A stretch of DNA of 64,000 bases from Phycisphaerales bacterium (GCA_029246705.1 JAQWMQ010000041.1:142-64141), one strand, 5' to 3'; numbered from the stretch's first letter, positions 1 to 64,000 are shown. The notes: generated by a model not told the origin, from the sequence alone. Made by a program: numbers and translations.

Positions 1-670
1 TCTCGATCTGGCTCATGTTGCCACGCATGAAGATGATCATGGTCGCTTCCTGTACGACGATCGGTGGTTTCGCCCGGTCGGTCATGCTGAATGATATTTC
101 CAGAGCGTTCGTCACTTCCTCGATCGTCAGTCCCGATTTGATGAGATCGTGTGCTGCGTAGGCCTTGAGAAACGTGCCACTCGATTGCTGGGCGACCGGT
201 CGACTGGACCTGCCTCGACTGGTGTTCTCCTGCGGCGTCTTCTTCCCGACGATTCTCCACAACCCTTCGGAGATTCGTTCGTACTCGAGCGTACCTTTCA
301 CGGCCGCGTCGTCCTGGTCCTGGTAGATCAGTTCGCCTTCGATGCCACACGCGAGCTTCAGGCCGGGAAGAATAGATCCGATCGCGACATTGATCGGGGG
401 CAGCTTGAATCCAGCGACACCGGGGGTAAGCACCACCGACTGTTCAGGGAACCCTTTTCGCAGGAGATCGACGTATTCGCCGCAGGTTCCGCCGGGAAAA
501 TCAACACGGATCACTTTTCGAACCGGGTTGACCTGTACCTGCTGGCTTCGGTCGGCTGCCTGCGAAATCGTCTCCGCATCAAGCTTGCTCGAACCCGTCA
601 AAGCGGTTCCAAGCATCACCAAGAGTGTGGTTCCTGTCACGAGTGCACGACTACAACGTTTGCTACGCAT
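1..670 (-). CDS. Secreted hypothetical protein (C-terminal part lies outside the window); paralog of the 1983..2948 product
   Basis: Absent from the ORF track because it runs off the window edge. Reverse-strand ATG at 668-670 opens MRSKRCSRALVTGTTLLVMLGTALTG (signal-peptide-like). VIRVDFPGGTCGEYVDLL and PPIVVQEATMIIFMRG parallel YVEINFDGGTLSEYITVI and SPVIRFHEPTSVLFVTC of the 1983..2948 protein. Confidence 0.6.
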   Translation of the reverse strand, partial: MRSKRCSRALVTGTTLLVMLGTALTGSSKLDAETISQAADRSQQVQVNPVRKVIRVDFPGGTCGEYVDLLRKGFPEQSVVLTPGVAGFKLPPINVAIGSILPGLKLACGIEGELIYQDQDDAAVKGTLEYERISEGLWRIVGKKTPQENTSRGRSSRPVAQQSSGTFLKAYAAHDLIKSGLTIEEVTNALEISFSMTDRAKPPIVVQEATMIIFMRGNMSQIE

Positions 671-836
671 GGCGTAAGTCTCCTGCCGGTTGGTTTCAGA
701 TTGGAGTTGTTGACGGCCCGTGGCGATCCTTCGTGTCGCCACTACACCAACGCACGAGCGGTCATGACCTGACACTTCATCCTGTAAAAAATGCAATCGG
801 ACGAAATCAAATCGAGCGTGGGGGGGGTCGTCCGGT

Positions 837-1427
837 CTACAGGGGGGAGGGGAGTGTCTCTTCACCGTCGTTCATGACCAGGATGCACTTCTCCGGGTCG
901 CAGGCTATCGAAGCACTGATTCCCGCTCGAGCGAGCATGGTCACCAGGTCGCGCGAGCCGATCACCCGAAAATCAAGCTCCAGGTCCGTTTCCTGAGTCA
1001 ACCATTCCGAGGGAAATGCCATCTTGCTGGTGACCATGATCGGTTCACCCGAAGCCATGAGTGACGCGTAGGCTTCTGCCGGGTCGAAGCTCGACCAGTC
1101 GGCATCGCCCCATTTGGCGTCATTCGTCTTCCCCACGCCGTCGGTCGCGAGGAGACCTTCGGTCTTTGAAGGGGTTTCCTGCTCGCTGGTTTCCTCGACC
1201 AGTCGATCCCGAGGGGATTCGATTCGGTTGGTGCGGCTCGGCTCGAGAAGTTCCCAGCCCAGGATCGCGGCGCCAAGCAGCAGCACCATGCCGACCACCG
1301 ACCGGCGGCGCCTTCGACGGCGGAGGCCTTCACGCATCGCTTCCTGAATGAGGGGAAGCATGCGGTCCCGTCGGGCCATGCCCGCTTCGGACAGCGGGTC
1401 GTTTCTTCGTTCCGGGGTGTCGGTCAT
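837..1427 (-). CDS. Putative anti-sigma factor (single-pass membrane protein)
   Basis: ATGA start/stop overlap with the ECF sigma gene at 1424-1427. Arg-rich stretch RRRRRRR followed by one hydrophobic helix VVGMVLLLGAAILGW. Position directly downstream of the sigma gene. Confidence 0.5.
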   Translation of the reverse strand: MTDTPERRNDPLSEAGMARRDRMLPLIQEAMREGLRRRRRRRSVVGMVLLLGAAILGWELLEPSRTNRIESPRDRLVEETSEQETPSKTEGLLATDGVGKTNDAKWGDADWSSFDPAEAYASLMASGEPIMVTSKMAFPSEWLTQETDLELDFRVIGSRDLVTMLARAGISASIACDPEKCILVMNDGEETLPSPL

Positions 1428-1969
1428 GTGTCTGCGTCCGTTTCAGAATCGGTCAGTTCTTCGCGAAGCTGTTCGAGTGAACGCCTGATACGACCGTCCA
1501 CCGCGCCGGTGCCCAGTCCGAGTGCGTCCGCGATGCGCTGCAAGGTCCAGCCCAGGGAGAATCTCGCCTGGAGGAGGGTGCGTTGTTCCTCTTCCAGTGA
1601 TGCAAGACGTTCATCCAGCGCGTCGATGTCTTCCTGGAGGGTTTTCTCGGCCTGGTGGCTTCGTCGGTTCGCTTCGCGCCGCTTCCTTCTCTTTTCGGAT
1701 CTGATCCGGTCCCGGGCCACGTTGATCATCACTCGGTCGATCCAGGCGGAAAGCTGTCTTCGAGTCTCGAACCGGGGCATCGAGCCCGAGATCTTGAGCA
1801 TCGTGTCCTGCACCACGTCCAGTGAAGTCGATTCGTCGAATCCGGTCATCATTCGCACCCTTTCATGGCAGTGGTCGAACCAGCCTTCGTAGAACGTGGC
1901 AAAGGCCTCGGTCGAGCCCGAGGCGATTGCCGCACTGATTCCCGGAATGTCGTCAGGGTCGATCGCCAT
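1424..1969 (-). CDS. ECF-type RNA polymerase sigma-70 family factor
   Basis: 181 aa. Region-2-like LDVVQDTMLKI and AWIDRVMINVARD. Region-4 HTH WTLQRIADALGLGTGAVDGRIRRSLEQLR. A charged coiled insert (RSEKRRKRREANRR...LEEEQ) lies between them. Confidence 0.85.
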   Translation of the reverse strand: MAIDPDDIPGISAAIASGSTEAFATFYEGWFDHCHERVRMMTGFDESTSLDVVQDTMLKISGSMPRFETRRQLSAWIDRVMINVARDRIRSEKRRKRREANRRSHQAEKTLQEDIDALDERLASLEEEQRTLLQARFSLGWTLQRIADALGLGTGAVDGRIRRSLEQLREELTDSETDADT

Positions 1970-1982
1970 CTTGTTTCATGCG

Positions 1983-2948
1983 TCACTCTGGTGTTGCATT
2001 CTTCTCCGCCTGCTCCTTGTACTTGGCGTATTCCGCGAAAGACACCTCGAGCGGTCCGAACATCTCAAGCACCTCTTCGAGGTTGCGCACCTTCGCCTCG
2101 AGCCGGTCGCGTTCGATCTCGAGTTTGCCGAGCTCGCCGCGCAGGTAGAACCCCAGCTCCGCGGACTTGTTTCTGGAATCCCTGACTTCATCCTGCGACT
2201 TGGTGAGTTCGCGCAAGAGAGCACGGCCTTCGGCCTGTGCCTTCTCCACCTGACGCCTGGCCTCCTCATCACGTTCTTCGCTCAAATCGTTTCGCTCTGA
2301 AGCCGCTTGGAGCGCCCTGAGCACTTCGTGCACGATGTCGGATTGCTTCGAGTCGCACGTGACGAAGAGCACGCTTGTCGGTTCATGGAACCGGATGACG
2401 GGGCTGCCTGAACCGCTCATCTCGAACCCGACCTGCATGGTTCCAAGGATTTTCTCGATGGAATACCCGTTGTTGGTGAGTTCGGCGAGTTCGTAGATCA
2501 TGGTGGTCGTTCCCCGTTGCGCGGCGCTTCTCTCTTCCATCTCCTGCAGCGTCTGGACTATTCGGCCTTTTACGGGAAGGATGCGCACGAGGTACTTGTC
2601 GATCAGATTCCATTGGATCTTCGTCGAGTATTCATTCCCGTTGGGGTACTGGAGATCCATGGAAATGCCGTCGATCACGTTGAGGGCCACTTCAGGCGAT
2701 GAAATCGCACCGTAGACCGCCGGGACCTGGAACTGACCGGCGGGGGGCAGGATCATGAAGCTGGTGAGATCATTGAATGATTCCTTGATCACCGTGATGT
2801 ACTCCGACAGCGTGCCGCCGTCGAAGTTGATCTCGACGTACTCGGGTTCCGGTTCTTGCCCGCCGAAACCGTCCTGGTATCCAGCGGCAGAAGCCGAGAG
2901 GGCGCCCGTGAGAAGAGCGGGAATGGTCAGGGTCATGAGTCGTTTCAT
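1983..2948 (-). CDS. Secreted protein with C-terminal coiled coil (function unknown)
   Basis: Signal peptide MKRLMTLTIPALLTGALSASAAG. The last ~110 aa are heptad-like and charged (EERDEEARRQVEKAQAEGRALLRELTKSQDEV...). Only 13 nt upstream of the sigma gene on the same strand. Confidence 0.6.
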   Translation of the reverse strand: MKRLMTLTIPALLTGALSASAAGYQDGFGGQEPEPEYVEINFDGGTLSEYITVIKESFNDLTSFMILPPAGQFQVPAVYGAISSPEVALNVIDGISMDLQYPNGNEYSTKIQWNLIDKYLVRILPVKGRIVQTLQEMEERSAAQRGTTTMIYELAELTNNGYSIEKILGTMQVGFEMSGSGSPVIRFHEPTSVLFVTCDSKQSDIVHEVLRALQAASERNDLSEERDEEARRQVEKAQAEGRALLRELTKSQDEVRDSRNKSAELGFYLRGELGKLEIERDRLEAKVRNLEEVLEMFGPLEVSFAEYAKYKEQAEKNATPE

Positions 2949-3095
2949 TGTCGTTGGTCTCCAGTTGCGGCCCGTTGTGTTCCTTGGAATGGATCTGATT
3001 CATCAACCGAACGTCTACGGCCGGGGTTTTTCCATGCACCGGTGGAAAAGAGCGTGTTTTTTTCTCAAAGACGCGATCGACGCCAGGCAGGAGCC

Positions 3096-4415
3096 TCAGG
3101 GGCGCGCCAGCAGTGGTTCCAGGTGCCCACCGCGGACAAGGACCGCCTCGTCACCACCCGCTCTTCCGATGAGCTGGACACCCATGGGAAGTCCGTCCGC
3201 GGTTCGTCCGGCGGGGAGCCCCAGGGTGGGCAGGTGTGCATGCGTCCAAGGGGCGTTCATGATGCCGTTTCCGGTCGAACCAAGCCCGAGGGGCGCTGGG
3301 CCGGTGGTTGCCGGTGCCAGCCAGAGGTCGATGCCGTCGCGGTCCATGAAGGTTTCGAGGTCTCGACGCAGGGCGTCGCACGAGTCGAGGACCTCCTGGT
3401 GTCGCCGGTCATCGACGCCCTTCGCGCGGTCGATCAGCTTGAGGGTTCTCGGGTCGTACTTCTTCGACCACTGCGTTCGCCACTCCGCATGCACCGCTGC
3501 GGCTCCCATCGCGCAGAGGTCCATGTGTCGTTCGAAGAGTGCATCGAAGTCCTCAAGTGCGTTGGTACGGACGATCCGAATGCCCTCGGTCTCGAGGAAC
3601 TCGCAGACCATGCCGAAATGGGCGCGTGCGGAATCCTCGGCATGACGCAGGTAGCGCTCATGGGGAATGCCAAGAACCGGAACGCCTGCATCGGGGCCGG
3701 GTTCCCAGTCCTCCACCAGGGTGGCAAGGCCGAGGCCGAGTGCGTCCACGTCGTGGCCGTACACCCCGATGTGATCCGCTTCCGGTGCCAGGGGGACCAC
3801 ACCGGTCCTCGGCACTCGGTTCTGCGTCGGCAGGAACGCGGCCACGCCGCAGTACGCACCGGGACGAATCAGGGAGCCCACCGTCTGGGTGCCCAGTGCC
3901 AGGGTGCAGAGTCCCGCGGCAACTGCCGCGGCGGATCCGCTCGAGGACCCACCCGGAGTGTGCTCGAGATCGTGGGGGTTGCGGGTCGGGCCGGGCGCGA
4001 GGTAGGCGAATTCGGTGCAGGCGCTCTTGCCCAGGACCAGTGCGCCTGCCTCGAGCAGGCGTGAGACACAAGGCGCCTGGGGACCTTCGAAGAGTTCCGG
4101 AGGCAGGGTGGTACCCGCCCTGGTGGGAAAGCCGTCGACGTTGAAGATGTCCTTGACCGCCACCGGCACCCCGAACAGCGGAGGGCGGGATGCGGGATCT
4201 GGAAATCGATCGAGCAGGCGATCCGCATCACGGTGCAGTCGTTCGAACCGATCCGCTTCCTCCACGAAGGCCAGTATCCGTGGTTCCACTTCCTCGAACA
4301 TCGATTCGAGCGAGTCAATGAAGCCATGAAGTTCCAACTCGCCGGAAGCCAGGCTTCCGGCGAGGTCGACGAGGTTCGACTGGTTCGCGAGTTCGGACAT
4401 GATCTTCAGGGTCAC
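3096..4415 (-). CDS. Amidase (amidase-signature family)
   Basis: 439 aa with the AS-family Gly/Ser-rich signature GGSSSGSAAAVAAG and VAVKDIF upstream of it. The GTG start overlaps the upstream stop (GTGA at 4412-4415); an alternative ATG is at 4400. Confidence 0.85.
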   Translation of the reverse strand: MTLKIMSELANQSNLVDLAGSLASGELELHGFIDSLESMFEEVEPRILAFVEEADRFERLHRDADRLLDRFPDPASRPPLFGVPVAVKDIFNVDGFPTRAGTTLPPELFEGPQAPCVSRLLEAGALVLGKSACTEFAYLAPGPTRNPHDLEHTPGGSSSGSAAAVAAGLCTLALGTQTVGSLIRPGAYCGVAAFLPTQNRVPRTGVVPLAPEADHIGVYGHDVDALGLGLATLVEDWEPGPDAGVPVLGIPHERYLRHAEDSARAHFGMVCEFLETEGIRIVRTNALEDFDALFERHMDLCAMGAAAVHAEWRTQWSKKYDPRTLKLIDRAKGVDDRRHQEVLDSCDALRRDLETFMDRDGIDLWLAPATTGPAPLGLGSTGNGIMNAPWTHAHLPTLGLPAGRTADGLPMGVQLIGRAGGDEAVLVRGGHLEPLLARP

Positions 4416-5257
4416 CCTGCGTCGGTTTCGCCGGCGATGAGCTCCTTGCCACGTTCATGTGCCTGCTTCACGACGGGTGCCACCTGCTTCACGGGAACCA
4501 GGAACGGATAACCCGACTGGTTGCCGCCCATCATGCCGCCTCCGCCTTCGCCGCCACTGGTGCCGTCACCCATGATGCCCACGAAGATGCCGTCGTGGTT
4601 GAAGACCGGCAGTCCCGGGGAGAACAACTGGGTGGAGATCGACCACATGGGGCGGGGCTGGCTCACCTTGCCGGTGACCTGCACGGTCGCGAAGTAGGGA
4701 GCGAAGTCGTAGTCCTCGCTGAGTCGTGCCAGTGCAAGCAGTTCCTCCCCGATGGTCAGTTCATTGGTCGCGGTGAGCTTGAGCGGCTGGAGCTTGAGGT
4801 CCTTGGTGTCCTCGAGCATGACGAACGCCAGCTGCAGGGATGAATCCTTCGCAGCCAGGACCGCGTCGTGTTCATCGAAGTCCTCGCCCATCACCACGCG
4901 GATGTCGGTGGGGGAGGCCTCGATCTCCATGTCATCCATGCCGCCGCCGCCGCCGCCGCGTCCGCCGCGACCGCGTCCGCGCATCTGGCGGCGCATCTGG
5001 TTGGCCATGTCCATCGGCCCGCCGGGGATCATGATGAGTCCGTCGTCACTGACCACGATGCCGTCGATCTCGACGGGAATCTCGCGGTCCATGCCTCCGC
5101 CGCCGCCGCCCATCGAGACGTTCATGATGAACTTGACCGTGACCACCGAGGCGGAATGGTCGCTCAGCAGCTGCTTGTACGGGTTGTCGTCCGCGAGGGT
5201 GGGTGCGGAACAGGTGATCGCTGCGAAGAGCGCCAGAAGTACGGGAATGCGATTCAA
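4412..5257 (-). CDS. Secreted Gly-rich protein resembling a catalytically inactive trypsin/HtrA fold
   Basis: Signal peptide NRIPVLLALFAAITCSAPTLA. TTG start preceded by GGGAGC. SPGLPVFNHDGIFVGIMG occupies the place of GNSGGPLVNLEGEVVGIN in the neighbouring HtrA, but the Ser context is lost. Poly-Gly/Arg-Gly tracts (GGGGGG, RGRGRGGRGGGGGG). Confidence 0.6.
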   Translation of the reverse strand: MNRIPVLLALFAAITCSAPTLADDNPYKQLLSDHSASVVTVKFIMNVSMGGGGGGMDREIPVEIDGIVVSDDGLIMIPGGPMDMANQMRRQMRGRGRGGRGGGGGGMDDMEIEASPTDIRVVMGEDFDEHDAVLAAKDSSLQLAFVMLEDTKDLKLQPLKLTATNELTIGEELLALARLSEDYDFAPYFATVQVTGKVSQPRPMWSISTQLFSPGLPVFNHDGIFVGIMGDGTSGGEGGGGMMGGNQSGYPFLVPVKQVAPVVKQAHERGKELIAGETDAG

Positions 5258-5288
5258 AGGAGTGCTCCCAATCAGGGCTGTGGTTGGT

Positions 5289-7334
5289 TCAGATGGCGTC
5301 TTCGGGCTCGGGCCAGTCCGGCTCTATGAAGATGAAGTTCGTGCGGTGGTCGCGAAGGACGAAGATCTTCACGATCTTGGGTCGTTGGGTCATGATCGAT
5401 TCGATCTGCTGCTCGAAGCCGGCGACATCGGCGACGTCCTTGTCGTTGATCGAGATCAACAGGTCACCCTGCTGGAGACCACCGAGCGAGGCCCAGCCGC
5501 CGGGGGTGACATTGGTCACCACCACGCCCCGGACCGCGTCTTCCCAACGCTTGTCGATGGCGTCCATGAAGATCGGATCACGCACCGAGAACTCGAGGAT
5601 TTCGGATTCCGCGCTTTCGGTGTCCGAGACCGAGGATGGAGTCGGTTCCATCATGATCGGAAGCTTCATTTCCTTGCCGTCACGAATGATGTCGAAGGCC
5701 GCTTCGGTCTCGACCGGAAGGTTCTCGATGCGCCGGGTCAGTTGTGCGGCGTCCTGGGGCCGGGACGCTCGCAGCTTGCCGCCCTCGATCGCGGTGATCA
5801 CGTCACCTATGCGCAGACCCGCGGCTTCGGCCTCGGTGCCGGGGTAGATTCGAGTCACGCGAAAGCCCCTGGTCGACTCCAGTCCGATCGCCTTTGCGAC
5901 CGGCTTGGTCAGCACCTGCGTCTCCGCGCCCAGCCAGGCACGGGGCAGTTCACCACCACCGATCACGTTTCGTTCGGCTTCGGTCTCGATCACGGTGAGG
6001 ATTTCGGCGTCTCCACGGCGAAAGGTGACCAGGCTCTCCTGTCCTTCCTCCAGTTCGCGGATTTCACGGATGAAATCCTCGAGGTTCTCGACCGGGGTTC
6101 CATCGACGTTCAGGATCACGTCGCCACGTGCGATCTGCGGCTGGGCCTTTTCTGCCGGCTTGCCGGGCCTGACCCCGGTGACCATCACGCCTTCGGCACT
6201 GGGGAACCTGAGCCCGAGCGCCATCTGGGCGGTCACGTCCCTGACGGTGATGCCCCAGTTCTTGGCTTCATCCTCCTGACCGAGGTATTCCTCGAGCGGC
6301 TCGGAGACCAGAGTTCCGTGCATCGGCTTGCCGTCGCGTTCCCAGTCGATCGGAGCGGGGGATCCGGGCTTGATGTCGGCCATTCGCTTGAGCAGGGGGG
6401 GGATCTCCTCGAAGCTCCTGATCCTGATCGGTTCACCGTCCATGTTCGTGATGATGTCACCGGCCTTGAGGCCCGCCTGTTCCGCGGGACTGCCTTCCAC
6501 GACCCAGGTCACCAGTGCGCCCGAATCACGGTTGATCTTGTCGACGGGCTTGACGGAAAGACCCATCCAGCCGCGTTCGACGAACCCCTTCTCAACCGCC
6601 TGGCGAAGGACGTCGTCGGCCAGGTTCGAGGGAATGGCGAAGCTCATGCCGCTTCCACCGCGGTCGTTGATGCCGACCACCTCGCCCTCCAGATTGACCA
6701 GCGGACCACCGCTGTTGCCACCGAGGATCAGCGCATCGTGCTGGATCCAACGGGTGAAGAGTCCGGTTCGCTGGCCACCGCCGAGATCGACCTCGTCCAT
6801 CTCGTTGCCGGTGAAGCTGGTGAACACCCGGGTGGGGTTCGAGACGATGCCCCGGGTCATCGAACTGGACAGGGTCTGGGGATTGCCCATGGCGAAGACG
6901 TCGTCACCGATCTCAAGCTGGTCTGAGTCGCCGAGTCGGGCGAAAGGCACTTCCTCCGTTGTTCCATCCTGCTCCAGTTGCAGTTGCAGCACTGCAAGGT
7001 CGGTGAGGGGATCGAGGACGATCGGCTCCGCGTTGAAGACCCGTCCATCGGGAAGCTTGCAGGTGATCCGCGTGGTCTCGCCCGCGACGTGGAAGTTGGT
7101 GAGTACATGACCCTCCGGTGAGACGATCACGCCACTGCCTGCCGCGGGGAACCTGCGCATCCGACCGTTCTGGTACTGCTTGCCAACGACGGAGATGTTG
7201 ACCAGTGCCGGATAGACCGCCTCGCGTGCCTGCATGAAGTCTCGATCATCGTCTCCAGCACCAGCAGTGCCGGAAAACGAGATGGTCGTGCCGAGAAGGC
7301 AGGCTGCCGTGATCATCGTAGAGAAGGTATTCAT
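5289..7334 (-). CDS. HtrA/DegP-family periplasmic serine protease with four PDZ-like domains
   Basis: Triad contexts HVLTNFHV, DLAVLQL, GNSGGPLVN. Four PDZ-like segments (AGLKAGDIITNMDG, IARGDVILNVDG, AGLRIGDVITAIEG, GLQQGDLLISIND). ATG at 7334 is preceded by GGAG; the track start 7364 is a GTG. Confidence 0.9.
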   Translation of the reverse strand: MNTFSTMITAACLLGTTISFSGTAGAGDDDRDFMQAREAVYPALVNISVVGKQYQNGRMRRFPAAGSGVIVSPEGHVLTNFHVAGETTRITCKLPDGRVFNAEPIVLDPLTDLAVLQLQLEQDGTTEEVPFARLGDSDQLEIGDDVFAMGNPQTLSSSMTRGIVSNPTRVFTSFTGNEMDEVDLGGGQRTGLFTRWIQHDALILGGNSGGPLVNLEGEVVGINDRGGSGMSFAIPSNLADDVLRQAVEKGFVERGWMGLSVKPVDKINRDSGALVTWVVEGSPAEQAGLKAGDIITNMDGEPIRIRSFEEIPPLLKRMADIKPGSPAPIDWERDGKPMHGTLVSEPLEEYLGQEDEAKNWGITVRDVTAQMALGLRFPSAEGVMVTGVRPGKPAEKAQPQIARGDVILNVDGTPVENLEDFIREIRELEEGQESLVTFRRGDAEILTVIETEAERNVIGGGELPRAWLGAETQVLTKPVAKAIGLESTRGFRVTRIYPGTEAEAAGLRIGDVITAIEGGKLRASRPQDAAQLTRRIENLPVETEAAFDIIRDGKEMKLPIMMEPTPSSVSDTESAESEILEFSVRDPIFMDAIDKRWEDAVRGVVVTNVTPGGWASLGGLQQGDLLISINDKDVADVAGFEQQIESIMTQRPKIVKIFVLRDHRTNFIFIEPDWPEPEDAI

Positions 7335-7665
7335 CGGATTCGCTCCAAGGGGGTGGGCGGGCACTGTACCACTCGATCGCGGCGGTGATCCAGCCGGGGA
7401 AAACCGCTTTGAGTCCGGTTTCGAGGGGCTTCGTGCCGGTGATTTTCCCGCTCAGGTGGGCGGGAAGCCCGATCGGCTTCAACCACGTGAAAAACAGTGA
7501 TTTAATCGAAGCCCTGAGTGATAGGATCGGGCCGACTCCAGCGGAATCCAGTATCGGGCCATCAGGGCATGTCCCGGTGAACCCACCTGTTCCCTCGGGA
7601 AAAGGGCGTGGTTTCTCATTCCGCCCAGTTCCCAGACAGTCACAAAGCAAGATGTGGAGAATTTC

Positions 7666-10593
7666 ATGACCAAGAAGAGTTGTATCAATCGATCCCGTGG
7701 TTGGGCTTCGACCTGCCTCGGCATCGCAGCGGCAGGTTCGATCGGCATTGTCGCCGGCGCCCAACAGGATCAAAGAGTGTTCGGAACGTCGGTTGATGAC
7801 AATCAGCCCGCGCGCATATCGCACATCCCTTCCGGCGGAATGGTGAGTTGTGGTAACGACGTGATCACCCTGCACGACGGCATCGGTGCCGTCCAGTGGA
7901 TGATGAACATCGACGGCTTCTATCCACAGGCCTCGATCCCCACGGCCGATGGCGGACTTGCGGTAGCAGGCAGCCTGGTCGTCGACAACGGACTTCAGTG
8001 CATGCTGGTGAAGATCACCCTCGCGGGGACGGTCGACTGGATGCACCTCTACCCCGGATACAACCTGTCCGAGGCGCTGGACCTCATCGAGGTCGGTGAC
8101 AAGGAGGGCTACCTGATCGCTCTGGAGAACCTCGACGGCAATGGCAGTCGCATTCCAATGCTGATCCGGACCAAGGCCGATGGAAACGTCATCTGGATGA
8201 ACAACTACGAGGCGCCCGGCATTCAGAATGCCATGGGTGAATTCTCGTTCGTCGAAATGGGAAGAACCGCCGACGGCGAGGTCAACTTCAACCTCACCGG
8301 AAAGCTCGGGCCCTTCCCGGGCAACATGGACACCCTCCTTGCGCGAGTCGATGCCAACGGCAACCCGATGGTCTCCCGACAGGTCGGCTTCACCGACCAC
8401 AGCGACTTCGGCCGAGGACTGACCGAGGCCAACGAAGGTGGTTACCTCGTCACCGGTTATTCCAAGCAGGCAGGAGAAGGTGGCGGTACCTACCTGATGC
8501 ACGTGGACGACAACTTCAACCTCAACTGGTACCGGTCCATGTATGGATTCCGTGGTACCAAGGAGATCTACCAGGATGCCGATTCCAATGCGCACCTGGT
8601 CGGAGCCCTGAGTTTCCCGAACCCGATCAGCAACATGTCGCTGGTCGCCGTCCACACGCCCTCGCAGTCCTACATGTGGGGCATGCAGTACGGCGGCACG
8701 GATAATGATGGCGCATCTGATTACGCGGTGACTCCGAACGGCTTCCTGATCTACGGCAGCACGCGTTCCTTCGACATCATCCCCAACCAGGACTACTACC
8801 TGGCGATGACCGACTTCGCCGGCATCAGTGGTTGCAATGAAAGCGATCTCAAGGTCGATCTGATCCCGTTCGCACCGGCGAACCCAGGTGTCCAGCTGGT
8901 AGCCGTGCCACTCCCCGAGGTTGCGCAGGAGCTTCCCGGTTGGCAGCTCATCAACTTCGTCGACCGTGACATCTGCGTGGACCCGAAACCGTGCGTCTGC
9001 GTCGACCCCCCGGCCGACATGATCGGGTGGTGGACGATGGATGAACTCGTCAACCCGACTTCGGCGGATTCGATCGCGGGCAACGACGGCATCCACATGG
9101 ATGGCGCCACACCGGCACCCGGCAAGGTTGCCAACGGCATCAAGCTCGATGGTGACATGGACTACGTCCTGGTTCTCAACGACCCGATCCTCGAAGTGCC
9201 CGCTGCCGACCAGTCCACCGGTGACGGTGACTTCTCCATCGACGCCTGGATCAAGATCGAAGACCAGGCCACTCTCGACTGGGGCGGCATCACCGACAAG
9301 CGCGACTGGGGCACCGGTCCCGGCTATTCCTTCTATGTCCACAACAGCCGGCTCCATCTCTTCATGAGTGACGGCGTCAACGTCTCCCTGCACCAGAGCG
9401 TGCAGATGCTCACCATGGGTGACTACATCCATGTCGGTGTGGCCGTCGACCGGACTGCCGGCTTCAACGTCAGGTTCATCGTGAACGGCATCGAAGACGT
9501 GGACAGCACTCCGATCTCGGTCCTGGGCAGCCTCGGCAACCCCGATGCAGACCTCTGGATCGGCGCGATGCGCTACACCTCCGCCCCGGGCACTCCCGAG
9601 GACTTCTTCACCGGGATCATCGACGAAGTCGAGATCTTCAACCGCGCCCTGGACACCTCCGAGTTCGCCGGCCTCTTCACTGCCGACGAGTGCGGCAAGT
9701 GCAAGTTCGGATGCGATGTTCCCTGGGACATTCCATTCTGTCAGTCCGACCTCAAGGTCGTGTCGACGGTCATTCTCGACAACCTCTCGCCCAATCCGAC
9801 GACCTTCGAACTCTCCTTCAACGGTATTCCCGCCCCCGGTTGCGGCAACATCGACGGTCCTTCCATGATCACCGTGATCGCCCCGAGCAACCCGGTGACG
9901 GTCGCCGGCAACACCAGCATCCCCGTCCAGATCTCGATCGAACGTCCGGCGATGATGAATTCGCTGTACGACACAGGTTGTTTCGAAGTCGTGGTGACGA
10001 ACCTCGATACCGGTTCCGTCGAGAGCTGCACCGGTTCGGTCATCGACCGCCGGGATCTCTGCCCCGATACGCCCGTCCCCAACGGACCCTGGGTGGAGAT
10101 GGTTCCCGATCGTGACATCGAGATCCAGATTCCCATCACCAACACCGGAGATCCGATCGGTGACATCCGCTGGCGTGCGGTGGTCTACGGACCCGACATG
10201 GAAGTCAGCCGCAACATCGGCGTCAACGGCAACGAACCCGGCGAATACGCCGAAGGCATGACCATCGCTCGACTGGGCGAGACCGGGACCGTGTTCCTCA
10301 AGGTGCGTGCCGATGAGTTCGAGGGACTGGACATCTCCGACCTGGTGCTCTTCACCGAGTCGGACAACCAGCTCTACCCCCTGACTTCGGTGGCCTTGCG
10401 CACGGTGCTCGAGTCCGATGCTCCCTGCGATGGCGATGTCAACGGTGACGGAGTCATCGACGGCGCAGACCTCGCGAGCCTTCTCGGTGCCTGGGGCAAG
10501 TGCGAGGGTTGTCCCGAGGACATCGACGGGAACGGCGTCGTGGACGGCGCGGATCTCGCGACGGTCCTTGGTGCCTGGGGACTCTGCCCCTGA
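7666..10593 (+). CDS. Large secreted protein: N-terminal repeat/propeller-like region, LamG (concanavalin-like) domain, Ig-like region, C-terminal dockerin-like double repeat
   Basis: ATG 7666 is preceded by GGAG (the track start 7654 is GTG). Signal peptide MTKKSCINRSRGWASTCLGIAAAGSIGIVAGAQQ. LamG hallmarks DFSIDAWIKI ... YIHVGVAVD ... FTGIIDEVEIFNRAL. Tail CDGDVNGDGVIDGADLASLLGAWGKCEGCPEDIDGNGVVDGADLATVLGAWGLCP-stop. Confidence 0.85.
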   Translation: MTKKSCINRSRGWASTCLGIAAAGSIGIVAGAQQDQRVFGTSVDDNQPARISHIPSGGMVSCGNDVITLHDGIGAVQWMMNIDGFYPQASIPTADGGLAVAGSLVVDNGLQCMLVKITLAGTVDWMHLYPGYNLSEALDLIEVGDKEGYLIALENLDGNGSRIPMLIRTKADGNVIWMNNYEAPGIQNAMGEFSFVEMGRTADGEVNFNLTGKLGPFPGNMDTLLARVDANGNPMVSRQVGFTDHSDFGRGLTEANEGGYLVTGYSKQAGEGGGTYLMHVDDNFNLNWYRSMYGFRGTKEIYQDADSNAHLVGALSFPNPISNMSLVAVHTPSQSYMWGMQYGGTDNDGASDYAVTPNGFLIYGSTRSFDIIPNQDYYLAMTDFAGISGCNESDLKVDLIPFAPANPGVQLVAVPLPEVAQELPGWQLINFVDRDICVDPKPCVCVDPPADMIGWWTMDELVNPTSADSIAGNDGIHMDGATPAPGKVANGIKLDGDMDYVLVLNDPILEVPAADQSTGDGDFSIDAWIKIEDQATLDWGGITDKRDWGTGPGYSFYVHNSRLHLFMSDGVNVSLHQSVQMLTMGDYIHVGVAVDRTAGFNVRFIVNGIEDVDSTPISVLGSLGNPDADLWIGAMRYTSAPGTPEDFFTGIIDEVEIFNRALDTSEFAGLFTADECGKCKFGCDVPWDIPFCQSDLKVVSTVILDNLSPNPTTFELSFNGIPAPGCGNIDGPSMITVIAPSNPVTVAGNTSIPVQISIERPAMMNSLYDTGCFEVVVTNLDTGSVESCTGSVIDRRDLCPDTPVPNGPWVEMVPDRDIEIQIPITNTGDPIGDIRWRAVVYGPDMEVSRNIGVNGNEPGEYAEGMTIARLGETGTVFLKVRADEFEGLDISDLVLFTESDNQLYPLTSVALRTVLESDAPCDGDVNGDGVIDGADLASLLGAWGKCEGCPEDIDGNGVVDGADLATVLGAWGLCP

Positions 10594-10626
10594 TTTTTCC
10601 TGCAGACTCCCTCTGTGACTGTTTTC

Positions 10627-10668
10627 AAGACAGATCCCCCGATCTTTGATCGGGGGATCTTGTCTTTT
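10627..10668 (+). terminator. Rho-independent terminator after the LamG/dockerin gene
   Basis: AAGACAGATCCCCCGATC / TTT / GATCGGGGGATCTTGTCTT forms an 18-bp stem with one bulged T, running into TTTTGCG, 34 nt after the stop codon. Confidence 0.7.
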
Positions 10669-10730
10669 GCGAAAAGTGGTTTAGGCTCATGAAGGCTAGG
10701 CCGGTCGCTTGTGACATAAGAGGAAACCCC

Positions 10731-11285
10731 ATGAACCTGAAATTCACAACACGTGCGTGCGTCGTCTCCATGATCACGATCGGATGCGGCACGACCCTGC
10801 TCAGTGCTGATCTCTTCCAGCTCGACATCGAGTTCCAGTCCGACGCCATCGACTGGTCCGGCGAACCGGTTCACTTCTCAGCGCTTGTCGATGGAACGGA
10901 CGATACCCACCCCGAGGAACCGTGGGAGAGCTTCTCCATTCTCGACGCGGGCCCCTGGGAACTGAGTACGTCGAACCCGCTGCTCACCCTGACCGGCTCG
11001 GATGTCTGGCTTGCCTACGGGCCGACGTACGGATGGGGGGGCATGTCCCTCGAGATCGCCGATGCCGTCAATCCGGATCAGATCGTCGCGCTGGACTGGG
11101 TCTTCAGCGGCCCCGAGTGGAACCATGACTCGATCAGCGGTGATGGGATCGGCCAGGTCTACTTCGCCGATGGGGGCTCAGCCGAACTCTCCATCAACAG
11201 CTGGACGGTGACGCTCGTGCCCGCGCCGAGCGGGTTGCTCGGACTGCTGCTCCTGCCCGGGGCAATCCGGCGCAGACGGTTCTGA
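10731..11285 (+). CDS. Small secreted protein with PEP-CTERM-like sorting tail
   Basis: ATG 10731 is preceded by AGAGGAAA. Signal peptide MNLKFTTRACVVSMITIGCGTTLLSA. The C-terminus VPAPSGLLGLLLLPGAIRRRRF-stop has the P-x-P motif + TM helix + Arg cluster layout of PEP-CTERM. Confidence 0.65.
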   Translation: MNLKFTTRACVVSMITIGCGTTLLSADLFQLDIEFQSDAIDWSGEPVHFSALVDGTDDTHPEEPWESFSILDAGPWELSTSNPLLTLTGSDVWLAYGPTYGWGGMSLEIADAVNPDQIVALDWVFSGPEWNHDSISGDGIGQVYFADGGSAELSINSWTVTLVPAPSGLLGLLLLPGAIRRRRF

Positions 11286-11362
11286 ACGGAACCGACCCAA
11301 GCATGATCGTCCAATATCAGTCAGAATGAGTGCATGTCCCGAACCAGTCATGGGAGTGCCTG

Positions 11363-12460
11363 ATGGATACCCTTCGCCTCATGTTGCGCAAGGAATGGTC
11401 GCTGTTGCTGAGCTACGGATCGCTCATTGCGATCCTGCTCGCCTCGGAACAGCTTTTCGGGAACCTGGACACCGGCACCAGAATCGGTGTGATGTTCGGC
11501 TGGCTGTTCGTCGTGATCCTGCTCTCCGCCTTTTCCGTGGTCCACCACGCGGAAAGTCTCGCGCAGAAGCTTGGTGAACCCTACGGCACGCTGATCCTCA
11601 CCATCTCGGTCATCGGGCTCGAGGCGATCATGATCGCGACGGTCATGCTCACCAAGGAAGAGAACCCGAAGATGGCACGCGACACCATGTATGGTGTGCT
11701 GATGATCGTCTTGAACGGTCTCTTCGGCCTGTCGGTCCTGATCGGGGCATGGAAGCGCAGGTTCCAGTCATTCAACGTGCAGAGTTCCGACACCTATGTC
11801 GGTTGCCTGATCGTCCTGGTCGGTGTCGGTCTGTTTCTCCCGGCTTTCGTGCCCGAGAAGTCGATCTTCATGTTCGAGATCTACCTGATCGCCATCTGTT
11901 CCGTCCTCTACGGGATCTTCCTCTGGGTCCAGACCCGTGAGCACCGCGGCTTCTTCGAATTCACCCTTCCCGGTGGCGAGGAGGTCGAGGATGGTCATCC
12001 CGAATCACCCTTCGGAATCGGCTACCACGTCGCCCTGTTGATCATCACCCTGGTTCCCATCGTGATCCTCGCCAAGCAGCTTTCGGTCGTGATGTACGCG
12101 GGGCTTGCGAATCTGGGGGCACCCGACGCACTTGCGGGTCTGGTGGTCGCGATCCTCATCCTTGCACCGGAGGGCCTTGCGGCGGTCAATGCCGCTCGGC
12201 ACAACAACCTGCAGCGAGCACTCAACATCTGCCTCGGATCCGGTCTGGCGACCATCGGCCTGACGATCCCCGTGGTGTTGATCATCGGAATGATTTACGA
12301 CATGGAGTTGATCCTCGGACTCGAGCCGGAGGAGATGGTCCTGGTCGGCTTGAGTATCCTGCTGCTCATGGTGAATCTGGGCAAGGGGCAGACCAATGCC
12401 TTCAAGGGCGTCCTGCATCTCGTACTCTTCGGAAGCTACGTCGTCTTCGTCTTCGCCTGA
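11363..12460 (+). CDS. Ca2+/H+ antiporter-like membrane transporter (ChaA/CaCA family)
   Basis: About 365 aa and about 10-11 TM helices, in two internally similar halves (GEPYGTLILTISVIGLEAIMI / LAGLVVAILILAPEGLAAV). ATG 11363 is preceded by GGGAG. Confidence 0.65.
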   Translation: MDTLRLMLRKEWSLLLSYGSLIAILLASEQLFGNLDTGTRIGVMFGWLFVVILLSAFSVVHHAESLAQKLGEPYGTLILTISVIGLEAIMIATVMLTKEENPKMARDTMYGVLMIVLNGLFGLSVLIGAWKRRFQSFNVQSSDTYVGCLIVLVGVGLFLPAFVPEKSIFMFEIYLIAICSVLYGIFLWVQTREHRGFFEFTLPGGEEVEDGHPESPFGIGYHVALLIITLVPIVILAKQLSVVMYAGLANLGAPDALAGLVVAILILAPEGLAAVNAARHNNLQRALNICLGSGLATIGLTIPVVLIIGMIYDMELILGLEPEEMVLVGLSILLLMVNLGKGQTNAFKGVLHLVLFGSYVVFVFA

Positions 12461-12530
12461 CTCATCGCTCGTTCAGTTCCTGCATCGCCACCACCAGACT
12501 CCGTCTTGTTTTCGTACTGGAGATACCACC

Positions 12531-13238
12531 ATGCCCGACTTCTCGATCGAAGGATCCACCGACCCCTTTCTGGCCGTCCAGCTCGATCAGGGTGAGACGG
12601 TTTTCGCCGAAGGCGGAGCCATGGCGGCCATGGAGGACACCATCGACCTGACCGGCAAGGCTCGCGGCGGTTTTCTGAAGTCGGTCGCACGGGCCGCGAC
12701 CACCGGGGAGTCCTTCTTCATGCAGCACGCGACGGCGGCTCGTGGTGCGGGGCGAATGCTCTTCGCGCCAAGCCATCCGGGTGAAGTCCGGATCATCGAG
12801 GTCATGAACGATGCATGGTCCCTGACCGATGGTGCCTTCCTCTGTGCGGAAGAGTCACTCGAGGTCGCCACCAAGCGAAACAAGAGCATCAGTGGCTCGT
12901 TCTTCGGCGGTACGGGCGGCTTCTTCATCATGACCGTCTCCGGAACCGGGACCCTCGCGGTCTCCGCGCTGGGTGCGATCCAGGAGATGCCCATTCCTCC
13001 CGGTGGCGAGCTGGTGGTCGACAGCGGCCATGTCGTGGCCTGGCCGAGCACGGCCGAGATGTCCGCGTCACTGTCCACCGGTCAGAAGGGCGGCATGCTC
13101 GGGAAGATGGTCGGTTCCGTGAAGACCGGAGAGGGCGTCGTCCTCAGGTTCAAGGGACGCGGGCCGATCCTGGTCGCCTCTCGTGCCCAGCCGGCCTTCA
13201 TCGGGTGGCTGTCCAGCCGCATGCCCAGTTCCAGCTGA
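12531..13238 (+). CDS. AIM24/DUF124 (TIGR00266-like) family protein
   Basis: MPDFSIEGSTDPFLAVQLDQGETVFAEGGAMAAMEDTIDL...TGESFFMQHA follows the family pattern. ATG 12531 is preceded by GGAGA. The track ORF (12396) carries a spurious extension overlapping the antiporter gene. Confidence 0.75.
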   Translation: MPDFSIEGSTDPFLAVQLDQGETVFAEGGAMAAMEDTIDLTGKARGGFLKSVARAATTGESFFMQHATAARGAGRMLFAPSHPGEVRIIEVMNDAWSLTDGAFLCAEESLEVATKRNKSISGSFFGGTGGFFIMTVSGTGTLAVSALGAIQEMPIPPGGELVVDSGHVVAWPSTAEMSASLSTGQKGGMLGKMVGSVKTGEGVVLRFKGRGPILVASRAQPAFIGWLSSRMPSSS

Positions 13239-13250
13239 TCCCCGGGCGGT

Positions 13251-14231
13251 TCAGCCGTCGCGTTCGATCTTGCTCAGCCTGCCGGTCGCGTTCCAGTCGC
13301 TCACGTAGAGGTTGCCGTCCTTGTCGAGGCAGCATCCATGTGGCGCGGTGAAGACTCCGTCGATCCAGTCGGCCTCGGGAACGCCGTTTCGCGCCCATTG
13401 GCTCTTGTCGGGGTTGTCTCCGACATGGGCCACGACGTTGAAGTCCTTGTCAAGGATGGTGACGCGTCCCTCGAGTTCCGCGATCGCGACCTCGTCACCC
13501 ACGATGCTCATCGCGCAGGGTCGACGCAGGTCGGTGGCGGGGATGTCGACGAAGGTGCCGTCGAGCGTGAACCTCTGGATGCGACGGTTCTCCCGGTCGC
13601 AGACCAGGAGCATCGGGGTCGAACCCCTGGTGTCGATCGCGCATCCGTGACAGGTCTGGAACCTGCCGGGGTCGGTGCCGCGGCCGCCGAAGGACTTTCG
13701 GTAGGTGAGGTCCGGTCCGAACGCGTGCACCCAGTTCCGTCCGTAGCCGTCGACCACGAAGATCGTCCCGTCGGGTGCGACCGCCACGCCGGTCGGGTTG
13801 TAGGCGGCGGGGTTGTCGTCATACTTGCCCGATTCCATCGGAACGCCGAGCGCCCAGACCAGGGTGCCGTCGAGGCGCAACTTGAGGACCTGCTTGCCGG
13901 CGAGGTGGGCTGCATAGATGTATTCGACCCCGTTCTCCTCGCGAATGGCCATTCCGTGGATTCCGGGGTAGGAACCGGCAAGTGCCCGTACGAACGTGCC
14001 GTCCGGCCGGTGCACGACGATCGCTCTCGACGTGTCCGTGTTCGAGTAGATCAGGCCTTCGCGGTCGATCACCACGCCACCGTGGGTGTTGCCGAGAGTT
14101 CCGGTGTCCTCGCCACGGGCGAAACCGGCCACGGGTGTCCAGCCTTCGTCACCCGGGGGGTCTGCGGTGACGGTGGTGCAGGTTCCGGCGAGGATCAGGA
14201 TGCTGATGATGCTGCGTAGTGTTGTAGTCAT
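13251..14231 (-). CDS. Secreted NHL-repeat / six-bladed beta-propeller protein (peptidyl-alpha-hydroxyglycine lyase-like fold)
   Basis: Signal peptide MTTTLRSIISILILAGTCTTVTA. Repeated blades with P-x-G-[VIA]-A-[VI]-D/x-x-G-x-[IL]-[YF]-V-x-D patterns (PTGVAVAPDGTIFVVD, PHGCCLDKDGNLYVSD, RRIQRFTLDG). Confidence 0.7.
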   Translation of the reverse strand: MTTTLRSIISILILAGTCTTVTADPPGDEGWTPVAGFARGEDTGTLGNTHGGVVIDREGLIYSNTDTSRAIVVHRPDGTFVRALAGSYPGIHGMAIREENGVEYIYAAHLAGKQVLKLRLDGTLVWALGVPMESGKYDDNPAAYNPTGVAVAPDGTIFVVDGYGRNWVHAFGPDLTYRKSFGGRGTDPGRFQTCHGCAIDTRGSTPMLLVCDRENRRIQRFTLDGTFVDIPATDLRRPCAMSIVGDEVAIAELEGRVTILDKDFNVVAHVGDNPDKSQWARNGVPEADWIDGVFTAPHGCCLDKDGNLYVSDWNATGRLSKIERDG

Positions 14232-14277
14232 GGTTCTCCGACTGTATCCGCTTGAAACAACGCTCGCATGAAAGAAC

Positions 14278-14303
14278 GACCACCGGCTGCTCGGCCGGTG
14301 GTC
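14278..14303 (-). terminator. Probable terminator hairpin downstream of zwf
   Basis: Perfect 10-bp GC-rich stem GACCACCGGC / 6-nt loop / GCCGGTGGTC, 30 nt after the zwf stop. On the minus strand it is followed by GTTCTTTCAT, a modest U-rich tail. Confidence 0.5.
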
Positions 14304-14332
14304 GTCGGTGCATTCGTGGTTTCCAGGAAGGG

Positions 14333-15778
14333 TCAGGCGGGCATGTCGGAGGCGGGTCCCATCGGCTCGATCCAGCCGCCGTATTCCTTGATCATCTTGT
14401 CCGCGAGATCGGGTCCCATGGTGCCCGGCTTGTAGACGTGCACCGGGCCCGGGTTATCGAGCACGCGGGCCAGGGCGGTCCAGGTGCCTTCGATGATCTT
14501 CTGGGTGGCGAAACGCGTGGCGTTTCCATCGAGGGCATCGCCGAGCAGCTGTTCGTAGGGGAGTTTCTCCTCGCCCAGTGCCTCGCTGAAGTCGACGTTG
14601 AGCACCACGGCCTTCGAGGCCATCTTCGAAGCCGGGTCGAGGGCCTGGACCTTCATCTGCACCCCGTCGTTGTGACCAAGTCGGAAGCGAAGCTGGTTTC
14701 GTTCAGGGTCGGGGCAGCCGGTCTCGGTGAAGAGCCGCAGCGGCGGTCGCCTGAACACCACGATCGCCTCGGTGGCGGTGTCGGCGAGATTCTTGCCGGC
14801 ACGGATGAAGAAGGGCACGCCGGCCCAGCGCCAGGAATCGATGTGCACCTTGAGTGCGACGAAGGTCTCGGTCTCCGAGTTGGGTGCCACGCCATCGACG
14901 TCGAGGTACCCCTCGTACTGGCCTCGCACGTAGTCCTCGGTCTGGATGGGGCGCATCGACTGGAAGACCTCCAGCTGCTGGGCGTGGATGGCGTCCGGTT
15001 CGGACTTCGACGGGGGGTCCATGGCCAGAAGGCCGATGACCTGCATGATGTGGTTCTGGATGACGTCCTTGAGTGCGCCCACCTTGTCGTAGAACGAGCC
15101 GCGATCCGAGACGTCGAAGGACTCCGACATGGTGATCTGGATGCTCTCGATGTTGGCGTTGTTCCAGAGCGGTTCGAACATGCGGTTGGCGAATCGCCAG
15201 ACCATGATGTCCTGGACCGCATTCTTGCCGAGGTAGTGGTCGATTCGGTAGAGCTGATCGTCGTTCAACAGCTTGGAGAGTTCGGCATAGAGTTCGACCG
15301 CGGACTCATAGTCGTGTCCGAAGGGTTTTTCGATGACGACTCGTGCGTCCTTGGTCAGGCCCGCCTGGTGCAGCCCCTGCACGGTGGTGAGGAAGAGGCC
15401 CGGTGGGATCTCGAGGTAGAAGAGCGGGAACTTGGAGCTCCCGAGCGCTTCCTTGACCCGTTCGTAGGTGTCGGGCTTGGTGTAGTCACCCTGGACGAAG
15501 TGCATGCGTTCCGCCATGCTCTTCCAGATCGACTCGTCGATCTCGGTTCCCGTCGCTTCGATCGCCGCACGGGCGTTCTTGCGCAGGGTCTCGTCGTCCC
15601 AGTCACTGAATGCCACGCCGATGATCGGCATGTTCAGGAGGTTTCGCCTGCACAGGTGGTACAGCGAAACGAAGGTCATCTTCTTGGCGAGGTCTCCCGA
15701 TGCGCCGAAGAGCACGATGGCATCGTTCTTGGTGGTGGTCTCGGATGAGGATTCCTGGGCTGTGGTTGTTGCAGTCAT
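14333..15778 (-). CDS. zwf: Glucose-6-phosphate 1-dehydrogenase
   Basis: NADP-binding N-terminus IVLFGASGDLAKKM and the active-site nonapeptide RIDHYLGKN. ATG 15778 is preceded by AGGAAG; the track start 15817 is a TTG. Confidence 0.93.
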   Translation of the reverse strand: MTATTTAQESSSETTTKNDAIVLFGASGDLAKKMTFVSLYHLCRRNLLNMPIIGVAFSDWDDETLRKNARAAIEATGTEIDESIWKSMAERMHFVQGDYTKPDTYERVKEALGSSKFPLFYLEIPPGLFLTTVQGLHQAGLTKDARVVIEKPFGHDYESAVELYAELSKLLNDDQLYRIDHYLGKNAVQDIMVWRFANRMFEPLWNNANIESIQITMSESFDVSDRGSFYDKVGALKDVIQNHIMQVIGLLAMDPPSKSEPDAIHAQQLEVFQSMRPIQTEDYVRGQYEGYLDVDGVAPNSETETFVALKVHIDSWRWAGVPFFIRAGKNLADTATEAIVVFRRPPLRLFTETGCPDPERNQLRFRLGHNDGVQMKVQALDPASKMASKAVVLNVDFSEALGEEKLPYEQLLGDALDGNATRFATQKIIEGTWTALARVLDNPGPVHVYKPGTMGPDLADKMIKEYGGWIEPMGPASDMPA

Positions 15779-15841
15779 CTTCTTCCTGTCTCGTCTTCGA
15801 AAGGGGCTTGAATTCAAGCTGAACGGTATCAGAATCCGTGA

Positions 15842-16684
15842 TCAGGCGAGAAACGAACGTACCGTCTGGTTGAAGTGGATCGGGTTCTCGAGAAACATGA
15901 AGTGGTGGCCGCCTTCCTCTTCCTCGAAGAGGCAGAAACGGGAGTCCGGAATCTGCTGGTGGATCCACTTTTGCCCCTGCCAGGGCGACTTGCTGGCCCT
16001 GCCCGCGAAGATCAGGGTCGGCAACTTGATCCTCTTGATGGTCTCCGTCCAGTCCTGGCTGCTGTGGTTGTAAAGAAGTTCGGCTGCGGCGGTTCTCGGC
16101 ATCTTCAGGTTCTCCTGAATGACCCATTCCTGCTCGGCTTCCTCGATCATCGGGCTCATCAGGTTTCGAATGAACTCGTCGGTGGTCTTGACGCCGTCCG
16201 GCCCGGCGAGGTCGTTGCATGCCTGCCACAGCTTCTCCGAGGTGAACATGGCACCCTTTTCCAGTCGCTGTTGCTCGGTCCATGCGGGGTTGATCGTCAG
16301 CATCGTCGGCTCGTCGACGATGATCAGCTTCTCCAGGCGTTCAGTGCCGAAGAGCTGCAGGTATGCCCAGATCACCGAATTTCCCATGGAATGACCCAAC
16401 AGGGTCACTTCTTCGAGTTCAAGTTCCGCGAGCAGCTCATGCAGGTCCTTCGCCAGGCGTTGGATCGTGTAGCCCCAGGTGACGTTCTCGCTGTCGCCGT
16501 GTCCGCGAGGATCGAGTGCGATCACCCGGCATGCATTCCCGAGGCCCTGGAGCTGGTGCTTGTACATCATCGCGGTCTGGGACCATCCCGGAATCATCAC
16601 CAGCGGTTTCCCGCTGCCTGCGCTCAGCAGGTTGAGGCCGGCGCCGTCACTGGTCTGGAAGCGAAGCTGTTGGAATTCCGTCAT
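15842..16684 (-). CDS. Alpha/beta-fold hydrolase
   Basis: 280 aa, with nucleophile elbow GHSMGN and oxyanion-region LVMIPGWSQT. 24 nt upstream of zwf on the same strand. Confidence 0.8.
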   Translation of the reverse strand: MTEFQQLRFQTSDGAGLNLLSAGSGKPLVMIPGWSQTAMMYKHQLQGLGNACRVIALDPRGHGDSENVTWGYTIQRLAKDLHELLAELELEEVTLLGHSMGNSVIWAYLQLFGTERLEKLIIVDEPTMLTINPAWTEQQRLEKGAMFTSEKLWQACNDLAGPDGVKTTDEFIRNLMSPMIEEAEQEWVIQENLKMPRTAAAELLYNHSSQDWTETIKRIKLPTLIFAGRASKSPWQGQKWIHQQIPDSRFCLFEEEEGGHHFMFLENPIHFNQTVRSFLA

Positions 16685-16756
16685 TGTTCATCTTTCCTCG
16701 AGGGGACTTGGAGCGACATGGTACGACCAAGTCGTGGCTCCTGATACCATCGGGAC

Positions 16757-17485
16757 ATGCCCAGAAGACTTGCCGACGTGAAATTGCTTCTCATTCAGAT
16801 CCGTGCGGAGAAGATCGCCGCGGTCCACGAGCGTCAGTGCGTGCTCGAGATGACCGGACTGGACCTGACCCAGCTCGATTCGGTCAATGTCACGTCGGTC
16901 GAGAATGTCCCTGCCGAGCGATATGACGCGGCGGATGCCGTGATGATCGGCGGTTCCGGCTCGAACTCCGTCGCGAACGACGATCCGTTCACCCCCTGGT
17001 TGATCGATGACGTCAAGCGACTCGTCGACCGCGAGGTGCCACTGCTCGGATCATGCTGGGGGCATCAGTTCATCGCTCGTGCCCTGGGTGGTGAGGTCAT
17101 CCATGACCCCGTCAAGGGCGAAGTCGGCGTGCTCGAGGCCCATGTGACCGCCGCGGCTTCCGATGACCCGGTCTTCGATCATCTGCCCTCGGCATTTCCG
17201 GTACTCATGGGTCACCATGACCGGGTCGTGACCCTGCCGCCCGGGGCGATCGAGATGGCGTATTCCGACCTCTCCAGGAACCAGGCGTTCAAGATGGACG
17301 GCCTGCCCGTCTACGGCACCCAGTTCCACACCGAGATGACACCCGACCAGCTCGTCGAGCGTCTCTCCCAGTTCCGCCAGTACATGCCCGACGACGATGA
17401 ATTCGAACAGATGAAGTCCAGGATCAGGCCGACGACCGAGGCTTCGCGAATCCTGCCACGCTTCCTCGAGATGCTCTGCAGTTGA
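16757..17485 (+). CDS. Class I glutamine amidotransferase-like protein
   Basis: Nucleophile-elbow context PLLGSCWGHQF and late-His context TQFHTE, typical of GATase1 (GuaA-N-like) proteins. Confidence 0.8.
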   Translation: MPRRLADVKLLLIQIRAEKIAAVHERQCVLEMTGLDLTQLDSVNVTSVENVPAERYDAADAVMIGGSGSNSVANDDPFTPWLIDDVKRLVDREVPLLGSCWGHQFIARALGGEVIHDPVKGEVGVLEAHVTAAASDDPVFDHLPSAFPVLMGHHDRVVTLPPGAIEMAYSDLSRNQAFKMDGLPVYGTQFHTEMTPDQLVERLSQFRQYMPDDDEFEQMKSRIRPTTEASRILPRFLEMLCS

Positions 17486-17528
17486 CCTTCACAGGCCTTG
17501 CCGATTCTCTTCATGAAGGATCCTGACA

Positions 17529-19448
<1,920 letters not shown>

Positions 19449-19463
19449 CTTTCGGCGGTTCCA

Positions 19464-21371
19464 TCACGTGCCTGACGGCCGGTACCTGCCATCCGGCAGG
19501 GTTCGTGGCAGAGAGAACCGCTCGTCGGTGAGCAGTTCGTGGACCGCTGGGTCCTTCCGTTTCAGCGAGTCCGGGGTGGGGCATTCCCATTCGACCGCGA
19601 TTTCCTCGGCTCTTCCGGGGTACGCCTGGCCTCCCAGGTGCGAGGTGAGCGCCCAGTAGAGGTATTCCGCCGCCATGCATTCGTAGTCGCATGTCTCGTC
19701 GTCGTAGTGATACCACGCGCCTTCGGGATACCGACGCGGTATCCGCCGGAATCTGCCGCCGCGGGCCAGGTCCATCGCGTCGGTCAGGCGCGAGCCCGGT
19801 CGATAGCCGAAGTCTTCCGGATAGACGTCGCGCCAGCCGTTGGACACCAGGTGCAGCACTTCCTCGAGGCTGGCATCGAATCGTCCGCGTTCTCGAACGT
19901 GGGGGGGGCCCTCGGGCAGGGTCTCCTCCCCGTAGAGATCCTGTCCGATCCTGAATCCTGATTCCTCGATCAACTCGTGGTCGATCCTGCTTCGTCGCGC
20001 GTCGCGCTCGGTGTCGAACATGACCAGGAACGCTCCACCCTCGAGCAGGCTGCGCTGGACGAGTTCGTCATCGACCACTCCGTCCTCGTCGTTGTCGAGG
20101 TACTCCGCAAGCACGTTCGCCGCATGGACGATCTTCGCATTCCCGGTGTCAGGGGTCGCGACGATCAGGACGCCGAAGACGTCGGTGTACCGGGTGAACG
20201 TCGGGCGGAAGGCGGCGATTGGTCCTTCGGTCGGGATGTCATGCACCACCAGGTCGGGTAGTCCCCGGGGCAGTTCGAGCCTGCCGAGGGCCGCATCCTT
20301 GAGATCGCCGAGTTCACCGAGGATCCTCGTCGCGTAGTCGTGCAGTTCCGGGTCCTTCAGCGTCGACTCGAGATCGGAGAAGACCTCGCTCGCCACGCGT
20401 GCGCCTTCCTCGCGAAGGATGTCGAAGCGTATGTCCGACATCATCTCCTTCGCTTCCTGCAGGTTCTCCCCGGCGATCTCCTGGAGCTCGATCGCCAGTC
20501 CCATGATGCCCTGGTCCTGTTCCTGCAGAGGAATCTCCTCGGGGCCAGACACCTGCATGTCCATCAGTCGTTGCTTGCGATCGGGAAAGACGCCGGCCAC
20601 CAGTCCGTGGAGATCGGGGTCGTGCCGCTTCAGGAACGCTCGTTGGTCGGTCTCGCGCAGGTGCAATGAGACCTCATCGAGTCGCACGTCCAGCTCCTCT
20701 CGAAGTTCATCAGGTGGCAGGGTGCCGAACCAGAGCGAGACGCCTTCCGCCCAGTACTCATCCGGGTGGGCTTCGAAGTAGGTGCCCTGCCAGGTACCGG
20801 CTTCGATCGCCTTTTCATAGGCGGTCACCAGTGCGTGCGTGAACGTGCCCGGTCGTGGTGGGGCTTCGACGATCTCCGGGTCGATCGAACCGCCGTTCTC
20901 CCGGTACTGGATCGCCGAGTGGTAGATGCCGTGGGCAAGTTCGTGAACGAGGATGTGGGGGTGCATGGTGCGAACCGCGATCCGGTATTCACCGGGATTG
21001 CCGCCGAGGCCGCCGGCCTCCCGGACCTCCGGATCATGTGCGTATTCGGGCAGTTCGGTCAACGGCTGGTCCGGCCCTGCGAGCAGGATTCGAAAACCGC
21101 GATCCGCGAGTTGCTCGCGAATGTCGTGGACCGTCTGGTGGTCGGTCATGTGCTCGTATGCCAGTGCGCTGAAGTACAGCCAGTCGTTTCGCACCTGATC
21201 GGTGGCTTCGATCGTGATGCCGTAGGCATCGAGCCTCTTTGCGTAGCCTTCGGCGGGATCGAGTGCGCTGGTTTCATCATCAGCAGCGGCCTGTTTCGCG
21301 AAAACCTCGCTGTTCATCGCGGTGATCAGCGCCAGGGTCGACATCAGCAAGAGGATTCGTGATCTGGACAT
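19464..21371 (-). CDS. Secreted protein with HExxH zinc-metallopeptidase motif
   Basis: Best start is ATG 21371 (MSRSRILLLMSTLALITAMNSEVFA signal peptide). HPHILVHELAHGIYH contains HELAH. No other family recognised. Confidence 0.6.
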   Translation of the reverse strand: MSRSRILLLMSTLALITAMNSEVFAKQAAADDETSALDPAEGYAKRLDAYGITIEATDQVRNDWLYFSALAYEHMTDHQTVHDIREQLADRGFRILLAGPDQPLTELPEYAHDPEVREAGGLGGNPGEYRIAVRTMHPHILVHELAHGIYHSAIQYRENGGSIDPEIVEAPPRPGTFTHALVTAYEKAIEAGTWQGTYFEAHPDEYWAEGVSLWFGTLPPDELREELDVRLDEVSLHLRETDQRAFLKRHDPDLHGLVAGVFPDRKQRLMDMQVSGPEEIPLQEQDQGIMGLAIELQEIAGENLQEAKEMMSDIRFDILREEGARVASEVFSDLESTLKDPELHDYATRILGELGDLKDAALGRLELPRGLPDLVVHDIPTEGPIAAFRPTFTRYTDVFGVLIVATPDTGNAKIVHAANVLAEYLDNDEDGVVDDELVQRSLLEGGAFLVMFDTERDARRSRIDHELIEESGFRIGQDLYGEETLPEGPPHVRERGRFDASLEEVLHLVSNGWRDVYPEDFGYRPGSRLTDAMDLARGGRFRRIPRRYPEGAWYHYDDETCDYECMAAEYLYWALTSHLGGQAYPGRAEEIAVEWECPTPDSLKRKDPAVHELLTDERFSLPRTLPDGRYRPSGT

Positions 21372-21481
21372 GCGCTCTCCGGTTCTCGAGGAAGTACGGT
21401 CCGGAATCGCCCGGGCCGGTCGGTCCTCCTGCATAATGGACTCTCTGCTCCTGCGCCGCACCCCCGGAGACGACAAAGTCC

Positions 21482-22282
21482 ATGGAAATCTTCATCATCA
21501 TGTTCCTTGGCGTCCTTGTGGCACTGCTGCTCGGAGTCGGGTTCCTGCACCTCGTGGTCTCGCTTGGTTCATTCGGTCGCAAGGCGGGCGAGCTGCTCTC
21601 GCGTGCTCCGATGCTCGACCTCGTCGTGACCTACTTCACCGCCGCGCCCATGATCGTGGGCCCGATCCTCGCGGGTTGGGTCGGGTTGGCCGCCGCCCTC
21701 GCCGCGCAGATGCTCGCAACCGTTACCTGGTGTTTTCTGCACGAACTCGCCCATCCCCGTGCCCGGCGTGGGCCGCGCATCGTGAAGGTGATCAACCGTC
21801 GTGTCGGCAGGTTTCGCAACCACGCCGCGCTGTGGGCGACGGCGGTCGTGGTCCCCATCTTCTGGTTGATCCGGGTCGCTGAGATCTTCCTCTATCCGTT
21901 CCTGATCGTCCTGGTTCGATTCCCCCGGTACCGGCAGAGTGAATGGGTCAACTGTTCCCGGCAGAAGTTCGACGGACTGGTCGGTCACGATCTTATCTGG
22001 TGCCTCTACTGCGACTGGATGACCGGCGTGTGGGTGCTTGGCACCGAGATGCTCCGCAACGTCGAGAGCTTCTGGTGTCCGATCCGGTTCGATTCGGCCA
22101 AGAAGTGCGCGAACTGTCGCCAGGACTTCCCCGATCTCGATGGCGGCTGGGTGGCCGCGGACGGCACGATGGAGGATGTGACCCGGGTGCTCGAGGAACA
22201 CTACCCACCCGGCGCCACCGAGCATGGCTGGTTCGGACACTCCGCGCGTCTGACCGTCAAGGGCCGCTCGATCGACGACTGA
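21482..22282 (+). CDS. Membrane protein with Cys-rich C-terminal domain (unknown function)
   Basis: Four to five hydrophobic helices, then CSRQKF...WCLYCDW...FWCPIRFDSAKKCANCRQDF (C, CxxC, C, CxxC spacing, zinc-ribbon-like). Confidence 0.5.
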   Translation: MEIFIIMFLGVLVALLLGVGFLHLVVSLGSFGRKAGELLSRAPMLDLVVTYFTAAPMIVGPILAGWVGLAAALAAQMLATVTWCFLHELAHPRARRGPRIVKVINRRVGRFRNHAALWATAVVVPIFWLIRVAEIFLYPFLIVLVRFPRYRQSEWVNCSRQKFDGLVGHDLIWCLYCDWMTGVWVLGTEMLRNVESFWCPIRFDSAKKCANCRQDFPDLDGGWVAADGTMEDVTRVLEEHYPPGATEHGWFGHSARLTVKGRSIDD

Positions 22283-22342
22283 CGCCTCCGGACTTCAAAG
22301 CGCACTGTCCACCCGGTATCATCGTGACGGCTTGCACTGGAG

Positions 22343-22849
22343 GTGAACGCAGTGGCCAAGGTGACTCGAATCAATCATGCGACCCTGGTCGTCGACGATC
22401 TTGCCGCTGCCGCCGACTTCTACCGCGACCAGCTCGGACTCGAACCCCTGCCGGCCTTCGACCTCGACTTCCCGGCGCAGTTCTTCCGGGTCAACGACAC
22501 CCAGCAGCTTCACGTGACCGAATGGGAGGACACCCCGTCCTTCCGCGGGCACGTCTGTTTCGAGGTCGACGACTTCAACGTCATCTTCGACCGCGCAAAG
22601 GCGCTTGGTGTGATCGATGTCCGGCCCTGGGGCAAGGTGCGCAGGCTGCCTGACGGGGCGATGCAGATGTTCATTCGTGATCCCGCCGGCAACCTGGTCG
22701 AGATCACCTGCCCGCCCGATTACCCGGTCGCCGACCGGGTCTTCGCCGACGAGCTGGCCGAGTCCGGCGACGGCATCCTCTACAAGTCCGGACGCGAGGA
22801 CGGTCGGGGTGATCGTGGTGAAGGCGCGAGCCTCTATCACGAGGATTGA
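22343..22849 (+). CDS. VOC/glyoxalase-family protein
   Basis: INHATLVVDDLAAAADFYRDQLGLE ... HVCFEVDDF ... GNLVEI is the typical glyoxalase/bleomycin-resistance fold pattern. GTG start (alternative GTG at 22352). Confidence 0.75.
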   Translation: MNAVAKVTRINHATLVVDDLAAAADFYRDQLGLEPLPAFDLDFPAQFFRVNDTQQLHVTEWEDTPSFRGHVCFEVDDFNVIFDRAKALGVIDVRPWGKVRRLPDGAMQMFIRDPAGNLVEITCPPDYPVADRVFADELAESGDGILYKSGREDGRGDRGEGASLYHED

Positions 22850-22860
22850 GCCACCGGCCT

Positions 22861-23760
22861 TCAGGCCTCGATGCAGGCCTCTTCCGCCTCGCGAATGTGC
22901 TTGATGCAGTTCTCGAAGTGGATGCTGTATTCGGCGTCACTCATGAGGTCACTGCCGTGGTCACGGATGAACTTGAGTTCCTCCGCGCTGGCTTCCGTTC
23001 CGGAATCCTCGCGTGTCCCGGCCAGGGGTGAGCGGTCCATCGGCACCACGAACTCGGTGGTCAGCATGCCTTCGTAGCCGACATCGTTCAACGTCTGGAG
23101 CAGCTTCGACCAGTCCCAGTGACCTTCCCCGGGTGCACGTCGGTTGGTGTCGGCGATGTGGAAGTCGAAGAGTTTCTTCCCGGTGTTGCGGATCGCCTGG
23201 AGCGGATCGGACTCCTCGATGTTGATGTGGAAGGCATCGAGGCAGACTCCGATGTCCTCGCCCACGTGTTCGGCCAGGGTCAACGCCTGGTCGTGGCGGT
23301 TGAGGAAGTTGGTCTCGAAACGGTTCAGGGGTTCGAGTGCGATACGGACCCCGCATGACCTGGCATGGTCGGCGACGCGCTTGAGTCCTTCGACCGCCCA
23401 ATCCCATTCGACCTCGGGATCGGCCATCGCGATCACCTTGCCGACTTCGCTGGGAACGATGGTCATGATCTGGCCGCCGAGCTCCTTGACCAATGTGATC
23501 GAATCCTTGAGGTACTCGATCGCTCCGATGCGGATGTACTTGTCGCCGTGGATCAGGTCCCGGGAGGCGAGCATGATCGAGACCCCGCCCCAGCACTGGA
23601 TGCCGTGCTTCTCGAGCAGCGGTCTCACTTCGGCGGGATCGTATCGTGCCGGTTCCGCCATGATCTCGATGCCTGCATAGCCGAGTCGCGAGAGGCGCTG
23701 CAGGGTGATCTCGAGTGGTTCGGGTCTCATCCAGTTGTGGGCGGCGAGTTGAAATGCCAT
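22861..23760 (-). CDS. Sugar phosphate isomerase/epimerase (xylose-isomerase-like TIM barrel)
   Basis: MAFQLAAHNWMRPEPLEITLQRLSRLGYAGIEI ... IALEPLNRFET ... VCLDAFH ... HIADTNR pattern. The upstream 118 codons of the track ORF (to 24114) lack coding character and overlap the next gene. Confidence 0.8.
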   Translation of the reverse strand: MAFQLAAHNWMRPEPLEITLQRLSRLGYAGIEIMAEPARYDPAEVRPLLEKHGIQCWGGVSIMLASRDLIHGDKYIRIGAIEYLKDSITLVKELGGQIMTIVPSEVGKVIAMADPEVEWDWAVEGLKRVADHARSCGVRIALEPLNRFETNFLNRHDQALTLAEHVGEDIGVCLDAFHINIEESDPLQAIRNTGKKLFDFHIADTNRRAPGEGHWDWSKLLQTLNDVGYEGMLTTEFVVPMDRSPLAGTREDSGTEASAEELKFIRDHGSDLMSDAEYSIHFENCIKHIREAEEACIEA

Positions 23761-23855
23761 GGTTCTCTCCTGGTCAGGGCGTACGCCATCCATCATGACA
23801 TACATGCAGTAGCTCTGCTGGGAACGGGGTTCGTAGCAAGCTTCAAAGACGTTTT

Positions 23856-24788
23856 TCAACGTTCGTGGAGGTACTCCGCGTAGTTGCGACCAAGCATGCC
23901 CAGGATGAGTCCTCGTCCCCAGGCAAGCCAGCACCGCGCGCGAACTCGAGTCGCCTCGTTGCGAAAGAGTCCGATGGTGAAGAGACCTGTTCCCAGGATG
24001 ATCCAGACGATCGCCTTGGCCGTGAGCAGGAGTGCGCCGAAGAGGTGTCCCCGGAACCGGATCTCCATCACGCTGGTGCACATGCCGGTGCGTTGATGAC
24101 GCATGATCAACCACTGCTTCGTCGCTCTGGTTGTCGGGACACAGTCGTCGACAAGCGCTTTTTCAGCCCAGACGATCGTCACTCCCTGTCTGGTCATGGT
24201 CCTGAAGAACAAGGTGTCTTCACTTCCGAACAGGGCGAAGTCCGGGTCGAAACGGGCTTCGGTCCTTCGGATCGATTCGCTGCTGATCAACACGTTGTTG
24301 GTGAACGCGCGGTCGAGCCTCCGGCCGGTCTTCCTCGATGCGGGTGCGAAGAAGCCGCCCTGGATTATCCAGTCCGGAGGGGTCGATTCGAAGACAGGCG
24401 CGACCGGTCCGGTGACCACGTCCGCGCCTGTCTGTGCGCGTACATCGAGCAGTTGTTGCAGCCAGTCGGCCCGCGCCGTGCTGTCATCATCGATGAAGGC
24501 GATGAAGTCATGATCATCGACCGTGTGATCAAGAGCCCGGTTCCGTGGGAATGAAAGACCTCGCTGGTGCTCCTCGAGGTAGTCGGCCTGGCAGGCATTG
24601 GTCCTGGCCCACTCCTCGACGATCCGCCTCGGTTCCTCGTCCTCGGGATCGTTGTTGGTGACGACGACCTTGATCTCGGGACGTTGTTCGGTGAATTCAA
24701 GCGTGGCAAGGCTTTCGAGAAGGTCTCTCAGTCCACCATGCCTTCGAAAGGTGGAGCAACAAATTGCAATGGTTGTCTGGTCTTTCAT
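23856..24788 (-). CDS. GT2 glycosyltransferase with C-terminal TM helices (ExoM-like architecture); paralog of 40722..41657
   Basis: IAICCSTFRR ... FIAFIDDDSTARADWL ... GADVVTGP ... then hydrophobic FGALLLTAKAIVWIILGTGLFTIGLF. Collinear with the 311-aa GT2 at 40722..41657. Confidence 0.8.
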   Translation of the reverse strand: MKDQTTIAICCSTFRRHGGLRDLLESLATLEFTEQRPEIKVVVTNNDPEDEEPRRIVEEWARTNACQADYLEEHQRGLSFPRNRALDHTVDDHDFIAFIDDDSTARADWLQQLLDVRAQTGADVVTGPVAPVFESTPPDWIIQGGFFAPASRKTGRRLDRAFTNNVLISSESIRRTEARFDPDFALFGSEDTLFFRTMTRQGVTIVWAEKALVDDCVPTTRATKQWLIMRHQRTGMCTSVMEIRFRGHLFGALLLTAKAIVWIILGTGLFTIGLFRNEATRVRARCWLAWGRGLILGMLGRNYAEYLHER

Positions 24789-24970
24789 GCAAGGCCGTTC
24801 CGTGTCCGATTGCTCGATGGCATCTCATCATGACAGACTGCCGTTCGTTCTGCTGGCCGCGTCCTTATTTCAATGCCATGAGGTGTCATCAATCGACCGA
24901 TCCTTCAAGAATGGCTTTATCTGCCATCTTCATGGCTTTTGCGGCGGGTCCGAGGAGTTAGAATCGAACC

Positions 24971-27900
24971 ATGATGAAGCTCAGACGAACCTGGAGAACG
25001 ATTTCACCGATGTCGCTCGTGCTGGCGCTCGCATCCTCCAGCCTGGCCATGGCGACTCCCCCCGGGTCCGAGCTCGAGATTCGATACGGTCGGGACATTC
25101 GCCCGATCCTTTCCGACCGCTGCTTCCTCTGTCATGGCCCTGATCGGGCCACTCGAAAGGCCGGGCTTCGACTCGATTCCTTCGAGTCCGCCACCGCCGA
25201 TCTCGGGGGATACGCCGCGATCGTCCCGGGCGACCCCGACGGTTCGCTGTTGATGGAACTGATCGCTCATGCTGATCCCGAAGAGCGCATGCCGCCGGTT
25301 GAAAGTTCCAAGCGAAGCCTCTCGGCGGATCAGATCGACATGGTCCGTCGATGGATCGAGCAGGGTGCCGTCTACGAGACGCACTGGTCCTTCAGACAAC
25401 CCGTCGCACCCGAACTGCCCACGGTCATGGATGACGACTGGAGCCACAACGACATCGACCGCTTCATCCTCGAGGGACTCCGGTCCAGAGACCTGCGGCC
25501 CAACGATGAAGCCGACCCGGAGACCCTGGCTCGACGCCTCTATCTCGACGTCACCGGTCTGCCTCCGACGCCGGAGGAGATGCGCGCCTATCTGGAGGAT
25601 CGTGACGGTGGGGCCTACGAACGACTGGTCGATCGTCTTCTGACCGAAGAACCCTATCGAACACGTCACGCCGAGCGCATGGCCACGCCCTGGCTCGACC
25701 TGGCGCGTTACGCGGACACCTCCGGGATCCACATGGATGCGGGACGATCGATCTGGCTCTACCGCGACTGGGTGATCAAGGCCTTCAAGGAGAACCTGCC
25801 CTTCGACCGGTTCATCGTTCACCAGCTCGCCGGCGATCTGGTGCCCGACGCCACCGTCGACCAGATCGTCGCCAGCGGATTCAATCGCAACCACGTCACC
25901 ACCGACGAAGGCGGCGCGATCAGCGAGGAGTACCTGCTCGAGTATGCGGTCGACCGGGCCAACACCACCGGCGAGGTCTTCCTCGGCCTGACCGTCGGCT
26001 GCGCCCGCTGCCACGACCACAAGTTCGACCCGATCACCGCCGAGGACTATTACAGCCTGATCGCTTTCTTCAACAACAACGAGGAACCTGGAATCTACAC
26101 CCAGATTCCCGATCCCTACCGGGCGCTCGAGCCCTACATCGAGGTGCCGCAACCCGAGGATCGTGAGCGCATCGAGCAGCTGGAAAAGGTCCTGGCATCA
26201 CTTCGTGCCGAACGCGAGACCCCGACTCCGGAGGAGTCGGCTGAGATCGCGCCCTTCGTCGAAGCACTGCGCTCGAACGACAACTGGCGTTGGGAGACGC
26301 CTCGGGTGCGAACCGCCGTCAGTGATGCCGGCGCTGAACTCGCCGTCCAGCCCGACGAATCGGTGCTGGCCGGTGGCGCCAACCCCGCAGCCGATCGCTA
26401 CACCTTCACCCTCGAAACCGAGTCGACCGGGCTGCGGTCGATCATGCTGGAAGCCCTGGCGGATCCGACGCTTCCCCGGGGGCGAGTCGGGCGAGCCCCC
26501 AACGGCAATGCCGTCCTGCGCGGCATCTCCGCGGAAGTCGTCTCGCGAACCGATCCCACCCGCCGTCGTGAACTGGAGTTCACCTGGGCCTGGGCGGACA
26601 TCGAGCAGCAGGACGGTGACTTCCGGGTGACCAATGCACTGCGCAGTGATGACGACCGGGTCTGGGCGGTGGCGGCCCACGAGATTCCCGGTGATCGCAA
26701 CGCGCTCTTCGTCACGCGAGAACCATTCGGGTTCGAAGGCGGCAGCGACATCGTGGTGCGTCTCGACTACGACTCGCCGTACGGCCAGCACATGCTGGGC
26801 CGGACCCGTCTTCGGGTGGGAACCGCCGACGAGACGGTGCTCGACCAGCTTCCCCACGCGACCACCAACTGGTACATCGCCGGTCCTTACGTGACCGCCA
26901 ATGGAGAAGAGGCCTACACGACGGCCTTCGGTCCCGAGGAAGCCGGTCCGCTCGCCTTCGGCAAGCTTTACGGTCCTCACCAGTGGCGACATGCACCCGG
27001 CGTCATCGAGGCTCAGCCGGTCACCCTCGCTCAGGGGATCGGTGCCGAATACGTCGGACGGGAGATCTACGCGCCGACGGCGCGAAGCCTCGAGTTGTCG
27101 CTGGGCAGTGATGACGGCATCCAGGTCTATCTGAATGGTGCCCTCGTCCATGAAAATAAAACCAACCGCGGTGTCGCCGCGGATCAGGACCAGGTCACGC
27201 TGTCACTCGAACCCGGCTTGAACACCCTGGTCTGCAAGATCGTCAACACCGGAGGGCCGGGGGCGATCTACCACCGAGCCACCGCCGATCCCGAGGAGAT
27301 GCCGCACGATGCCGTCTTCTTCGCCTTTCCCGAGGACCGTCTCGACGAAAGTCGGCTGGCTCGAGCCAACGATGCCTGGCGTTCCAAGTACTCGCCGCGC
27401 TTCCTCGAGCTCACCCGACAGCTGGATGAGACCGAAGCCGAGTACGACTCGGTGGTCAAGGCCATTCCTCGAACCATGGTCATGAAGGATCGTGCGATGC
27501 CGCGCGACACCTACGTCATGAATCGAGGGCAGTACGACCAGCCGGACCTCAATCGGAAGGTGTCCACCGCGATACCGGTGGTGCTCGGCTCGCTGGAGAC
27601 GCCCACCGCCAATCGACTCGACCTCGCTGAATGGCTGGTCGGTGACGAGAACCCCCTGACCGCACGGGTCGTGGTCAACCGGTACTGGGAGCTGGTCTTC
27701 GGTCGGGGTCTGGTCGAGACCAGCAATGATTTCGGCATGCAGGGCAGCTGGCCCACCCATCCGGAGCTCCTCGACCACCTGGCGATCGACTTCCGGGACA
27801 ACGGCTGGAACCACGATCGACTCATGCGTTCGCTCCTGACCAGCGCGACCTACCGCCAGCGCTCAAAGGTCAATTCCGAGGCACGGGCGGTCGACCCCGA

Positions 27901-28561
27901 AAACACCTTGCTCGGCTGGTATCCCCGTCAGCGACTCACCGCAGAACAGATCCGCGATCAGGCTCTCTATGCCGCGGGACTGCTGGTGGAACGCATGGGT
28001 GGTGCGAGCGTCAAGCCCTACCAGCCTGAGGGCCTCTGGCGTGAAGTCGCGATGCCCCAATCCAACACCCGTGAGTTCACGCGTTCCGGCGAGGAGGGCC
28101 TCTGGCGAAGAAGCCTCTACACCTACTGGAAGCGTGCGGCACCGCCACCCTCGATGCTCACTCTGGATGCACCCACACGCGAGTACTGCGCCGGAACCAG
28201 ACGCATCACCACCAACACACCGCTCCAGGCGCTGGTGCTCTGGAACGACGTGCAGTTCGTCGAAGCGGCACGAATGGTCGCCGAGCGGACCCTGCGTCAG
28301 GCCACCACCGATCGCTCCCGGATCGAACTGCTTCACCGTCGACTCGCGGGTGATCGCCCCAGTTCCTCGGCCCTGCAGATGATGCAGGCGGCGCTCGACC
28401 ACTCTCGAGCGCGTTACCTCGCCGCACCCGAAGATGCCATGCAGCTGCTTCAACTCGGGGAATCCCCGGTTCCCTCGGACATTCCCGCTTCGGAGCTTGC
28501 CTCCTGGACCATGCTGGCCAATGCTCTCATGGCCAGCGACGCCGTCATCGTGAAGGATTGA
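24971..28561 (+). CDS. PSCyt1 / PSCyt2 (DUF1549) / PSD1 (DUF1553) domain giant protein with inserted jelly-roll-like domain
   Basis: Signal peptide. Haem-binding CFLCHGPD (CxxCH). DUF1549-like RRLYLDVTGLPPTPEE. DUF1553-like CARCHDHKFDP and C-terminal NRYWELVFGRGLV...DFG. About 450 aa in between include SLGSDDGIQVYLNGALVHE...LVCKIVNTGG. Confidence 0.9.
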   Translation: MMKLRRTWRTISPMSLVLALASSSLAMATPPGSELEIRYGRDIRPILSDRCFLCHGPDRATRKAGLRLDSFESATADLGGYAAIVPGDPDGSLLMELIAHADPEERMPPVESSKRSLSADQIDMVRRWIEQGAVYETHWSFRQPVAPELPTVMDDDWSHNDIDRFILEGLRSRDLRPNDEADPETLARRLYLDVTGLPPTPEEMRAYLEDRDGGAYERLVDRLLTEEPYRTRHAERMATPWLDLARYADTSGIHMDAGRSIWLYRDWVIKAFKENLPFDRFIVHQLAGDLVPDATVDQIVASGFNRNHVTTDEGGAISEEYLLEYAVDRANTTGEVFLGLTVGCARCHDHKFDPITAEDYYSLIAFFNNNEEPGIYTQIPDPYRALEPYIEVPQPEDRERIEQLEKVLASLRAERETPTPEESAEIAPFVEALRSNDNWRWETPRVRTAVSDAGAELAVQPDESVLAGGANPAADRYTFTLETESTGLRSIMLEALADPTLPRGRVGRAPNGNAVLRGISAEVVSRTDPTRRRELEFTWAWADIEQQDGDFRVTNALRSDDDRVWAVAAHEIPGDRNALFVTREPFGFEGGSDIVVRLDYDSPYGQHMLGRTRLRVGTADETVLDQLPHATTNWYIAGPYVTANGEEAYTTAFGPEEAGPLAFGKLYGPHQWRHAPGVIEAQPVTLAQGIGAEYVGREIYAPTARSLELSLGSDDGIQVYLNGALVHENKTNRGVAADQDQVTLSLEPGLNTLVCKIVNTGGPGAIYHRATADPEEMPHDAVFFAFPEDRLDESRLARANDAWRSKYSPRFLELTRQLDETEAEYDSVVKAIPRTMVMKDRAMPRDTYVMNRGQYDQPDLNRKVSTAIPVVLGSLETPTANRLDLAEWLVGDENPLTARVVVNRYWELVFGRGLVETSNDFGMQGSWPTHPELLDHLAIDFRDNGWNHDRLMRSLLTSATYRQRSKVNSEARAVDPENTLLGWYPRQRLTAEQIRDQALYAAGLLVERMGGASVKPYQPEGLWREVAMPQSNTREFTRSGEEGLWRRSLYTYWKRAAPPPSMLTLDAPTREYCAGTRRITTNTPLQALVLWNDVQFVEAARMVAERTLRQATTDRSRIELLHRRLAGDRPSSSALQMMQAALDHSRARYLAAPEDAMQLLQLGESPVPSDIPASELASWTMLANALMASDAVIVKD

Positions 28562-28571
28562 ATCAGACGCC

Positions 28572-30086
28572 ATGACCGACTCACGACCAATACGGGAAGC
28601 CACCGCGGATCCGCTCGAGGAGTACCTGCGAAACATCACGCGTCGTCGCTTCTTCGGTTCCATGGCCTCGACCATGGGTGCCGGCCTGGGTTCCCTCGCA
28701 CTCGGTTCGGTGATGAACGAATCGAAATCGGGAGATTCACTGATCGACCTCGGCAGTGAACCCGGCCAGGTGCTCGCGAATCTCCCGCACTACGCGCCGA
28801 AGGCCAAGCGTGTGATCTACATGCACATGGAAGGCGCGCCCAGCCAGCTCGACCTCTACGACTACAAGCCGAAGCTCCAGGACGAGTACAACGCCGACCT
28901 TCCCGAATCGATTCGGAACGGTCAGCGCATCACCACGATGACCAGCGGGCAGGACCGATTTCCCGTCGCGCCGACGATGTTCAAGTTCAACCGTCACGCG
29001 AACAACGAAGACGGCGTGATGATCTCCGAACTGCTGCCGCACACCGGAAGCATCGCGGACGAGATCTGCCTGATCCGGTCGATGCACACGCAGGCGATCA
29101 ATCACGAACCCGGCATCACGTTCTTCCAGACCGGCTCCGAGCAACCCGGCCGACCCTGCTTCGGTTCATGGGCCAGCTACGGACTCGGGAGCATGAACTC
29201 GGATCTGCCGACCTTCGTGGTGATGATCACGCAGGGCAAGGGCAACATGCAGGCGTTGAGCGCCCGTTTCTGGGGGAGTGGCTTCCTTCCGAGCGAGCAC
29301 CAGGGCTGCAAGCTGCGCGCAGGTCGTGACGCGGTGCTCTACCTGCGCGACCCGGACGGGGTGAATCGCGAGGATCGTCGCAGGATGCTGGACCTGGTGG
29401 CGCATCTCAACGAGGAGGAGTTCGCGGACAGTCTCGACCCCGAAGTCCGCGCGCGCGTCGCCCAGTACGAGATGGCGTATCGCATGCAGATGTCGGTTCC
29501 GGAGCTCACGGACATCTCCGACGAGAGTGAATCGACCCTCGAGATGTACGGTCCGGATGTCCGCACGCCCGGAACCTTCGCTGCGAACTGCCTGCAGGCA
29601 CGGCGCCTTGCCGAACGCGGAGTTCGGTTCGTCCAGCTCTACATGCGCGGCTGGGACCAGCACGGCAACCTGCCGACCGAGATCCGTGCCCAGTGCGAAG
29701 CGGTCGACCAGCCGCAGGCCGCCTTGATCAAGGATCTCAAGCAACGTGGCATGCTTGATGACACCCTCGTCATGTGGGCGGGTGAATTCGGCCGAACCGT
29801 CTACAGCCAGGGTGCGCTCGCCAGAAACAACTACGGACGGGACCACCACCCCAGGTGCTTCTCGATCTGGCTGGCTGGTGGCGGCATCAAGCCCGGCATC
29901 AGTTATGGAAAGACCGACGACTATTCCTACAACATCGTCGAGAACCCGGTGGAGGTTCATGACCTTCACGCGACGCTCCTGCACCTGCTGGGCTTCGATC
30001 ACCGGGGACTGACCTACCGGAACCAGGGTCGTGACCACCGTCTGACCGACGTTCACGGAAAGATCGTCAAGCCGATCATCACCTGA
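28572..30086 (+). CDS. DUF1501 domain protein (alkaline-phosphatase/sulfatase-like superfamily) with Tat signal
   Basis: Twin-arginine motif TRRRFFGSMASTMGAGLGSLALG. SQLDLYDYKP, GEFGRT and GRDHH motifs typical of DUF1501. 10 nt after the PSCyt gene. Confidence 0.9.
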   Translation: MTDSRPIREATADPLEEYLRNITRRRFFGSMASTMGAGLGSLALGSVMNESKSGDSLIDLGSEPGQVLANLPHYAPKAKRVIYMHMEGAPSQLDLYDYKPKLQDEYNADLPESIRNGQRITTMTSGQDRFPVAPTMFKFNRHANNEDGVMISELLPHTGSIADEICLIRSMHTQAINHEPGITFFQTGSEQPGRPCFGSWASYGLGSMNSDLPTFVVMITQGKGNMQALSARFWGSGFLPSEHQGCKLRAGRDAVLYLRDPDGVNREDRRRMLDLVAHLNEEEFADSLDPEVRARVAQYEMAYRMQMSVPELTDISDESESTLEMYGPDVRTPGTFAANCLQARRLAERGVRFVQLYMRGWDQHGNLPTEIRAQCEAVDQPQAALIKDLKQRGMLDDTLVMWAGEFGRTVYSQGALARNNYGRDHHPRCFSIWLAGGGIKPGISYGKTDDYSYNIVENPVEVHDLHATLLHLLGFDHRGLTYRNQGRDHRLTDVHGKIVKPIIT

Positions 30087-30237
30087 CAGGCTTCAACCGC
30101 CGTGGCAGGGAGCAACTCTCGAAAAGGTTGAAGGCCTCGAGGGGGAATCGGTCGAGGGTAGTCAGCATATGACTTCAATGAGACAGGCCATTCCACCTCG
30201 TTCATGGCATTCGGTTTCGAACGAGGTTCGATGGTAG

Positions 30238-31758
30238 ATGGTCATGGAAGACGAATCATCCGAAGAGCTTCTTGAGGGTGACGTCCTTGACAACCTGCCT
30301 CGTCGCTCGGTTCGAAGCGGCGCTGCGGTCCTGATCGCGCAAGGTGGGATCCTTGTCCTGGGCCTGGTGTCTGCTGCAGTGCTGGCCCGCCTGCTCAGTC
30401 CCGACGACTATGGATTGATCGGGATGGCGGCTGCGTTCATCGCATTCATCACCAATTTCGCCGATCTCGGGCTGCCTCTCGCCACCGTCCAGAGAGAACG
30501 GATCTCGCATGCCCAGTTGAGTTCGCTCTTCTGGATCAACGTCCTGGTGGGATGTCTCACCTTCTTGCTCGGTATCCTGCTTGCCTGGCCGGTGGCGTGG
30601 TTCTACGACAAGCCAGCGCTGATTCCGGTGGTGATGGGACTCGCCATTCCGTTCATCTTCACCGGACTCGGCGCTCAACAGGAAGCGTTGCTTCGACGCA
30701 GGATGCAATTCACGCACTTGTCCGTGATAAGCATTCTCTCCAACCTGACCGGGATCACCCTGGCGATCGCATCGGCCCTCTCCGGAGCGGGATACTGGTC
30801 CCTCGTCATTCTCGCACTCGGCACCTCTGTCTCGAAGTGCCTGATGTTCTGGATCGTCTCGCCATGGCGGCCGTCACCGCCGAGATTGGTCGAGGGGCTT
30901 CGTCCCATGATCAGGTTCGGGGCGTACATCACCGGTACGAATCTGCTCGCCACCTTGGTGCGAAACGTCGACAAGATCCTGATCGGACGCCTGATCAGTG
31001 TTGATGCCGTCGGTTACTACATGAATGCAAGTCGACTTCTGGTCATGCCGATCTCCCAGTTGAACATGCCCTTGACGAGCGTTGCGGTTCCGACCCTGAG
31101 CCGACTGCAGAACGATCCCAAGCGGTATCGTGGCTTCTACCGTCGTGGAGTCGAGGGCATCTCGTCCATGACCGTTCCGGCCGTGCTTTTCTTCCTGATC
31201 AGCGCCGATTTCGTCGTTCCGGCGGTCCTTGGAGATCAATGGCTGCCGTCGATCCCCATCTTCAAGGCGCTGGCGCCTGCGGCGTTGTTGGCAGGCGTCA
31301 ATGTCGTGACTTCCTGGGTGTTCGTTCCGCTGGGTCATTCTGGACGCCAGTTCCGCTGGCATGTGTTCCGATCGTTCGTGGTCCTGATCGCCTATGCAAT
31401 CGGAGTGAACTGGGGCGCCATCGGCGTGGCGATCAGCTTCAGCGCTTCCGCGGTTCTTCTGCGCATCCCGGGGGTGCTCTGGTGCATCAAGGGGACCTGC
31501 ATTCGTTTCAAGGACGTCATCGATTCTGTCTGGCGGGCGTTCACTGCGGGGGGGATCGCTTCGGTCGTCGGAGTACTGGTGGCTTCCAGCTTTGACCCGG
31601 CGGTGGAACGTTTTCTGCCCATCCCGATCATCCTGGGTTGCTTTGCGATCACCTATGCGATCTGTTGGATCCTCCTTCCGGGTGGCTGGGGCCGGTTGCA
31701 CGTCATCAGGTCGACCCTTGCCCATCTGATTCCGGGCAGGGGTGCCCCCGAGGGCTGA
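30238..31758 (+). CDS. Wzx-like polysaccharide/oligosaccharide flippase (MOP/PST family)
   Basis: 506 aa and about 12-14 TM helices. N-terminus RSVRSGAAVLIAQGGILVLGLVSAAVLARLLSPDDYGLIGMA is the canonical PST-family opening. Confidence 0.8.
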   Translation: MVMEDESSEELLEGDVLDNLPRRSVRSGAAVLIAQGGILVLGLVSAAVLARLLSPDDYGLIGMAAAFIAFITNFADLGLPLATVQRERISHAQLSSLFWINVLVGCLTFLLGILLAWPVAWFYDKPALIPVVMGLAIPFIFTGLGAQQEALLRRRMQFTHLSVISILSNLTGITLAIASALSGAGYWSLVILALGTSVSKCLMFWIVSPWRPSPPRLVEGLRPMIRFGAYITGTNLLATLVRNVDKILIGRLISVDAVGYYMNASRLLVMPISQLNMPLTSVAVPTLSRLQNDPKRYRGFYRRGVEGISSMTVPAVLFFLISADFVVPAVLGDQWLPSIPIFKALAPAALLAGVNVVTSWVFVPLGHSGRQFRWHVFRSFVVLIAYAIGVNWGAIGVAISFSASAVLLRIPGVLWCIKGTCIRFKDVIDSVWRAFTAGGIASVVGVLVASSFDPAVERFLPIPIILGCFAITYAICWILLPGGWGRLHVIRSTLAHLIPGRGAPEG

Positions 31759-31779
31759 CCCATTTAATGCCGGTTTAGC

Positions 31780-33051
31780 ATGACGGTCGTGGCTTGTATT
31801 TCCGTTATTATCCCTTGCATGGGTATCGAACAGATCAGACACGAGGACAGCTTTGGGCATCGTGCAACGACGGCGTTGCAGGAGGTGCGATTCTCACTTC
31901 TTGGTGTCTTTGAGTCGATTGATGACCTGAACGGGCAGCGGCCCATCGATCTTTCACGCCTCCTCGGCATTGACATGAAACTTGCCTGGAAGGCATCACG
32001 ACTCGTTCGTTCGGTCAACCCCGCTGAAATCCTGAATGAGCTCCCCGGTCGTCCCGGCTTCAAGAAACTGACCATTGCGGCCCAGAAGGCCGGGGCTTCA
32101 TCCGAGTCGATCGATCACCTTCGAGCGGCATACGAGACATTGAATTCGGAGATCGTGTCCCTCTCCGGAACACGCTCCCTCTTCGAAACGATGATCACCG
32201 GTCTCGGTTCCAACGTGGACACACCGCTTGCGGTTGAACAGCGGCGGCAGTTCTTCAACGGTGCTCGTGCCGTCTCCGGTAGTCAGTGTAACAGTTGCTA
32301 TCGACTGGACATCCTTGGTCCCTCATCCAAGGAAGGCTTCCTCGACTGCGCGACGATCAGGATGTCGATCGGTCTGGTGAAGTTCCATGTCACCGCTCCC
32401 TGGCGCATTCGACTGCCAGCTGTCCTGGATGACACTGGAAAGCGAAGTCGCCCTAGCAGGTGTGAACCCATCGGTTCCGCTCCTGGGGGATCAGAGCCGT
32501 CTTCCCCCCTGGTCAGCGAACTGTGCAGCGGCCCCGAGGTGAATCTGCTTCCGATCAACAGTGCTCAAGGAATCTGCGAGTACAGTTTCGAGGACAAGCT
32601 CATCGGCCCCGGATCAAAGCGGACGATCGCGATCGGCGAGGTGCTCAGGCAAGCTGAACCCGCCGTCGCCACCGACAGCCACCACGGCATCCACCAGATC
32701 ATGCGACTGCGGACCCCGATGGAATCTGCGGTGATGGATGTGCTCATGCACCGGGACACCTTCGCCTCCTCCGGCGATCCACGCCCGATCATCTATTCGG
32801 ATCTCTTCGGTGAACGCAGTGTTTCGACGTATCGGGAGACCGACCGGATGCCGATTCCGATCACGATCACGAACATCGACAACCCGGCTCTGGCTTCGGC
32901 TCCCAACGGCATGGACTCCGAGGCTTTCAGCCGCGTGCACGAGATCGCATTCGAGAAGACGGGCTGGTCGTTGGGCGACTTCCGCTACCAGCGAATCGAA
33001 CTCGCCTATCCGCCGGTTCCCTCGAGCCTGGTCTACGAAGTGGCATTGTAA
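31780..33051 (+). CDS. Hypothetical protein, no recognisable family (possible N-terminal HTH)
   Basis: 423-aa ORF 22 nt after the flippase gene on the same strand. The only hint is PIDLSRLLGIDMKLAWKASRLV near the N-terminus. Start uncertain (31780 or 31819). Confidence 0.5.
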   Translation: MTVVACISVIIPCMGIEQIRHEDSFGHRATTALQEVRFSLLGVFESIDDLNGQRPIDLSRLLGIDMKLAWKASRLVRSVNPAEILNELPGRPGFKKLTIAAQKAGASSESIDHLRAAYETLNSEIVSLSGTRSLFETMITGLGSNVDTPLAVEQRRQFFNGARAVSGSQCNSCYRLDILGPSSKEGFLDCATIRMSIGLVKFHVTAPWRIRLPAVLDDTGKRSRPSRCEPIGSAPGGSEPSSPLVSELCSGPEVNLLPINSAQGICEYSFEDKLIGPGSKRTIAIGEVLRQAEPAVATDSHHGIHQIMRLRTPMESAVMDVLMHRDTFASSGDPRPIIYSDLFGERSVSTYRETDRMPIPITITNIDNPALASAPNGMDSEAFSRVHEIAFEKTGWSLGDFRYQRIELAYPPVPSSLVYEVAL

Positions 33052-33082
33052 GAAGCGGGTTTCACGAACTCGTGATCTTCGC

Positions 33083-34018
33083 CTAGAAGCGCCATTCGTC
33101 GCTTGTCAGGTTCACCTTGAGTTCATCCCGGAGCCGTCGGTTGCTCCGTCTGATCCGCGTGTCGTTCGCGTCGATGAATTCCCGGATCACCTTTTCGTGT
33201 CTTTCCTGGAAATGCCTTCGCATGCGAAGTGGTGCGTGGGTGGACAGGAACAATGCCATCTTCTTCCAGAGGGCGTACAACCCCTCCGACTCCAATGGCG
33301 GTCCGGGATTCATGCTGGTTCGCCGGTGGAGAAGGTTCCCCCTTCGGAGGATCGCTGCTTCCAGTGGGTGTGGTCGCGCGTACTTCACTTCCTGGGAGAT
33401 TTCGGTGACGGGTTCTGCGCCAATGAAGTCGCAGATCGTGTTCATGTAGGCGATGGAATCCTTTTGCAGCAGTTCGAAATCAAGTGCCAGGACTCGTTCC
33501 CTGCCGAACCGTCTTGCATACTCCGTGACGATTTCGTCATGCAGGAGATAACTCGGTTCGAAATGAGGTATCCGGAAGTCTCCTGGGTGGTGCGGTCGAA
33601 GATAGTCATTTGCGGAGCAGTACAGTCCGATGCGAACCGCCTGGCACCAGATCGATTCGAGCTGTGACTGCTGGTCTCTCAGGATGACCAGGATCTTCGC
33701 ATCCGGACATAACCGCTGAAGTCGTTCTGCGGTCCTGTTCATGTCGAATGCCCCTGAACTGGGGTTTCCCGAGAAGCGTTCATGTGAAAGCACGGGGATA
33801 CCACCCCTTGATCTCACTGCTTCACATCGCGAATCGAGTTCCATTCGCAGGACATCCGCAGGGAAATCGGCATTGCACGGCTTGATGATCTTGCGTGCGA
33901 GGTCGGACCGATCCGGCCATGCATCGACGATGGGAGTTCCTTCATCCGGAAGGGCGGTCTGCTGGAACCAGGTCGATCCCGTTCGATGCAGTCCGATGTG
34001 TATCAGGAGCTCCGACAT
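33083..34018 (-). CDS. Sulfotransferase-family protein
   Basis: PAPS 5'-phosphosulfate loop IHIGLHRTGSTWF at the N-terminus and ILVILRDQQSQLES about 90 aa later. ATG 34018 shares one base with the DUF2304 stop (TGATG); the track start 34036 is a TTG. Confidence 0.7.
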   Translation of the reverse strand: MSELLIHIGLHRTGSTWFQQTALPDEGTPIVDAWPDRSDLARKIIKPCNADFPADVLRMELDSRCEAVRSRGGIPVLSHERFSGNPSSGAFDMNRTAERLQRLCPDAKILVILRDQQSQLESIWCQAVRIGLYCSANDYLRPHHPGDFRIPHFEPSYLLHDEIVTEYARRFGRERVLALDFELLQKDSIAYMNTICDFIGAEPVTEISQEVKYARPHPLEAAILRRGNLLHRRTSMNPGPPLESEGLYALWKKMALFLSTHAPLRMRRHFQERHEKVIREFIDANDTRIRRSNRRLRDELKVNLTSDEWRF

Positions 34019-34371
34019 CAGCGTGTATCTTCGCAATCACCATCCCTGTCGACCTCAATGATCGAGAGCTTCCGTACCAGGAGGGTGAACTCCTTGCGTA
34101 TCTGCCTGAGCCGGAGATACATGGAGAAGAAACCGATCGTCATGATGATCACCACGATGTAGAGAAGCAGGTCAGCGCCCCGGTGGATGCCGACGCTGTT
34201 GGCCAGAGTGGTCGTGATGTTCGGGTTCAACAGGGCAATGATCCCGAAGACCCAGACCAGGATCCAGAGCAGGCTCGGAATCCGGCCAAGTCGTTTCGTG
34301 ACCATCGCTCCGATGCTGATCAGCAGGAAGATGATCATCGCGGTGATGCCGATGTACTGGAATCCGGTCAT
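34018..34371 (-). CDS. DUF2304-like small membrane protein
   Basis: 117 aa, 3-4 TM helices, then an amphipathic tail LRLRQIRKEFTLLVRKLSIIE. ATGA overlap with the GT2 stop at 34368-34371. GT2 + DUF2304 is a recurrent gene pair. Confidence 0.55.
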   Translation of the reverse strand: MTGFQYIGITAMIIFLLISIGAMVTKRLGRIPSLLWILVWVFGIIALLNPNITTTLANSVGIHRGADLLLYIVVIIMTIGFFSMYLRLRQIRKEFTLLVRKLSIIEVDRDGDCEDTR

Positions 34372-35063
34372 CCGAAGACCCTTGAGATGATGTAGTGGAA
34401 GAGGATCCTGAATCCGCCGGTCCAACTCTGTCCCTTGCCGAGGGAGTACGCCGTGTATTCGATCTTGACCGGGTATTCTCGAATCACGAGGTCGCCGGCG
34501 AAGAGTTGGTCGATGATCTCGCTTGCGTGGGCCATTCGGTCGTTGGTCAGCTGGACCTGGCACGCCGCCTTTCGAGAGAGGACGCGAAGGCCGTTGTGCG
34601 CATCGGTGAGATTCGTTCCGGAGATCAGCTTCTGGAGGGTTGAGGCACAGCGCAACAGGACCCTCCGGCCGGTGGGGATCGAATCCCTCGTCTCCTTGTC
34701 GAGGAACCTCGAGCCCAGGGCCGCATCACATTCCCTGGCTTGGACCAATTCCACCATGTCGACCATGTCGATGATCCGATGTTGCCCGTCGGCATCGAAG
34801 GTGGCGATGATGTTCGCGCCACGTGAGAGTGCGTAGTCGATCCCGGTCTGGAGTGCAGCTCCCTGGCCTCGGTTCACGAAGTGCTTCAGCAAATGAGGGG
34901 TGTGTTTCCGTGCGATCTTGCTGGTTTCATCCGACGAACCATCGTCGATCACGACGATCTGGTAGCCGGTCGTCGCCACCTCGGCAAGGACTTCCCCCAG
35001 TATCGGGCCTTCGTTGAAGGCGGGGATGATGACGAAGATGTCTTCGTGTGTCGGTGTAGTCAC
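34368..35063 (-). CDS. GT2 polyprenyl-phosphate sugar synthase (DPM1/GtrB/ArnC-like)
   Basis: 231 aa, soluble. VIIPAFNEG ... IVVIDDGSSDET ... FDADGQH ... matches the dolichyl/undecaprenyl-phosphate glycosyltransferase pattern. GTG start. Confidence 0.85.
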   Translation of the reverse strand: MTTPTHEDIFVIIPAFNEGPILGEVLAEVATTGYQIVVIDDGSSDETSKIARKHTPHLLKHFVNRGQGAALQTGIDYALSRGANIIATFDADGQHRIIDMVDMVELVQARECDAALGSRFLDKETRDSIPTGRRVLLRCASTLQKLISGTNLTDAHNGLRVLSRKAACQVQLTNDRMAHASEIIDQLFAGDLVIREYPVKIEYTAYSLGKGQSWTGGFRILFHYIISRVFG

Positions 35064-35093
35064 AATGTCCTTATCGGGGCGAGATCACACAAT

Positions 35094-35115
35094 ATCAAAG
35101 TAACGATCAAAGTAA
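35094..35115. promoter_or_regulatory. Tandem direct repeat ATCAAAGTAA-CG-ATCAAAGTAA in a divergent promoter region (candidate operator)
   Basis: Two exact 10-mers at 35094-35103 and 35106-35115 (12-bp period) in the AT-rich 81-bp gap between divergent genes. They are bracketed by an imperfect inverted repeat CACACAATATC (35086-35096) / GATACTGTGTG (35132-35142). Confidence 0.3.
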
Positions 35116-35144
35116 GTGCAGCTAATTCTGCGATACTGTGTGTT

Positions 35145-37085
35145 ATGGGATCAAGTCGCGAAAGTACAGCCCCGCCTGGTCACACTTCACAAACAGTGTT
35201 GGTGGCATGCATTCTGGTCGGATTCCTGCTCCTCACCTGGCAGGGGGCTCTCGATGCTGACTTCGTGCTCGATGACCATCCCGTCATCGTGGAACAGGAA
35301 GGGCACATGCTCGGGCCAAAAGCGGTCTCGCGGGCCTTGGGGGCGGTTCGGCCGGTTACCGAGCTGACCTTCGTGCTCGACGCCCGCATGCATGACATGT
35401 CACCGCGCGGTTGGCACTGGACGAACCTGGTCATCCATCTCTTCGGTGCTCTTGCCTTGTTCGAGCTCGTCAGGCGATGCGCCTCGCTGGTGCTGTCGCG
35501 ATCACGGCGGTGTGGTTGTCCCGCGCGACTTGCACTTGCCGTCGGTTTCGTCACCGCGCTTCTCTGGTCGGTGCATCCGATCCACACGGAAGTGGTTTCC
35601 TACGTGGTCCAGCGATCGGAAGCACTTGCCGCACTGTTCGGTTTTCTTGCGCTCCTGTGCCTGGTGCTGTCTTTCGAGCAGGGCAAGTCCCTGCTCTGGA
35701 GCATTCCCGTATTCATCCTGGTTCTGCTCGCTTTGGGGTCGAAGGCCAGTGCGGTCTGCCTTGCCCCCATGCTCCTGCTTCTGGACTGGGGCGTTCTCGA
35801 GGGCAGCTTCGGGAAGGCGATCAGGAAGCGGTGGCCCCTGCACCTGGTGGCCTGGGTCCTGGTGATCGCATTCACCATCAGGGAGATCCTCTTCAATGGG
35901 CTGTTGGATGCGACTCCTGATCAGGCGGTCGGCGTGGGGCTGGGTGTTCGTGGTCAGGACGCACTCACCTATTTTCTTGCCCAGCTGGAGGCGGTTCCCG
36001 TCTACCTCGGGCTGATCATCTGGCCCAACGAGCTGCTCATCGATCGTCCCGACCGGACCGGTTCCTGGTCGACCGCGCTCATACCGGGGATCCTCTTTCT
36101 CATCGGCTGGCTTGCCGTCGGGTTGACGGGCCTGTCTCGTGGAAGGTGGTGGGGGGCGGTCATGTTGATGGCCATCATCGCGATCATGCCCAGTTCCTCC
36201 TTCATTCCGGTGGCGGACGTCATCGTCGAGCATCGGCTCTACCTGCCTCTTGCCCCGCTCGCGGTCCTGTTGGTCGGTGGTCTGGCGGGTGTCCTCCTCG
36301 CCACGAGCGAAAGAGGTTTCAGGCCTTCCTGGTTGCCCGTTTCACTGGTCGCTCTCTTCCTGGTCGTGATCGTCTCGCTTTCCGCGATACGAACCGATGC
36401 ACGCAACCTGGACTACGCCTCCCCCGGGATCCTGTGGTCACAGGTACTGGGAGCCGATACCGGAAGCGTCCGGGCGCGCATCAACTACTCAAGTGAACTG
36501 CTTCGCAAAGGTCGACACCAGGAAGCACTTCCATACATCGAGGAGATCCTCGCCACCCACCCGAGCAACCTTCAGGCACACATCAACGCCGGGATCGTGC
36601 TGCTTGCACTGGACCAGCCGGTTGAAGCCCTGATGCATCTTCGTATCGCGGAGGAGACCTACAGCGGGCACCCTTCCATGCATGCCGCGTTGGGCGACGC
36701 CGAACGGTCCCTGGGCAATCTCGAATCCGCGGAACACCACTTCAAGCGGGTCATCGAGCGACAGCCCAGCGATGCTCGGACCTGCCTGGTCCTGGCCAAT
36801 GTCCTGCAGGAACAAGGGCGCCTCGAGGAATCGATCGAATACCAGGAACTTGCCATAGGCATACTCCAGGGGGGGGTTGATCGTGAACTCCTGCATTCGG
36901 CGCTCATGAATCGGGGAAGTTCGGCATTTCAACTCGAACGTTGGTCCGAAGCTGCCGACTATTACCGGGAGGCCATGGCGACCGCGCCGACCGACGAGCA
37001 ACGGGAACGGATCGGGCCATACTTCGAGGCGGCTACAGTGCGTTCGACCCAGCTCGAAACCGGCGAACAGCAAGATGATGAATGA
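35145..37085 (+). CDS. Polytopic membrane protein with C-terminal TPR repeats; TMTC/PMT-like GT-C glycosyltransferase candidate
   Basis: Real start is ATG 35145; upstream track codons overlap the divergent GT2. The first loop motif DADFVLDDHPVIV resembles the DFVFDD loop of TMTC-type O-mannosyltransferases. About 10 TM helices, then TPRs (HQEALPYIEEILATHPSNLQAHIN..., LGNLESAEHHFKRVIERQPSDA...). Confidence 0.7.
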   Translation: MGSSRESTAPPGHTSQTVLVACILVGFLLLTWQGALDADFVLDDHPVIVEQEGHMLGPKAVSRALGAVRPVTELTFVLDARMHDMSPRGWHWTNLVIHLFGALALFELVRRCASLVLSRSRRCGCPARLALAVGFVTALLWSVHPIHTEVVSYVVQRSEALAALFGFLALLCLVLSFEQGKSLLWSIPVFILVLLALGSKASAVCLAPMLLLLDWGVLEGSFGKAIRKRWPLHLVAWVLVIAFTIREILFNGLLDATPDQAVGVGLGVRGQDALTYFLAQLEAVPVYLGLIIWPNELLIDRPDRTGSWSTALIPGILFLIGWLAVGLTGLSRGRWWGAVMLMAIIAIMPSSSFIPVADVIVEHRLYLPLAPLAVLLVGGLAGVLLATSERGFRPSWLPVSLVALFLVVIVSLSAIRTDARNLDYASPGILWSQVLGADTGSVRARINYSSELLRKGRHQEALPYIEEILATHPSNLQAHINAGIVLLALDQPVEALMHLRIAEETYSGHPSMHAALGDAERSLGNLESAEHHFKRVIERQPSDARTCLVLANVLQEQGRLEESIEYQELAIGILQGGVDRELLHSALMNRGSSAFQLERWSEAADYYREAMATAPTDEQRERIGPYFEAATVRSTQLETGEQQDDE

Positions 37086-38091
37086 GACCGAAGTCACGCT
37101 CGTCATTCCCGCTCGTGATGCAGCAGGCACCATCGATGCCTGCCTCGAGGCGGTCGATCGGGTTCGACTTCGTCCCGGGTCCAGGCTCGTCCGGGTGATC
37201 GTCGTCGACGACGGTTCAAGGGACGATACGCTCGAGAGGGTGCGACGCCATGATGTCGAGATCCTTGAAAGCGGTGGGCGAGGGGCCGGCGCCGCTCGGA
37301 ACATCGGCTGGCGCAAGGCGACCACACCGCTGGTCTGGTTCGTCGACAGTGACTGCGAACCCGAGCCGGAAGCACTCGAGACCCTGCTCGGTCACCTCGA
37401 TGATCCCGAGGTGTCCGGTGTCGGTGGCACCTACGGCATCGAGGATGGAGCGAGTCTGCTGGAGCGGCTCATTCACGAGGAGATCGTCGCTCGTCATGCG
37501 CACATGAAGGCGGATGTCGACTTCCTCGCCACCTACGACGTCCTCTACCGTCGTGATGTCCTCGATGAACTTGGCGGCTTCGACGAACGCTATCTCAAGG
37601 GCCAGGATGCTGAATTCGCCTTCCGGGTTCTTGAAGCCGGTCATCGTCTACGATTCGAGCATGGCTCGGTGGTCGTGCACCACCACGAACAACGGCTCGC
37701 ACGCTACCTGCACATCCAGCGACTCCAGGGCTACTGGCGCGTGGCGCTTCACATTGAACATGCAGGTCATTCCGGGGGTGATTCCTACAGCAGCCTGCTG
37801 GACCATGTCCAACCCTTCCTGCCGGTGCTTGTCATTGCATCGCTGGTGCTCCTGGTGGTGCCCTGGGGATGGACGGTTCCACTTGCGTGCCTGTCGTTGT
37901 TGCTGCTGGTGCAGTTGCCACGCACGATCGAACTCATCAGACGCACCGGTGACCCGGGGATGTTCGCCTTCGTGCTGATGTCGACGGTTCGAGCCTTCTG
38001 GCGCAGTGCCGGACTGGTGCAGGGCGTGTTGGACCGTCTCCTGCGACGTGGACCGATCGCCCCGCAACGCATCGGAAGGTCCGCTGGATGA
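37075..38091 (+). CDS. GT2 glycosyltransferase with C-terminal TM helices
   Basis: VTLVIPARDAAGTI ... VIVVDDGSRDDT ... FVDSDCEP ... then PVLVIASLVLLVVPWGW / LSLLLLVQL helices. 11-nt overlap with the upstream gene. Confidence 0.8.
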   Translation: MMNETEVTLVIPARDAAGTIDACLEAVDRVRLRPGSRLVRVIVVDDGSRDDTLERVRRHDVEILESGGRGAGAARNIGWRKATTPLVWFVDSDCEPEPEALETLLGHLDDPEVSGVGGTYGIEDGASLLERLIHEEIVARHAHMKADVDFLATYDVLYRRDVLDELGGFDERYLKGQDAEFAFRVLEAGHRLRFEHGSVVVHHHEQRLARYLHIQRLQGYWRVALHIEHAGHSGGDSYSSLLDHVQPFLPVLVIASLVLLVVPWGWTVPLACLSLLLLVQLPRTIELIRRTGDPGMFAFVLMSTVRAFWRSAGLVQGVLDRLLRRGPIAPQRIGRSAG

Positions 38092-40712
38092 GCGCCTGGT
38101 TGCCCATCATTCCCTTCTTCTTCTGGGCGTTGTTGCTTTTGCCCGGCCATGCCATAGCGCGTCGTCTGCTTCCGGATGAACTCGAATCGGGTCCGATCGC
38201 GGGGATCGCGGTCTGCGCCTGCGCCGTGATGGGCGTGTTGCTCCCGATCATCGCACTGCTCTACATCGTCGGGTCACCGAGCTGGGTTCTCTCGCTGATC
38301 CTTCTTGTCTCGATCGTCTGGGGTCTGTTCGACAGCATCCGACACGGAAGCTGGAAATCGCTTTCCAAGGTCTTCGCCGGTGTGATCGGCCTGGAGGTCC
38401 TGGTCCTCCTGGTCGACGTGGTCATGTCCGAACGGGTCGGGTCGATTCTCGCCGCAGATGCCAGGGTTCATGTCGCTCGGATCCGCTTTCTCGTCGAGCA
38501 GGGGATATCGAACCAGGATCCCTACGTTCCCGACTCCGCCTTCTATCCGATCTACCACACCAACATGCTTCATGGGCTGATGGCCGGAGCTTGTCGACTG
38601 ACCGGTCTTGATCCACTCATCTTCTGGTTCGGCTCACTCGGGGTCGCCAAGGTCCTGATCGCATCGGGCGTCGCCTACCTGAGCTGGACGATCCTGCCGA
38701 GTCGCTGGGCGACCGCAATCGCCGTGATCTACGTGGTGATCGCTCGTGGCCCCGTGACCTTCAGCATCTACCCGAACCAGCTTGCCCCATGGTTTCTCTT
38801 TCCGGTGGTGATGGCGGTCTGCATCCGGTCTTCGGCCTGGTCGCCTCGGCGTGCCTTCGTGACCGTTCTGGTCGCGGCCCTGCTGCTGGGCTCCTTCCAT
38901 GGTCTCTATGCCGGTTTCAGCCTGGTTCTCGGTTCCGCGGTCCTCGCGGTGATGATCTTCTGGCGTCTGTTGAACAAGTCGCATCGCCTGGAGGCGAGAC
39001 CGTGCGCGGCCGCACTGCTCGGTCTCATGATCGGTGCGTTGATCTATCCCGTTGTTTCCCACGTGACGACGATCAAGCCCGGCCCTCGCCAGATGAAGGC
39101 CGCCGCTGTTCGGGCTGCAGACCAGGAGTCACGGATCCAGAAGATGATGGAGGATTTACGCACCCCTGGGGCATCCGGCGTGGTGGCGGACTTCGGGGTG
39201 GAGGCCGCCGACACGCCTGGGATCGATATGGAGTTCGATTCCATTCGAGATGCGAAACCCGAGGTTGCTGTCGACTACACGTCCGAGCTCACCCTTCAGA
39301 AACCGGAGGTCGTCCTGACCGAGGAGCAGCTCAGGCAGCGTCTCCTGAACTGGCGGCTGCCCAAGTACGACGGGTTCGCCCGAGCTGACGGCATGATCAG
39401 TCGTGAGTTGGGGCGTGGGCAGACCGGGGCGTGGCGAAGCAAGAACATCCGCATACCGGCCTGGCGTCCCATCCTGATCCTGATCGGAATGCTGGTGGCC
39501 GGGTTCCTCCTCAAGCGCACCCAGCCGTTCGAACTGCTGGTCGCCCTCGTTCTGATCCAGGTCATCATGTCAGTGCCGATCCTGTGTACGACCGCCTATC
39601 GATTCCTCGGCGAATTCTGGATGCTGCTTCGCTTCGAGACCCTCTCCGAGGTTCTCTGGATCGTGCTTGCGATTCCTCCCCTGGCAATGGCCATGGAGAA
39701 GTACGTGCGACTTCGCGTCCTCCAGTGCCTGGTGACTCTGTTGCTGCTGCCTATCGGGATTCGACATGCGTATTTCAAGTCGCCCTACAGCTGGGATTTC
39801 TACGCCAACCGCGCAGTTCAGGTCGATCGGATCCGGCACAAGCGGGAACTGCTTCCGCTGCTCAACCTGAGCCGACGACTCACGGCGGCGATTCCCGAAG
39901 GCTCGGTGATCGCAACCCATCCCCATCACGCCGACTACCTGTCGATGTTGGTGGATGCATCCTTCATCGTCTCCGAGCGAAGCAGTTCCGGCGTTCCCCA
40001 GCTCGGCGTTCGAAAGCGCAAGGTCAAGGAGATGCTCTCCTTCGACCTCGAGGAGGAGGATCGCGGCGACTACTTCAACGAATTCGGGATCACCCACGTG
40101 GTGATGGGCGATCGCATGCATGACTGGATACCGATCTGGACTTCCGAGGTCGGTCGCGTCGGTCGATGGAAGATCGCTCCCATCTGGGATCACCCTGACT
40201 TCACCAGGATGGTTCTCAAGGCGATGCGGCGTGGCCTGAAGGCGATGCGTCGTGGTGACTACAGAAGGGCGGTCATTGCTTTCGAGGAAGTGGTCCGTGA
40301 AGAGCCCGACCGTGCCGAGATCTGGTTCCGACTCGGCAACGCGCGGCTGTGGTCGGATGATCCGGGTGGTGCCGCCGATGCCTATGACAAGGTGATCGAG
40401 CTCGATCCGAGCAACGTGAACGCGTGGCTCATGCTCGGCAATGCCTATCAGGATCAAGGAATGATCGACGAGTCGGAGGCGATCTACAGCAAGACGATCG
40501 AGATCGGACAGGAATACGAGGACCTGCCGATTGCAGCCAGCGCCGCCTACAACCTCGCCAACAGCTTCTATCGATCTCGTGCCTGGGAGCAGGCGATCGA
40601 GTTCTACGAGATCGCGATCGCACTGGATCCCTGGCATCGCCACGCGCCTACGTTCCTGGAGGAAGCGCGTATCCAGCTGGGATCGATGTCGGATGATTCG
40701 ACGTCGCCCTGA
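38088..40712 (+). CDS. Large polytopic membrane protein with central soluble region and C-terminal TPR repeats (unknown family; GT-C-like is only a guess)
   Basis: ATGA overlap with the GT2 at 38088-38091. About 9 N-terminal TM helices, with loop AADARVHVARIRFLVEQGISNQDPY. More TM helices near aa 470-560. C-terminal TPRs (YRRAVIAFEEVVREEPDRAEIWFRLGNA..., NVNAWLMLGNAYQDQG...). Confidence 0.65.
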   Translation: MSAWLPIIPFFFWALLLLPGHAIARRLLPDELESGPIAGIAVCACAVMGVLLPIIALLYIVGSPSWVLSLILLVSIVWGLFDSIRHGSWKSLSKVFAGVIGLEVLVLLVDVVMSERVGSILAADARVHVARIRFLVEQGISNQDPYVPDSAFYPIYHTNMLHGLMAGACRLTGLDPLIFWFGSLGVAKVLIASGVAYLSWTILPSRWATAIAVIYVVIARGPVTFSIYPNQLAPWFLFPVVMAVCIRSSAWSPRRAFVTVLVAALLLGSFHGLYAGFSLVLGSAVLAVMIFWRLLNKSHRLEARPCAAALLGLMIGALIYPVVSHVTTIKPGPRQMKAAAVRAADQESRIQKMMEDLRTPGASGVVADFGVEAADTPGIDMEFDSIRDAKPEVAVDYTSELTLQKPEVVLTEEQLRQRLLNWRLPKYDGFARADGMISRELGRGQTGAWRSKNIRIPAWRPILILIGMLVAGFLLKRTQPFELLVALVLIQVIMSVPILCTTAYRFLGEFWMLLRFETLSEVLWIVLAIPPLAMAMEKYVRLRVLQCLVTLLLLPIGIRHAYFKSPYSWDFYANRAVQVDRIRHKRELLPLLNLSRRLTAAIPEGSVIATHPHHADYLSMLVDASFIVSERSSSGVPQLGVRKRKVKEMLSFDLEEEDRGDYFNEFGITHVVMGDRMHDWIPIWTSEVGRVGRWKIAPIWDHPDFTRMVLKAMRRGLKAMRRGDYRRAVIAFEEVVREEPDRAEIWFRLGNARLWSDDPGGAADAYDKVIELDPSNVNAWLMLGNAYQDQGMIDESEAIYSKTIEIGQEYEDLPIAASAAYNLANSFYRSRAWEQAIEFYEIAIALDPWHRHAPTFLEEARIQLGSMSDDSTSP

Positions 40713-40721
40713 TCCTCTCGA

Positions 40722-41657
40722 TCATTCACCGTGTATCGTTCGGTACTCGTCATAGCGTGCCCCGAAGATGCCGCCGACCAGTCCGATCCCTCGTGCCAGA
40801 TCCCAGCCGCAGCAAGCCAGTGCCGTGCTCGGATGGATGAGCCTGGCCACCCCGCGCAACACGCCTCGAACACCGTAGCGCATCGCCAACCAGCTCAGTC
40901 GGATCTTCGTTCCCAACCGCCTGTTCCGGCGGAGTTCCATGTGGGCATCGGTGACGCCGATCCTGTAGCTGCGGGCGAATGCCCAGCGATAGTTCACGCG
41001 TGATTCCGGGTACCACTCCCACGCGATCGCATCGTCCGCCCAGATGATCTGGTGTCCCGCTTCCCTCAGCTTGCGGAAGAGTTGGGTGTCGCTCGCGCCG
41101 GTGTATTGCATCGCTTCATCGAAGCGAAAGTCGGGGTCATCGAACAATCTGGTGCTGGCCAGGACGTTGTGGGTGAATGCCCAGGGGCGTTCCTCCCCGG
41201 TCACGTAGCGGTGGCAACCGTAGATACCGCTGCGTTCCGCCCAGGCGGGTGATGACTCCGGCAGCCTGGGCAGGGCCGGTCCCGTGACGATGTCGGCGCC
41301 GGAGGCGTCACGAACTTTCATCAGCCTCACCAGCCAATCCGTCTCAACGGTCTCGTCATCATCGATGAAGGCCAGGAAATCGGCTCGCGTTCGAGCCTCT
41401 TCGATTGCTCGGTTGCGTGCAAAGGGAATACCCGGCTTCGGCTCGGCGACCCTGTGGACCGGAGATCCGCCAACCGGCGGAAGGGGGTGCTCGGAAGCGG
41501 CATCGGGGTCGTCATTGTCCACCACCACGACTTCCACCAGGCACCCATCAGGAACAACCAGCTCATCAAGTGATGCCAGGGTGCGTGCCAGGCCCTTCGG
41601 CCGCTTCCGCGTGATGATGCAGATCGCGATTCGCGATTGTGTCGTGGAGGTATCCAT
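40722..41657 (-). CDS. GT2 glycosyltransferase (ExoM-like), paralog of 23856..24788
   Basis: IAICIITRKRP ... VVVVDNDDPD ... FLAFIDDDETVETDWL ... GADIVTGP ... C-terminal hydrophobic segments. Confidence 0.8.
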   Translation of the reverse strand: MDTSTTQSRIAICIITRKRPKGLARTLASLDELVVPDGCLVEVVVVDNDDPDAASEHPLPPVGGSPVHRVAEPKPGIPFARNRAIEEARTRADFLAFIDDDETVETDWLVRLMKVRDASGADIVTGPALPRLPESSPAWAERSGIYGCHRYVTGEERPWAFTHNVLASTRLFDDPDFRFDEAMQYTGASDTQLFRKLREAGHQIIWADDAIAWEWYPESRVNYRWAFARSYRIGVTDAHMELRRNRRLGTKIRLSWLAMRYGVRGVLRGVARLIHPSTALACCGWDLARGIGLVGGIFGARYDEYRTIHGE

Positions 41658-41676
41658 TACATGGCTGTGATCGGCA

Positions 41677-43344
41677 TCATGAGGGGGGTTTCACCTCAAA
41701 CTCAACGAGCAATTCACGACGTATCGGCGGATTACCCCAGTCATCGGGGATCGTGGAATACGTGGCCCGATAGAAACGAATCGTTTCACCATCTACCGGC
41801 TCCGATTCCGAAAGCAAGTAGAGCGCCTGGAGCCTTTTCTCGAGGAGTTCCGGGTCCTTGCTCAGGAGGGTTCTTCTCAAGAGCCCGATCCATCGTGCGG
41901 TACGGAACTTCACCCGGACCTCGTCCAGGGTGTTGTTCGTGAGAACTCGACCATCAGCACCGGTGACCTCGAATTCGATCTTGTCGCGTTCCGGTTCGGT
42001 GATCGGATACGAGAATCTCGGGTAGCAGGCGAACGGCCAGCCGTTGTTCTCACCCTTGAACCCGAGGAAGAGCACCGGAACGATGATGATGACGCCCACG
42101 ATCACGGTGGGAAGCGGGGTGGGCCTGCGAAGGGTCTTCCATTGATCGGCATCACTTGATGCCTGCTTGAGGATTCCGATCCGGGTCAGGATGTGGCGCC
42201 AGTCGAAGAGCGAGATGTAACTGAGCTGGAGGCTGTGGAAGGCGATTCGCAGGCCGAATCCCACTGCAGTGTGGAAGCACAGTCCTCCGATTGCCGCAAG
42301 CACCCGCGTGGTTCTCGTGAAGATCAGGAAGATGAACAGGATCTCGAAGACGATCGTCGCGATCCCGCCGAGGGTGACCATGAACTTCGACTCGCTGATC
42401 CAGGGGATCGACGTGGGATTCTCGTGGGTCGACCAGAGGTGGTACATCTGGTAGCGGAGGTGATCACCGAAGATCCAGTCGATGCCGCCACCCCAGAGCT
42501 TCCAGTACCCGGGGAAGAAGTAGATGAGTCCCAGGAGAACCCAGATGATGCGCAGTGGCAGTGCATATGCGATCGCTTGACCGGGCGTGGGGCGACCGCG
42601 CATTCTCCTGAGCAGTGCATCGACGGAAAGGGCGTCTCCGCACCTGGAGGATGCGAGTACCGCAGCGAACCAGACCAGGTGGTGGTTGTGATTGACCTTG
42701 CCGAACATCTGGGGGATGCCGAAGACGTACAACGCGAGAACGGTCGCGAGGATCGTGGTCAGTCGCGTGAACAGGCCGACCATCGCGAAGAGGCAGCACG
42801 TCTTGAAGATCACCAGGATGACAGTGGCCAGTTCCGGGCTGGCGGGCATTCGTGCAAGCGCCGGGCCCAGTCCGACCGGTGGGAAATGCAGGGTTGCCGG
42901 AAGGCTGCTGTAGTGGGGGAGTTCCTCCTTGCCGACGAAGAAGAACATCATTCCGAAGACGACGAAGCGGAAGACTCCGATGTTGAACGGAGTGTCCTTC
43001 TCGGTGAAGAATCCTCGCAAGAGACCTGCAAATCGCTCTCGATGTCGCCAGGCGAGCCAGCATCCCAGGCCGGCGAGGAAGACGACGCCGAATCTGGTGG
43101 CGAGGGTTCGCCCCATCCAGTGCAGGTGTTCGAGGTCGTAGAGTTCCGGGTCGGAGGCGACCCTGCCTGCAACGGCGCTGTTCGCCCACCCCAGACTCGA
43201 GGTTCCGTTCCAGGCCGCATCGATCGTCGGTGCAACGAGGACCGGGTAGAGCAGTAGTTCCACTGCAATCACGGTGATGAATAGGATGAACCCGATTGCG
43301 AGGTCACGTTTCATCGATGATTGTTTCGAGTTCATCGTGAACAT
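41677..43344 (-). CDS. HTTM-like (vitamin-K-dependent gamma-carboxylase-type) polytopic membrane protein with extra C-terminal domain
   Basis: FNIGVFRFVVFGMMFFFV resembles the HTTM opening (x-FR-x-x-FG). About 10 TM helices, then a ~110-aa soluble tail. Start uncertain (ATGs at 43452, 43344, 43335, 43314); 43452 would overlap the divergent sulfotransferase gene. Confidence 0.5.
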   Translation of the reverse strand: MFTMNSKQSSMKRDLAIGFILFITVIAVELLLYPVLVAPTIDAAWNGTSSLGWANSAVAGRVASDPELYDLEHLHWMGRTLATRFGVVFLAGLGCWLAWRHRERFAGLLRGFFTEKDTPFNIGVFRFVVFGMMFFFVGKEELPHYSSLPATLHFPPVGLGPALARMPASPELATVILVIFKTCCLFAMVGLFTRLTTILATVLALYVFGIPQMFGKVNHNHHLVWFAAVLASSRCGDALSVDALLRRMRGRPTPGQAIAYALPLRIIWVLLGLIYFFPGYWKLWGGGIDWIFGDHLRYQMYHLWSTHENPTSIPWISESKFMVTLGGIATIVFEILFIFLIFTRTTRVLAAIGGLCFHTAVGFGLRIAFHSLQLSYISLFDWRHILTRIGILKQASSDADQWKTLRRPTPLPTVIVGVIIIVPVLFLGFKGENNGWPFACYPRFSYPITEPERDKIEFEVTGADGRVLTNNTLDEVRVKFRTARWIGLLRRTLLSKDPELLEKRLQALYLLSESEPVDGETIRFYRATYSTIPDDWGNPPIRRELLVEFEVKPPS

Positions 43345-43426
43345 CCTCGGCCGAGTAGGCTCACTTTCTCCAGATTCATTTTTCGTGCCCTTCGAGTATC
43401 GGTGATCTGCGGTACCGTATCTTCCG

Positions 43427-44107
43427 ATGCCACGCCCTTTCGTGATACTCATGACCGGCCGAACCGGAAGCAGTTACCTGGTGAGTGCCCTGCAGTCCCA
43501 TCCCCGGGCGATGGTCGTTGGTGAGCGCCTGGTGGGGCTTTCCGAAGCAAGTGAACAACTGGCATGGATCGAACGGTTCTACCGACGCTGGCGATTCCGG
43601 ATCAAGTCGGTCGGTTTCAAGACCAAGCTCAAGGATGTGGTTGATCGCGATGCGCTCGCCGAGGTTCTTCTTCGGCATGAAGCCAGGGTGATCATGGTGT
43701 TGCGCAGGGACGCCCTGCGGCAGGCGATCTCCGTGATTCGCGCCCGGGAACTCAAGGCCGCTCACGGCGTCTGGAATCAGACCGTGAACACTCCGGACCT
43801 GGAGCCTTCGTTGGTCGATCTTGCGGATCTTGATGCAGTGCTTGCCGACGTCTCCGATCGAAACCTCGAACTCGACCACTTTGCATCCACGCTCGATCTG
43901 CCCAGGCACGTGGTTCATTACGAGGAACTCCTTGCCGATCCGACGGGTACCCTCGGTGCGGTTCAGGATTTCCTCGGACTTCGGCGACGTGCCTTGACCG
44001 CTTCGACCAGGAAGAACACTGCCGACGAGCTGGAGCTCACCATCCGCAACTACGACGAGATGCGCGAGCATCTCGTGGGGACCGAGTACGAGCGCTTCCT
44101 TGCCTGA
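43427..44107 (+). CDS. Sulfotransferase (Stf0-like)
   Basis: MPRPFVILMTGRTGSSYLVSAL (P-loop-like PAPS site at the extreme N-terminus) and RVIMVLRRDALRQAIS, as in Stf0-type enzymes. Confidence 0.7.
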   Translation: MPRPFVILMTGRTGSSYLVSALQSHPRAMVVGERLVGLSEASEQLAWIERFYRRWRFRIKSVGFKTKLKDVVDRDALAEVLLRHEARVIMVLRRDALRQAISVIRARELKAAHGVWNQTVNTPDLEPSLVDLADLDAVLADVSDRNLELDHFASTLDLPRHVVHYEELLADPTGTLGAVQDFLGLRRRALTASTRKNTADELELTIRNYDEMREHLVGTEYERFLA

Positions 44108-44115
44108 TGCGGTTT

Positions 44116-45000
44116 TCAGGAACCCTGCCACAGCTTGAGCACTCGTCGCCATCGCTCCCTGCGCCTGAGAGACCTGTTCAGCAGGAGTTGGGATTCAAGG
44201 ATCGATGACAGCTGGGCGTTTCGGATGTCATGTGAAGACAGGTGGTTCCTGAGCCACTTCAGGAAGCGATGCCGGTAGTACGCATTGTTCGATCGCTTGA
44301 ACGAACCTGCAACACAGGAACCATCATGCTGGCGGTACCTGATCCAGGTCCTCGCGTCGATGTAGACGCTCTTTTCAAGAAACAGCTTCGCGAGGAAGAC
44401 CTGGTCCTCGTACATCCCCTTGAATGCCTGTTCGTATCCTCCGACGTCCAGGTAGGCGCTTCTGCGCATCATGGGTGAGATGGGGACGCTGCTGCTGTTG
44501 GAAAGGAAGAGTGCGGTGATTCCGGGAGGGGCTGCGATTCGGTCGAGATCGAGGCCCATGAACTGTGCTTGAGCCTCTTGAGTGCCTTTCTTCCCCTGGT
44601 CATCGGTCCAGAAACGCTGGTTCGGTCCGAAGGTCGCCATGGCTTCCGGGTGGTCATCCAGCCTTTGCACCATCTGCGTCAGCGCCGAAGGCGTCATGAG
44701 ATCATCGTGGTCGAGGAAGATGATCAGCGGGCTGGAGCAGGATTCGACCCCCAGCTTTCGCGTCGCACTCATGCCATGATTCCTGCCGTCGGGATGGCTC
44801 ATGCACCGGATGTGGTTCGGATGCTCCCTGATCATGGATTCCACGATGCCGACGGTGTCGTCGGTCGAACCGTCATCGACCACCAGCAGTTCGTAGTCAT
44901 CGAAATCCTGATCTAGAACGCTCCTGATGCTCTCTTCGATCAGGAGACTTCCGTTGTGGACGATCATGATGATCGTCACCTTCGCAGGAGGTGAACTCAT
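44116..45000 (-). CDS. GT2 glycosyltransferase
   Basis: VTIIMIVHNGSLLIEESIRSVLDQDFDDYELLVVDDGSTDDT ... IIFLDHDDL. ATGA overlap with the upstream sulfotransferase stop (44997-45000). The track ORF extension to 45816 is antisense noise. Confidence 0.85.
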   Translation of the reverse strand: MSSPPAKVTIIMIVHNGSLLIEESIRSVLDQDFDDYELLVVDDGSTDDTVGIVESMIREHPNHIRCMSHPDGRNHGMSATRKLGVESCSSPLIIFLDHDDLMTPSALTQMVQRLDDHPEAMATFGPNQRFWTDDQGKKGTQEAQAQFMGLDLDRIAAPPGITALFLSNSSSVPISPMMRRSAYLDVGGYEQAFKGMYEDQVFLAKLFLEKSVYIDARTWIRYRQHDGSCVAGSFKRSNNAYYRHRFLKWLRNHLSSHDIRNAQLSSILESQLLLNRSLRRRERWRRVLKLWQGS

Positions 45001-45911
45001 TCGTTCGCCGATCCATCCAGGCTTCCATCCCGGTGGTAGCCGAGTCGCTCCATCAGTTCCCCGGTCTCGCGCCAGACGACACGCGACTGGCGTCTCCCCA
45101 GTTCCTTCCGCCAGCCGTCGGTGCTGCCGGTTCGGACGAAACCATCGGGTTCCTCGACGGTCCTGTTCGAGAGTTCCCCTCCCAACACATACCCGTTCTC
45201 CTGAGGTCGTTCGCTGGTCGCCTCTGCGATGCCACGCACCGTGCGTTCGAGTTCCTCCGTGGAGGCATCCACCCCGGCGAAGGACATCGCCCGGGCAAGT
45301 ACTGCCTGGGGATCTGCCCTGAGGTGCTCGAAGTGGAGTCGCAGGTAGTTTTCGGGGGCGAGTGCTTCGGAGGCGGATTCCGCCTCCTCCACGAAGGTCT
45401 TCCAGATGCGCGCGGCCACCCTCGCATTCCCGGTCGCCCATTCCCGTCCCCATCCATCCCGGTATGCAGCAAGAAGCGATGCAGTGACCGCCCTGCTGTC
45501 TCGGACGAGGTGGATGATTCTCGCTTGTGGCAGGACCTGGGAGATCACGTCCAGGTGTCGCGCGTGGTCCGGCGTCTTCTCGACGAGTCGAATGGCCTCC
45601 GGCCGTCCGGTGATCGCGGGCTGCATGGTGCGCGTCCACAGCGCACGGAGTTCCTCGAGAAGCTCCTCCCTGGTCCAGGCGCATGCCAGTCCATGTGGTC
45701 GCTGCATGCCGAGCTTGCGATCGAAGTCCCTGAGGACTCCCGCGAATGAGTCGAAGAAATGACTCTCCTGCCCACCACAGAATCGATCGTCGGCCAGGAG
45801 AAGCCGATGAAGCCACGTCGTACCACTGCGGGGGGCGCCGACGATCAGTATCGGATCCTGCTGGGCGAGTTGTTTCGTCCTGACCGGTCCACCATCGGAT
45901 GTTTCATCCAT
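44997..45911 (-). CDS. Sulfotransferase-family protein
   Basis: ILIVGAPRSGTTWLHRLL (5'-PSB loop) and RIIHLVRDSRAVTASL (3'-PB). ATG at 45911; the track start 45929 is a TTG. Confidence 0.8.
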   Translation of the reverse strand: MDETSDGGPVRTKQLAQQDPILIVGAPRSGTTWLHRLLLADDRFCGGQESHFFDSFAGVLRDFDRKLGMQRPHGLACAWTREELLEELRALWTRTMQPAITGRPEAIRLVEKTPDHARHLDVISQVLPQARIIHLVRDSRAVTASLLAAYRDGWGREWATGNARVAARIWKTFVEEAESASEALAPENYLRLHFEHLRADPQAVLARAMSFAGVDASTEELERTVRGIAEATSERPQENGYVLGGELSNRTVEEPDGFVRTGSTDGWRKELGRRQSRVVWRETGELMERLGYHRDGSLDGSANE

Positions 45912-45925
45912 GTCGTGTTCCAATC

Positions 45926-46798
45926 TCAATGAGGCCAGGGCAGTTGCATGTCCAGCAGTTGGGAGAGATCGCGATTCGAGTCGCCGTAGATCAATCGGAG
46001 TTCGCGTTGCATCTTCTCCGAAATCGGTGCTCCGGTCACACCGGGATTCCGATGCTCGAACGCCTCCGGCCTGCCCTGGGGAAGACCCAGGAACGCTTCG
46101 ATCCTGGGAAGCACCTCACCGGGCGACGCGAAGAGATGTTCCGAGATCTCCACATGGATGCGATCCTGTCCCAGCGCCTGCTGCCAGCGGCGTATCTGTG
46201 GTGCATAGTGCCCCCTGGCGACATAGGAGTGGTGACGGAGGTGGTGGCTGGTGGCGGAGGGGTCAGCAAGGAGTCGCTCCGCTTCACCTGCGGTTCGCTC
46301 CTTCTCGGCCGCGATCGCGGCTTCGAAATCGAGGTCCTCGAGACCCAGTCGCACGCAATGACGATGATGGGAATACGCCCGTGCCACGGGGTCACGCAGG
46401 AGGATCACGATCCTGGGGTTTTCGAGAACGCTCGCCGCTTCCGTCGCGGCACGAGGGTGGAACAGGTCGTACGGCGTGCCTTCTCCGAGGAGGATCCTCC
46501 GACCGGCAGCCTTTTCCATCGAACGTCTCTTCCATCTGGTCGGGAAGAACGCCCGATAGCTGCTGATCGGTCGGCGTGGCCCGCTGAGGAAGTTGCATTC
46601 CTTGCATCGAGCGATCCAGGCGCCCGGGTTGTGATCGAGGTAGGTGGTCAGGGATGTGGTTCCCGCCTTCTGCGCACCGATCACGAGGAAATCCGGCAAG
46701 CAACGGAACGGACCGAGAAGTCGATGGCTCCACGGCGACGGGGGTGTTTCCTCCGGCCTCTGATTCCGGATCGATTGCATCGACGGGTGATCGTTCAT
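45926..46798 (-). CDS. Sulfotransferase-family protein (heparan-sulfate-sulfotransferase-like motif set)
   Basis: DFLVIGAQKAGTTSLTTYL and IVILLRDPVARAYSHH reproduce the K-x-GTT-x-L / RDP-x-x-R-x-x-S pattern. Confidence 0.8.
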   Translation of the reverse strand: MNDHPSMQSIRNQRPEETPPSPWSHRLLGPFRCLPDFLVIGAQKAGTTSLTTYLDHNPGAWIARCKECNFLSGPRRPISSYRAFFPTRWKRRSMEKAAGRRILLGEGTPYDLFHPRAATEAASVLENPRIVILLRDPVARAYSHHRHCVRLGLEDLDFEAAIAAEKERTAGEAERLLADPSATSHHLRHHSYVARGHYAPQIRRWQQALGQDRIHVEISEHLFASPGEVLPRIEAFLGLPQGRPEAFEHRNPGVTGAPISEKMQRELRLIYGDSNRDLSQLLDMQLPWPH

Positions 46799-46839
46799 GG
46801 TCAGAGCATATTCTACGAGGTGTCGAGTATGCTGAAGTC

Positions 46840-47928
46840 ATGCCCAACCTTGATACGGCAGCGCCCCCCATGATCTCCGTGGTCATACCGACCTGCGATC
46901 GACGTATCAAGACTCGCAAGTGTGTCGACTCCCTCCTCACGCAGGATCTCGAGTCCTTCGAGGTGATCGTGGTTGATGATGGATCCCGCGATGGCACGCC
47001 GGATGCCCTCTCCGACATCGAGGATCCCCGGCTTCACGTACTCAGGAATGAACGGAACATCGGCGCCAATGCCAGCCGGAACCGAGGGGCGCGTCACGCC
47101 CGTGCGGATCTGGTGGTCTTTCTCGATTCCGACTGCATTGCTGAGCCGGGCTGCCTCTCCAACTACCTTTCAGCCTTCACGGATCCTTCCGTCGGTGCGG
47201 CTTCCGGGCTCGTTGAGGACACCCCGCCTCGGAATGTCTGGGAGCTCCTGTTTCGAGGGACCCACCGATTCGGCACGCCCGGCCCGATCTCGCGCATCTG
47301 TTCCGCGAATGTCTGCATCCGCCGTTCCCTCCTGCTGGGTCATGAGATGGAGGAGGACTTCAGCGACAACGCCGTGGGCGAGGATGGCGTCGTGGACACG
47401 AGTTTTTCCGGTCGGTGTGACGAGGAAGGCCTCTTCCTGGCGATTCGCAAGGCTGGTTGGCAGGTGGTGGCCCATCCGGAGTCCAAGGTGGATCATGATC
47501 ATCCGTATGACAGGCGCTCGCTGTTCAAGCAGGCCTTTCATGGTGGTGGTGCGGCAGCGGAACTCGTCTGGAAGTTCAGGTTGCGTGATCGACTGGACCT
47601 GATCCCACTCGTTGCATTCTGGTTCTGCATCCTGCCCGCAGTGGTTCTCGCGCTGGTGCTGTCTCCCTGGTTCCTGCTGCTTCCGGTTCCGTTTCTTTTG
47701 TTGCAGTCGGTGGCGGTGTCCTACAACGAGATGGCTCGCAAGGGAAAGACATTCCCGCAGCTGCTTCGAATCACGCCTGCTCTGGTCATCTACTACCACT
47801 TGCGCCTTGCGGGCTACCTGCTTCGCCGGGTCCAGTTGCTGATCGGCGTTCGGCCGATCGAACGCATCGACCCGGCAAGCTTCGCCTCCGGCATGCCGCG
47901 TCCGGGCAGTGAGGTTGCATCGGCATGA
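46840..47928 (+). CDS. GT2 glycosyltransferase with C-terminal TM helices
   Basis: ISVVIPTCDRR ... VIVVDDGSRDGT ... VVFLDSDCIAEPG ... then LIPLVAFWFCILPAVVLALVLSPWFLLLPVPFLLL. The upstream track codons (from 46654) overlap the divergent gene. Confidence 0.85.
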   Translation: MPNLDTAAPPMISVVIPTCDRRIKTRKCVDSLLTQDLESFEVIVVDDGSRDGTPDALSDIEDPRLHVLRNERNIGANASRNRGARHARADLVVFLDSDCIAEPGCLSNYLSAFTDPSVGAASGLVEDTPPRNVWELLFRGTHRFGTPGPISRICSANVCIRRSLLLGHEMEEDFSDNAVGEDGVVDTSFSGRCDEEGLFLAIRKAGWQVVAHPESKVDHDHPYDRRSLFKQAFHGGGAAAELVWKFRLRDRLDLIPLVAFWFCILPAVVLALVLSPWFLLLPVPFLLLQSVAVSYNEMARKGKTFPQLLRITPALVIYYHLRLAGYLLRRVQLLIGVRPIERIDPASFASGMPRPGSEVASA

Positions 47929-48749
47929 GTGTGCAACGCCAGCCATTCATCCGCTTGCGGTCCTCCATCGAGAAGCCGCTGCAGCGACGTGGCCTGCTTC
48001 CGGTGCGTCGAGAGGAGTTTCCGCGCTTTCTCGGGATTGGTGCCCAGAAGTCCGGGACGACCTGGCTTCATGCGAACCTCTCGAGGCATCCCTCGATCTT
48101 CCTGCCGGAAACCAAGGAACTCCACTACTTCGACTGGAACTTCCACCGTCCTCTTTCCGAGTATCTCGCGCACTTCAAGCAGGCCGGTGAGCGGATTCGT
48201 GGAGAGATCACGCCGGGGTATTCCGTCCTCGATGATGACAGGGTCGACTTCATCCGCGGTGTCGCCCCGGACCTCAAGGTGATTCTCCTGCTGCGCGACC
48301 CGATCGAACGTGCCTGGTCCCAGGCGGTGATGAACATCGTCGAGATCGAAGGACGGCCGGCAGGAGAGATCCCGGATGCGGCATTCCTGGAACATCTTGC
48401 GGATGACCGAGTTCGCCTGCGCAATGACTACCTCGGGATCATCGACCGCTGGGGTGGCGCCTTTGGCCCTGAGAACATCCACGTCGGTTTCTTCGAGGAC
48501 GTCTCGGAACGGCCGATAGAACTCCTGCGTGGGATACTCGAGTTCCTTGGTGTTCCCGATGAAGAGGATGCGGATTTCAGCATGGCAGGCAAGCGAGTGC
48601 GTCCCGGCATCCCCGTGCCGATGCCGGAATCGGTTCGTGAGGCCCTGGTCGCTGACAACACCGATGGTCTCAGGCGCCTGCATCAGCGTTTCGGTGCACC
48701 AGTGGATGCATGGATGAAGCGACATGGGATCAGTGAGGTCGTTTCCTGA
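47925..48749 (+). CDS. Sulfotransferase-family protein (heparan-sulfate-sulfotransferase-like motif set)
   Basis: RFLGIGAQKSGTTWLHANL and VILLLRDPIERAWSQ. ATGA overlap with the GT2 stop. Confidence 0.85.
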   Translation: MSVQRQPFIRLRSSIEKPLQRRGLLPVRREEFPRFLGIGAQKSGTTWLHANLSRHPSIFLPETKELHYFDWNFHRPLSEYLAHFKQAGERIRGEITPGYSVLDDDRVDFIRGVAPDLKVILLLRDPIERAWSQAVMNIVEIEGRPAGEIPDAAFLEHLADDRVRLRNDYLGIIDRWGGAFGPENIHVGFFEDVSERPIELLRGILEFLGVPDEEDADFSMAGKRVRPGIPVPMPESVREALVADNTDGLRRLHQRFGAPVDAWMKRHGISEVVS

Positions 48750-49588
48750 TGACGTCCGATCCTCCAAGACTCAAGTTGAAGGCCTATCGCTCGAAGAAGG
48801 CGTTCGAGGAGGCCTGGTCCAATTTCCGTGCACGCAGTCATCCCAACCCACTCTTCATCTTCGGCAACCAGAAGTCAGGTACTTCCGCCATTGCCGCCTT
48901 GATCGGTGCATGCACCGATCTGGATGTCAGCCTCGATTTTCCCCGTGAGATCCTGGATCCAACCGTGCCGGATGTTCACCGGGGAAGGATCGATCTGCAG
49001 TCATTCATCCGGCGGAATCGATTGAGTTTCTCGCGACCGATCATCAAGGAACCCTCGATCACCTTCCTGGCGGAAGCACTGCTCGAGACGTATCCTCGGA
49101 GTGAAGCGATCTTCGTGACCCGTCATCCCTTCGAGAACATCCGTAGCATCCTCGACCGACTCGGGATTCCGGGGGATCGTGAGTCGCTCGCCCCGGTGGA
49201 TCTCGAGGATGTGAGCCGCACATGGATGACGGTTCTGGACAATCGATGGCAGGACGTTGAAGCGGAGCACTACATCGGGCAACTTGCCGGAAGATGGGTG
49301 GCTGCCGCACGAATCTGCCAGAGACTCGACACTCGGGTCCATCTCGTCAGGTACGAGGATTTCGAGCTGGACAAGGAGGGGGTCATTCGTGAGTTGGCTC
49401 GAAAGGTCGGGTTTGAACCGTTGAAGTCGATCGAGCATCTGGTGGATGTCCAGTACCAGCCCCCCGGCAGTCGTGGTCGCAGTGCACAGGAGGTGTACGG
49501 TTCGAATCTCGACATCCTCATCGAGTCATGCTGGCCGCTTGCCACCGAGTTCGGCTACGAAAGCTCGGGACAGGTGGTGTCGCTGTGA
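48749..49588 (+). CDS. Sulfotransferase-like protein (divergent)
   Basis: LFIFGNQKSGTSAIAALI (5'-PSB-like) and AIFVTRHPFENIRS (3'-PB-like). TGATG junction with the preceding gene. Confidence 0.65.
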   Translation: MTSDPPRLKLKAYRSKKAFEEAWSNFRARSHPNPLFIFGNQKSGTSAIAALIGACTDLDVSLDFPREILDPTVPDVHRGRIDLQSFIRRNRLSFSRPIIKEPSITFLAEALLETYPRSEAIFVTRHPFENIRSILDRLGIPGDRESLAPVDLEDVSRTWMTVLDNRWQDVEAEHYIGQLAGRWVAAARICQRLDTRVHLVRYEDFELDKEGVIRELARKVGFEPLKSIEHLVDVQYQPPGSRGRSAQEVYGSNLDILIESCWPLATEFGYESSGQVVSL

Positions 49589-50811
49589 AGATCCTGATGG
49601 TCGGACACTTCTTCCCCCAGAAGGCCGAGACCTTCATCCTGGAGCAGGCGAATGCGCTGGTTGAACTTGGGCATGACCTCACCATCCTGACGCTGATCGG
49701 TGGCGATCCGGATGCCTTCGACGAGCGGTCGCATCGAAACGGGCTGCCGGATCGAGTGGTCGACGGGACGGTATATGGCCGACCGCTGTTTCAGCGGATG
49801 CTGCCGACGATCCGCGGATTCCTCAAGTCATTGATTCGTCATCCTCGAGCCCTTGCCTTTGCACGTCATGGCAAGCGTGCCTGGCGAGGTCAGATCGCAG
49901 CCGCAGTGGACCAGATCGGTGACCTTGGTGACTTTGATGTGATCTTCGCTTTCTTCGGCACCGCAGGGATCTCCGCCGAATGCCTGCGGGACGTCGGCCT
50001 CTTCAAGGGACCGATCGTCACCAGTTTCCTCGGCTATGACATCACGCGAGAGATCCTGCTCAACGGCAATGTCGGGTACACCCGACTTTTCAGGAATGGT
50101 GTCGAGTTCAACCCGAACTCCGAGTTCCTCCGGTCGCTCCTGCTGGAGAACGGAGCTCCCCTGGAACGTACGCACGTCCACCGCCTCGGCGTCGACCTGG
50201 GGAACTTCGAATACCTCGATCGGGGTGCGGATGAGGATGGGCCGGTTCGAATCGCGGCGGTTGGTCGTCTGGTCGAGAAGAAGGGGTTCGCCTGCTTGCT
50301 TGCTGCGGCCGGGCTGCTTCGTGATCGGGGGGTCGACTTCCAGCTCGAGATCGCCGGATCGGGGCCTCTCATGGGAGATCTCGAGTCCAGGATCGCTGCG
50401 CTCGAGTTGCAGGATCATGTCACCCTGCTTGGTTGGTGCAAGCCAACCCAGATCATCGAGCTCCTGCATCGTTCTCAGCTCTTCATCGTTCCCAGCGTGG
50501 TTGCGCCCGATGGTGACCAGGAGGGGCTCCCGCTGACGATGATCGAGGCCTGCTCCACCGGTCTTCCGGTTGTCGGCACCTACCACTCCGGCATTCCCGA
50601 GGCGATCATCGATGGTGAAACAGGGTTTCTCGTGGATGAACATGACCACGAGGCTCTGGCAAAGGCCATTCAGAGCCTGTGCCAAGACCCTGCGTTGCGT
50701 CGGTCATTCGGTGCGAACGCCCGTGCGTTCATGGAATCCCGGTTTTCGGCTTCCGAGCAGGCTCAGGCACTTGAGGCCATTTTGGTTCGAGCGTCCCATA
50801 AAATGACTTAA
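49585..50811 (+). CDS. GT4 (GT-B fold, group 1) glycosyltransferase
   Basis: GTG 49585 (GTGA overlap) gives VKILMVGHFFPQ. C-terminal E-x7-E region EGLPLTMIEACSTGLPVVGTYHSGIPEAIIDGETGFLV. Confidence 0.85.
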   Translation: MKILMVGHFFPQKAETFILEQANALVELGHDLTILTLIGGDPDAFDERSHRNGLPDRVVDGTVYGRPLFQRMLPTIRGFLKSLIRHPRALAFARHGKRAWRGQIAAAVDQIGDLGDFDVIFAFFGTAGISAECLRDVGLFKGPIVTSFLGYDITREILLNGNVGYTRLFRNGVEFNPNSEFLRSLLLENGAPLERTHVHRLGVDLGNFEYLDRGADEDGPVRIAAVGRLVEKKGFACLLAAAGLLRDRGVDFQLEIAGSGPLMGDLESRIAALELQDHVTLLGWCKPTQIIELLHRSQLFIVPSVVAPDGDQEGLPLTMIEACSTGLPVVGTYHSGIPEAIIDGETGFLVDEHDHEALAKAIQSLCQDPALRRSFGANARAFMESRFSASEQAQALEAILVRASHKMT

Positions 50812-50970
50812 GTGCTTTCTAGTTAAGGGCTAAGGTGTTCTGGGAAGATTTTGAGTCCACCCTTGACACCTTCGCTGCTGAGAGTACCTTAGAATTTCCG
50901 GAAACCGCTCGTTAGTAGATTGGACTGCTCTGAGGTTGTTTCTCAGGAACGTGGTTTCGCGACTGCTCTT

Positions 50971-51342
50971 ATGGAAAGAAGAAGGATGCGACGTACAAAC
51001 CTCCAGATCGGATTGACTGTTGTGATCGGCCTTGGCGCTGCGGGTGGCATGCTCATCGCTGACAGCAAAGGCTCCGGTTTCTCTGATGGTGGGGACCTGA
51101 AATCCCCCCCCAACGATGATTTTCGTTCATCAGGATTCCGCATGGCTCATGCTGGCACCTCGCCTGGTGGTTGCGTTGGCGACTTCAATAATGACGGCAT
51201 GGTCGATGGTCAGGACCTTGCTGTTCTTCTTGGTGCATGGGCAACGACTGATTGCTCCTTCAGCATCGACGGTGATGCGAGCTGCTTCATCAATGGAGCG
51301 GATCTGACGGTTCTTCTTGGCAACTGGGGTCCTTGTAACTGA
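50971..51342 (+). CDS. Small membrane-anchored/secreted protein consisting almost only of a dockerin-like double repeat
   Basis: MERRRMRRTNLQIGLTVVIGLGAAGGMLIA (signal anchor), a ~45-aa linker, then CVGDFNNDGMVDGQDLAVLLGAWATTDCSFSIDGDASCFINGADLTVLLGNWGPCN-stop. Confidence 0.6.
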   Translation: MERRRMRRTNLQIGLTVVIGLGAAGGMLIADSKGSGFSDGGDLKSPPNDDFRSSGFRMAHAGTSPGGCVGDFNNDGMVDGQDLAVLLGAWATTDCSFSIDGDASCFINGADLTVLLGNWGPCN

Positions 51343-51439
51343 CACCTGTAGGGGGGTCAGTGCAGGGTAGGCCTTCATGTTCTTGATCAGGCCTTGCCGT
51401 GCAACGAGTGCACCTGTTCCTGCCGCTGGATGTTTATTG

Positions 51440-54400
51440 ATGATTGAGACGATCCTCACAGGCAGGCGTTTCCAGCGCCTGCCTGTTTTTATCTGTACCT
51501 GTGTTCTCGCCTGCCTTGGACTGACATCCGGCGTCCAGGGTCAGGGGGATCAATGTGACATCAATTCGCCACCTCCACCCTGTTCGGACTGCGATAACAA
51601 CAACGTGCGGGATGTATGCGAACCGGAACTCGTGGATGGCTTGCTTGGTCGGTACTACGCTTCAAGCGACCAGTCGCGCTTCGCCGAACTGATCGAGGTC
51701 AAGACCGATTTCCAGGTGGATTTCGAGTGGGGTGACGGGTCGCCTGGATTCGGTGTTCCTGCCGACAACTTCGCGGTGATATGGACGGGTACGATCGAGG
51801 CCCCGATATCGGGTTTGCAGGAGATCGCCACGTACACCGATGACGGAGTTCGCCTCTGGGTTGATGGGCAACTCGTCATCGAGAACTGGACGAACCACTC
51901 CACGCAGCAGGACATCGCAGTGGTCGACTTCGTGGCCGGCGAACGCGTTCCCATTCGACTTGAATACTTCGAGAGCGGTGGGGGTGCCACGTGCCAGCTG
52001 ACATGGCGACTTCTCGGAGAGATGACTTTCTCGAGCATCCCCCAGGAAGCGCTGCGACCGGACACCGATATCGATGGAGATGGGTACCCGGATCAGTGCT
52101 ATGCCGACTGCAATGGCAATGGAATCAACGACCTCGTGGAGATTGAAGGTGACATCTCTGCGGACTGCAACGGAAACTGTTCCCCCGATGAATGCGACGA
52201 GTTCCCCAAGGACATTGCCGGTTACTGGCGATTCGAAGGGGATGACAGCCTGATCTTCGACTCCGGTCAATGGGGACTCTTCGGTTCACTTGGTGATGCC
52301 CTTCGCCAGTTGGATGTCGATCGAAGATTCATACCCCAGACCGGCGAGGAGAACCGGGGATCCATCGTGATGCTCGACGAAGTCGTCACCATCCCTGATC
52401 CCGACGGTCGGCTTCGTTTCGCGGACGAAAGCTTCACCATCGAGGCCTGGGTCCGACTGGACACGCTCAGTACCAGTGCCGATGACAACAGCCAGCGACA
52501 ATACATCCTCCAGAAGAAACCGCTTGCCGCCTACGATTCCGAACTCGGGTTCTCCTTCATGGCCCAGAGTGGCAATATCGCAGGGGCTTCCCAGTACGAA
52601 TTCGGGAAGAGATCAGGCATCTCCGGGCGGGAACTCGTCCTTCGATTCGGCCTTGGGAGCGGTCCGTCAATCAACACATGGGCGATCACGAGTTTTCTTG
52701 AGATCGACGACACCAACTGGCATTACGTCAGCGTGGCATGGGACGAAGAAGCGGCGGTTGCCCGATTCGTCCTGGATGACCAGGTGGACGTCGTTCCTGC
52801 CTATGCCTTCGGCCGTGCCGTGGGCCAGGGTGCACTTCGTATCGGCGGCCACACCAACAACTCCGGTCTGACGAATCAGATGCTGAAGGGATCGATCGAC
52901 GAGGTCAGGATCTCCCGTGGCGCGAAACGATTCCCGAGATTGCTTCATCAGTTCGGCTCCATCGACTGCAATGGCAACGGCCAGCTTGATCGTTGCGACA
53001 TCGTTGCGGGGATCAGTGCCGACATCGATGGCAACTTCATCCCCGATGAATGCGAGGACTGCAACGGCAACGAGCTCCCTGATGCCTACGAGGTGGAGCA
53101 GGGCTTCTCCCCGGACTGCAATGGCAACCTGCTTCCCGATGACTGTGACGTCGCGGACCCGCTTGGGGACTGTGATGGCAACGGAATCCCCGACGATTGC
53201 CAACTCGAGGATGAGGATTGCAACTTCAACGGCATTGTCGATGCCTGTGACATCGCGAGCGGAACGGCCGATGATTGCCAGTTCGACGGTATTCCCGACG
53301 ACTGCCAGTTGAATGAGATCGTCAACTACGAATACACGGACGGATTCCCCGAGTATGGGGTGCGCCCGGACACCGGAACACACCACACCTGGATGAATGG
53401 TCACAGGGTCGAGAACGGGGCCAATCGCCTGGTCGCCATCGAGATCTCCTATGTCTACATCGATCGTGGAACTCCGGCGATGGTCTACATATGGTCGGAC
53501 CCGACTGGCGACTTCGATCCTTCCGATGCCGTTCTGCTGGGTGCAGTGAGTTCGCAGGTCGACATGCCGGACCCTTCCCAGGGGTGGCGTCGTCAGGTGG
53601 TGGTCCTCCCCCAGCCGATCGATGTGGGTGTCGACGGGGCGGTCTTCTTCGTGGGGACCTCGCTTCGCTTCAGTGTGGAGAACGATGATTTCCCCGCGGC
53701 GATGGACATCAGTCCTCCGACCGCTGACGGGAGATCATGGCACATCGGTACTGAAGGTCCGCTTGATCCGAACGACGTGACTGCAAACACGACGGAATAC
53801 GGTCCACTTGACGAGATCCTCTTCTCCGGGAACTGGGACATTCGAGCGGTCACCTTGCGCCAGACCGGAGACTGCAACAGTGATGGGCGAATCGACATCT
53901 GTCAGATCGAGTCCGGTGAATATGCAGACATCAACGACAACGGTGTCATCGATGACTGCGAGGATTGCAACGGCAACGGCATCGTCGATTCCTTCGACAT
54001 CGCTGACGGCCTGAGCCTTGATTGCCAGCCCGACGGCATTCCCGATGAATGCCAGATGTTGGCCGGGGATTGCAACCAGGACGGCATTCCCGATACCTGT
54101 GCGCCGGACTGTGATGCCGATTCCGTTCCTGACTCCTGCGCGATCGCCTCGGGTCTTTCCGAGGATGTCGATGGCAATGGAGTCCCTGATGAATGCGAAG
54201 ACTGCAATCTCAACGGCATTCCCGACGGGCTGGATGTTCCGCCCAATGGTGACGAGCCTGATTGTGATGGGGACCTCGTGCCGGACATCTGCGAGCTGGG
54301 TGCGGCCCAGGTCATCGCCATCGGGAACAACGACGGACTTGCCGACACTTCACTGACTCTGGGTACACCCGGTTGGCTTCTCTGGATGGAGACATTGACC

Positions 54401-55054
54401 GTGGCCTCGGGCGAGGAATACCTCGATGCGGTCGAGGTTCATGTGCCTGCAATACCCGTAGGCAGCGTGTTCACGTTCTTCCTCGGGACCGACCAGGGGG
54501 GTGGTACACCCGCAACCATGGATCTCAAGCTCCTGGTTGACCGACCGATCCCCCTGACCGGTGAGATCGTTCGCATCGACCTTCCCGATGTCTACATCGG
54601 CCCTCCGGGGACGCTCTACTACATCGGCGCGCAGTACTACGATGACACGCCCGGCTGGAATCAGCCTATCGCCCTGGATACCACCGAACCCATGGGGTTG
54701 AGCTGGATCGCCTACGACGTCACGAGTGAGATCGATCCTTCCGATGTCCAGGGGACATCGGAGGTCTTCTCGCCTCTCGGTGAGCTGCTCTACGAGGCGA
54801 ATTGTCTCCTCGATGCAGTTGTCTTCGATGGCACACGAGAGAACGATTCGGATGGAGACGGCGTTCCCGACAACTGTACGGGCGGCGGATGCACCGGTGA
54901 CATCAATGATGATGATCGAATCGATGGCGAGGATCTCACCGCACTCCTTGGGGAGTGGGGTGGGACCAACCTGACCTTCGACTTCAACAACGATGGTGTC
55001 GTTGACGGTGGAGACCTGACCACTCTGCTTGGCAACTGGGGTGAGTGTCGCTGA
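51440..55054 (+). CDS. Giant secreted protein: PA14 domain, LamG domain, ~19 Cys-containing D-C-N-G-N-x-x-P-D-x-C repeats, two copies of an unassigned ~170-aa domain, C-terminal dockerin-like double repeat
   Basis: Signal peptide ...RRFQRLPVFICTCVLACLGLTSGVQG. PA14: GLLGRYYASS...FAVIWTGTIEAP...YTDDGVRLWVDGQLVIENW...IRLEYFESGGGATCQLTWR. LamG: FTIEAWVRLD...WHYVSVAWD...LKGSIDEVRISRGA. Tail CTGDINDDDRIDGEDLTALLGEWG...FNNDGVVDGGDLTTLLGNWGECR-stop. Alternative start at 51377. Confidence 0.85.
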   Translation: MIETILTGRRFQRLPVFICTCVLACLGLTSGVQGQGDQCDINSPPPPCSDCDNNNVRDVCEPELVDGLLGRYYASSDQSRFAELIEVKTDFQVDFEWGDGSPGFGVPADNFAVIWTGTIEAPISGLQEIATYTDDGVRLWVDGQLVIENWTNHSTQQDIAVVDFVAGERVPIRLEYFESGGGATCQLTWRLLGEMTFSSIPQEALRPDTDIDGDGYPDQCYADCNGNGINDLVEIEGDISADCNGNCSPDECDEFPKDIAGYWRFEGDDSLIFDSGQWGLFGSLGDALRQLDVDRRFIPQTGEENRGSIVMLDEVVTIPDPDGRLRFADESFTIEAWVRLDTLSTSADDNSQRQYILQKKPLAAYDSELGFSFMAQSGNIAGASQYEFGKRSGISGRELVLRFGLGSGPSINTWAITSFLEIDDTNWHYVSVAWDEEAAVARFVLDDQVDVVPAYAFGRAVGQGALRIGGHTNNSGLTNQMLKGSIDEVRISRGAKRFPRLLHQFGSIDCNGNGQLDRCDIVAGISADIDGNFIPDECEDCNGNELPDAYEVEQGFSPDCNGNLLPDDCDVADPLGDCDGNGIPDDCQLEDEDCNFNGIVDACDIASGTADDCQFDGIPDDCQLNEIVNYEYTDGFPEYGVRPDTGTHHTWMNGHRVENGANRLVAIEISYVYIDRGTPAMVYIWSDPTGDFDPSDAVLLGAVSSQVDMPDPSQGWRRQVVVLPQPIDVGVDGAVFFVGTSLRFSVENDDFPAAMDISPPTADGRSWHIGTEGPLDPNDVTANTTEYGPLDEILFSGNWDIRAVTLRQTGDCNSDGRIDICQIESGEYADINDNGVIDDCEDCNGNGIVDSFDIADGLSLDCQPDGIPDECQMLAGDCNQDGIPDTCAPDCDADSVPDSCAIASGLSEDVDGNGVPDECEDCNLNGIPDGLDVPPNGDEPDCDGDLVPDICELGAAQVIAIGNNDGLADTSLTLGTPGWLLWMETLTVASGEEYLDAVEVHVPAIPVGSVFTFFLGTDQGGGTPATMDLKLLVDRPIPLTGEIVRIDLPDVYIGPPGTLYYIGAQYYDDTPGWNQPIALDTTEPMGLSWIAYDVTSEIDPSDVQGTSEVFSPLGELLYEANCLLDAVVFDGTRENDSDGDGVPDNCTGGGCTGDINDDDRIDGEDLTALLGEWGGTNLTFDFNNDGVVDGGDLTTLLGNWGECR
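51459..51491 (+). terminator. Canonical intrinsic-terminator-like hairpin, located inside the first ~17 codons of the next gene
   Basis: CAGGCAGGCG (51459-51468) / loop TTTCCAG / CGCCTGCCTG (51476-51485), a perfect 10-bp stem, followed directly by TTTTTAT. It lies 117 nt after the stop of the 50971..51342 gene. Confidence 0.6.
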
Positions 55055-55113
55055 CCCATCAGCTCCACATGAGGCATCTCGGACATGCAAAGAGCTTGTA
55101 ACGGAGTATTGAA

Positions 55114-56793
55114 ATGAATGAAAAAAGCCGCTTGCCTGTCTGCTTAGGCGTGATCTCTTCGGCCCTGGTCGCTTTCTCGCTTTCGGCACAGGATGGATGT
55201 TTCACACCCGATGCCTGCGAGGATCTCAACGGCAACGGCGTGGTCGATGCCTGTGAGAACGTTGATTCCCTCGGAACCGGACTTCTCGGGAGCTACTACG
55301 GATCCTGCTCCGGTTCAATCTACGGTGGAGTGACTCCTTCGGAGCGCATTCTCACCAGGGTCGATGCCAACATCGACTTCCGGAATGATTCGGACTTTCC
55401 TCCGGCAGAGGTTCCGGGTGACCGATTCTTCGTGCGTTGGACGGGCGCGATCACCTCCGGGGAATCCGGTGTTCACGGATTCCGGGCACGCCATGACGAT
55501 GGTTTTCGCTGCTCCGTCAACGGACAGTGGATCATCGAGGACTGGGTCGACCAGAGTGGTGGGGAGTACCACGCGGGTGAGATCGAGTTGACCGCGGGTG
55601 TTCCTGCCCTGGTGGTCATCGAGTACTACGACAACAGTGGTTCCGATTTCTGCGAGCTGGAGTGGCGAACCCCCTCCATGGACGAGCATGAGATCGTGCC
55701 CACCGATGTCTTCTCGCCTTCGACGGATCTCGACGGTGACGGGTACCCGGATTTCGATGTCGAGGATTGTGATGGCGACGGCATTTCCGATGCCGTCGCG
55801 CTGGGTAGCGGACTTTCCAGGGACTGCGACCTGAATTGCGTGCCCGATGAGTGTGACGAGAGTGAACCGGAAGTGCTTGCCTGGTATCGATTCGAGAGCA
55901 ATCCTCTCGTGATCATCGATTCATCCGGCAACGATCGTCATTTGATCGCGAGTTCCGAGGTTTCCTTCAGCAGCGATCGTTTCTCCAACGAGATTCCACG
56001 AACCGGCGATGACAACTCTGGCAGTGTCGAGTTTCCTGATGACGGGCAGCTCCGTTTCCCTGATCCTGATGGGGTCTTCGCGCTCGGGGACGAGAGCTTC
56101 ACGGTGGAGGCGTGGCTCAAGGTCAATGCGGCCACCACCGAGAACAACGACCAGCGCCAGTATCTTCTGCAGAAGAAGTCCGCCACCGGAGACGTCAACG
56201 CCGGGTTCCAGATCCTTGCCCAGTGCGGAAACATCGCTGCGGCGGGTGATTGGTACGGCAAGTCCTCCAATCGGGGCGGCAATGAAATCGGGATTCGTTT
56301 CGGAAACGGTACGAGCGCCTACACCATGATCAGCCGGATTCAACTGGTCGATTGTGCAGGATGGGTCCACATGAGTGTGGCGGTCGACCAGGAGAACCAA
56401 CGCGTTCGCTTCGAGGTTGATGGCGTCGTCGAATGGCAGGATCTTCCGGGACTGGGGCATGTTCCCGGCCAGGGCGCGTTGCGTATCGGTGCGCACAGCA
56501 CATCTGCCGGCGACCTCGACCAGCATTTTGACGGCAAGCTCGACGAACTCCGCATCATTCGTGGTGTCCTCCCCTTGAGCGGGATGCTTGATCGGTCCAC
56601 CGAGGTCGAAGACTGCCCCGAGAATCCCTGTGACGGTGACTACGACGACTCCGGAAGCGTCGATGGGGCCGACCTCACCCAGCTGCTCGGGGGCTGGGGT
56701 ACCGTAGACGTTCTTCTTGATCTTGATGGGGCGCCGGGTATCGACGGCGCCGACCTGACCATTCTTCTTGGAAACTGGGGCGTATGCCCGTGA
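55114..56793 (+). CDS. Secreted PA14 + LamG protein with dockerin-like tail
   Basis: ATG is preceded by GGAG. Signal peptide MNEKSRLPVCLGVISSALVAFSLSAQ. PA14: GLLGSYYGS...FFVRWTGAITS...HDDGFRCSVNGQWIIEDW...VIEYYDNSGSDFCELEWR. LamG: FTVEAWLKVN...WVHMSVAVD...FDGKLDELRIIRGV. Tail CDGDYDDSGSVDGADLTQLLGGWG...APGIDGADLTILLGNWGVCP-stop. Confidence 0.85.
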   Translation: MNEKSRLPVCLGVISSALVAFSLSAQDGCFTPDACEDLNGNGVVDACENVDSLGTGLLGSYYGSCSGSIYGGVTPSERILTRVDANIDFRNDSDFPPAEVPGDRFFVRWTGAITSGESGVHGFRARHDDGFRCSVNGQWIIEDWVDQSGGEYHAGEIELTAGVPALVVIEYYDNSGSDFCELEWRTPSMDEHEIVPTDVFSPSTDLDGDGYPDFDVEDCDGDGISDAVALGSGLSRDCDLNCVPDECDESEPEVLAWYRFESNPLVIIDSSGNDRHLIASSEVSFSSDRFSNEIPRTGDDNSGSVEFPDDGQLRFPDPDGVFALGDESFTVEAWLKVNAATTENNDQRQYLLQKKSATGDVNAGFQILAQCGNIAAAGDWYGKSSNRGGNEIGIRFGNGTSAYTMISRIQLVDCAGWVHMSVAVDQENQRVRFEVDGVVEWQDLPGLGHVPGQGALRIGAHSTSAGDLDQHFDGKLDELRIIRGVLPLSGMLDRSTEVEDCPENPCDGDYDDSGSVDGADLTQLLGGWGTVDVLLDLDGAPGIDGADLTILLGNWGVCP

Positions 56794-59135
56794 GAACCAC
56801 CATGTTGCACAACACCGCACTCGTACTCGCTTTCGTCTGCTCCGCAGGCGCCGTCGCCGACGTCGCCTATGTCCGGGCAGGTGCCGCTCCCGGCGGCGAT
56901 GGACTCTCCTGGGCGACTGCCAAGCCTGGCATTCGCGGAGGGATCAACGTCGCCGCGGCAAATCCCGACGTGACCGAGATCTGGGTCGCTGCGGGTACCT
57001 ATCCCTGCGGTGGAGCACCCTACCTCCTGCCACAGGGCGTGCCGATGTACGGTGGCTTCACCGGGGTCGAGACCGAGTGGTCGGAGCGCGATCCCTACCT
57101 CAATCAGACCACCCTCGATGCGAATGGCCAGAGCGGTGTTCTCGAGGGCGGCGATGATTGGGAATTCGGCGAGCTGCTCGTCGACGGCTTCGTGATCGCC
57201 GGTGGGCGAGCGACCGAGGGGGCTGGCTACTTCGCCTACAACGCGAGTCCGATCTTCGTGAACTGCGATTTCCGCGGGAATGTCGCCAACGGTGGCGATG
57301 GCGGTGCGATCCGGATCTACGAGGGCTCAGGACTCTTCGTGAACTGCGACTTTCGCGGGAACGAAGCGGGGGGCAGCGGTGGCGCCATCGATTGGTATGA
57401 CTGCTTTGCGACCTTCGTGAACTGCCGGTTCCGGAACAACAAGGCCGGCGGCTCCGGTGGCGCCATCGCCATCTATGAGAACGGACCCCGTCTCATCAAC
57501 TGCACGCTGTTCGGAAACGAGATCACCAACGGCCTCGATGACGACTACAACACCGGCTCCGCGATCATGGACTACCGAGGCGTCTGTCGGCTCGACAACT
57601 GCATCGTCTGGGGCAACACCGGCGCCGTCGCTTCCCAGGCCTATCCCTTCCCTCAGCATGGCTACTATCCGCCGGAAAACACACCGGTCTACAACTGGTC
57701 GATCGTGGACTGGGATCAGTTCCAGGGCGTGAACACCATTTCCTCGCATCCCGAACTCAGTGACAGCCCGGAACGCACGTTCCCCAAGGTCTTTTCGCCG
57801 GCGGTCGACTCCGCCAATCCCGAGTACCTGCCTGCCGACGAGTTCGATCTCGATCGTGACGGTGATTACACCGAGACCGTACCCCTCGACTGCTCCGGAC
57901 GGGAGCGTTTCGTGGATGCCACGGTCGTCGTCGATCAGGGGCCGCCGGATCCCTTCAATCCGATCGCGCTCGATCGTGGCGCCTATGAGTTCGACGATGA
58001 CTGCAACGGAAACGGCATCTCCGACATCCTCGACATTCAGGCCGGTGCACCGGACTGCGACGGTGACATGATTCCCGACGAGTGCGAGCTCGATTGGAAT
58101 GGTGATGGAGTCGCGGACATCTGTCAGATCCTCGCGGGTGAGGAACCCGACTGCAATGACAACGAACTGCTGGATGCCACCGACATCGCCCGGGGCGATC
58201 TGGACCGGGACGGCAACGGGGTTCCTGATTCCTGCCAGCCCGACTGCAACGGCAACGAACGACCGGACACGCTCGACATCTCGGTCGGGTTCTCGGTGGA
58301 TTGCAACGACAACGGAGTCCCGGACGAGTGCGAAATCATCACCCCGGAGGATGCGGTCTACGGTATCAGCGACGGCAGTTCCGAGATCTTCATCGCCGAG
58401 GACACCGAACCGACCATCATCTGGATCCAGGGATTCGAGATCGAGGAGGGACGTGAGACGATCGGTGCGGTCGAGTACATCATGGGCATGGTCGCCGGGG
58501 GCGGCAACTGCTCGGTCGGGATCTGGCTGGATTCCGATGGTGATCGTGATCCCAGCAACGCTGAACTGCTCGCATTGACCTCCAGCGTGATCCGCTGGCC
58601 CGCCAGCGACATGTACACCCGCGCCTGGTTCGATGAGGCCCTGACCTTCTCGCCCGGAGACATCGTCTTCGCGGGTGTGGTCTACGACCAGCAACCCGGT
58701 GAATACGCCGTGCCCCTCGACCAGAGCGCCAACTCGACCGATTCCTGGGTCGCCTTTGGAGGCGCCACTGCCGAGAATCTGGGCGGGGTGGGCACGATCG
58801 GACGGATCGGGGATTTCGGCCTGCCCGGGTGCTGGCAGATTCGAATGATCCCGGGACTGCCGATCGAAACCGACTGCAACGGAAATCTCCGACCCGATGA
58901 CTGCGACATCGCAGACGGCGCCGCGGATGGAAACGGTGACGGGATTCCTGACGAGTGCGACGAAAACGCCTGCACCGGTGACTTCGATCAAAGCGGTGGC
59001 GTTGACGGTGCCGACCTCTCGCGACTGCTCGGTTTCTGGGGCACCGTGAATGCGGAAGTCGATCTGGACGGAAGCCCCGGCATCGACGGTGCGGACCTCA
59101 CCCTGCTCCTTGGTCTCTGGGGGAACTGCCCCTGA
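56784..59135 (+). CDS. Secreted beta-helix protein with Pmp-type GGAI/FxxN repeats, 9 Cys repeats, unassigned ~170-aa domain, dockerin-like tail
   Basis: Overlaps the upstream stop by 10 nt (alternative ATG 56802 gives MLHNTALVLAFVCSAGAVA). DGLSWATAKPG...IWVAAGTY. Repeats GGDGGAIRIY..LFVNCDFRGN, GSGGAIDWY..TFVNCRFRNN, GSGGAIAIY..RLINCTLFGN. Tail CTGDFDQSGGVDGADLSRLLGFWG...SPGIDGADLTLLLGLWGNCP-stop. Confidence 0.85.
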   Translation: MPVRTTMLHNTALVLAFVCSAGAVADVAYVRAGAAPGGDGLSWATAKPGIRGGINVAAANPDVTEIWVAAGTYPCGGAPYLLPQGVPMYGGFTGVETEWSERDPYLNQTTLDANGQSGVLEGGDDWEFGELLVDGFVIAGGRATEGAGYFAYNASPIFVNCDFRGNVANGGDGGAIRIYEGSGLFVNCDFRGNEAGGSGGAIDWYDCFATFVNCRFRNNKAGGSGGAIAIYENGPRLINCTLFGNEITNGLDDDYNTGSAIMDYRGVCRLDNCIVWGNTGAVASQAYPFPQHGYYPPENTPVYNWSIVDWDQFQGVNTISSHPELSDSPERTFPKVFSPAVDSANPEYLPADEFDLDRDGDYTETVPLDCSGRERFVDATVVVDQGPPDPFNPIALDRGAYEFDDDCNGNGISDILDIQAGAPDCDGDMIPDECELDWNGDGVADICQILAGEEPDCNDNELLDATDIARGDLDRDGNGVPDSCQPDCNGNERPDTLDISVGFSVDCNDNGVPDECEIITPEDAVYGISDGSSEIFIAEDTEPTIIWIQGFEIEEGRETIGAVEYIMGMVAGGGNCSVGIWLDSDGDRDPSNAELLALTSSVIRWPASDMYTRAWFDEALTFSPGDIVFAGVVYDQQPGEYAVPLDQSANSTDSWVAFGGATAENLGGVGTIGRIGDFGLPGCWQIRMIPGLPIETDCNGNLRPDDCDIADGAADGNGDGIPDECDENACTGDFDQSGGVDGADLSRLLGFWGTVNAEVDLDGSPGIDGADLTLLLGLWGNCP

Positions 59136-61474
59136 TGAGGAGGCTCATCGTCATCCTCACCGGTCTGGCTTGTGCATGCACCGCTGCGGCTGACGTTGCG
59201 TATGTCCGAAATGACGCGCCCGACGGTGGGGACGGCCTCTCGTGGGCGACCGCGAAACGGAACCTGCGCGGCGGTCTGACCATGGCGCGGGAGAACGATG
59301 CCATCACGGAGATCTGGGTCGCGGCGGGCACCTACCGCTGCAATGGCGAACCGTTCGAGCTCGTGCAGGAGATCCCCGTCTACGGTGGATTCAGCGGTGA
59401 TGAGGTCGAGTGGCAGGATCGTGACCCACTGGCCAACGAATGCATTCTCGACGGGCAGTACCAGTGCCGGGTTCTGCGGGGTGGCTACGGCTGGCCCATG
59501 GGCGACCTGCGCGTCGACGGATTCGTGATCACCAAGGGGCGTGACTGGCAGGCCGGTGCCTGGGAGAACTATGAGGCCAACCCGATCTTCATCAACTGCC
59601 GGTTCGTCGGGAACCAGGCACATGCCGGCAACGGTGGTGCGATCAACAACTACACCGGCGAAGGCCTCTTCGTGAACTGCGATTTCCGCGGGAACACCGC
59701 GAGCGGTCGTGGTGGTGCGATCAACTGGTACGACTGCAGGGCGACCTTCGTGAACTGTCGGTTCCGAAGCAACGAGTCCGGGGGCAGCGGGGGGGCGATC
59801 GAGGTCTACGACAACGGTGGCCACTTCATCAACTGCACCTTCTTCGGCAACCGGGTCGGCGAGACCGTTTTTCCGGAGAACATCGTCTCCGGATCCGCGA
59901 TCATGGACTACCGCGGGGTCGCCCGACTCGACAACTGCATCGTCTGGGGCAATACCGGCGGCGGTTGGATCGAATACCCGTTCACCGAGCATGCCTACTT
60001 CCCGCCGGAAGGTCCCCCGACCTACAACTGGTCGATCGTCGCCTGGGACGGTTTCGAGGGTGAGAACAACCACGTGCTGCATCCGGAACTCGAGGACTCG
60101 GATGCGGGCACCCCGCCACGAGTGATCTCCTCCGCGATCGACTCCGCGAACCACTACTACCTTCCCCCCGACACGTACGATCTCGATCGGGACGGGGACG
60201 TCACCGAGCTCATCTCCCTGGATCTTGCCGGGCAGCCCCGATTCGTGAACTCGACGATCGTGGACGACCGGGTGCCCTTCGATCTCGACCCGCCACCCGC
60301 TCTCGACCGTGGTGCCTACGAATTCAATGACGACTGCAACGGCAACGGCGTGTCCGACATCAACGACATTCTCGGCGGGGCCAGTCTCGACTGCGATGGC
60401 GACCTCATTCCCGACGAGTGCGAACTCGACTGGGACGGTGATGGGGTCGCGGACGTGTGCGAGATCCTCAGCGGTGACGAAGAGGACTGCAACGGCAATC
60501 TGGCGCTCGACCTGATGGATGTCGTCCGCGGGACGTCGAACGATCGAAACAACAACGATCGACCGGACGAATGCGACATCGACTGCAATGAAAACGGTCG
60601 TCCCGACGAACTCGACATCGCCTCCGGCTTCTCCGCCAACTGCAACAACAACCTGATCCCCGACGAATGCGAGATCCCGACCCCGGACGAGTACTTCTAC
60701 GCCGACAACGACGGCAGTGCCGAGGTCTACCTCACCGACAACGGAACACTGGACATCATCTGGCTGCAGGGATTCGAGATCGAGGCCGGTCGGGAACGCA
60801 TTCGCGGGATCGACTACGTCATCGGCGACATTCCCTCCGGCCGACGCTGCTCGGTCGCCATCTGGCATGACGAGGATGGTGATCGGAACCCCGGGAATGC
60901 GACCCTCGTTGTCGCCCGCGACATCCCGGTCCTCTTCGACGGGAATGATGCCTTCGATCGGGTCCGCCTCCAGGAGACCATCGAGTTCGAACCCGGTGAC
61001 TTCGTCTTCGTCGGCGTGATCTATGGGCAGCAGGGTGGAGAGGGATCCGCACCTCTGGACCAGAGCGCAGGATCCTCCGATGCCTGGATCGCGTACGGCT
61101 CGGCGAACGCCGAGAACCTCTCGGAATCGGGCGGTCTCGATCGAGTCTCGACCGTGGGCTTCCCCGGTCGCTGGCTGATCAGGATGGTGCCCTCCCTGAG
61201 CCTTCCCAACGACTGCAACGGGAACCTGCGTCCGGACAACTGCGACATCGCGAACGGTGCGGGCGACGCCGATGGCGACGGGGTGCTCGATGCCTGTGAC
61301 CAGAGCGACTGTCTCGGCGACGTCGACAAGAACCTCCGGGTCGACGGCGAGGACCTGACCGAACTCCTCAGCTGGTGGGGAACGAGTCGGCCCGCGTCCG
61401 ATCTCAATCGCGATGGTCTGGTCGACGGGGCGGACCTGAACACCCTGCTTGGTGCCTGGGGACCGTGCCCCTGA
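59135..61474 (+). CDS. Tandem paralog of 56784..59135 (same domain order)
   Basis: TGATG junction with the upstream gene. Signal peptide MRRLIVILTGLACACTAAA. Collinear with the upstream paralog, including identical DNA blocks (TCTTCGTGAACTGCGATTTCCGCGGGAA at 57253 and 59667; CTCGACAACTGCATCGTCTGGGGCAA near 57590 and 59928). Tail CLGDVDKNLRVDGEDLTELLSWWG...RDGLVDGADLNTLLGAWGPCP-stop. Confidence 0.85.
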   Translation: MRRLIVILTGLACACTAAADVAYVRNDAPDGGDGLSWATAKRNLRGGLTMARENDAITEIWVAAGTYRCNGEPFELVQEIPVYGGFSGDEVEWQDRDPLANECILDGQYQCRVLRGGYGWPMGDLRVDGFVITKGRDWQAGAWENYEANPIFINCRFVGNQAHAGNGGAINNYTGEGLFVNCDFRGNTASGRGGAINWYDCRATFVNCRFRSNESGGSGGAIEVYDNGGHFINCTFFGNRVGETVFPENIVSGSAIMDYRGVARLDNCIVWGNTGGGWIEYPFTEHAYFPPEGPPTYNWSIVAWDGFEGENNHVLHPELEDSDAGTPPRVISSAIDSANHYYLPPDTYDLDRDGDVTELISLDLAGQPRFVNSTIVDDRVPFDLDPPPALDRGAYEFNDDCNGNGVSDINDILGGASLDCDGDLIPDECELDWDGDGVADVCEILSGDEEDCNGNLALDLMDVVRGTSNDRNNNDRPDECDIDCNENGRPDELDIASGFSANCNNNLIPDECEIPTPDEYFYADNDGSAEVYLTDNGTLDIIWLQGFEIEAGRERIRGIDYVIGDIPSGRRCSVAIWHDEDGDRNPGNATLVVARDIPVLFDGNDAFDRVRLQETIEFEPGDFVFVGVIYGQQGGEGSAPLDQSAGSSDAWIAYGSANAENLSESGGLDRVSTVGFPGRWLIRMVPSLSLPNDCNGNLRPDNCDIANGAGDADGDGVLDACDQSDCLGDVDKNLRVDGEDLTELLSWWGTSRPASDLNRDGLVDGADLNTLLGAWGPCP

Positions 61475-61558
61475 CCAGCCCGATCATGACGACCACCCGG
61501 TTCATCCCGTATAGAGTGGGTGTCCACCCGAACCGTTGACCGAATAGTGGAGACGCGC

Positions 61559-62743
61559 ATGTCCATCGACCTCGATCGCATCGGTGCCAGGCTGCAGAAC
61601 CTCGAGATCGAACTGCCGAGCTGGGGTTTCGCCGACACCGGCACCCGATTCGGCAAGTTCCTGCAGGATGCGGCAGCCCTCACGCTCGATGACAAGCTGG
61701 ACGATGCCGCGGAGGTGAACCGGGTCACCGGGGCCTGTCCGCAGGTCGCGGTGCACGTTCTCTGGGATGTCGAGGATCCCGACCGTCCGGAGCTGCTTGC
61801 GGAGGCCGCGGTCCGACGTGGACTGCGGATCGGTTCGATCAATCCCAACGTCTTCCAGGACCAGTGCTACAAGCTCGGCTCGGTCGCCAACGCCGATCCT
61901 GCGATCCGCCGTCGGGCGATCGACCATCTGCTGCACTCCGTCAAGGTCGGCCAGGCGACCGGTTCCGACATCCTGACTCTCTGGTTCGCTGATGGCACCA
62001 ACTACCCCGGCCAGGGCAACATCCGCCAGAGAAAGCGGTGGTTCGAGGAGGCGCTTCGGGAGGTGCACGAGGCGATGCCGCAGGGCATGACGATGCTCGT
62101 CGAGTACAAGCCCTTCGAGCCCGGCTTCTACCACACCGACATCGCGGACTGGGGCATGTCCTGCGCCTTCGCCCGACACGCCGGACCGAACGCCCGAGTG
62201 CTCGTCGACACCGGCCATCATCTTCCGGGGCAGAACATCGAGCACATCGTGGCCTTTCTCATCGACGAGGGCATGCTCGGGGGATTCCACTTCAACGACT
62301 CCAAGTACGCCGACGACGATCTGACCACCGGTTCGATCGATCCCTACGGAACCTTCCGCATCTTCCACGAGATTCTTCACGCGGAACGTGACCTGGGCAC
62401 CGAGCTGCCGATCGCCTGGATGGTCGACCAGTCACACAACCTGAAGCCGAAGACCGAGGCGATGATCCAGACCGTGACCACGATCCAGGAGCTCTTCGCC
62501 AAGGCGATGCTGGTTGATCTCGATCGTCTCGAGACGGCACGCCATGGGGGGGACATCGTGTCGGCCGAGGAATGCCTCAAGGACGCTTATGCCACCGATG
62601 TTCGCGCCGAACTCGGTGCCTGGCGTGAAGCGCGCGGGCTGCCCGCCGATCCTCTCGCCGAACATCGGGCCTCCGGCTACATCGAACGAGCCGCGGCGGA
62701 TCGGATCACCCGCAAGGCCGCCGCCTCCGGTTCCTACGCGTGA
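61559..62743 (+). CDS. rhaI: L-rhamnose isomerase-like sugar isomerase (TIM barrel, RhaI type)
   Basis: ATG 61559 is preceded by GGAGA. LEIELPSWGFADTGTRFGKF near the N-terminus is the pattern I associate with RhaI-type isomerases. Directly coupled (GTGA) to a rhamnulokinase gene. Confidence 0.7.
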   Translation: MSIDLDRIGARLQNLEIELPSWGFADTGTRFGKFLQDAAALTLDDKLDDAAEVNRVTGACPQVAVHVLWDVEDPDRPELLAEAAVRRGLRIGSINPNVFQDQCYKLGSVANADPAIRRRAIDHLLHSVKVGQATGSDILTLWFADGTNYPGQGNIRQRKRWFEEALREVHEAMPQGMTMLVEYKPFEPGFYHTDIADWGMSCAFARHAGPNARVLVDTGHHLPGQNIEHIVAFLIDEGMLGGFHFNDSKYADDDLTTGSIDPYGTFRIFHEILHAERDLGTELPIAWMVDQSHNLKPKTEAMIQTVTTIQELFAKAMLVDLDRLETARHGGDIVSAEECLKDAYATDVRAELGAWREARGLPADPLAEHRASGYIERAAADRITRKAAASGSYA

Positions 62744-64000
62744 GCGAGCGCGTCCACATCGCGATCGACGTCGGCGCCTCCTCCGGGCGCGTGATGCAGG
62801 TCCGGATCGGTGGCGGTCCACCGGTCATCGAGGAGGTCCACCGTTTCGACAACCAGCCGATCCGGCTCGGACCCGATGCGGGCGATCGCTGGTCCTGGGC
62901 GCTCGATGCCCTGGTCAGGGAAGTGACCGACGGACTCGGTCGCGTCGAGGCCACGGTCGATTCGATCGGCATCGACACCTGGGGCTGCGACTACGGTCTG
63001 GTCGATGCCACCGGCGCGCTGGTCGCACCGATCACCGCCTACCGCGACGACCGGCACCACGCAGCCTTCGAATCGGTTCGTGAACGTCTCGGTGAGGCGC
63101 ATCTCTACACGGCGACCGGCACCCAGTTCCAACCGTTCAACACGCTCTACCAGCTGGCGACCGATGCAGCGGCGCCGGACCGGCCGCTCGAGCGTGCCGA
63201 TCGCCTGCTGATGATCCCGGACCTCCTGGCCAACCGGCTCTGCGGGTCGACCTGTTGCGAACGGACCAACGCCAGCACCACCCAGTGCTTCGACTCCGAT
63301 GCCGACCGATGGCATGAGGACCTGCTTCGTTCGGTCGGCGTGCCACCCGAGCTCATGCCTTCCGTGGTGGCCGGCGCATCGCCGGAGCCTCTCGGCCTCC
63401 TTCGGCCGGAGATCAGTGCTGCGACAGGACTGCCTGGTTCCGTTCCACTGCTTGCCACCGCCACGCATGACACCGCGTCGGCGGTCGCAGCCGCACCGCT
63501 CCGATCGAAAACCGATGCCTACATCTCCAGCGGAACCTGGTCCCTGGTCGGGGTGGAACTCGACCAGGTGCTCGCAAGCGATGCGGCCCGGCGCTGCAAC
63601 TTCACGAACGAGGCCGGGGTGTTCGGAACCACGCGCTTCCTCCGGAACGTCAGTGGACTCTGGCTGCTGCAACAGTGTCAGTCGACCTGGCGTGCGGCGG
63701 GCCGCGACCTCGACTGGTCGGCTCTCGTCGCTGCCGCCGAGCAGTCACCGGCCTTCGAATCGATCATCGATCCGGATCATCCTGATCTCGCCGCACCGGG
63801 TGACATGCCGGAACGCCTTCGAGCGCGTTGCCGGCTCACCGGTGAACCTGTCCCTGCCAATGACGCAGCGATCGTTCGTTGCATCATCGACAGTCTCGCC
63901 CTTCGCTATGCGGCGTGCCTGGAGGAACTGGAAGGGGTCACCGGTCGAGTGATCGAACGCCTGGTGGTGGTGGGGGGCGGTTCGCGTAACGGCCTGCTCA
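62740..64000 (+). CDS. rhaB: Rhamnulokinase (FGGY family), 3' end outside the window
   Basis: Not in the track (GTG start, no stop in the window). VSERVHIAIDVGASSGRVM ... SIGIDTWGCDYGLVD ... TQFQPFNTLYQL ... HDTASAV ... NFTNEAGV ... VVVGGGSRN match RhaB-type FGGY kinases. Confidence 0.85.
   Translation, partial: MSERVHIAIDVGASSGRVMQVRIGGGPPVIEEVHRFDNQPIRLGPDAGDRWSWALDALVREVTDGLGRVEATVDSIGIDTWGCDYGLVDATGALVAPITAYRDDRHHAAFESVRERLGEAHLYTATGTQFQPFNTLYQLATDAAAPDRPLERADRLLMIPDLLANRLCGSTCCERTNASTTQCFDSDADRWHEDLLRSVGVPPELMPSVVAGASPEPLGLLRPEISAATGLPGSVPLLATATHDTASAVAAAPLRSKTDAYISSGTWSLVGVELDQVLASDAARRCNFTNEAGVFGTTRFLRNVSGLWLLQQCQSTWRAAGRDLDWSALVAAAEQSPAFESIIDPDHPDLAAPGDMPERLRARCRLTGEPVPANDAAIVRCIIDSLALRYAACLEELEGVTGRVIERLVVVGGGSRNGLL

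Follow-up and report, generated by a model that had tools for sequence, protein, structure and literature searches.

Characterised systems for sulfated glycans contain one or a few sulfotransferases. One is encoded in the characterised Pontiella cluster. Synechan relies on two, cytoplasmic sulfotransferases acting there within a lipid-linked glycan pathway, and the OPX gene is located away from the cluster (PMC8205485). Maeda et al. report that the sulfotransferase genes of various cyanobacterial genomes are mostly located within putative polysaccharide clusters (PMC8205485), and the general type of system is therefore already known. Agl30 and Agl31 of Halobacterium provide a further cytoplasmic precedent within a lipid-linked glycan pathway, the glycoproteins carrying a sulfated N-linked tetrasaccharide that involves two sulfotransferases (PMC11980604). 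Rv3631, Rv3632 and Rv3779 of M. tuberculosis represent a scheme of donor synthase, small membrane protein and GT-C enzyme, and the best-studied PpgS/GT-C pair acts on polysaccharide, not on protein (PMC3485146). A first-pass annotation of the DNA studied here had stated that sulfated-glycan routes elsewhere involve only one or a few sulfotransferases; this holds for the characterised cases, although the general kind is known.

We analysed a stretch of 64,000 nucleotides (the window) from an NCBI MAG recorded as "Phycisphaerales bacterium", the annotation of which is merely generic. Based on Pfam and NCBIfam profile searches, positions 30238-50811 comprise six sulfotransferase ORFs, compared with two in synechan, interspersed with glycosyltransferase genes (GT2, GT4) and a Wzx-type flippase gene. 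The genes form seven transcription units of alternating orientation with mostly overlapping junctions, as the first-pass annotation had described; there are 11 internal junctions, and the genes overlap at eight of them, by ATGA, GTGA, TGATG or 11 nt. Its inventory of a flippase, a PpgS-like synthase with a DUF2304 protein, two TPR-tailed proteins, an HTTM protein, one GT4 and one orphan was also right, and its count of five GT2 genes stands if the PpgS-like gene is included, there being otherwise four ordinary GT2 genes plus PpgS. Chance clustering is not a credible explanation, since Pfam E-values lie between 1e-7 and 1e-32 and independent assemblies show the same arrangement. We consider it probable that the island serves the biosynthesis of a sulfated glycoconjugate of the envelope or cell surface in an uncultured marine member of the Phycisphaerales. 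A literature search found no published description of such a locus and no paper pairing Phycisphaerae with sulfotransferases.

The six sulfotransferase ORFs lie at the coordinates first proposed and contain the motif strings cited for them, and all six exceed the curated Pfam cut-offs (27 bits for Sulfotransfer_3, 22 bits for Sulfotransfer_1 and 22 bits for the Stf0 family PF09037). ST1 (33083..34018, minus strand; Sulfotransfer_3 34.0 bits), ST5 (47925..48749, plus strand; Sulfotransfer_3 61.8 and Sulfotransfer_1 41.6 bits) and the most divergent protein, ST6 (48749..49588, plus strand; Sulfotransfer_3 45.5 bits), belong to a conserved set. ST2 (43427..44107, plus strand; Sulfotransfer_3 33.0 and PF09037 23.4 bits), ST3 (44997..45911, minus strand; Sulfotransfer_3 113.9 and Sulfotransfer_1 65.4 bits) and ST4 (45926..46798, minus strand; Sulfotransfer_1 33.9 and Sulfotransfer_3 32.9 bits) belong to an accessory module. 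When the six proteins were used as queries in an iterated search of every window ORF of 90 aa or more, exactly ST1-ST6 and no seventh sulfotransferase were recovered, and none of the six contains a signal peptide or TM segment.

The PAPS-binding motifs, i.e. the 5'-PSB loop and the 3'-PB R-x7-S, are invariant across orthologues at 37-79% identity; together with the Pfam scores this identifies ST1-ST6 as true members of the PAPS-dependent sulfotransferase superfamily. ST1 retains HRTGST and R-x7-S in the orthologues of the related loci L093 and L098 at identities down to 37%, and ST2 retains GRTGSS and R-x7-S in L007 and L009, where the ST3 motifs are kept as well. QK(A/S)GTT and LRDPxxRAYS are conserved among ST4 orthologues, the ST5 motifs persist down to 46% identity, and QKSGTS with R-x7-S is found in seven ST6 orthologues down to 38% identity, including that of the Tepidisphaeraceae locus L029. 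An ST5 protein of identical sequence is present on 16 metagenome contigs. One sample contains an ST3 orthologue with indels, which may reflect an assembly error or populations that have not kept all six genes intact.

Significant solved relatives exist in the PDB for five of the six proteins, all but ST6, whose match to Stf1 is weak (E=0.15). ST1 matches 3rnl (2.4e-4) and ST2 the heparan sulfate (HS) enzyme 3-OST-3A (3.6e-5), while the likeness of ST2 to Stf0 is marginal (NCBIfam Stf0 21.4 bits; cut-off 400). ST3 resembles CurM/OLS-ST, TPST and Stf1 (4gox 4.3e-8, TPST 2.9e-7). The pair described as being of the animal heparan-sulfate type corresponds to ST4 and ST5, which are most similar to the bacterial structure 3rnl (3.4e-19 and 3.2e-14) and then to HS 3-OST-5 and NDST (~2e-6) for the HS 3-OST/NDST-like ST4 and to HS 3-OST-1 (1.2e-9) for the HS 3-OST-like ST5. 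Catalytic bases could be placed by alignment for ST3, ST4 and ST5 only, and one Glu of ST5 aligns with the EKTP segment of 3-OST-1. The six proteins are mutually distant, ST4/ST5 being the only pair to reach 31% identity, a divergence that speaks for six different specificities and against recent duplication.

The island starts with the Wzx-type MOP flippase (30238..31758, plus strand; Polysacc_synt_3 292.9 and Polysacc_synt 139.4 bits), which has ~12-14 hydrophobic segments, scores 245.8 bits with the NCBIfam MOP flippase PRK10459, under the equivalog cut-off of 273, and has homologues in L093, L098, L103, L109, L121 and L122. The PpgS-like GT2, a putative polyprenyl-phosphate sugar synthase (34368..35063, minus strand; Glycos_transf_2 86.7 bits), matches NCBIfam PpgS NF058614 over its full length with 215.3 bits, below the equivalog cut-off of 370, followed by AglJ and dolichyl-P-hexose transferase. 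Its gene shares an ATGA overlap with that of a small DUF2304 membrane protein with three hydrophobic segments (34018..34371, minus strand; PF10066 70.9 bits), an Rv3632-like PpgS partner, and this pair is kept in nearly all related loci. It is divergently transcribed from the GT-C gene TPR734, an arrangement resembling M. tuberculosis Rv3631/Rv3632/Rv3779.

The membrane-anchored GT2a (37075..38091, plus strand; Glycos_transf_2 86.1, Glyco_tranf_2_3 58.4 and Glyco_transf_21 33.9 bits) is translationally coupled with the TPR734 and TPR874 genes and is the best-conserved gene of the locus, with 51-61% identity in distant loci. GT2d (46840..47928, plus strand; Glycos_transf_2 105.3, Glyco_tranf_2_3 63.0 bits and Glyco_transf_21 21.0 bits, just below the cut-off of 21.7), conserved in related loci, is also membrane-anchored, and both enzymes have hydrophobic helices at the C-terminus. 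GT2b (40722..41657, minus strand; Glycos_transf_2 49.9 bits) adjoins TPR874 in most related loci, GT2c (44116..45000, minus strand; Glycos_transf_2 96.1 and Glyco_tranf_2_2 70.4 bits) belongs to the accessory module, and a WcaL-like GT4 (49585..50811, plus strand; Glycos_transf_1 138.9 bits; NCBIfam WcaL 206 bits, under the cut-off) ends the island.

TPR734 (35145..37085, plus strand), a predicted TMTC/PMT-type GT-C enzyme, combines ~11 TM helices with a C-terminal TPR domain; TPR families match residues 525-711 of the 734-aa ORF starting at 34881, i.e. about residues 437-623 of the 646-aa protein. The N-terminal membrane domain of the window protein has no direct Pfam or PDB match. PMT_2 is above the cut-off in 2 of 10 distant homologues of identical architecture and is recorded at E<=1e-5 for the positional orthologue in L095. 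An invariant FVxDD after TM1 is followed in order by RP..L(T/S), K, (L)DW and (E/D)HRxY, corresponding to the TMTC motifs M1, M2, M4, M5 and M7 of PMC7801869. The family comprises 27,934 representative proteins at E<=1e-3. TPR874 (38088..40712, plus strand) is a polytopic membrane protein of the DUF6541 type that also has a soluble alpha/beta domain and, at the C-terminus, TPRs (residues 713-848). No direct Pfam match and no solved homologue were found for its membrane part; 9 of 37 family members match PF20176 DUF6541 (best 1.2e-16), the L093 orthologue scores 56.6 bits, and the AF2 model has a pLDDT of 85.6 and a pTM of 0.81. The roles suggested for both TPR proteins thus derive from homologues and motifs.

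The HTTM-domain polytopic membrane protein (41677..43335, minus strand; PF05090 39.5 bits, cut-off 27.7) is near-identical to MDG2032170 from a Phycisphaerales MAG. Among the relatives examined its gene lies inside the island only in those at 57-74% identity (L007, L008, L009 and L013), and three examined homologues at 35% identity are located outside. The soluble orphan orf423 (31780..33051, plus strand, 423 aa, start probably near 31819) has a helical N-terminal and a beta-rich C-terminal part (AF2 pLDDT 76.6), matches no Pfam or NCBIfam family and yields no confident fold in the PDB (best TM 0.27). Only 13 protein clusters among 5.8 billion contain it, with Phycisphaera sp. as the sole source name, and it is syntenic in L007, L008, L013, L093, L094, L098, L101, L102 and L107.

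Downstream of the island a small secreted protein with a signal-like N-terminus and a dockerin-like double repeat (50986..51342, plus strand; dockerin_GC NF041540 weak, 16.4 bits against a cut-off of 29) precedes two secreted PA14 and LamG proteins (51440-55054 and 55114-56793, plus strand; PA14 94.7 and 50.0 bits, Laminin_G_3 35.9 and 43.1 bits), which end in the same dockerin-like C-terminus. As the small ORF is syntenic in many related loci and the PA14/LamG proteins lie next to the core in L008, L013, L093, L094, L095, L098, L101, L102 and L107, the functional locus probably extends beyond 50811, to at least 56793. The PA14/LamG proteins may act as partners of the glycan system or be its substrates.

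Synteny searches in Phycisphaerae, where the arrangement recurs, show that loci at 30-40% identity share a core comprising the PpgS-like synthase with DUF2304, the TMTC/PMT-type GT-C enzyme with its TPR tail, a membrane GT2, the DUF6541-type polytopic TPR protein, a clade-specific 410-aa orphan and secreted PA14/LamG proteins with the dockerin-like C-terminus, often accompanied by Wzx, GT2s and GT4. In relatives at 50-75% identity the gene order of the island is conserved. The number of sulfotransferases varies: six are found only here and in two close relatives, L007 and L009 (the latter a 14-kb contig holding five), some related loci carry 1-3, and ten related loci of at least 15 kb have no detected ST1-ST6-type gene. 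L008 and L013 carry three and lack ST2-GT2c-ST3-ST4, which thus behaves as a present/absent module. Between populations, this module shows 16 non-synonymous and 13 synonymous differences, whereas the other island genes compared show 6 and 14. ST1, ST5 and ST6 appear to be the older set and ST2-GT2c-ST3-ST4 an accessory block. The density of sulfotransferases emphasised at first is real but does not define the system, because many versions of the core show no ST1-ST6-type gene; it is a modular feature that particular lineages have added to a locus conserved in Phycisphaerae.

When every large ORF of the 64 kb was scanned with Pfam, no Wzy, PCP/Wzc, OPX/Wza or ABC exporter and no cysDN, cysC or cysQ was detected, in agreement with the first-pass annotation. 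The missing PAPS-supply genes are uninformative, since they are normally encoded elsewhere in the genome. A priming enzyme (Bac_transf or WecA-type phosphoglycosyltransferase), on which the earlier annotation was silent, is likewise missing from the 64 kb. Precomputed Pfam gene tables of the syntenic loci L093-L095 list no priming enzyme, Wzy, PCP or OPX, and neither the window nor the syntenic loci with such tables contain a recognisable ligase. Thus, the pathway cannot be closed from the window sequence.

From these genes we infer a substrate, an order of steps and a cellular site of sulfation. On the cytoplasmic side of the inner membrane, soluble and membrane-anchored GT2/GT4 enzymes would build a polyprenyl-linked oligosaccharide. 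The six signal-less sulfotransferases would then sulfate different positions or sugars of the lipid-linked intermediate, in the cytoplasm because PAPS is available there, and the flippase would bring the sulfated unit across to the periplasmic side. Meanwhile, a polyprenyl-monophosphate sugar would be produced by the PpgS-like GT2 together with DUF2304; the periplasmic GT-C enzyme would add this sugar to the glycan or its acceptor, and the DUF6541-type TPR protein probably uses it as well. The degree of sulfation would be modular, ST2-GT2c-ST3-ST4 providing one extra sugar and up to three extra sulfates. The product may be multiply sulfated. For its final acceptor we tentatively favour a protein, such as the neighbouring PA14/LamG proteins; almost as likely is a polymer for which Wzy and export genes at other genomic sites would be used, and a lipid or LPS-like anchor takes what remains.

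The sulfated oligosaccharide, the single sugar of the TMTC-like GT-C enzyme, or both may be directed to the PA14/LamG proteins, giving a proteoglycan-like product without polymerase or exporter. The sulfated N-linked tetrasaccharide of Halobacterium glycoproteins, with its two sulfotransferases, is consistent with this (PMC11980604). TPR734 belongs to the GT-C/PMT clan, whose TMTC branch, also with lumenal TPRs, acts in the cadherin O-mannosylation pathway; PA14/LamG and small dockerin-like ORFs flank the core in the window, L007, L008 and L013 and occur at the core in 14 of 30 distant loci (L093 onward, with matches); and no Wzy, PCP or OPX turned up either in the window or in those syntenic loci for which Pfam gene tables were read. 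However, no oligosaccharyltransferase of the PglL/Wzy_C or PglB type is recognisable, the PA14 proteins are not Ser/Thr-rich, and, since PA14 and LamG are carbohydrate-binding folds, these proteins may be glycan binders instead of glycan carriers. Moreover, we know of no characterised member of the very large bacterial GT-C+TPR family, and the best-studied PpgS/GT-C pair modifies polysaccharide (PMC3485146). Protein attachment is a tentative possibility. A classical Wzx/Wzy exopolysaccharide, capsule or O-antigen, with priming, Wzy, PCP and OPX/WaaL encoded elsewhere or with the DUF6541 or HTTM protein as unrecognised polymerase, is likewise possible at most. Wzx, five GT2-family genes and one GT4 are what a repeat-unit locus normally contains, both TPR874 and HTTM are large and polytopic and have conserved loops, and HTTM homologues of other phyla often adjoin Wzx, GT4 and GT2 genes. 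Planctomycetes commonly encode such assembly and export genes elsewhere in the genome, and Wzy proteins often escape profile searches. The OPX gene of synechan is similarly remote (PMC8205485). Yet none of the longer syntenic loci supplies the missing functions, nor does the 64-kb window, the membrane part of TPR874 has no similarity to solved Wzy, WaaL or other enzymes, and only the closest relatives have the HTTM gene within the island.

A sulfated glycolipid comparable to mycobacterial sulfolipids or sulfatides, in which GT2a and GT2d glycosylate a membrane lipid before its head group is sulfated, is unlikely. The Glyco_transf_21 matches and C-terminal membrane helices of both enzymes and the relationship of ST2 and ST3/ST6 to mycobacterial Stf0 and Stf1 families would fit, but the Stf0 similarity is marginal, a flippase and two large periplasm-oriented TPR proteins are not needed for a simple glycolipid, and six sulfotransferases with six glycosyltransferase genes exceed the needs of known sulfoglycolipids. 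Very improbable, finally, is that the substrates of some or most sulfotransferases are not glycans but, for instance, secreted-protein tyrosines, polyketide-like compounds or small molecules, or that these enzymes are inactive paralogues, their clustering with glycosyltransferases being partly coincidental. The OLS/CurM polyketide and tyrosylprotein sulfotransferases are the best solved relatives of ST3, and the relative excess of non-synonymous differences in the accessory module and the ST3 indels point the same way; against this stand the translational coupling of sulfotransferase and glycosyltransferase genes (GT2c/ST3 and GT2d/ST5/ST6/GT4), the gene order kept at 50-75% identity, the strictly conserved PAPS motifs and the absence of PKS, NRPS or RiPP genes from the window.

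A biosynthetic locus for a sulfated surface glycoconjugate thus remains our preferred reading. Sulfated-glycan pathways are known elsewhere; none has been described before in this bacterial group, and the one proposed here is unusually rich in sulfotransferases and oddly equipped.

The six ORFs of the island (window 30238-50811) that the first-pass annotation had read as sulfotransferases all exceed the curated gathering cut-offs of the Pfam families Sulfotransfer_1 or Sulfotransfer_3 (22 and 27 bits, respectively), and the motif strings it quoted for them are present in the translations. ST1 (33083-34018, minus strand; 5'-phosphosulfate loop HRTGST) and ST2 (43427-44107, plus strand; GRTGSS) match Sulfotransfer_3 with 34.0 and 33.0 bits against the cut-off of 27, ST3 (44997-45911, minus strand; PRSGTT) with 113.9 bits, ST5 (47925-48749, plus strand; QKSGTT) with 61.8 bits and ST6 (48749-49588, plus strand; QKSGTS) with 45.5 bits; ST4 (45926-46798, minus strand; QKAGTT) matches both Sulfotransfer_1 (33.9 bits) and Sulfotransfer_3 (32.9 bits). 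An iterated search with the six proteins against all window ORFs of at least 90 amino acids recovers exactly six sulfotransferase ORFs. All share a (K/R)-x-G-(S/T)-(S/T) loop and an R-x7-S 3'-phosphate motif. Both PAPS-binding motifs are unchanged in every orthologue at overall identities of 37-79%, which argues for maintained function. Among themselves the six proteins show identities near background and the ST4-ST5 pair alone reaches 31%, and a recent paralogous expansion is rejected on these grounds. None of the six carries a signal peptide or membrane segment. The identical ST5 protein is found on 16 metagenome contigs, and a 'Phycisphaerales bacterium' MAG in NCBI holds exact counterparts of ST3 (MDG2032173) and ST5 (MDG2032176) and a near-identical HTTM protein called 7 residues shorter (MDG2032170), all with generic annotation only.

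Comparison with solved structures bears out the proposal that two of the enzymes are of the heparan-sulfate type. ST4 and ST5 are significantly similar to 3-OST and NDST, including the K-x-G-T-T, E-x-T-P and RDPxxRxxS segments (ST5 with 3-OST-1, 1.2e-9; ST4 with 3-OST-5 and NDST, about 2e-6), although the bacterial sulfotransferase 3rnl is nearer than either and is the closest solved relative of both (3e-19 for ST4 and 3e-14 for ST5). By alignment, the candidate catalytic glutamate of ST5 corresponds to the EKTP segment of 3-OST-1 and that of ST4 to GE of 3rnl. The K-x-G-T-T loop and RDPxxRxxS, and a Glu that aligns within E-x-T-P, are common to ST4, ST5 and the animal enzymes; unlike the latter, ST4 and ST5 are soluble cytoplasmic bacterial proteins, and the likeness is one of sequence that does not imply a heparan-like acceptor. 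No glycosaminoglycan synthase of the KfiA/KfiC, HAS or chondroitin polymerase type was recognised, the matches of the island GT2 proteins being generic. ST3 is related to the OLS/CurM polyketide sulfotransferases (4gox, 4e-8), tyrosylprotein sulfotransferases and mycobacterial Stf1, and a Glu aligned to the GEET segment of TPST is its candidate catalytic base. ST1 matches 3rnl at 2e-4, ST2 matches HS 3-OST-3A at 4e-5, and ST6 gives only an insignificant match to Stf1; for these three there is no reliable alignment to solved enzymes that would place a catalytic Glu or His. ST2 is predicted to be Stf0-like in fold family and not an Stf0 orthologue: it reaches 21.4 bits with NCBIfam NF047724 against an equivalog cut-off of 400, and a marginal 23.4 bits with Pfam Stf0 PF09037 (cut-off 22) in its C-terminal half only.

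The rest of the gene inventory stands as first described, with a Wzx flippase (Polysacc_synt_3, 292.9 bits), a PpgS-like GT2 with DUF2304, two polytopic TPR proteins, an HTTM protein, one GT4 and one orphan, except for the number of GT2 genes: there are five only if the PpgS-like gene is counted, and otherwise four further ones. The genes do form seven transcription units of alternating orientation with overlaps at most internal junctions (8 of 11), and sulfotransferase and glycosyltransferase genes are tightly coupled. In agreement with the first-pass annotation, Pfam detects no Wzy, PCP, OPX, ABC exporter or PAPS-supply gene in the large ORFs of the 64-kb window, and no ABC transporter domain that could indicate Wzm/Wzt or KpsM/KpsT. 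These ORFs also yield no priming phosphoglycosyltransferase, an absence that the first-pass annotation did not mention. Priming phosphoglycosyltransferase, Wzy, PCP (Wzz/Wzc) and OPX (Wza) are also absent from the Pfam gene tables of three distant related loci (L093-L095). The missing Wzx/Wzy-pathway genes may lie elsewhere in the genome, and Wzy often escapes profile searches. The island holds no response-regulator, histidine-kinase or STAND domain, and its sole candidate regulator is the orphan orf423. A scan of window 1-64000 for mobile-element and riboswitch signals came up empty: tRNA and tmRNA genes are absent, and nothing reaches the gathering score of an Rfam family; the GC dip of the island is weak (0.58-0.62, against 0.63-0.64 upstream).

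One of the TPR proteins resembles a known class of glycosyltransferase. TPR734 (35145-37085, plus strand) has about 11 (11-12) hydrophobic segments followed by C-terminal TPRs, and in five orthologues an invariant FVxDD directly after TM1 is followed by RP..L(T/S), K, (L)DW and (E/D)HRxY; the invariant residues are, in order, D43-D44, R69-P70, K200, D214(-W) and (E/D)-H363-R364-x-Y. Eukaryotic TMTC1-4 O-mannosyltransferases share the architecture of about 11 TM helices and then TPRs, and likewise carry DD in the first extracytoplasmic loop followed by RP..L(S/T), K, DW and an E-R-x-Y-like motif in the same order (PMC7801869). In the nomenclature of Eisenhaber et al. (M1, DD in loop 1; M2, SHKSYRP...; M4, KE..; M5, DW; M7, ERxxY; PMC7801869) the TPR734 motifs correspond to M1, M2, M4, M5 and M7 in order and content; M3 and M6 have no clear counterpart. 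The window protein has no direct match to Pfam PMT_2, PMT or DUF1736; an orthologue fragment in the related locus L008 reaches 25.1 bits with PMT_2 (cut-off 26.1), the positional orthologue in L095 has PMT_2 on record, and 2 of 10 distant homologues of the same architecture pass the cut-off (29.7 and 30.1 bits). Searched against PDB sequences, the membrane-domain profile yields TPR matches only; the family of this domain comprises 27,934 representative proteins at E<=1e-3. Given the TMTC motif order and the PMT_2-matching homologues, we treat TPR734 as a putative GT-C glycosyltransferase of the TMTC/PMT clan.

Divergently adjacent to TPR734 lie the PpgS-like gene (34368-35063, minus strand) and the DUF2304 gene that adjoins and overlaps it (34018-34371, minus strand). 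The PpgS-like protein scores 215.3 bits over its full length, below the PpgS equivalog cut-off of 370, and is therefore taken as a homologue with no sugar assigned. The Mycobacterium tuberculosis system PpgS (Rv3631)/Rv3632/Rv3779, which decorates arabinogalactan with GalN, has the same combination of a GT2 polyprenyl-phosphate-sugar synthase, an adjacent small DUF2304 membrane protein and an extracytoplasmic GT-C enzyme (summarised in PMC3485146); unlike the island, it involves no sulfation. The GT-C gene of the island belongs to a different GT-C family, TMTC/PMT-like with TPRs and not Rv3779-like. By analogy, the product of the PpgS-like/DUF2304 pair is the obvious predicted donor for TPR734, and this donor is probably not dolichyl-P-mannose.

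The second TPR protein, TPR874 (38088-40712, plus strand), does not itself match the DUF6541 profile (PF20176), but 9 of the 37 aligned members of its Phycisphaerae family do (best 1.2e-16), and with 56.6 bits the orthologue in L093 exceeds the cut-off of 29. The AF2 model is confident (pLDDT 85.6). The top matches in a fold search were all TPR proteins, leaving the membrane domain unplaced, and the membrane-part profile finds nothing significant among PDB sequences. TPR874 may act as a polymerase or ligase, or as another transferase of lipid-linked sugars beside TPR734; a literature search found nothing that mentions DUF6541.

HTTM (41677-43335, minus strand) matches PF05090 with 39.5 bits (cut-off 27.7), and the locus gives no hint of a vitamin-K-dependent-carboxylase-like function. 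It lies within the island only in the closest relatives. As a long-range synteny anchor it failed: its 35% homologues examined (Pirellulales and two others) lie in unrelated neighbourhoods, which places HTTM outside the ancient core. HTTM proteins of other phyla (25-41% identity) often adjoin GT4, Wzx or GT2 genes (L028, L029, L037 and many Bacteroidota among L013-L092), with examples in Omnitrophota, Rokubacteria, Tepidisphaeraceae, Crocinitomicaceae, Dokdonia and Balneola. An ST6-like sulfotransferase is encoded in L029 as well, and fusions of HTTM to a DCC1-like thiol-disulfide oxidoreductase (PF04134) occur in many of the homologues. These neighbourhoods suggest that bacterial HTTM may have an unrecognised role in envelope glycan pathways; titles and abstracts of the literature on the HTTM domain mention no such role. 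The orphan orf423 (31780-33051, plus strand) is clade-restricted (13 clusters) and has no Pfam or NCBIfam match, and its AF2 model is of moderate confidence (76.6). Resemblance to an M1 aminopeptidase N-domain or an OST1/ribophorin fold was uninformative (TM <=0.27), the N-terminal helical part is HTH-like by eye only, an assignment we consider unsupported, and the missing Wzy polymerase is ruled out for orf423, as the protein is soluble.

On the right, five consecutive plus-strand genes (50986-61474) encode proteins with signal-like N-termini and a C-terminal double repeat 'DG.DL..LLG.WG' that ends in W-G-x-C-x: a 118-aa ORF, two PA14+LamG proteins (51440-56793) and two proteins of 780 aa that contain Chlamydia-PMP-like repeats. 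Hardly more than signal and double-repeat module, the 118-aa ORF weakly matches the NCBIfam 'GC-type dockerin' (16.4 bits, cut-off 29). One idea is that this module binds the glycan made by the adjacent island. The left boundary of the glycan locus is marked by a PSCyt1/PSCyt2/PSD1 protein (1196 aa) and a DUF1501 protein (504 aa) encoded directly upstream (24971-30086, plus strand), a combination that is a hallmark of planctomycetes. At 5 kb upstream there is one more GT2 gene (23856-24788, minus strand), and 20 kb upstream a 979-aa LamG protein (7654-10593, plus strand) has a dockerin/EF-hand-like C-terminal motif; related surface proteins are thus not limited to the right flank.

The synteny search proposed with the first-pass annotation, run from HTTM and from the DUF6541-type TPR proteins, finds the locus again in other assemblies. 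Gene order is kept in relatives whose HTTM proteins are 57-74% identical. L007 has all six sulfotransferases, and L009, a 14-kb contig, covers the part of the six-sulfotransferase form that holds five of them; L008 and L013 lack exactly the ST2-GT2c-ST3-ST4 block and keep ST1, ST5 and ST6. L013, from the MAG Phycisphaerales ALOHA_ZT_32, is the sole close match (58% identity) among the 80 loci listed from a collection of one genome per species (185,579 species). The DUF6541-type TPR protein reaches distant loci at 28-40% identity, which retain the PpgS-like GT2 with DUF2304, divergent from the GT-C/TPR gene, together with GT2a and the DUF6541/TPR gene. These loci also keep one or two GT2b-like genes and often GT2d, Wzx and GT4; orf423 is frequent, and a small dockerin-like ORF and large secreted PA14/LamG (or Lectin_C) proteins belong to the retained core. 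The locus as a whole is conserved and modular. In a census that detects ST1-ST6-type proteins only, L093 has three (ST1-, ST5- and ST6-like), L111 two, and L095 and L098 one each, and ten related loci of at least 15 kb have none; L094 carries a Sulfotransfer_2 gene unrelated to ST1-ST6. Several loci probably stem from the same or sister populations, so that the locus counts overstate independence. Given this variable content over a conserved core, the sulfotransferase swarm is not the heart of the system but a modular elaboration, specific to certain lineages, of a locus that is older in the Phycisphaerae. In L093 (distant Phycisphaerae MAG GCA_002709295, 17666-19893) an ST6-like domain is apparently fused to the GT4 N-terminus in a protein called at 530 aa. 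The ST6 and GT4 genes overlap (GTGA) in the window; the fusion, if real, would support a functional link of ST6 with the GT4 step.

Populations about 99.5% identical to the window were compared over 38088-56793. Summing per-gene counts between the window and the populations L001 and L003, the accessory module ST2/GT2c/ST3/ST4 has 16 non-synonymous and 13 synonymous codon differences, versus 6 and 14 for TPR874, GT2b, HTTM, GT2d, ST5, ST6 and GT4 together. A selection test on such differences (window against L001-L003) was rejected because they are too few; the counts would fit a weaker constraint on the accessory module, in numbers too small for a test. In L002, a metagenome assembly of the window's species, the ST3 orthologue (7133-7987) aligns to its window counterpart with 4 gap positions, and GT2d (8916-10004) is called as two ORFs; either part of the island has become pseudogenes in that population or the assembly is in error.

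Among cyanobacteria, gene clusters in which sulfotransferases accompany EPS machinery are well established (PMC8205485; PMC13125312). The synechan cluster xss of Synechocystis sp. PCC 6803 resembles the island in having sulfotransferase genes among glycosyltransferases, a Wzx flippase and an outer-membrane exporter encoded outside the cluster, and its glycosyltransferases and sulfotransferases agree in number with the proportions of sugar and sulfate in what it makes (Maeda et al. 2021, PMC8205485). It differs in having two sulfotransferases instead of six, and a priming glycosyltransferase, Wzy, PCP and the regulators XssQ (STAND) and XssR/XssS (two-component genes), none of which is seen in the island (PMC8205485). 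The PpgS/DUF2304 pair, GT-C/TPR enzyme, DUF6541 protein, HTTM and adjacent PA14 proteins are in turn specific to the island, and the phylum differs. Pontiella sulfatireligans F21 (Kiritimatiellae, PVC superphylum) is, like the island's host, a marine bacterium of the PVC group, and its GAG-like sulfated EPS has been measured chemically (PMC7356697). Its putative sulfated GAG-like cluster has GT2 and GT4 genes, a TuaB-type flippase and a sulfotransferase, and combines a polyprenyl-phosphate sugar synthase (GT2) with the large polytopic membrane protein YfhO and GtrA in the two-track logic of the island; there is one sulfotransferase in the cluster and three candidates genome-wide, against six here, and TMTC-like/TPR and DUF6541 proteins are not reported, the likeness being drawn from the description (PMC7356697). 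In Halobacterium salinarum, Agl30 and Agl31 are two distinct sulfotransferases acting on different sugars of the protein N-glycosylation oligosaccharide, a precedent for one enzyme per sulfation position, although the system is archaeal, N-linked to protein and has two enzymes (PMC11980604). Synechan (PMC8205485) and the Halobacterium N-glycan (PMC11980604) are precedents for sulfotransferases inside lipid-linked glycan pathways. The island stands apart from these clusters by its six divergent sulfotransferases, three of them in a module that is present or absent, and by its taxon. It also differs in the TMTC-like, DUF6541, HTTM and orf423 proteins and in the dockerin-tailed proteins linked to it, and polymerase and export genes are not recognisable in it. 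Our literature search found no description combining Phycisphaerae with a sulfotransferase; judged by titles and abstracts, papers on Planctomycetota and sulfotransferases concern brown-algal fucoidans only and are irrelevant here.

For the substrates of the island enzymes we infer the following route. Working at the cytoplasmic face, the GT2 and GT4 enzymes would assemble a polyprenyl-linked oligosaccharide, and each of the six cytoplasmic sulfotransferases would sulfate a distinct position on it. Sulfation is placed in the cytoplasm because PAPS is cytoplasmic and the enzymes lack export signals. Wzx would then flip the sulfated product, and the GT-C enzyme, possibly also TPR874, would add sugar from the PpgS-made donor in the periplasm, to the glycan or to its acceptor.

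The final acceptor of this glycan could be a protein, or the product could be a polymer. Those relatives with the GT-C/TPR architecture that have been characterised are connected with the O-mannosylation of proteins, secreted PA14/LamG proteins accompany the core from locus to locus, and neither the window nor the syntenic loci with Pfam gene tables contain Wzy, PCP or OPX, all of which speaks for a protein. A polymer would fit the ordinary repeat-unit gene content and the polysaccharide target of the mycobacterial PpgS system; PA14 and LamG are glycan-binding folds, and a Wzy is often missed by profiles. Taking the protein acceptor further, it is conceivable, if rather unlikely, that the locus encodes a hitherto unrecognised surface-glycoprotein system of marine Phycisphaerae, a bacterial counterpart of the sulfated proteoglycans of animals made without Wzy, PCP or OPX, in which TPR-tailed TMTC-like and DUF6541-type enzymes glycosylate dedicated secreted, adhesin-like PA14/LamG proteins with dockerin-like tails, and up to six cytoplasmic sulfotransferases elaborate the glycan in some lineages.

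For three unstudied families, the very large bacterial TMTC-like GT-C+TPR family, DUF6541 and bacterial HTTM, the locus provides a defined context that suggests testable roles. The six divergent carbohydrate-type sulfotransferases, two of them HS-like, are candidates for the microbial production of sulfated polysaccharides, and the loci with none detected, one, three or six ST1-ST6-type genes are natural variants through which gene content and sulfation can be related. Work on planctomycetes and their PVC relatives looks at them as organisms that degrade the sulfated polysaccharides of algae with large sulfatase repertoires. If the proposed pathway is true, an uncultured, abundant marine Phycisphaerales lineage also makes heavily sulfated glycans, beyond degrading them, and such production would bear on marine sulfur and carbon cycling, on particle stickiness and possibly on interactions with phages or grazers.

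Follow-up and report, generated by a model that had tools for sequence, protein, structure and literature searches.

The locus described here lies in a window of 64,000 nucleotides, the whole stretch of DNA that was analysed, from an uncultured marine Phycisphaerales bacterium. Within it, a gene island for glycan synthesis (30238-50811, ~20.6 kb) is followed by five genes for secreted proteins. The question raised by this arrangement is whether the two gene groups serve one function and, if so, what the secreted proteins do with the glycan.

A preliminary description had placed the end of the island at 50811, ahead of an AT-richer gap of about 160 bp, and had noted many sulfotransferases. The last island gene, encoding a GT4, does end at 50811, and the gap (50812-50970, 159 bp) has a GC content of 48% in a window of 61% GC. 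The island encodes a Wzx flippase, six GT2 and one GT4 glycosyltransferases, two TPR-tailed GT-C membrane enzymes and an HTTM protein. The sulfotransferases comprise five firm ones, above the Pfam cut-off, and a weak one, which amounts to 5-6 of the 9-10 found genome-wide. The island features are as follows.

30238-31758, + strand: Wzx-type flippase (Polysacc_synt_3, Pfam, 292.9 bits)
31780-33051, + strand: unk423, conserved soluble protein, family not recognised
33083-34036, - strand: sulfotransferase (Sulfotransfer_3, 30-34 bits, over cut-off)
34368-35063, - strand: small GT2, divergent from the GT-C gene (Glycos_transf_2, 86.7 bits)
34881-37085, + strand: TPR-tailed GT-C enzyme of PMT_2/TMTC-like architecture (TPR matches; likely start near 35145)
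37075-38091, + strand: GT2 whose 3′ end overlaps the following gene (Glycos_transf_2, 86.1 bits)
38088-40712, + strand: second TPR-tailed polytopic enzyme, DUF6541 family, GT-C fold (AF2 model, Foldseek)
40722-41657, - strand: GT2 (Pfam, 49.9 bits)
41677-43452, - strand: HTTM-domain membrane protein (Pfam HTTM, 39.5 bits)
43427-46798, mixed strands: variable segment of the next four genes
43427-44107, + strand: weak sulfotransferase (weak Pfam match)
44116-~44990, - strand: GT2
44997-45929, - strand: sulfotransferase (above Pfam cut-off)
45926-46798, - strand: sulfotransferase (above Pfam cut-off)
46654-50811, + strand: conserved block GT2 - sulfotransferase - sulfotransferase - GT4 (Pfam)
47925-48749, + strand: sulfotransferase of the block (above Pfam cut-off)
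48749-49588, + strand: sulfotransferase of the block (above Pfam cut-off)
49528-50811, + strand: GT4, last island gene

The order of the GT2-sulfotransferase-sulfotransferase-GT4 block is preserved in most of the 27 family genomes (13 genera) that bear the GT4. Orthologs of Wzx and unk423 lie inside the conserved cluster of other genera. The unk423 protein has no match in Pfam, NCBIfam, PDB or PADLOC; its gene in genus g42 is flanked on both sides by dockerin-tailed PA14 genes. The locus of G001, a genome of the same genus, contains neither Wzx nor any part of the variable segment, and its counterpart of the GT2 encoded at 37075-38091 shares 84% identity.

Several sulfotransferases thus stand together with glycosyltransferases, and PAPS should be available because the genome encodes an APS kinase (238 bits). 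The glycan product is therefore predicted to be sulfated. Among the window genes, Pfam revealed no Wzy polymerase, PCP, OPX or priming phosphoglycosyl transferase family; these functions could be encoded elsewhere in the genome or hidden in unannotated proteins. The xss cluster of Synechocystis, which directs the synthesis of the sulfated exopolysaccharide synechan, has Wzy, Wzc and Wza functions, none of which was seen in this window. Since these components are not visible here, the product may not be a free polymer but a short glycan carried by lipid or protein. Otherwise the gene content resembles that of two known clusters. Both the xss cluster (PMC8205485) and a putative sulfated GAG-like cluster of Pontiella combine GT2/GT4 enzymes and a flippase of the Wzx type with sulfotransferases, and the Pontiella cluster also includes a polyprenyl-phosphate mannosyltransferase and the GT-C-type YfhO (PMC7356697). 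Unlike the present locus, the Pontiella cluster is described in the consulted sections of that paper without lectin or dockerin genes (PMC7356697).

Of the two TPR-tailed membrane enzymes, the product of 34881-37085 had been called TMTC-like, an O-mannosyltransferase-type enzyme, and this is supported indirectly. The acidic motif in the first periplasmic loop (DADFVLDD; FV(F/Y)DD in orthologs) and the C-terminal TPR array are both present, and the G006 ortholog (26% identity) matches PMT_2 with 31.7 bits (cut-off 26.1). The window protein itself, however, matches no GT-C Pfam model at E <= 5, and the TMTC-specific DUF1736 model was never matched by it or its orthologs. The second enzyme, encoded at 38088-40712, was modelled with a pLDDT of 82.5. 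Beyond the TPR part, its Foldseek matches are the C-mannosyltransferase DPY19, Stt3 and PglB (E 4e-5 to 3e-4; TMt 0.36-0.45), and its homolog P0024 matches DUF6541 with 55 bits. The GT2 encoded at 34368-35063 is a candidate polyprenyl-phosphate sugar synthase because it is small and is paired with a GT-C gene.

Downstream of the gap, the region 50971-61474 contains five co-oriented genes whose secreted products are built from PA14, LamG, beta-helix and acidic Cys-repeat domains. As for the island, coordinates and domain content agree with the preliminary description apart from some corrections.

50971-51342, + strand: mini-protein of signal peptide, linker and GC-type dockerin tail only
51377-55054, + strand: 1225-aa secreted protein with PA14, LamG, acidic Cys repeats and dockerin tail
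51458-51486, + strand: terminator-like hairpin (13 pairs and a T-run) within the codons for the signal peptide of the 1225-aa protein
55114-56793, + strand: 559-aa secreted protein with PA14, LamG_3 and dockerin tail
56784-59135, + strand: 783-aa protein with a beta-helix (Chlam_PMP repeats), Cys repeats, the shared domain and a dockerin tail
59135-61474, + strand: 779-aa paralog of the 783-aa beta-helix protein

In both PA14-LamG proteins (1225 and 559 aa), PA14 scores above the Pfam cut-off (94.7 bits in the 1225-aa protein, 50 bits in the other) and carries a DDG motif. By Foldseek, the PA14 fold matches the RTX-adhesin PA14 of Marinobacter and Marinomonas (TMt 0.60-0.67). LamG_3 was matched with 35.9 and 43.1 bits, and the jelly roll was modelled at pLDDT 75-88 with ConA-like structural matches. 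In the AF2 model of the 559-aa protein, PA14 and LamG reach pLDDT 75-90; Foldseek relates them to the PA14 modules with which RTX adhesins and RsgI sensors bind sugars, and to ConA-like carbohydrate-binding modules. The 1225-aa protein also contains two copies of the shared domain of ~170 aa. The 783-aa protein has 85% identity to its G001 counterpart, and its homolog in genus g72 matches Beta_helix (73 bits), Chlam_PMP, LamG_3 and Dicty_CTDC. The acidic repeats follow the pattern DCNGNG(I/V)PD(D/E)C and probably bind Ca2+.

All five proteins end in a GC-type dockerin (NCBIfam NF041540 type) of the form ...DG.DL..LLG.WG.C(P/N/R), with a Cys ~55 residues upstream. The tail is C-terminal and consists of a duplicated DxDxDG loop with helix, a bounding Cys and a G-x-C end. 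As in NF041540 proteins, the Ca-loop module is duplicated, bounded by Cys and terminated by G-C. A consensus built from 103 regex-selected tails of this genome matches NF041540 dockerin_GC with 40.4 bits (cut-off 29) and Pfam Dockerin_1 with 26.4 bits (cut-off 22.9). Individual tails at the locus are all below cut-off, four of the five at 15-26 bits and that of P0002, one of the two PA14-LamG proteins, with no match. The HMM seeded with the same 103 tails gave 193 matches, of which 171 lie within 12 residues of a C-terminus. These 171 tailed ORFs make up 6.6% of the genes with 150 aa or more and 8.6% of the genome's bases, and the family is abundant also in relatives without the island. The NF041540 model only names the tail and says nothing of a partner, a function or a connection with glycan synthesis; the literature searched contained no mention of it. 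A cellulosome-type cohesin-dockerin system was considered and rejected, as a genome-wide search with Pfam Cohesin found nothing at E <= 0.01 and the five tailed proteins carry no catalytic domain. The tail probably holds the secreted proteins at the cell surface.

Within this one genome, the adjacency of the island and the secreted protein genes is not significant, since with 171 tailed ORFs 12% of all genes have a tailed immediate neighbour. It becomes significant solely because it is conserved in relatives. Among 201 genomes of the family, scored for the GT4 ortholog and the PA14-LamG protein, each is found in 27; both occur in 23 genomes, GT4 only in 4, PA14-LamG only in 4 and neither in 170 (Fisher p 3e-22; because of common ancestry among the genera, the statistics overstate independence). 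A dockerin-tailed gene lies less than 1 kb downstream of GT4 on the same strand at 19 of 25 evaluable loci, in 7 of 13 genera. In three further genera the cluster is rearranged and the pair of mini-dockerin and PA14-LamG genes is retained beside the GT2 gene (GT2_34368) or a sulfotransferase gene (ST_45926). The lectin genes of genera g67 and g72 are embedded between GT4 and HTTM with a sulfotransferase, and such embedding among glycan genes persists at 35-45% identity. Orthologs of the 1225-aa protein (37-40% identity), collinear or domain-shuffled, adjoin the cluster in seven genera. The mini-protein, whose linker has a conserved PxNDD(F/Y)R motif, is found with this motif 3′ of the cluster in seven genera as well (g1, g67, g72, g82, g54, g68 and g49). 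Altogether the adjacency spans ~10 genera, three independent rearrangements and protein identities from ~61% down to ~35%. The conservation across related genomes that the preliminary description proposed to look for is thus present, and the lack of co-occurrence that would have spoken against a link was not seen. The link is not obligatory: genus g62 keeps the island and has its PA14-LamG genes on other contigs with no island genes nearby, and about 3-4 genomes have one partner without the other. Conserved adjacency and strong cross-genome co-occurrence make it likely that the island and the lectin genes are functionally coupled.

We tentatively propose, with somewhat less than even confidence, that the island together with the five genes downstream of it constitutes a single conserved module for a surface coat in an uncultured aquatic Phycisphaerales family, in which the proteins bind the self-made glycan. 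The proposal builds on the observed gene content, folds and conserved linkage, and would add to them a sulfated product, a surface location and recognition of that product. Cytoplasmic GT4/GT2 enzymes and PAPS-dependent sulfotransferases would assemble a sulfated oligosaccharide on a lipid carrier, and Wzx would move it to the periplasmic side. There the two periplasm-facing GT-C enzymes may add further sugars or transfer the glycan, and the small GT2 beside each of them could supply a polyprenyl-phosphate sugar donor. The PA14, LamG/ConA-like, adhesin-type beta-helix and Cys-repeat proteins would be exported, probably held at the surface by the GC-type dockerin tail, and would bind the sulfated glycan and build it into a matrix or coat, much as Vibrio polysaccharide is organised by matrix proteins. 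Several findings favour this. The linkage is conserved far above the base rate, and the structures nearest to the Pfam- and fold-supported PA14 and LamG domains are sugar-binding modules. The link is also specific, as glycan-type genes elsewhere in the genome have tailed neighbours in 0 of 13 cases, compared with 12% for all genes. Furthermore, the island genes and the two PA14-LamG genes (P0001/P0002) share a low GC3, at the 4th-22nd genome percentile, with Wzx, TPR874 and HTTM (46th-60th) as exceptions within the island; the flanks are at the 60th-86th percentile, and the 779-aa paralog (GC3 0.80) resembles them and not the island. The separation in g62 and the genomes with one partner alone speak against it. 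LamG_3 and PA14 are generic folds that could instead bind foreign glycans, for example algal ones.

The gene order described in Vibrio cholerae, reportedly by Fong and Yildiz, is vps-I, rbm genes, vps-II. As there, genes for secreted non-enzymatic proteins, lectin- or adhesin-type folds and a beta-helix protein among them, are conserved beside or inside a glycan synthesis cluster. The two loci have no sequence relationship, and the present one, known from sequence alone, differs in its predicted sulfated glycan, its PA14/LamG domains with GC-dockerin tails and the lack of visible polymerase or exporter genes. In V. cholerae, RbmA binds the polysaccharide directly (PMC5605196).

A possible, though somewhat unlikely, alternative is that the secreted proteins are acceptors: a GT-C enzyme would put the flipped sulfated oligosaccharide or single sugars on the Cys-repeat, linker or dockerin-tailed proteins encoded by the adjacent genes. 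The presence of two TPR-tailed GT-C enzymes, one of them PMT_2/TMTC-like, agrees with this, and the best non-TPR fold matches of the 38088-40712 product all glycosylate proteins. Those matches are modest, however, and GT-C enzymes act on lipids and glycans too. TPR domains are also common in polysaccharide export scaffolds such as AlgK, PelB and BcsC. A Wzx without Wzy, PCP or OPX in the window is the pattern usually seen in en-bloc glycosylation and not in polymer export, and the PxNDD(F/Y)R motif of the mini-protein could be a recognition site; yet no Ser/Thr-rich or sequon-rich region stands out by eye in the four large proteins, and g62 has its PA14-LamG genes apart from the island.

The same separation in g62 fits a reading that we regard as unlikely, namely two separate surface traits, a capsule or LPS-like coat and adhesins for algal or particle glycans, kept together for co-regulation or co-transfer. 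RTX-adhesin PA14 binds foreign sugars, Chlam_PMP beta-helices are adhesin-type, the huge dockerin-tailed family is mostly unlinked to glycan genes, and the common low GC3 is compatible with joint transfer. Linkage through three rearrangements and embedding at 35-45% identity would nevertheless be unusual if the neighbouring genes had unrelated functions.

Exopolysaccharide loci often carry a gene for their own lyase or hydrolase, and the large proteins might accordingly process the island product as a beta-helix lyase/epimerase or ConA-like hydrolase. A right-handed beta-helix is present, matched by Chlam_PMP here and by Beta_helix in the g72 homolog, and ConA-like folds (PF13385) include glucanases and lyases. 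This role is nonetheless improbable, as no catalytic domain or family was matched by the five proteins in Pfam, NCBIfam or PDB sequences, the GGAI/FxxN repeats are of the adhesin passenger domain type and Foldseek relates the LamG part to binding modules. That members of so abundant a gene family came to lie beside the island by chance and without functional meaning, which the number of tailed ORFs would allow, is disfavoured as highly improbable by the conservation in ~10 genera, the strong co-occurrence and the retention through rearrangements.

The conserved pairing of glycan cluster and lectin-type proteins suggests that they probably work together as a cell coat. It is doubtful whether this amounts to a bacterial equivalent of the extracellular matrices of animals, with the sulfated glycan captured by lectins or attached to surface proteins. 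Ca2+-dependent LamG/PA14 lectins, held to the cell by GC-dockerin tails, might capture the glycan, or the TMTC-like and DPY19/Stt3-like enzymes might attach it to Cys-repeat surface proteins; the dockerin-only mini-protein could be an adaptor or primer. If so, free-living Phycisphaerales would have an animal-style matrix of sulfated glycan and lectin-type proteins. Common to both sides are TPR-tailed or DPY19-like GT-C enzymes, LamG-type jelly rolls and acidic Cys repeats. In eukaryotes, TMTC, PMT and DPY19 enzymes glycosylate cadherin or thrombospondin repeats, and laminin-G domains bind sulfated glycans or matriglycan; the resemblance here is one of fold or architecture only. The suggested analogy with animal laminin-G and matriglycan is one of generic fold membership (LamG_3, a ConA-like jelly roll); Laminin_G_2 scores only 18.4 bits, under its cut-off.

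PEP-CTERM proteins, reportedly described by Haft in 2006, are a large secreted family with a common C-terminal tag, some of them encoded in exopolysaccharide loci. The GC-tailed family is similar in having one tag and some members in a glycan locus; unlike the PEP-CTERM transmembrane sorting signal, its tag is a folded dockerin-like domain, and no exosortase-like gene was identified. The terminator-like hairpin in the 1225-aa protein gene, not found in other genera, occurs at the same position in G001, where one pair has changed from G-C to A-T in a compensatory manner.

Comparison of gene order across the family makes it quite probable that the glycan gene island at 30238-50811 and the five genes for lectin-type proteins downstream of it (50971-61474) are functionally coupled. 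The island encodes, according to Pfam, a Wzx-type flippase, six GT2 and one GT4 glycosyltransferases, sulfotransferases, and two polytopic proteins whose C-termini are TPR arrays. Its main features are listed here.

30238-31758: Wzx-type flippase
31780-33051 (+): conserved protein unk423
33083-34036 (-): sulfotransferase (Pfam)
38088-40712 (+): 874-aa TPR-tailed protein
41677-43452 (-): HTTM-domain (gamma-carboxylase-type) membrane protein (Pfam), a conserved cluster member
43427-44107 (+): weak sulfotransferase (Pfam)
44997-45929 (-): sulfotransferase (Pfam)
45926-46798 (-): sulfotransferase (Pfam)
47925-48749 (+): sulfotransferase (Pfam)
48749-49588 (+): sulfotransferase (Pfam)
49528-50811: GT4 glycosyltransferase, last gene of the island

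Five to six of the 9-10 Sulfotransfer_3 genes of the host genome fall inside the island. The product of unk423 gave no usable match in the PDB sequence search and no match in PADLOC. The host genome also encodes an APS kinase. It is located on another contig (C18:145051-148081) next to a further sulfotransferase, with a PA14 protein 12 kb away (C18:133362); this neighbourhood may represent a second sulfation locus.

The GT4 stop codon (50811) is followed by a 159-bp spacer with a GC content of 48%, against 61% for the window. Beyond it lie five co-oriented genes, all of which encode a C-terminal dockerin tail.

50971-51342: mini-protein (about 123 aa) made up of a signal peptide, a short linker and the dockerin tail
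Second gene: 1225-aa protein; PA14 (94.7 bits), LamG_3, many acidic DCNGNG(I/V)PD(D/E)C repeats, dockerin tail
Third gene: 559-aa protein; PA14, LamG_3, dockerin tail
Last two genes: paralogous proteins (about 780 aa each) with Chlam_PMP-type beta-helix repeats, Cys repeats and a dockerin tail

For the 559-aa protein, the AlphaFold2 model gives the PA14 and LamG parts with confidence; its dockerin part is unreliable (pLDDT below 40). In Foldseek searches with this model, the PA14 part resembles PA14 domains that bind sugars in RTX adhesins and in RsgI sensors, and the LamG part resembles ConA-like jelly-roll binding modules. The PDB sequence search with the beta-helix protein gave no usable match. 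Copies of the mini-protein from seven genera (for example L044:7724-8119 and L048:10804-11190 in two fetched loci) form a true ortholog family, as judged from their sequences: they share the signal peptide and an invariant PxNDD(F/Y)R linker motif before the dockerin, and they accompany the PA14-LamG gene even where the cluster is rearranged. A GC-rich hairpin of 13 pairs with a T-run is located at 51458-51486, in the stretch of the 1225-aa gene that encodes the signal peptide. G001, a genome of the same genus, has the hairpin at the corresponding position (L001, about 7770-7810, minus strand), where one G-C pair is replaced by a compensatory A-T pair; it was sought in the other genera and is absent there. 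In this genus it may attenuate transcription from the mini-gene into the large genes.

The preliminary description had proposed a physical linkage of the sulfated-glycan and lectin-type genes, with conservation of the adjacency in relatives as a check. A search with the GT4 protein detected orthologs in 27 of the 201 family genomes (13 genera, 34-61% identity). Up to 20 kb around each GT4 gene was fetched and annotated by means of the proteins of the window together with the tail HMM; 25 loci offered usable flanks. The adjacency proved to be conserved: in 19 of these loci (genera g1, g15, g62, g67, g72, g82 and g42) GT4 is followed, at a distance below 1 kb, by a co-oriented tailed gene. The tailed gene is preceded by a conserved block in the order TPR-GT-C, GT2, TPR-GT-C, GT2, GT2, (Wzx), sulfotransferase, sulfotransferase, GT4. 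At three rearranged loci (g54, g68 and g49) the pair of mini-dockerin and PA14-LamG genes stays in the cluster beside a different glycan gene. The three loci that lack a tailed gene have the lowest GT4 identity, and their GT4 matches may be non-orthologous. The lectin genes of g67 and g72 are embedded in the cluster, since HTTM, together with a sulfotransferase gene, comes immediately after them. In the g42 locus, GT4 is separated from the first PA14 protein by a 362-aa ORF (L049:10525-11613) with a weak, below-cut-off Sulfatase match (E 9e-4).

In G001, synteny at 56-86% identity covers the PSCyt/DUF1501 flank, the island, the mini-protein, both PA14-LamG proteins and the first beta-helix protein. 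Wzx and the four-gene segment at 43427-46798 (the weak sulfotransferase, a GT2 and two sulfotransferases) are missing from G001, as the comparison with loci L001 and L002 shows. Island content thus differs between members of the genus.

In 15 genomes of seven genera, a homolog of PA14-LamG (37-46% identity) is located on the same contig, within about 15 kb; these homologs are either collinear or shuffled in domain order. Pfam confirmed PA14, LamG_3, Beta_helix and Chlam_PMP domains in the lectin orthologs. A second family-wide search, made with the PA14-LamG segment, found both genes in 23 of the 201 genomes, GT4 only in four, PA14-LamG only in four and neither in 170 (Fisher p 3e-22, an upper bound on the evidence as genera are not independent). 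A stronger argument than the p-values is that the linkage has been kept through rearrangements, at 35-45% identity. Genus g62 is an exception: a different dockerin-like protein follows its island, and its PA14-LamG genes are located on different contigs, where no island gene lies close to them. Some further genomes contain PA14-LamG with no detectable GT4, or the two on separate short contigs; every genome compared is a MAG with short contigs, and the gene calls are our crude ORF picks.

The reading that we prefer, as a tentative one, is that surface proteins of carbohydrate-binding type, with no catalytic role, organise a sulfated glycan made by the cell itself. The lectin-type proteins would arrange the island's own product into a coat or matrix. 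A glycan locus with cognate surface proteins would be of a known kind, and all support for it here is comparative-genomic. The proposed arrangement would be analogous to that in Vibrio, where matrix proteins are co-encoded with the polysaccharide genes and RbmA binds the polysaccharide (PMC5605196).

It is also conceivable, at a rather low probability, that the downstream proteins are the acceptors of the glycan. This is favoured by the two TPR-tailed GT-C enzymes, one of which has DPY19/Stt3/PglB-like fold matches, and by the absence of polymerase and export genes from the window, where none of the Wzy, PCP, OPX and priming-transferase families was found. The 874-aa protein was modelled by AlphaFold2 with 32 homologs (pLDDT 82.5). 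Outside the TPR part, the GT-C enzymes DPY19, Stt3 and PglB come closest to the model in structure; the TM-scores are modest. A homolog of this protein matches DUF6541. Its highly conserved loop (D124, H128, R131, R133, N142, D144, Y153 and H157) looks like an active-site loop. The other enzyme, of 734 aa, carries the loop motif DADFVLDD, which reads FV(F/Y)DD in its orthologs, and one distant ortholog matches PMT_2 in Pfam above the cut-off. The 734-aa protein itself has no match in the Pfam search. The TMTC-like label given earlier thus stands for a resemblance in architecture within the GT-C superfamily, and membership is at most putative. PDB sequence searches with both GT-C proteins gave no usable match. 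A small GT2 gene adjoins each GT-C gene. Pairs of a polyprenyl-phosphate sugar synthase and a periplasmic transferase are usual, as in ArnC/ArnT, GtrB/GtrC and Ppm1/Pmt, and by analogy the GT2 and GT-C neighbours are candidates for such pairs.

The inheritance of two separate surface traits side by side is unlikely. Most island genes and both PA14-LamG genes are at the 4th-22nd genome percentile of GC3, with Wzx, the 874-aa gene and HTTM as exceptions (46th-60th); the flanking genes, like the last beta-helix gene, fall in the 60th-86th. The low GC3 of most genes over 30238-56793 adds to the support for coupling and is compatible with joint acquisition or a common expression class. Enzymatic processing by the downstream proteins is disfavoured as very improbable; Pfam, NCBIfam and PDB sequence searches detected no catalytic family in them. 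Least probable of all is a pure chance neighbourhood. The in-genome base rate is high, as 12% of all host genes have a tailed immediate neighbour, and chance adjacency was rejected only on the family-wide synteny and co-occurrence. Within the host genome alone the adjacency is not above chance, although the run of five tailed genes is its longest and two of its six PA14 domains fall at the locus. None of the 13 glycan-type genes elsewhere in this genome has a tailed neighbour. A general association of dockerin and glycan genes was therefore rejected, and any link between tails and glycan genes is specific to the island.

The tail module is catalogued by NCBI as the GC-type dockerin (NF041540). 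The tail consensus of the host genome scores 40.4 bits on this model; with Pfam Dockerin_1 it reaches 26.4 bits. The tails of the five proteins show the pattern too but score below the cut-offs, one of them with no match. The tail HMM detected a C-terminal tail in 171 ORFs of the host genome (6.6% of the genes with 150 aa or more, 8.6% of bases). A cellulosome was rejected, since Pfam Cohesin matches nothing in the host genome and the five proteins include no enzymes. A role of the island as general sorting or anchoring machinery for all tails was likewise rejected, since tail-rich relatives such as G014, G022 and G023, with 100-250 candidate tail matches (a first-pass count and rough proxy), have no GT4 ortholog.

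Sulfated glycans are, to our knowledge, rare in bacteria, with biosynthesis detailed only for cyanobacterial synechan. The literature search found no paper on sulfotransferases in Phycisphaerae or on the GC-type dockerin. According to the accessible text of two reports, a bacterial sulfated-glycan cluster is known in Synechocystis (PMC8205485) and another was proposed in Pontiella (PMC7356697); unlike the locus described here, the latter is presented in that text with no mention of lectins or dockerins. If the proposed coupling is true, it would give a first handle on cell-surface building by abundant uncultured marine and freshwater Phycisphaerales, and a first functional context for the abundant, uncharacterised GC-type dockerin tail. 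It would also show whether bacteria independently evolved the pairing of lectin and sulfated glycan that animal matrices display. Concrete targets for heterologous studies are the mini-protein and both GT-C enzymes.

The window belongs to contig C6 (142-64141) of a 3.66-Mb genome in 45 contigs, whose relatives are marine and freshwater MAGs, the nearest named one from Station ALOHA. PSCyt1/PSCyt2/PSD1 and DUF1501, which are planctomycete marker families, are encoded directly upstream of the island. The first 24 kb contain housekeeping genes and one more tailed LamG protein, 20 kb upstream of the island.

7654-10593: 979-aa LamG_3 protein with GC-type dockerin tail, in housekeeping surroundings

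Genes for a xylose-isomerase-like TIM-barrel protein and an FGGY kinase (61520-63999) trail the lectin genes. Such a gene pair is also found in a distant MAG with no detectable GT4 ortholog (L060:16275-20027), close to a PA14-LamG ortholog and to a homolog of unk423.
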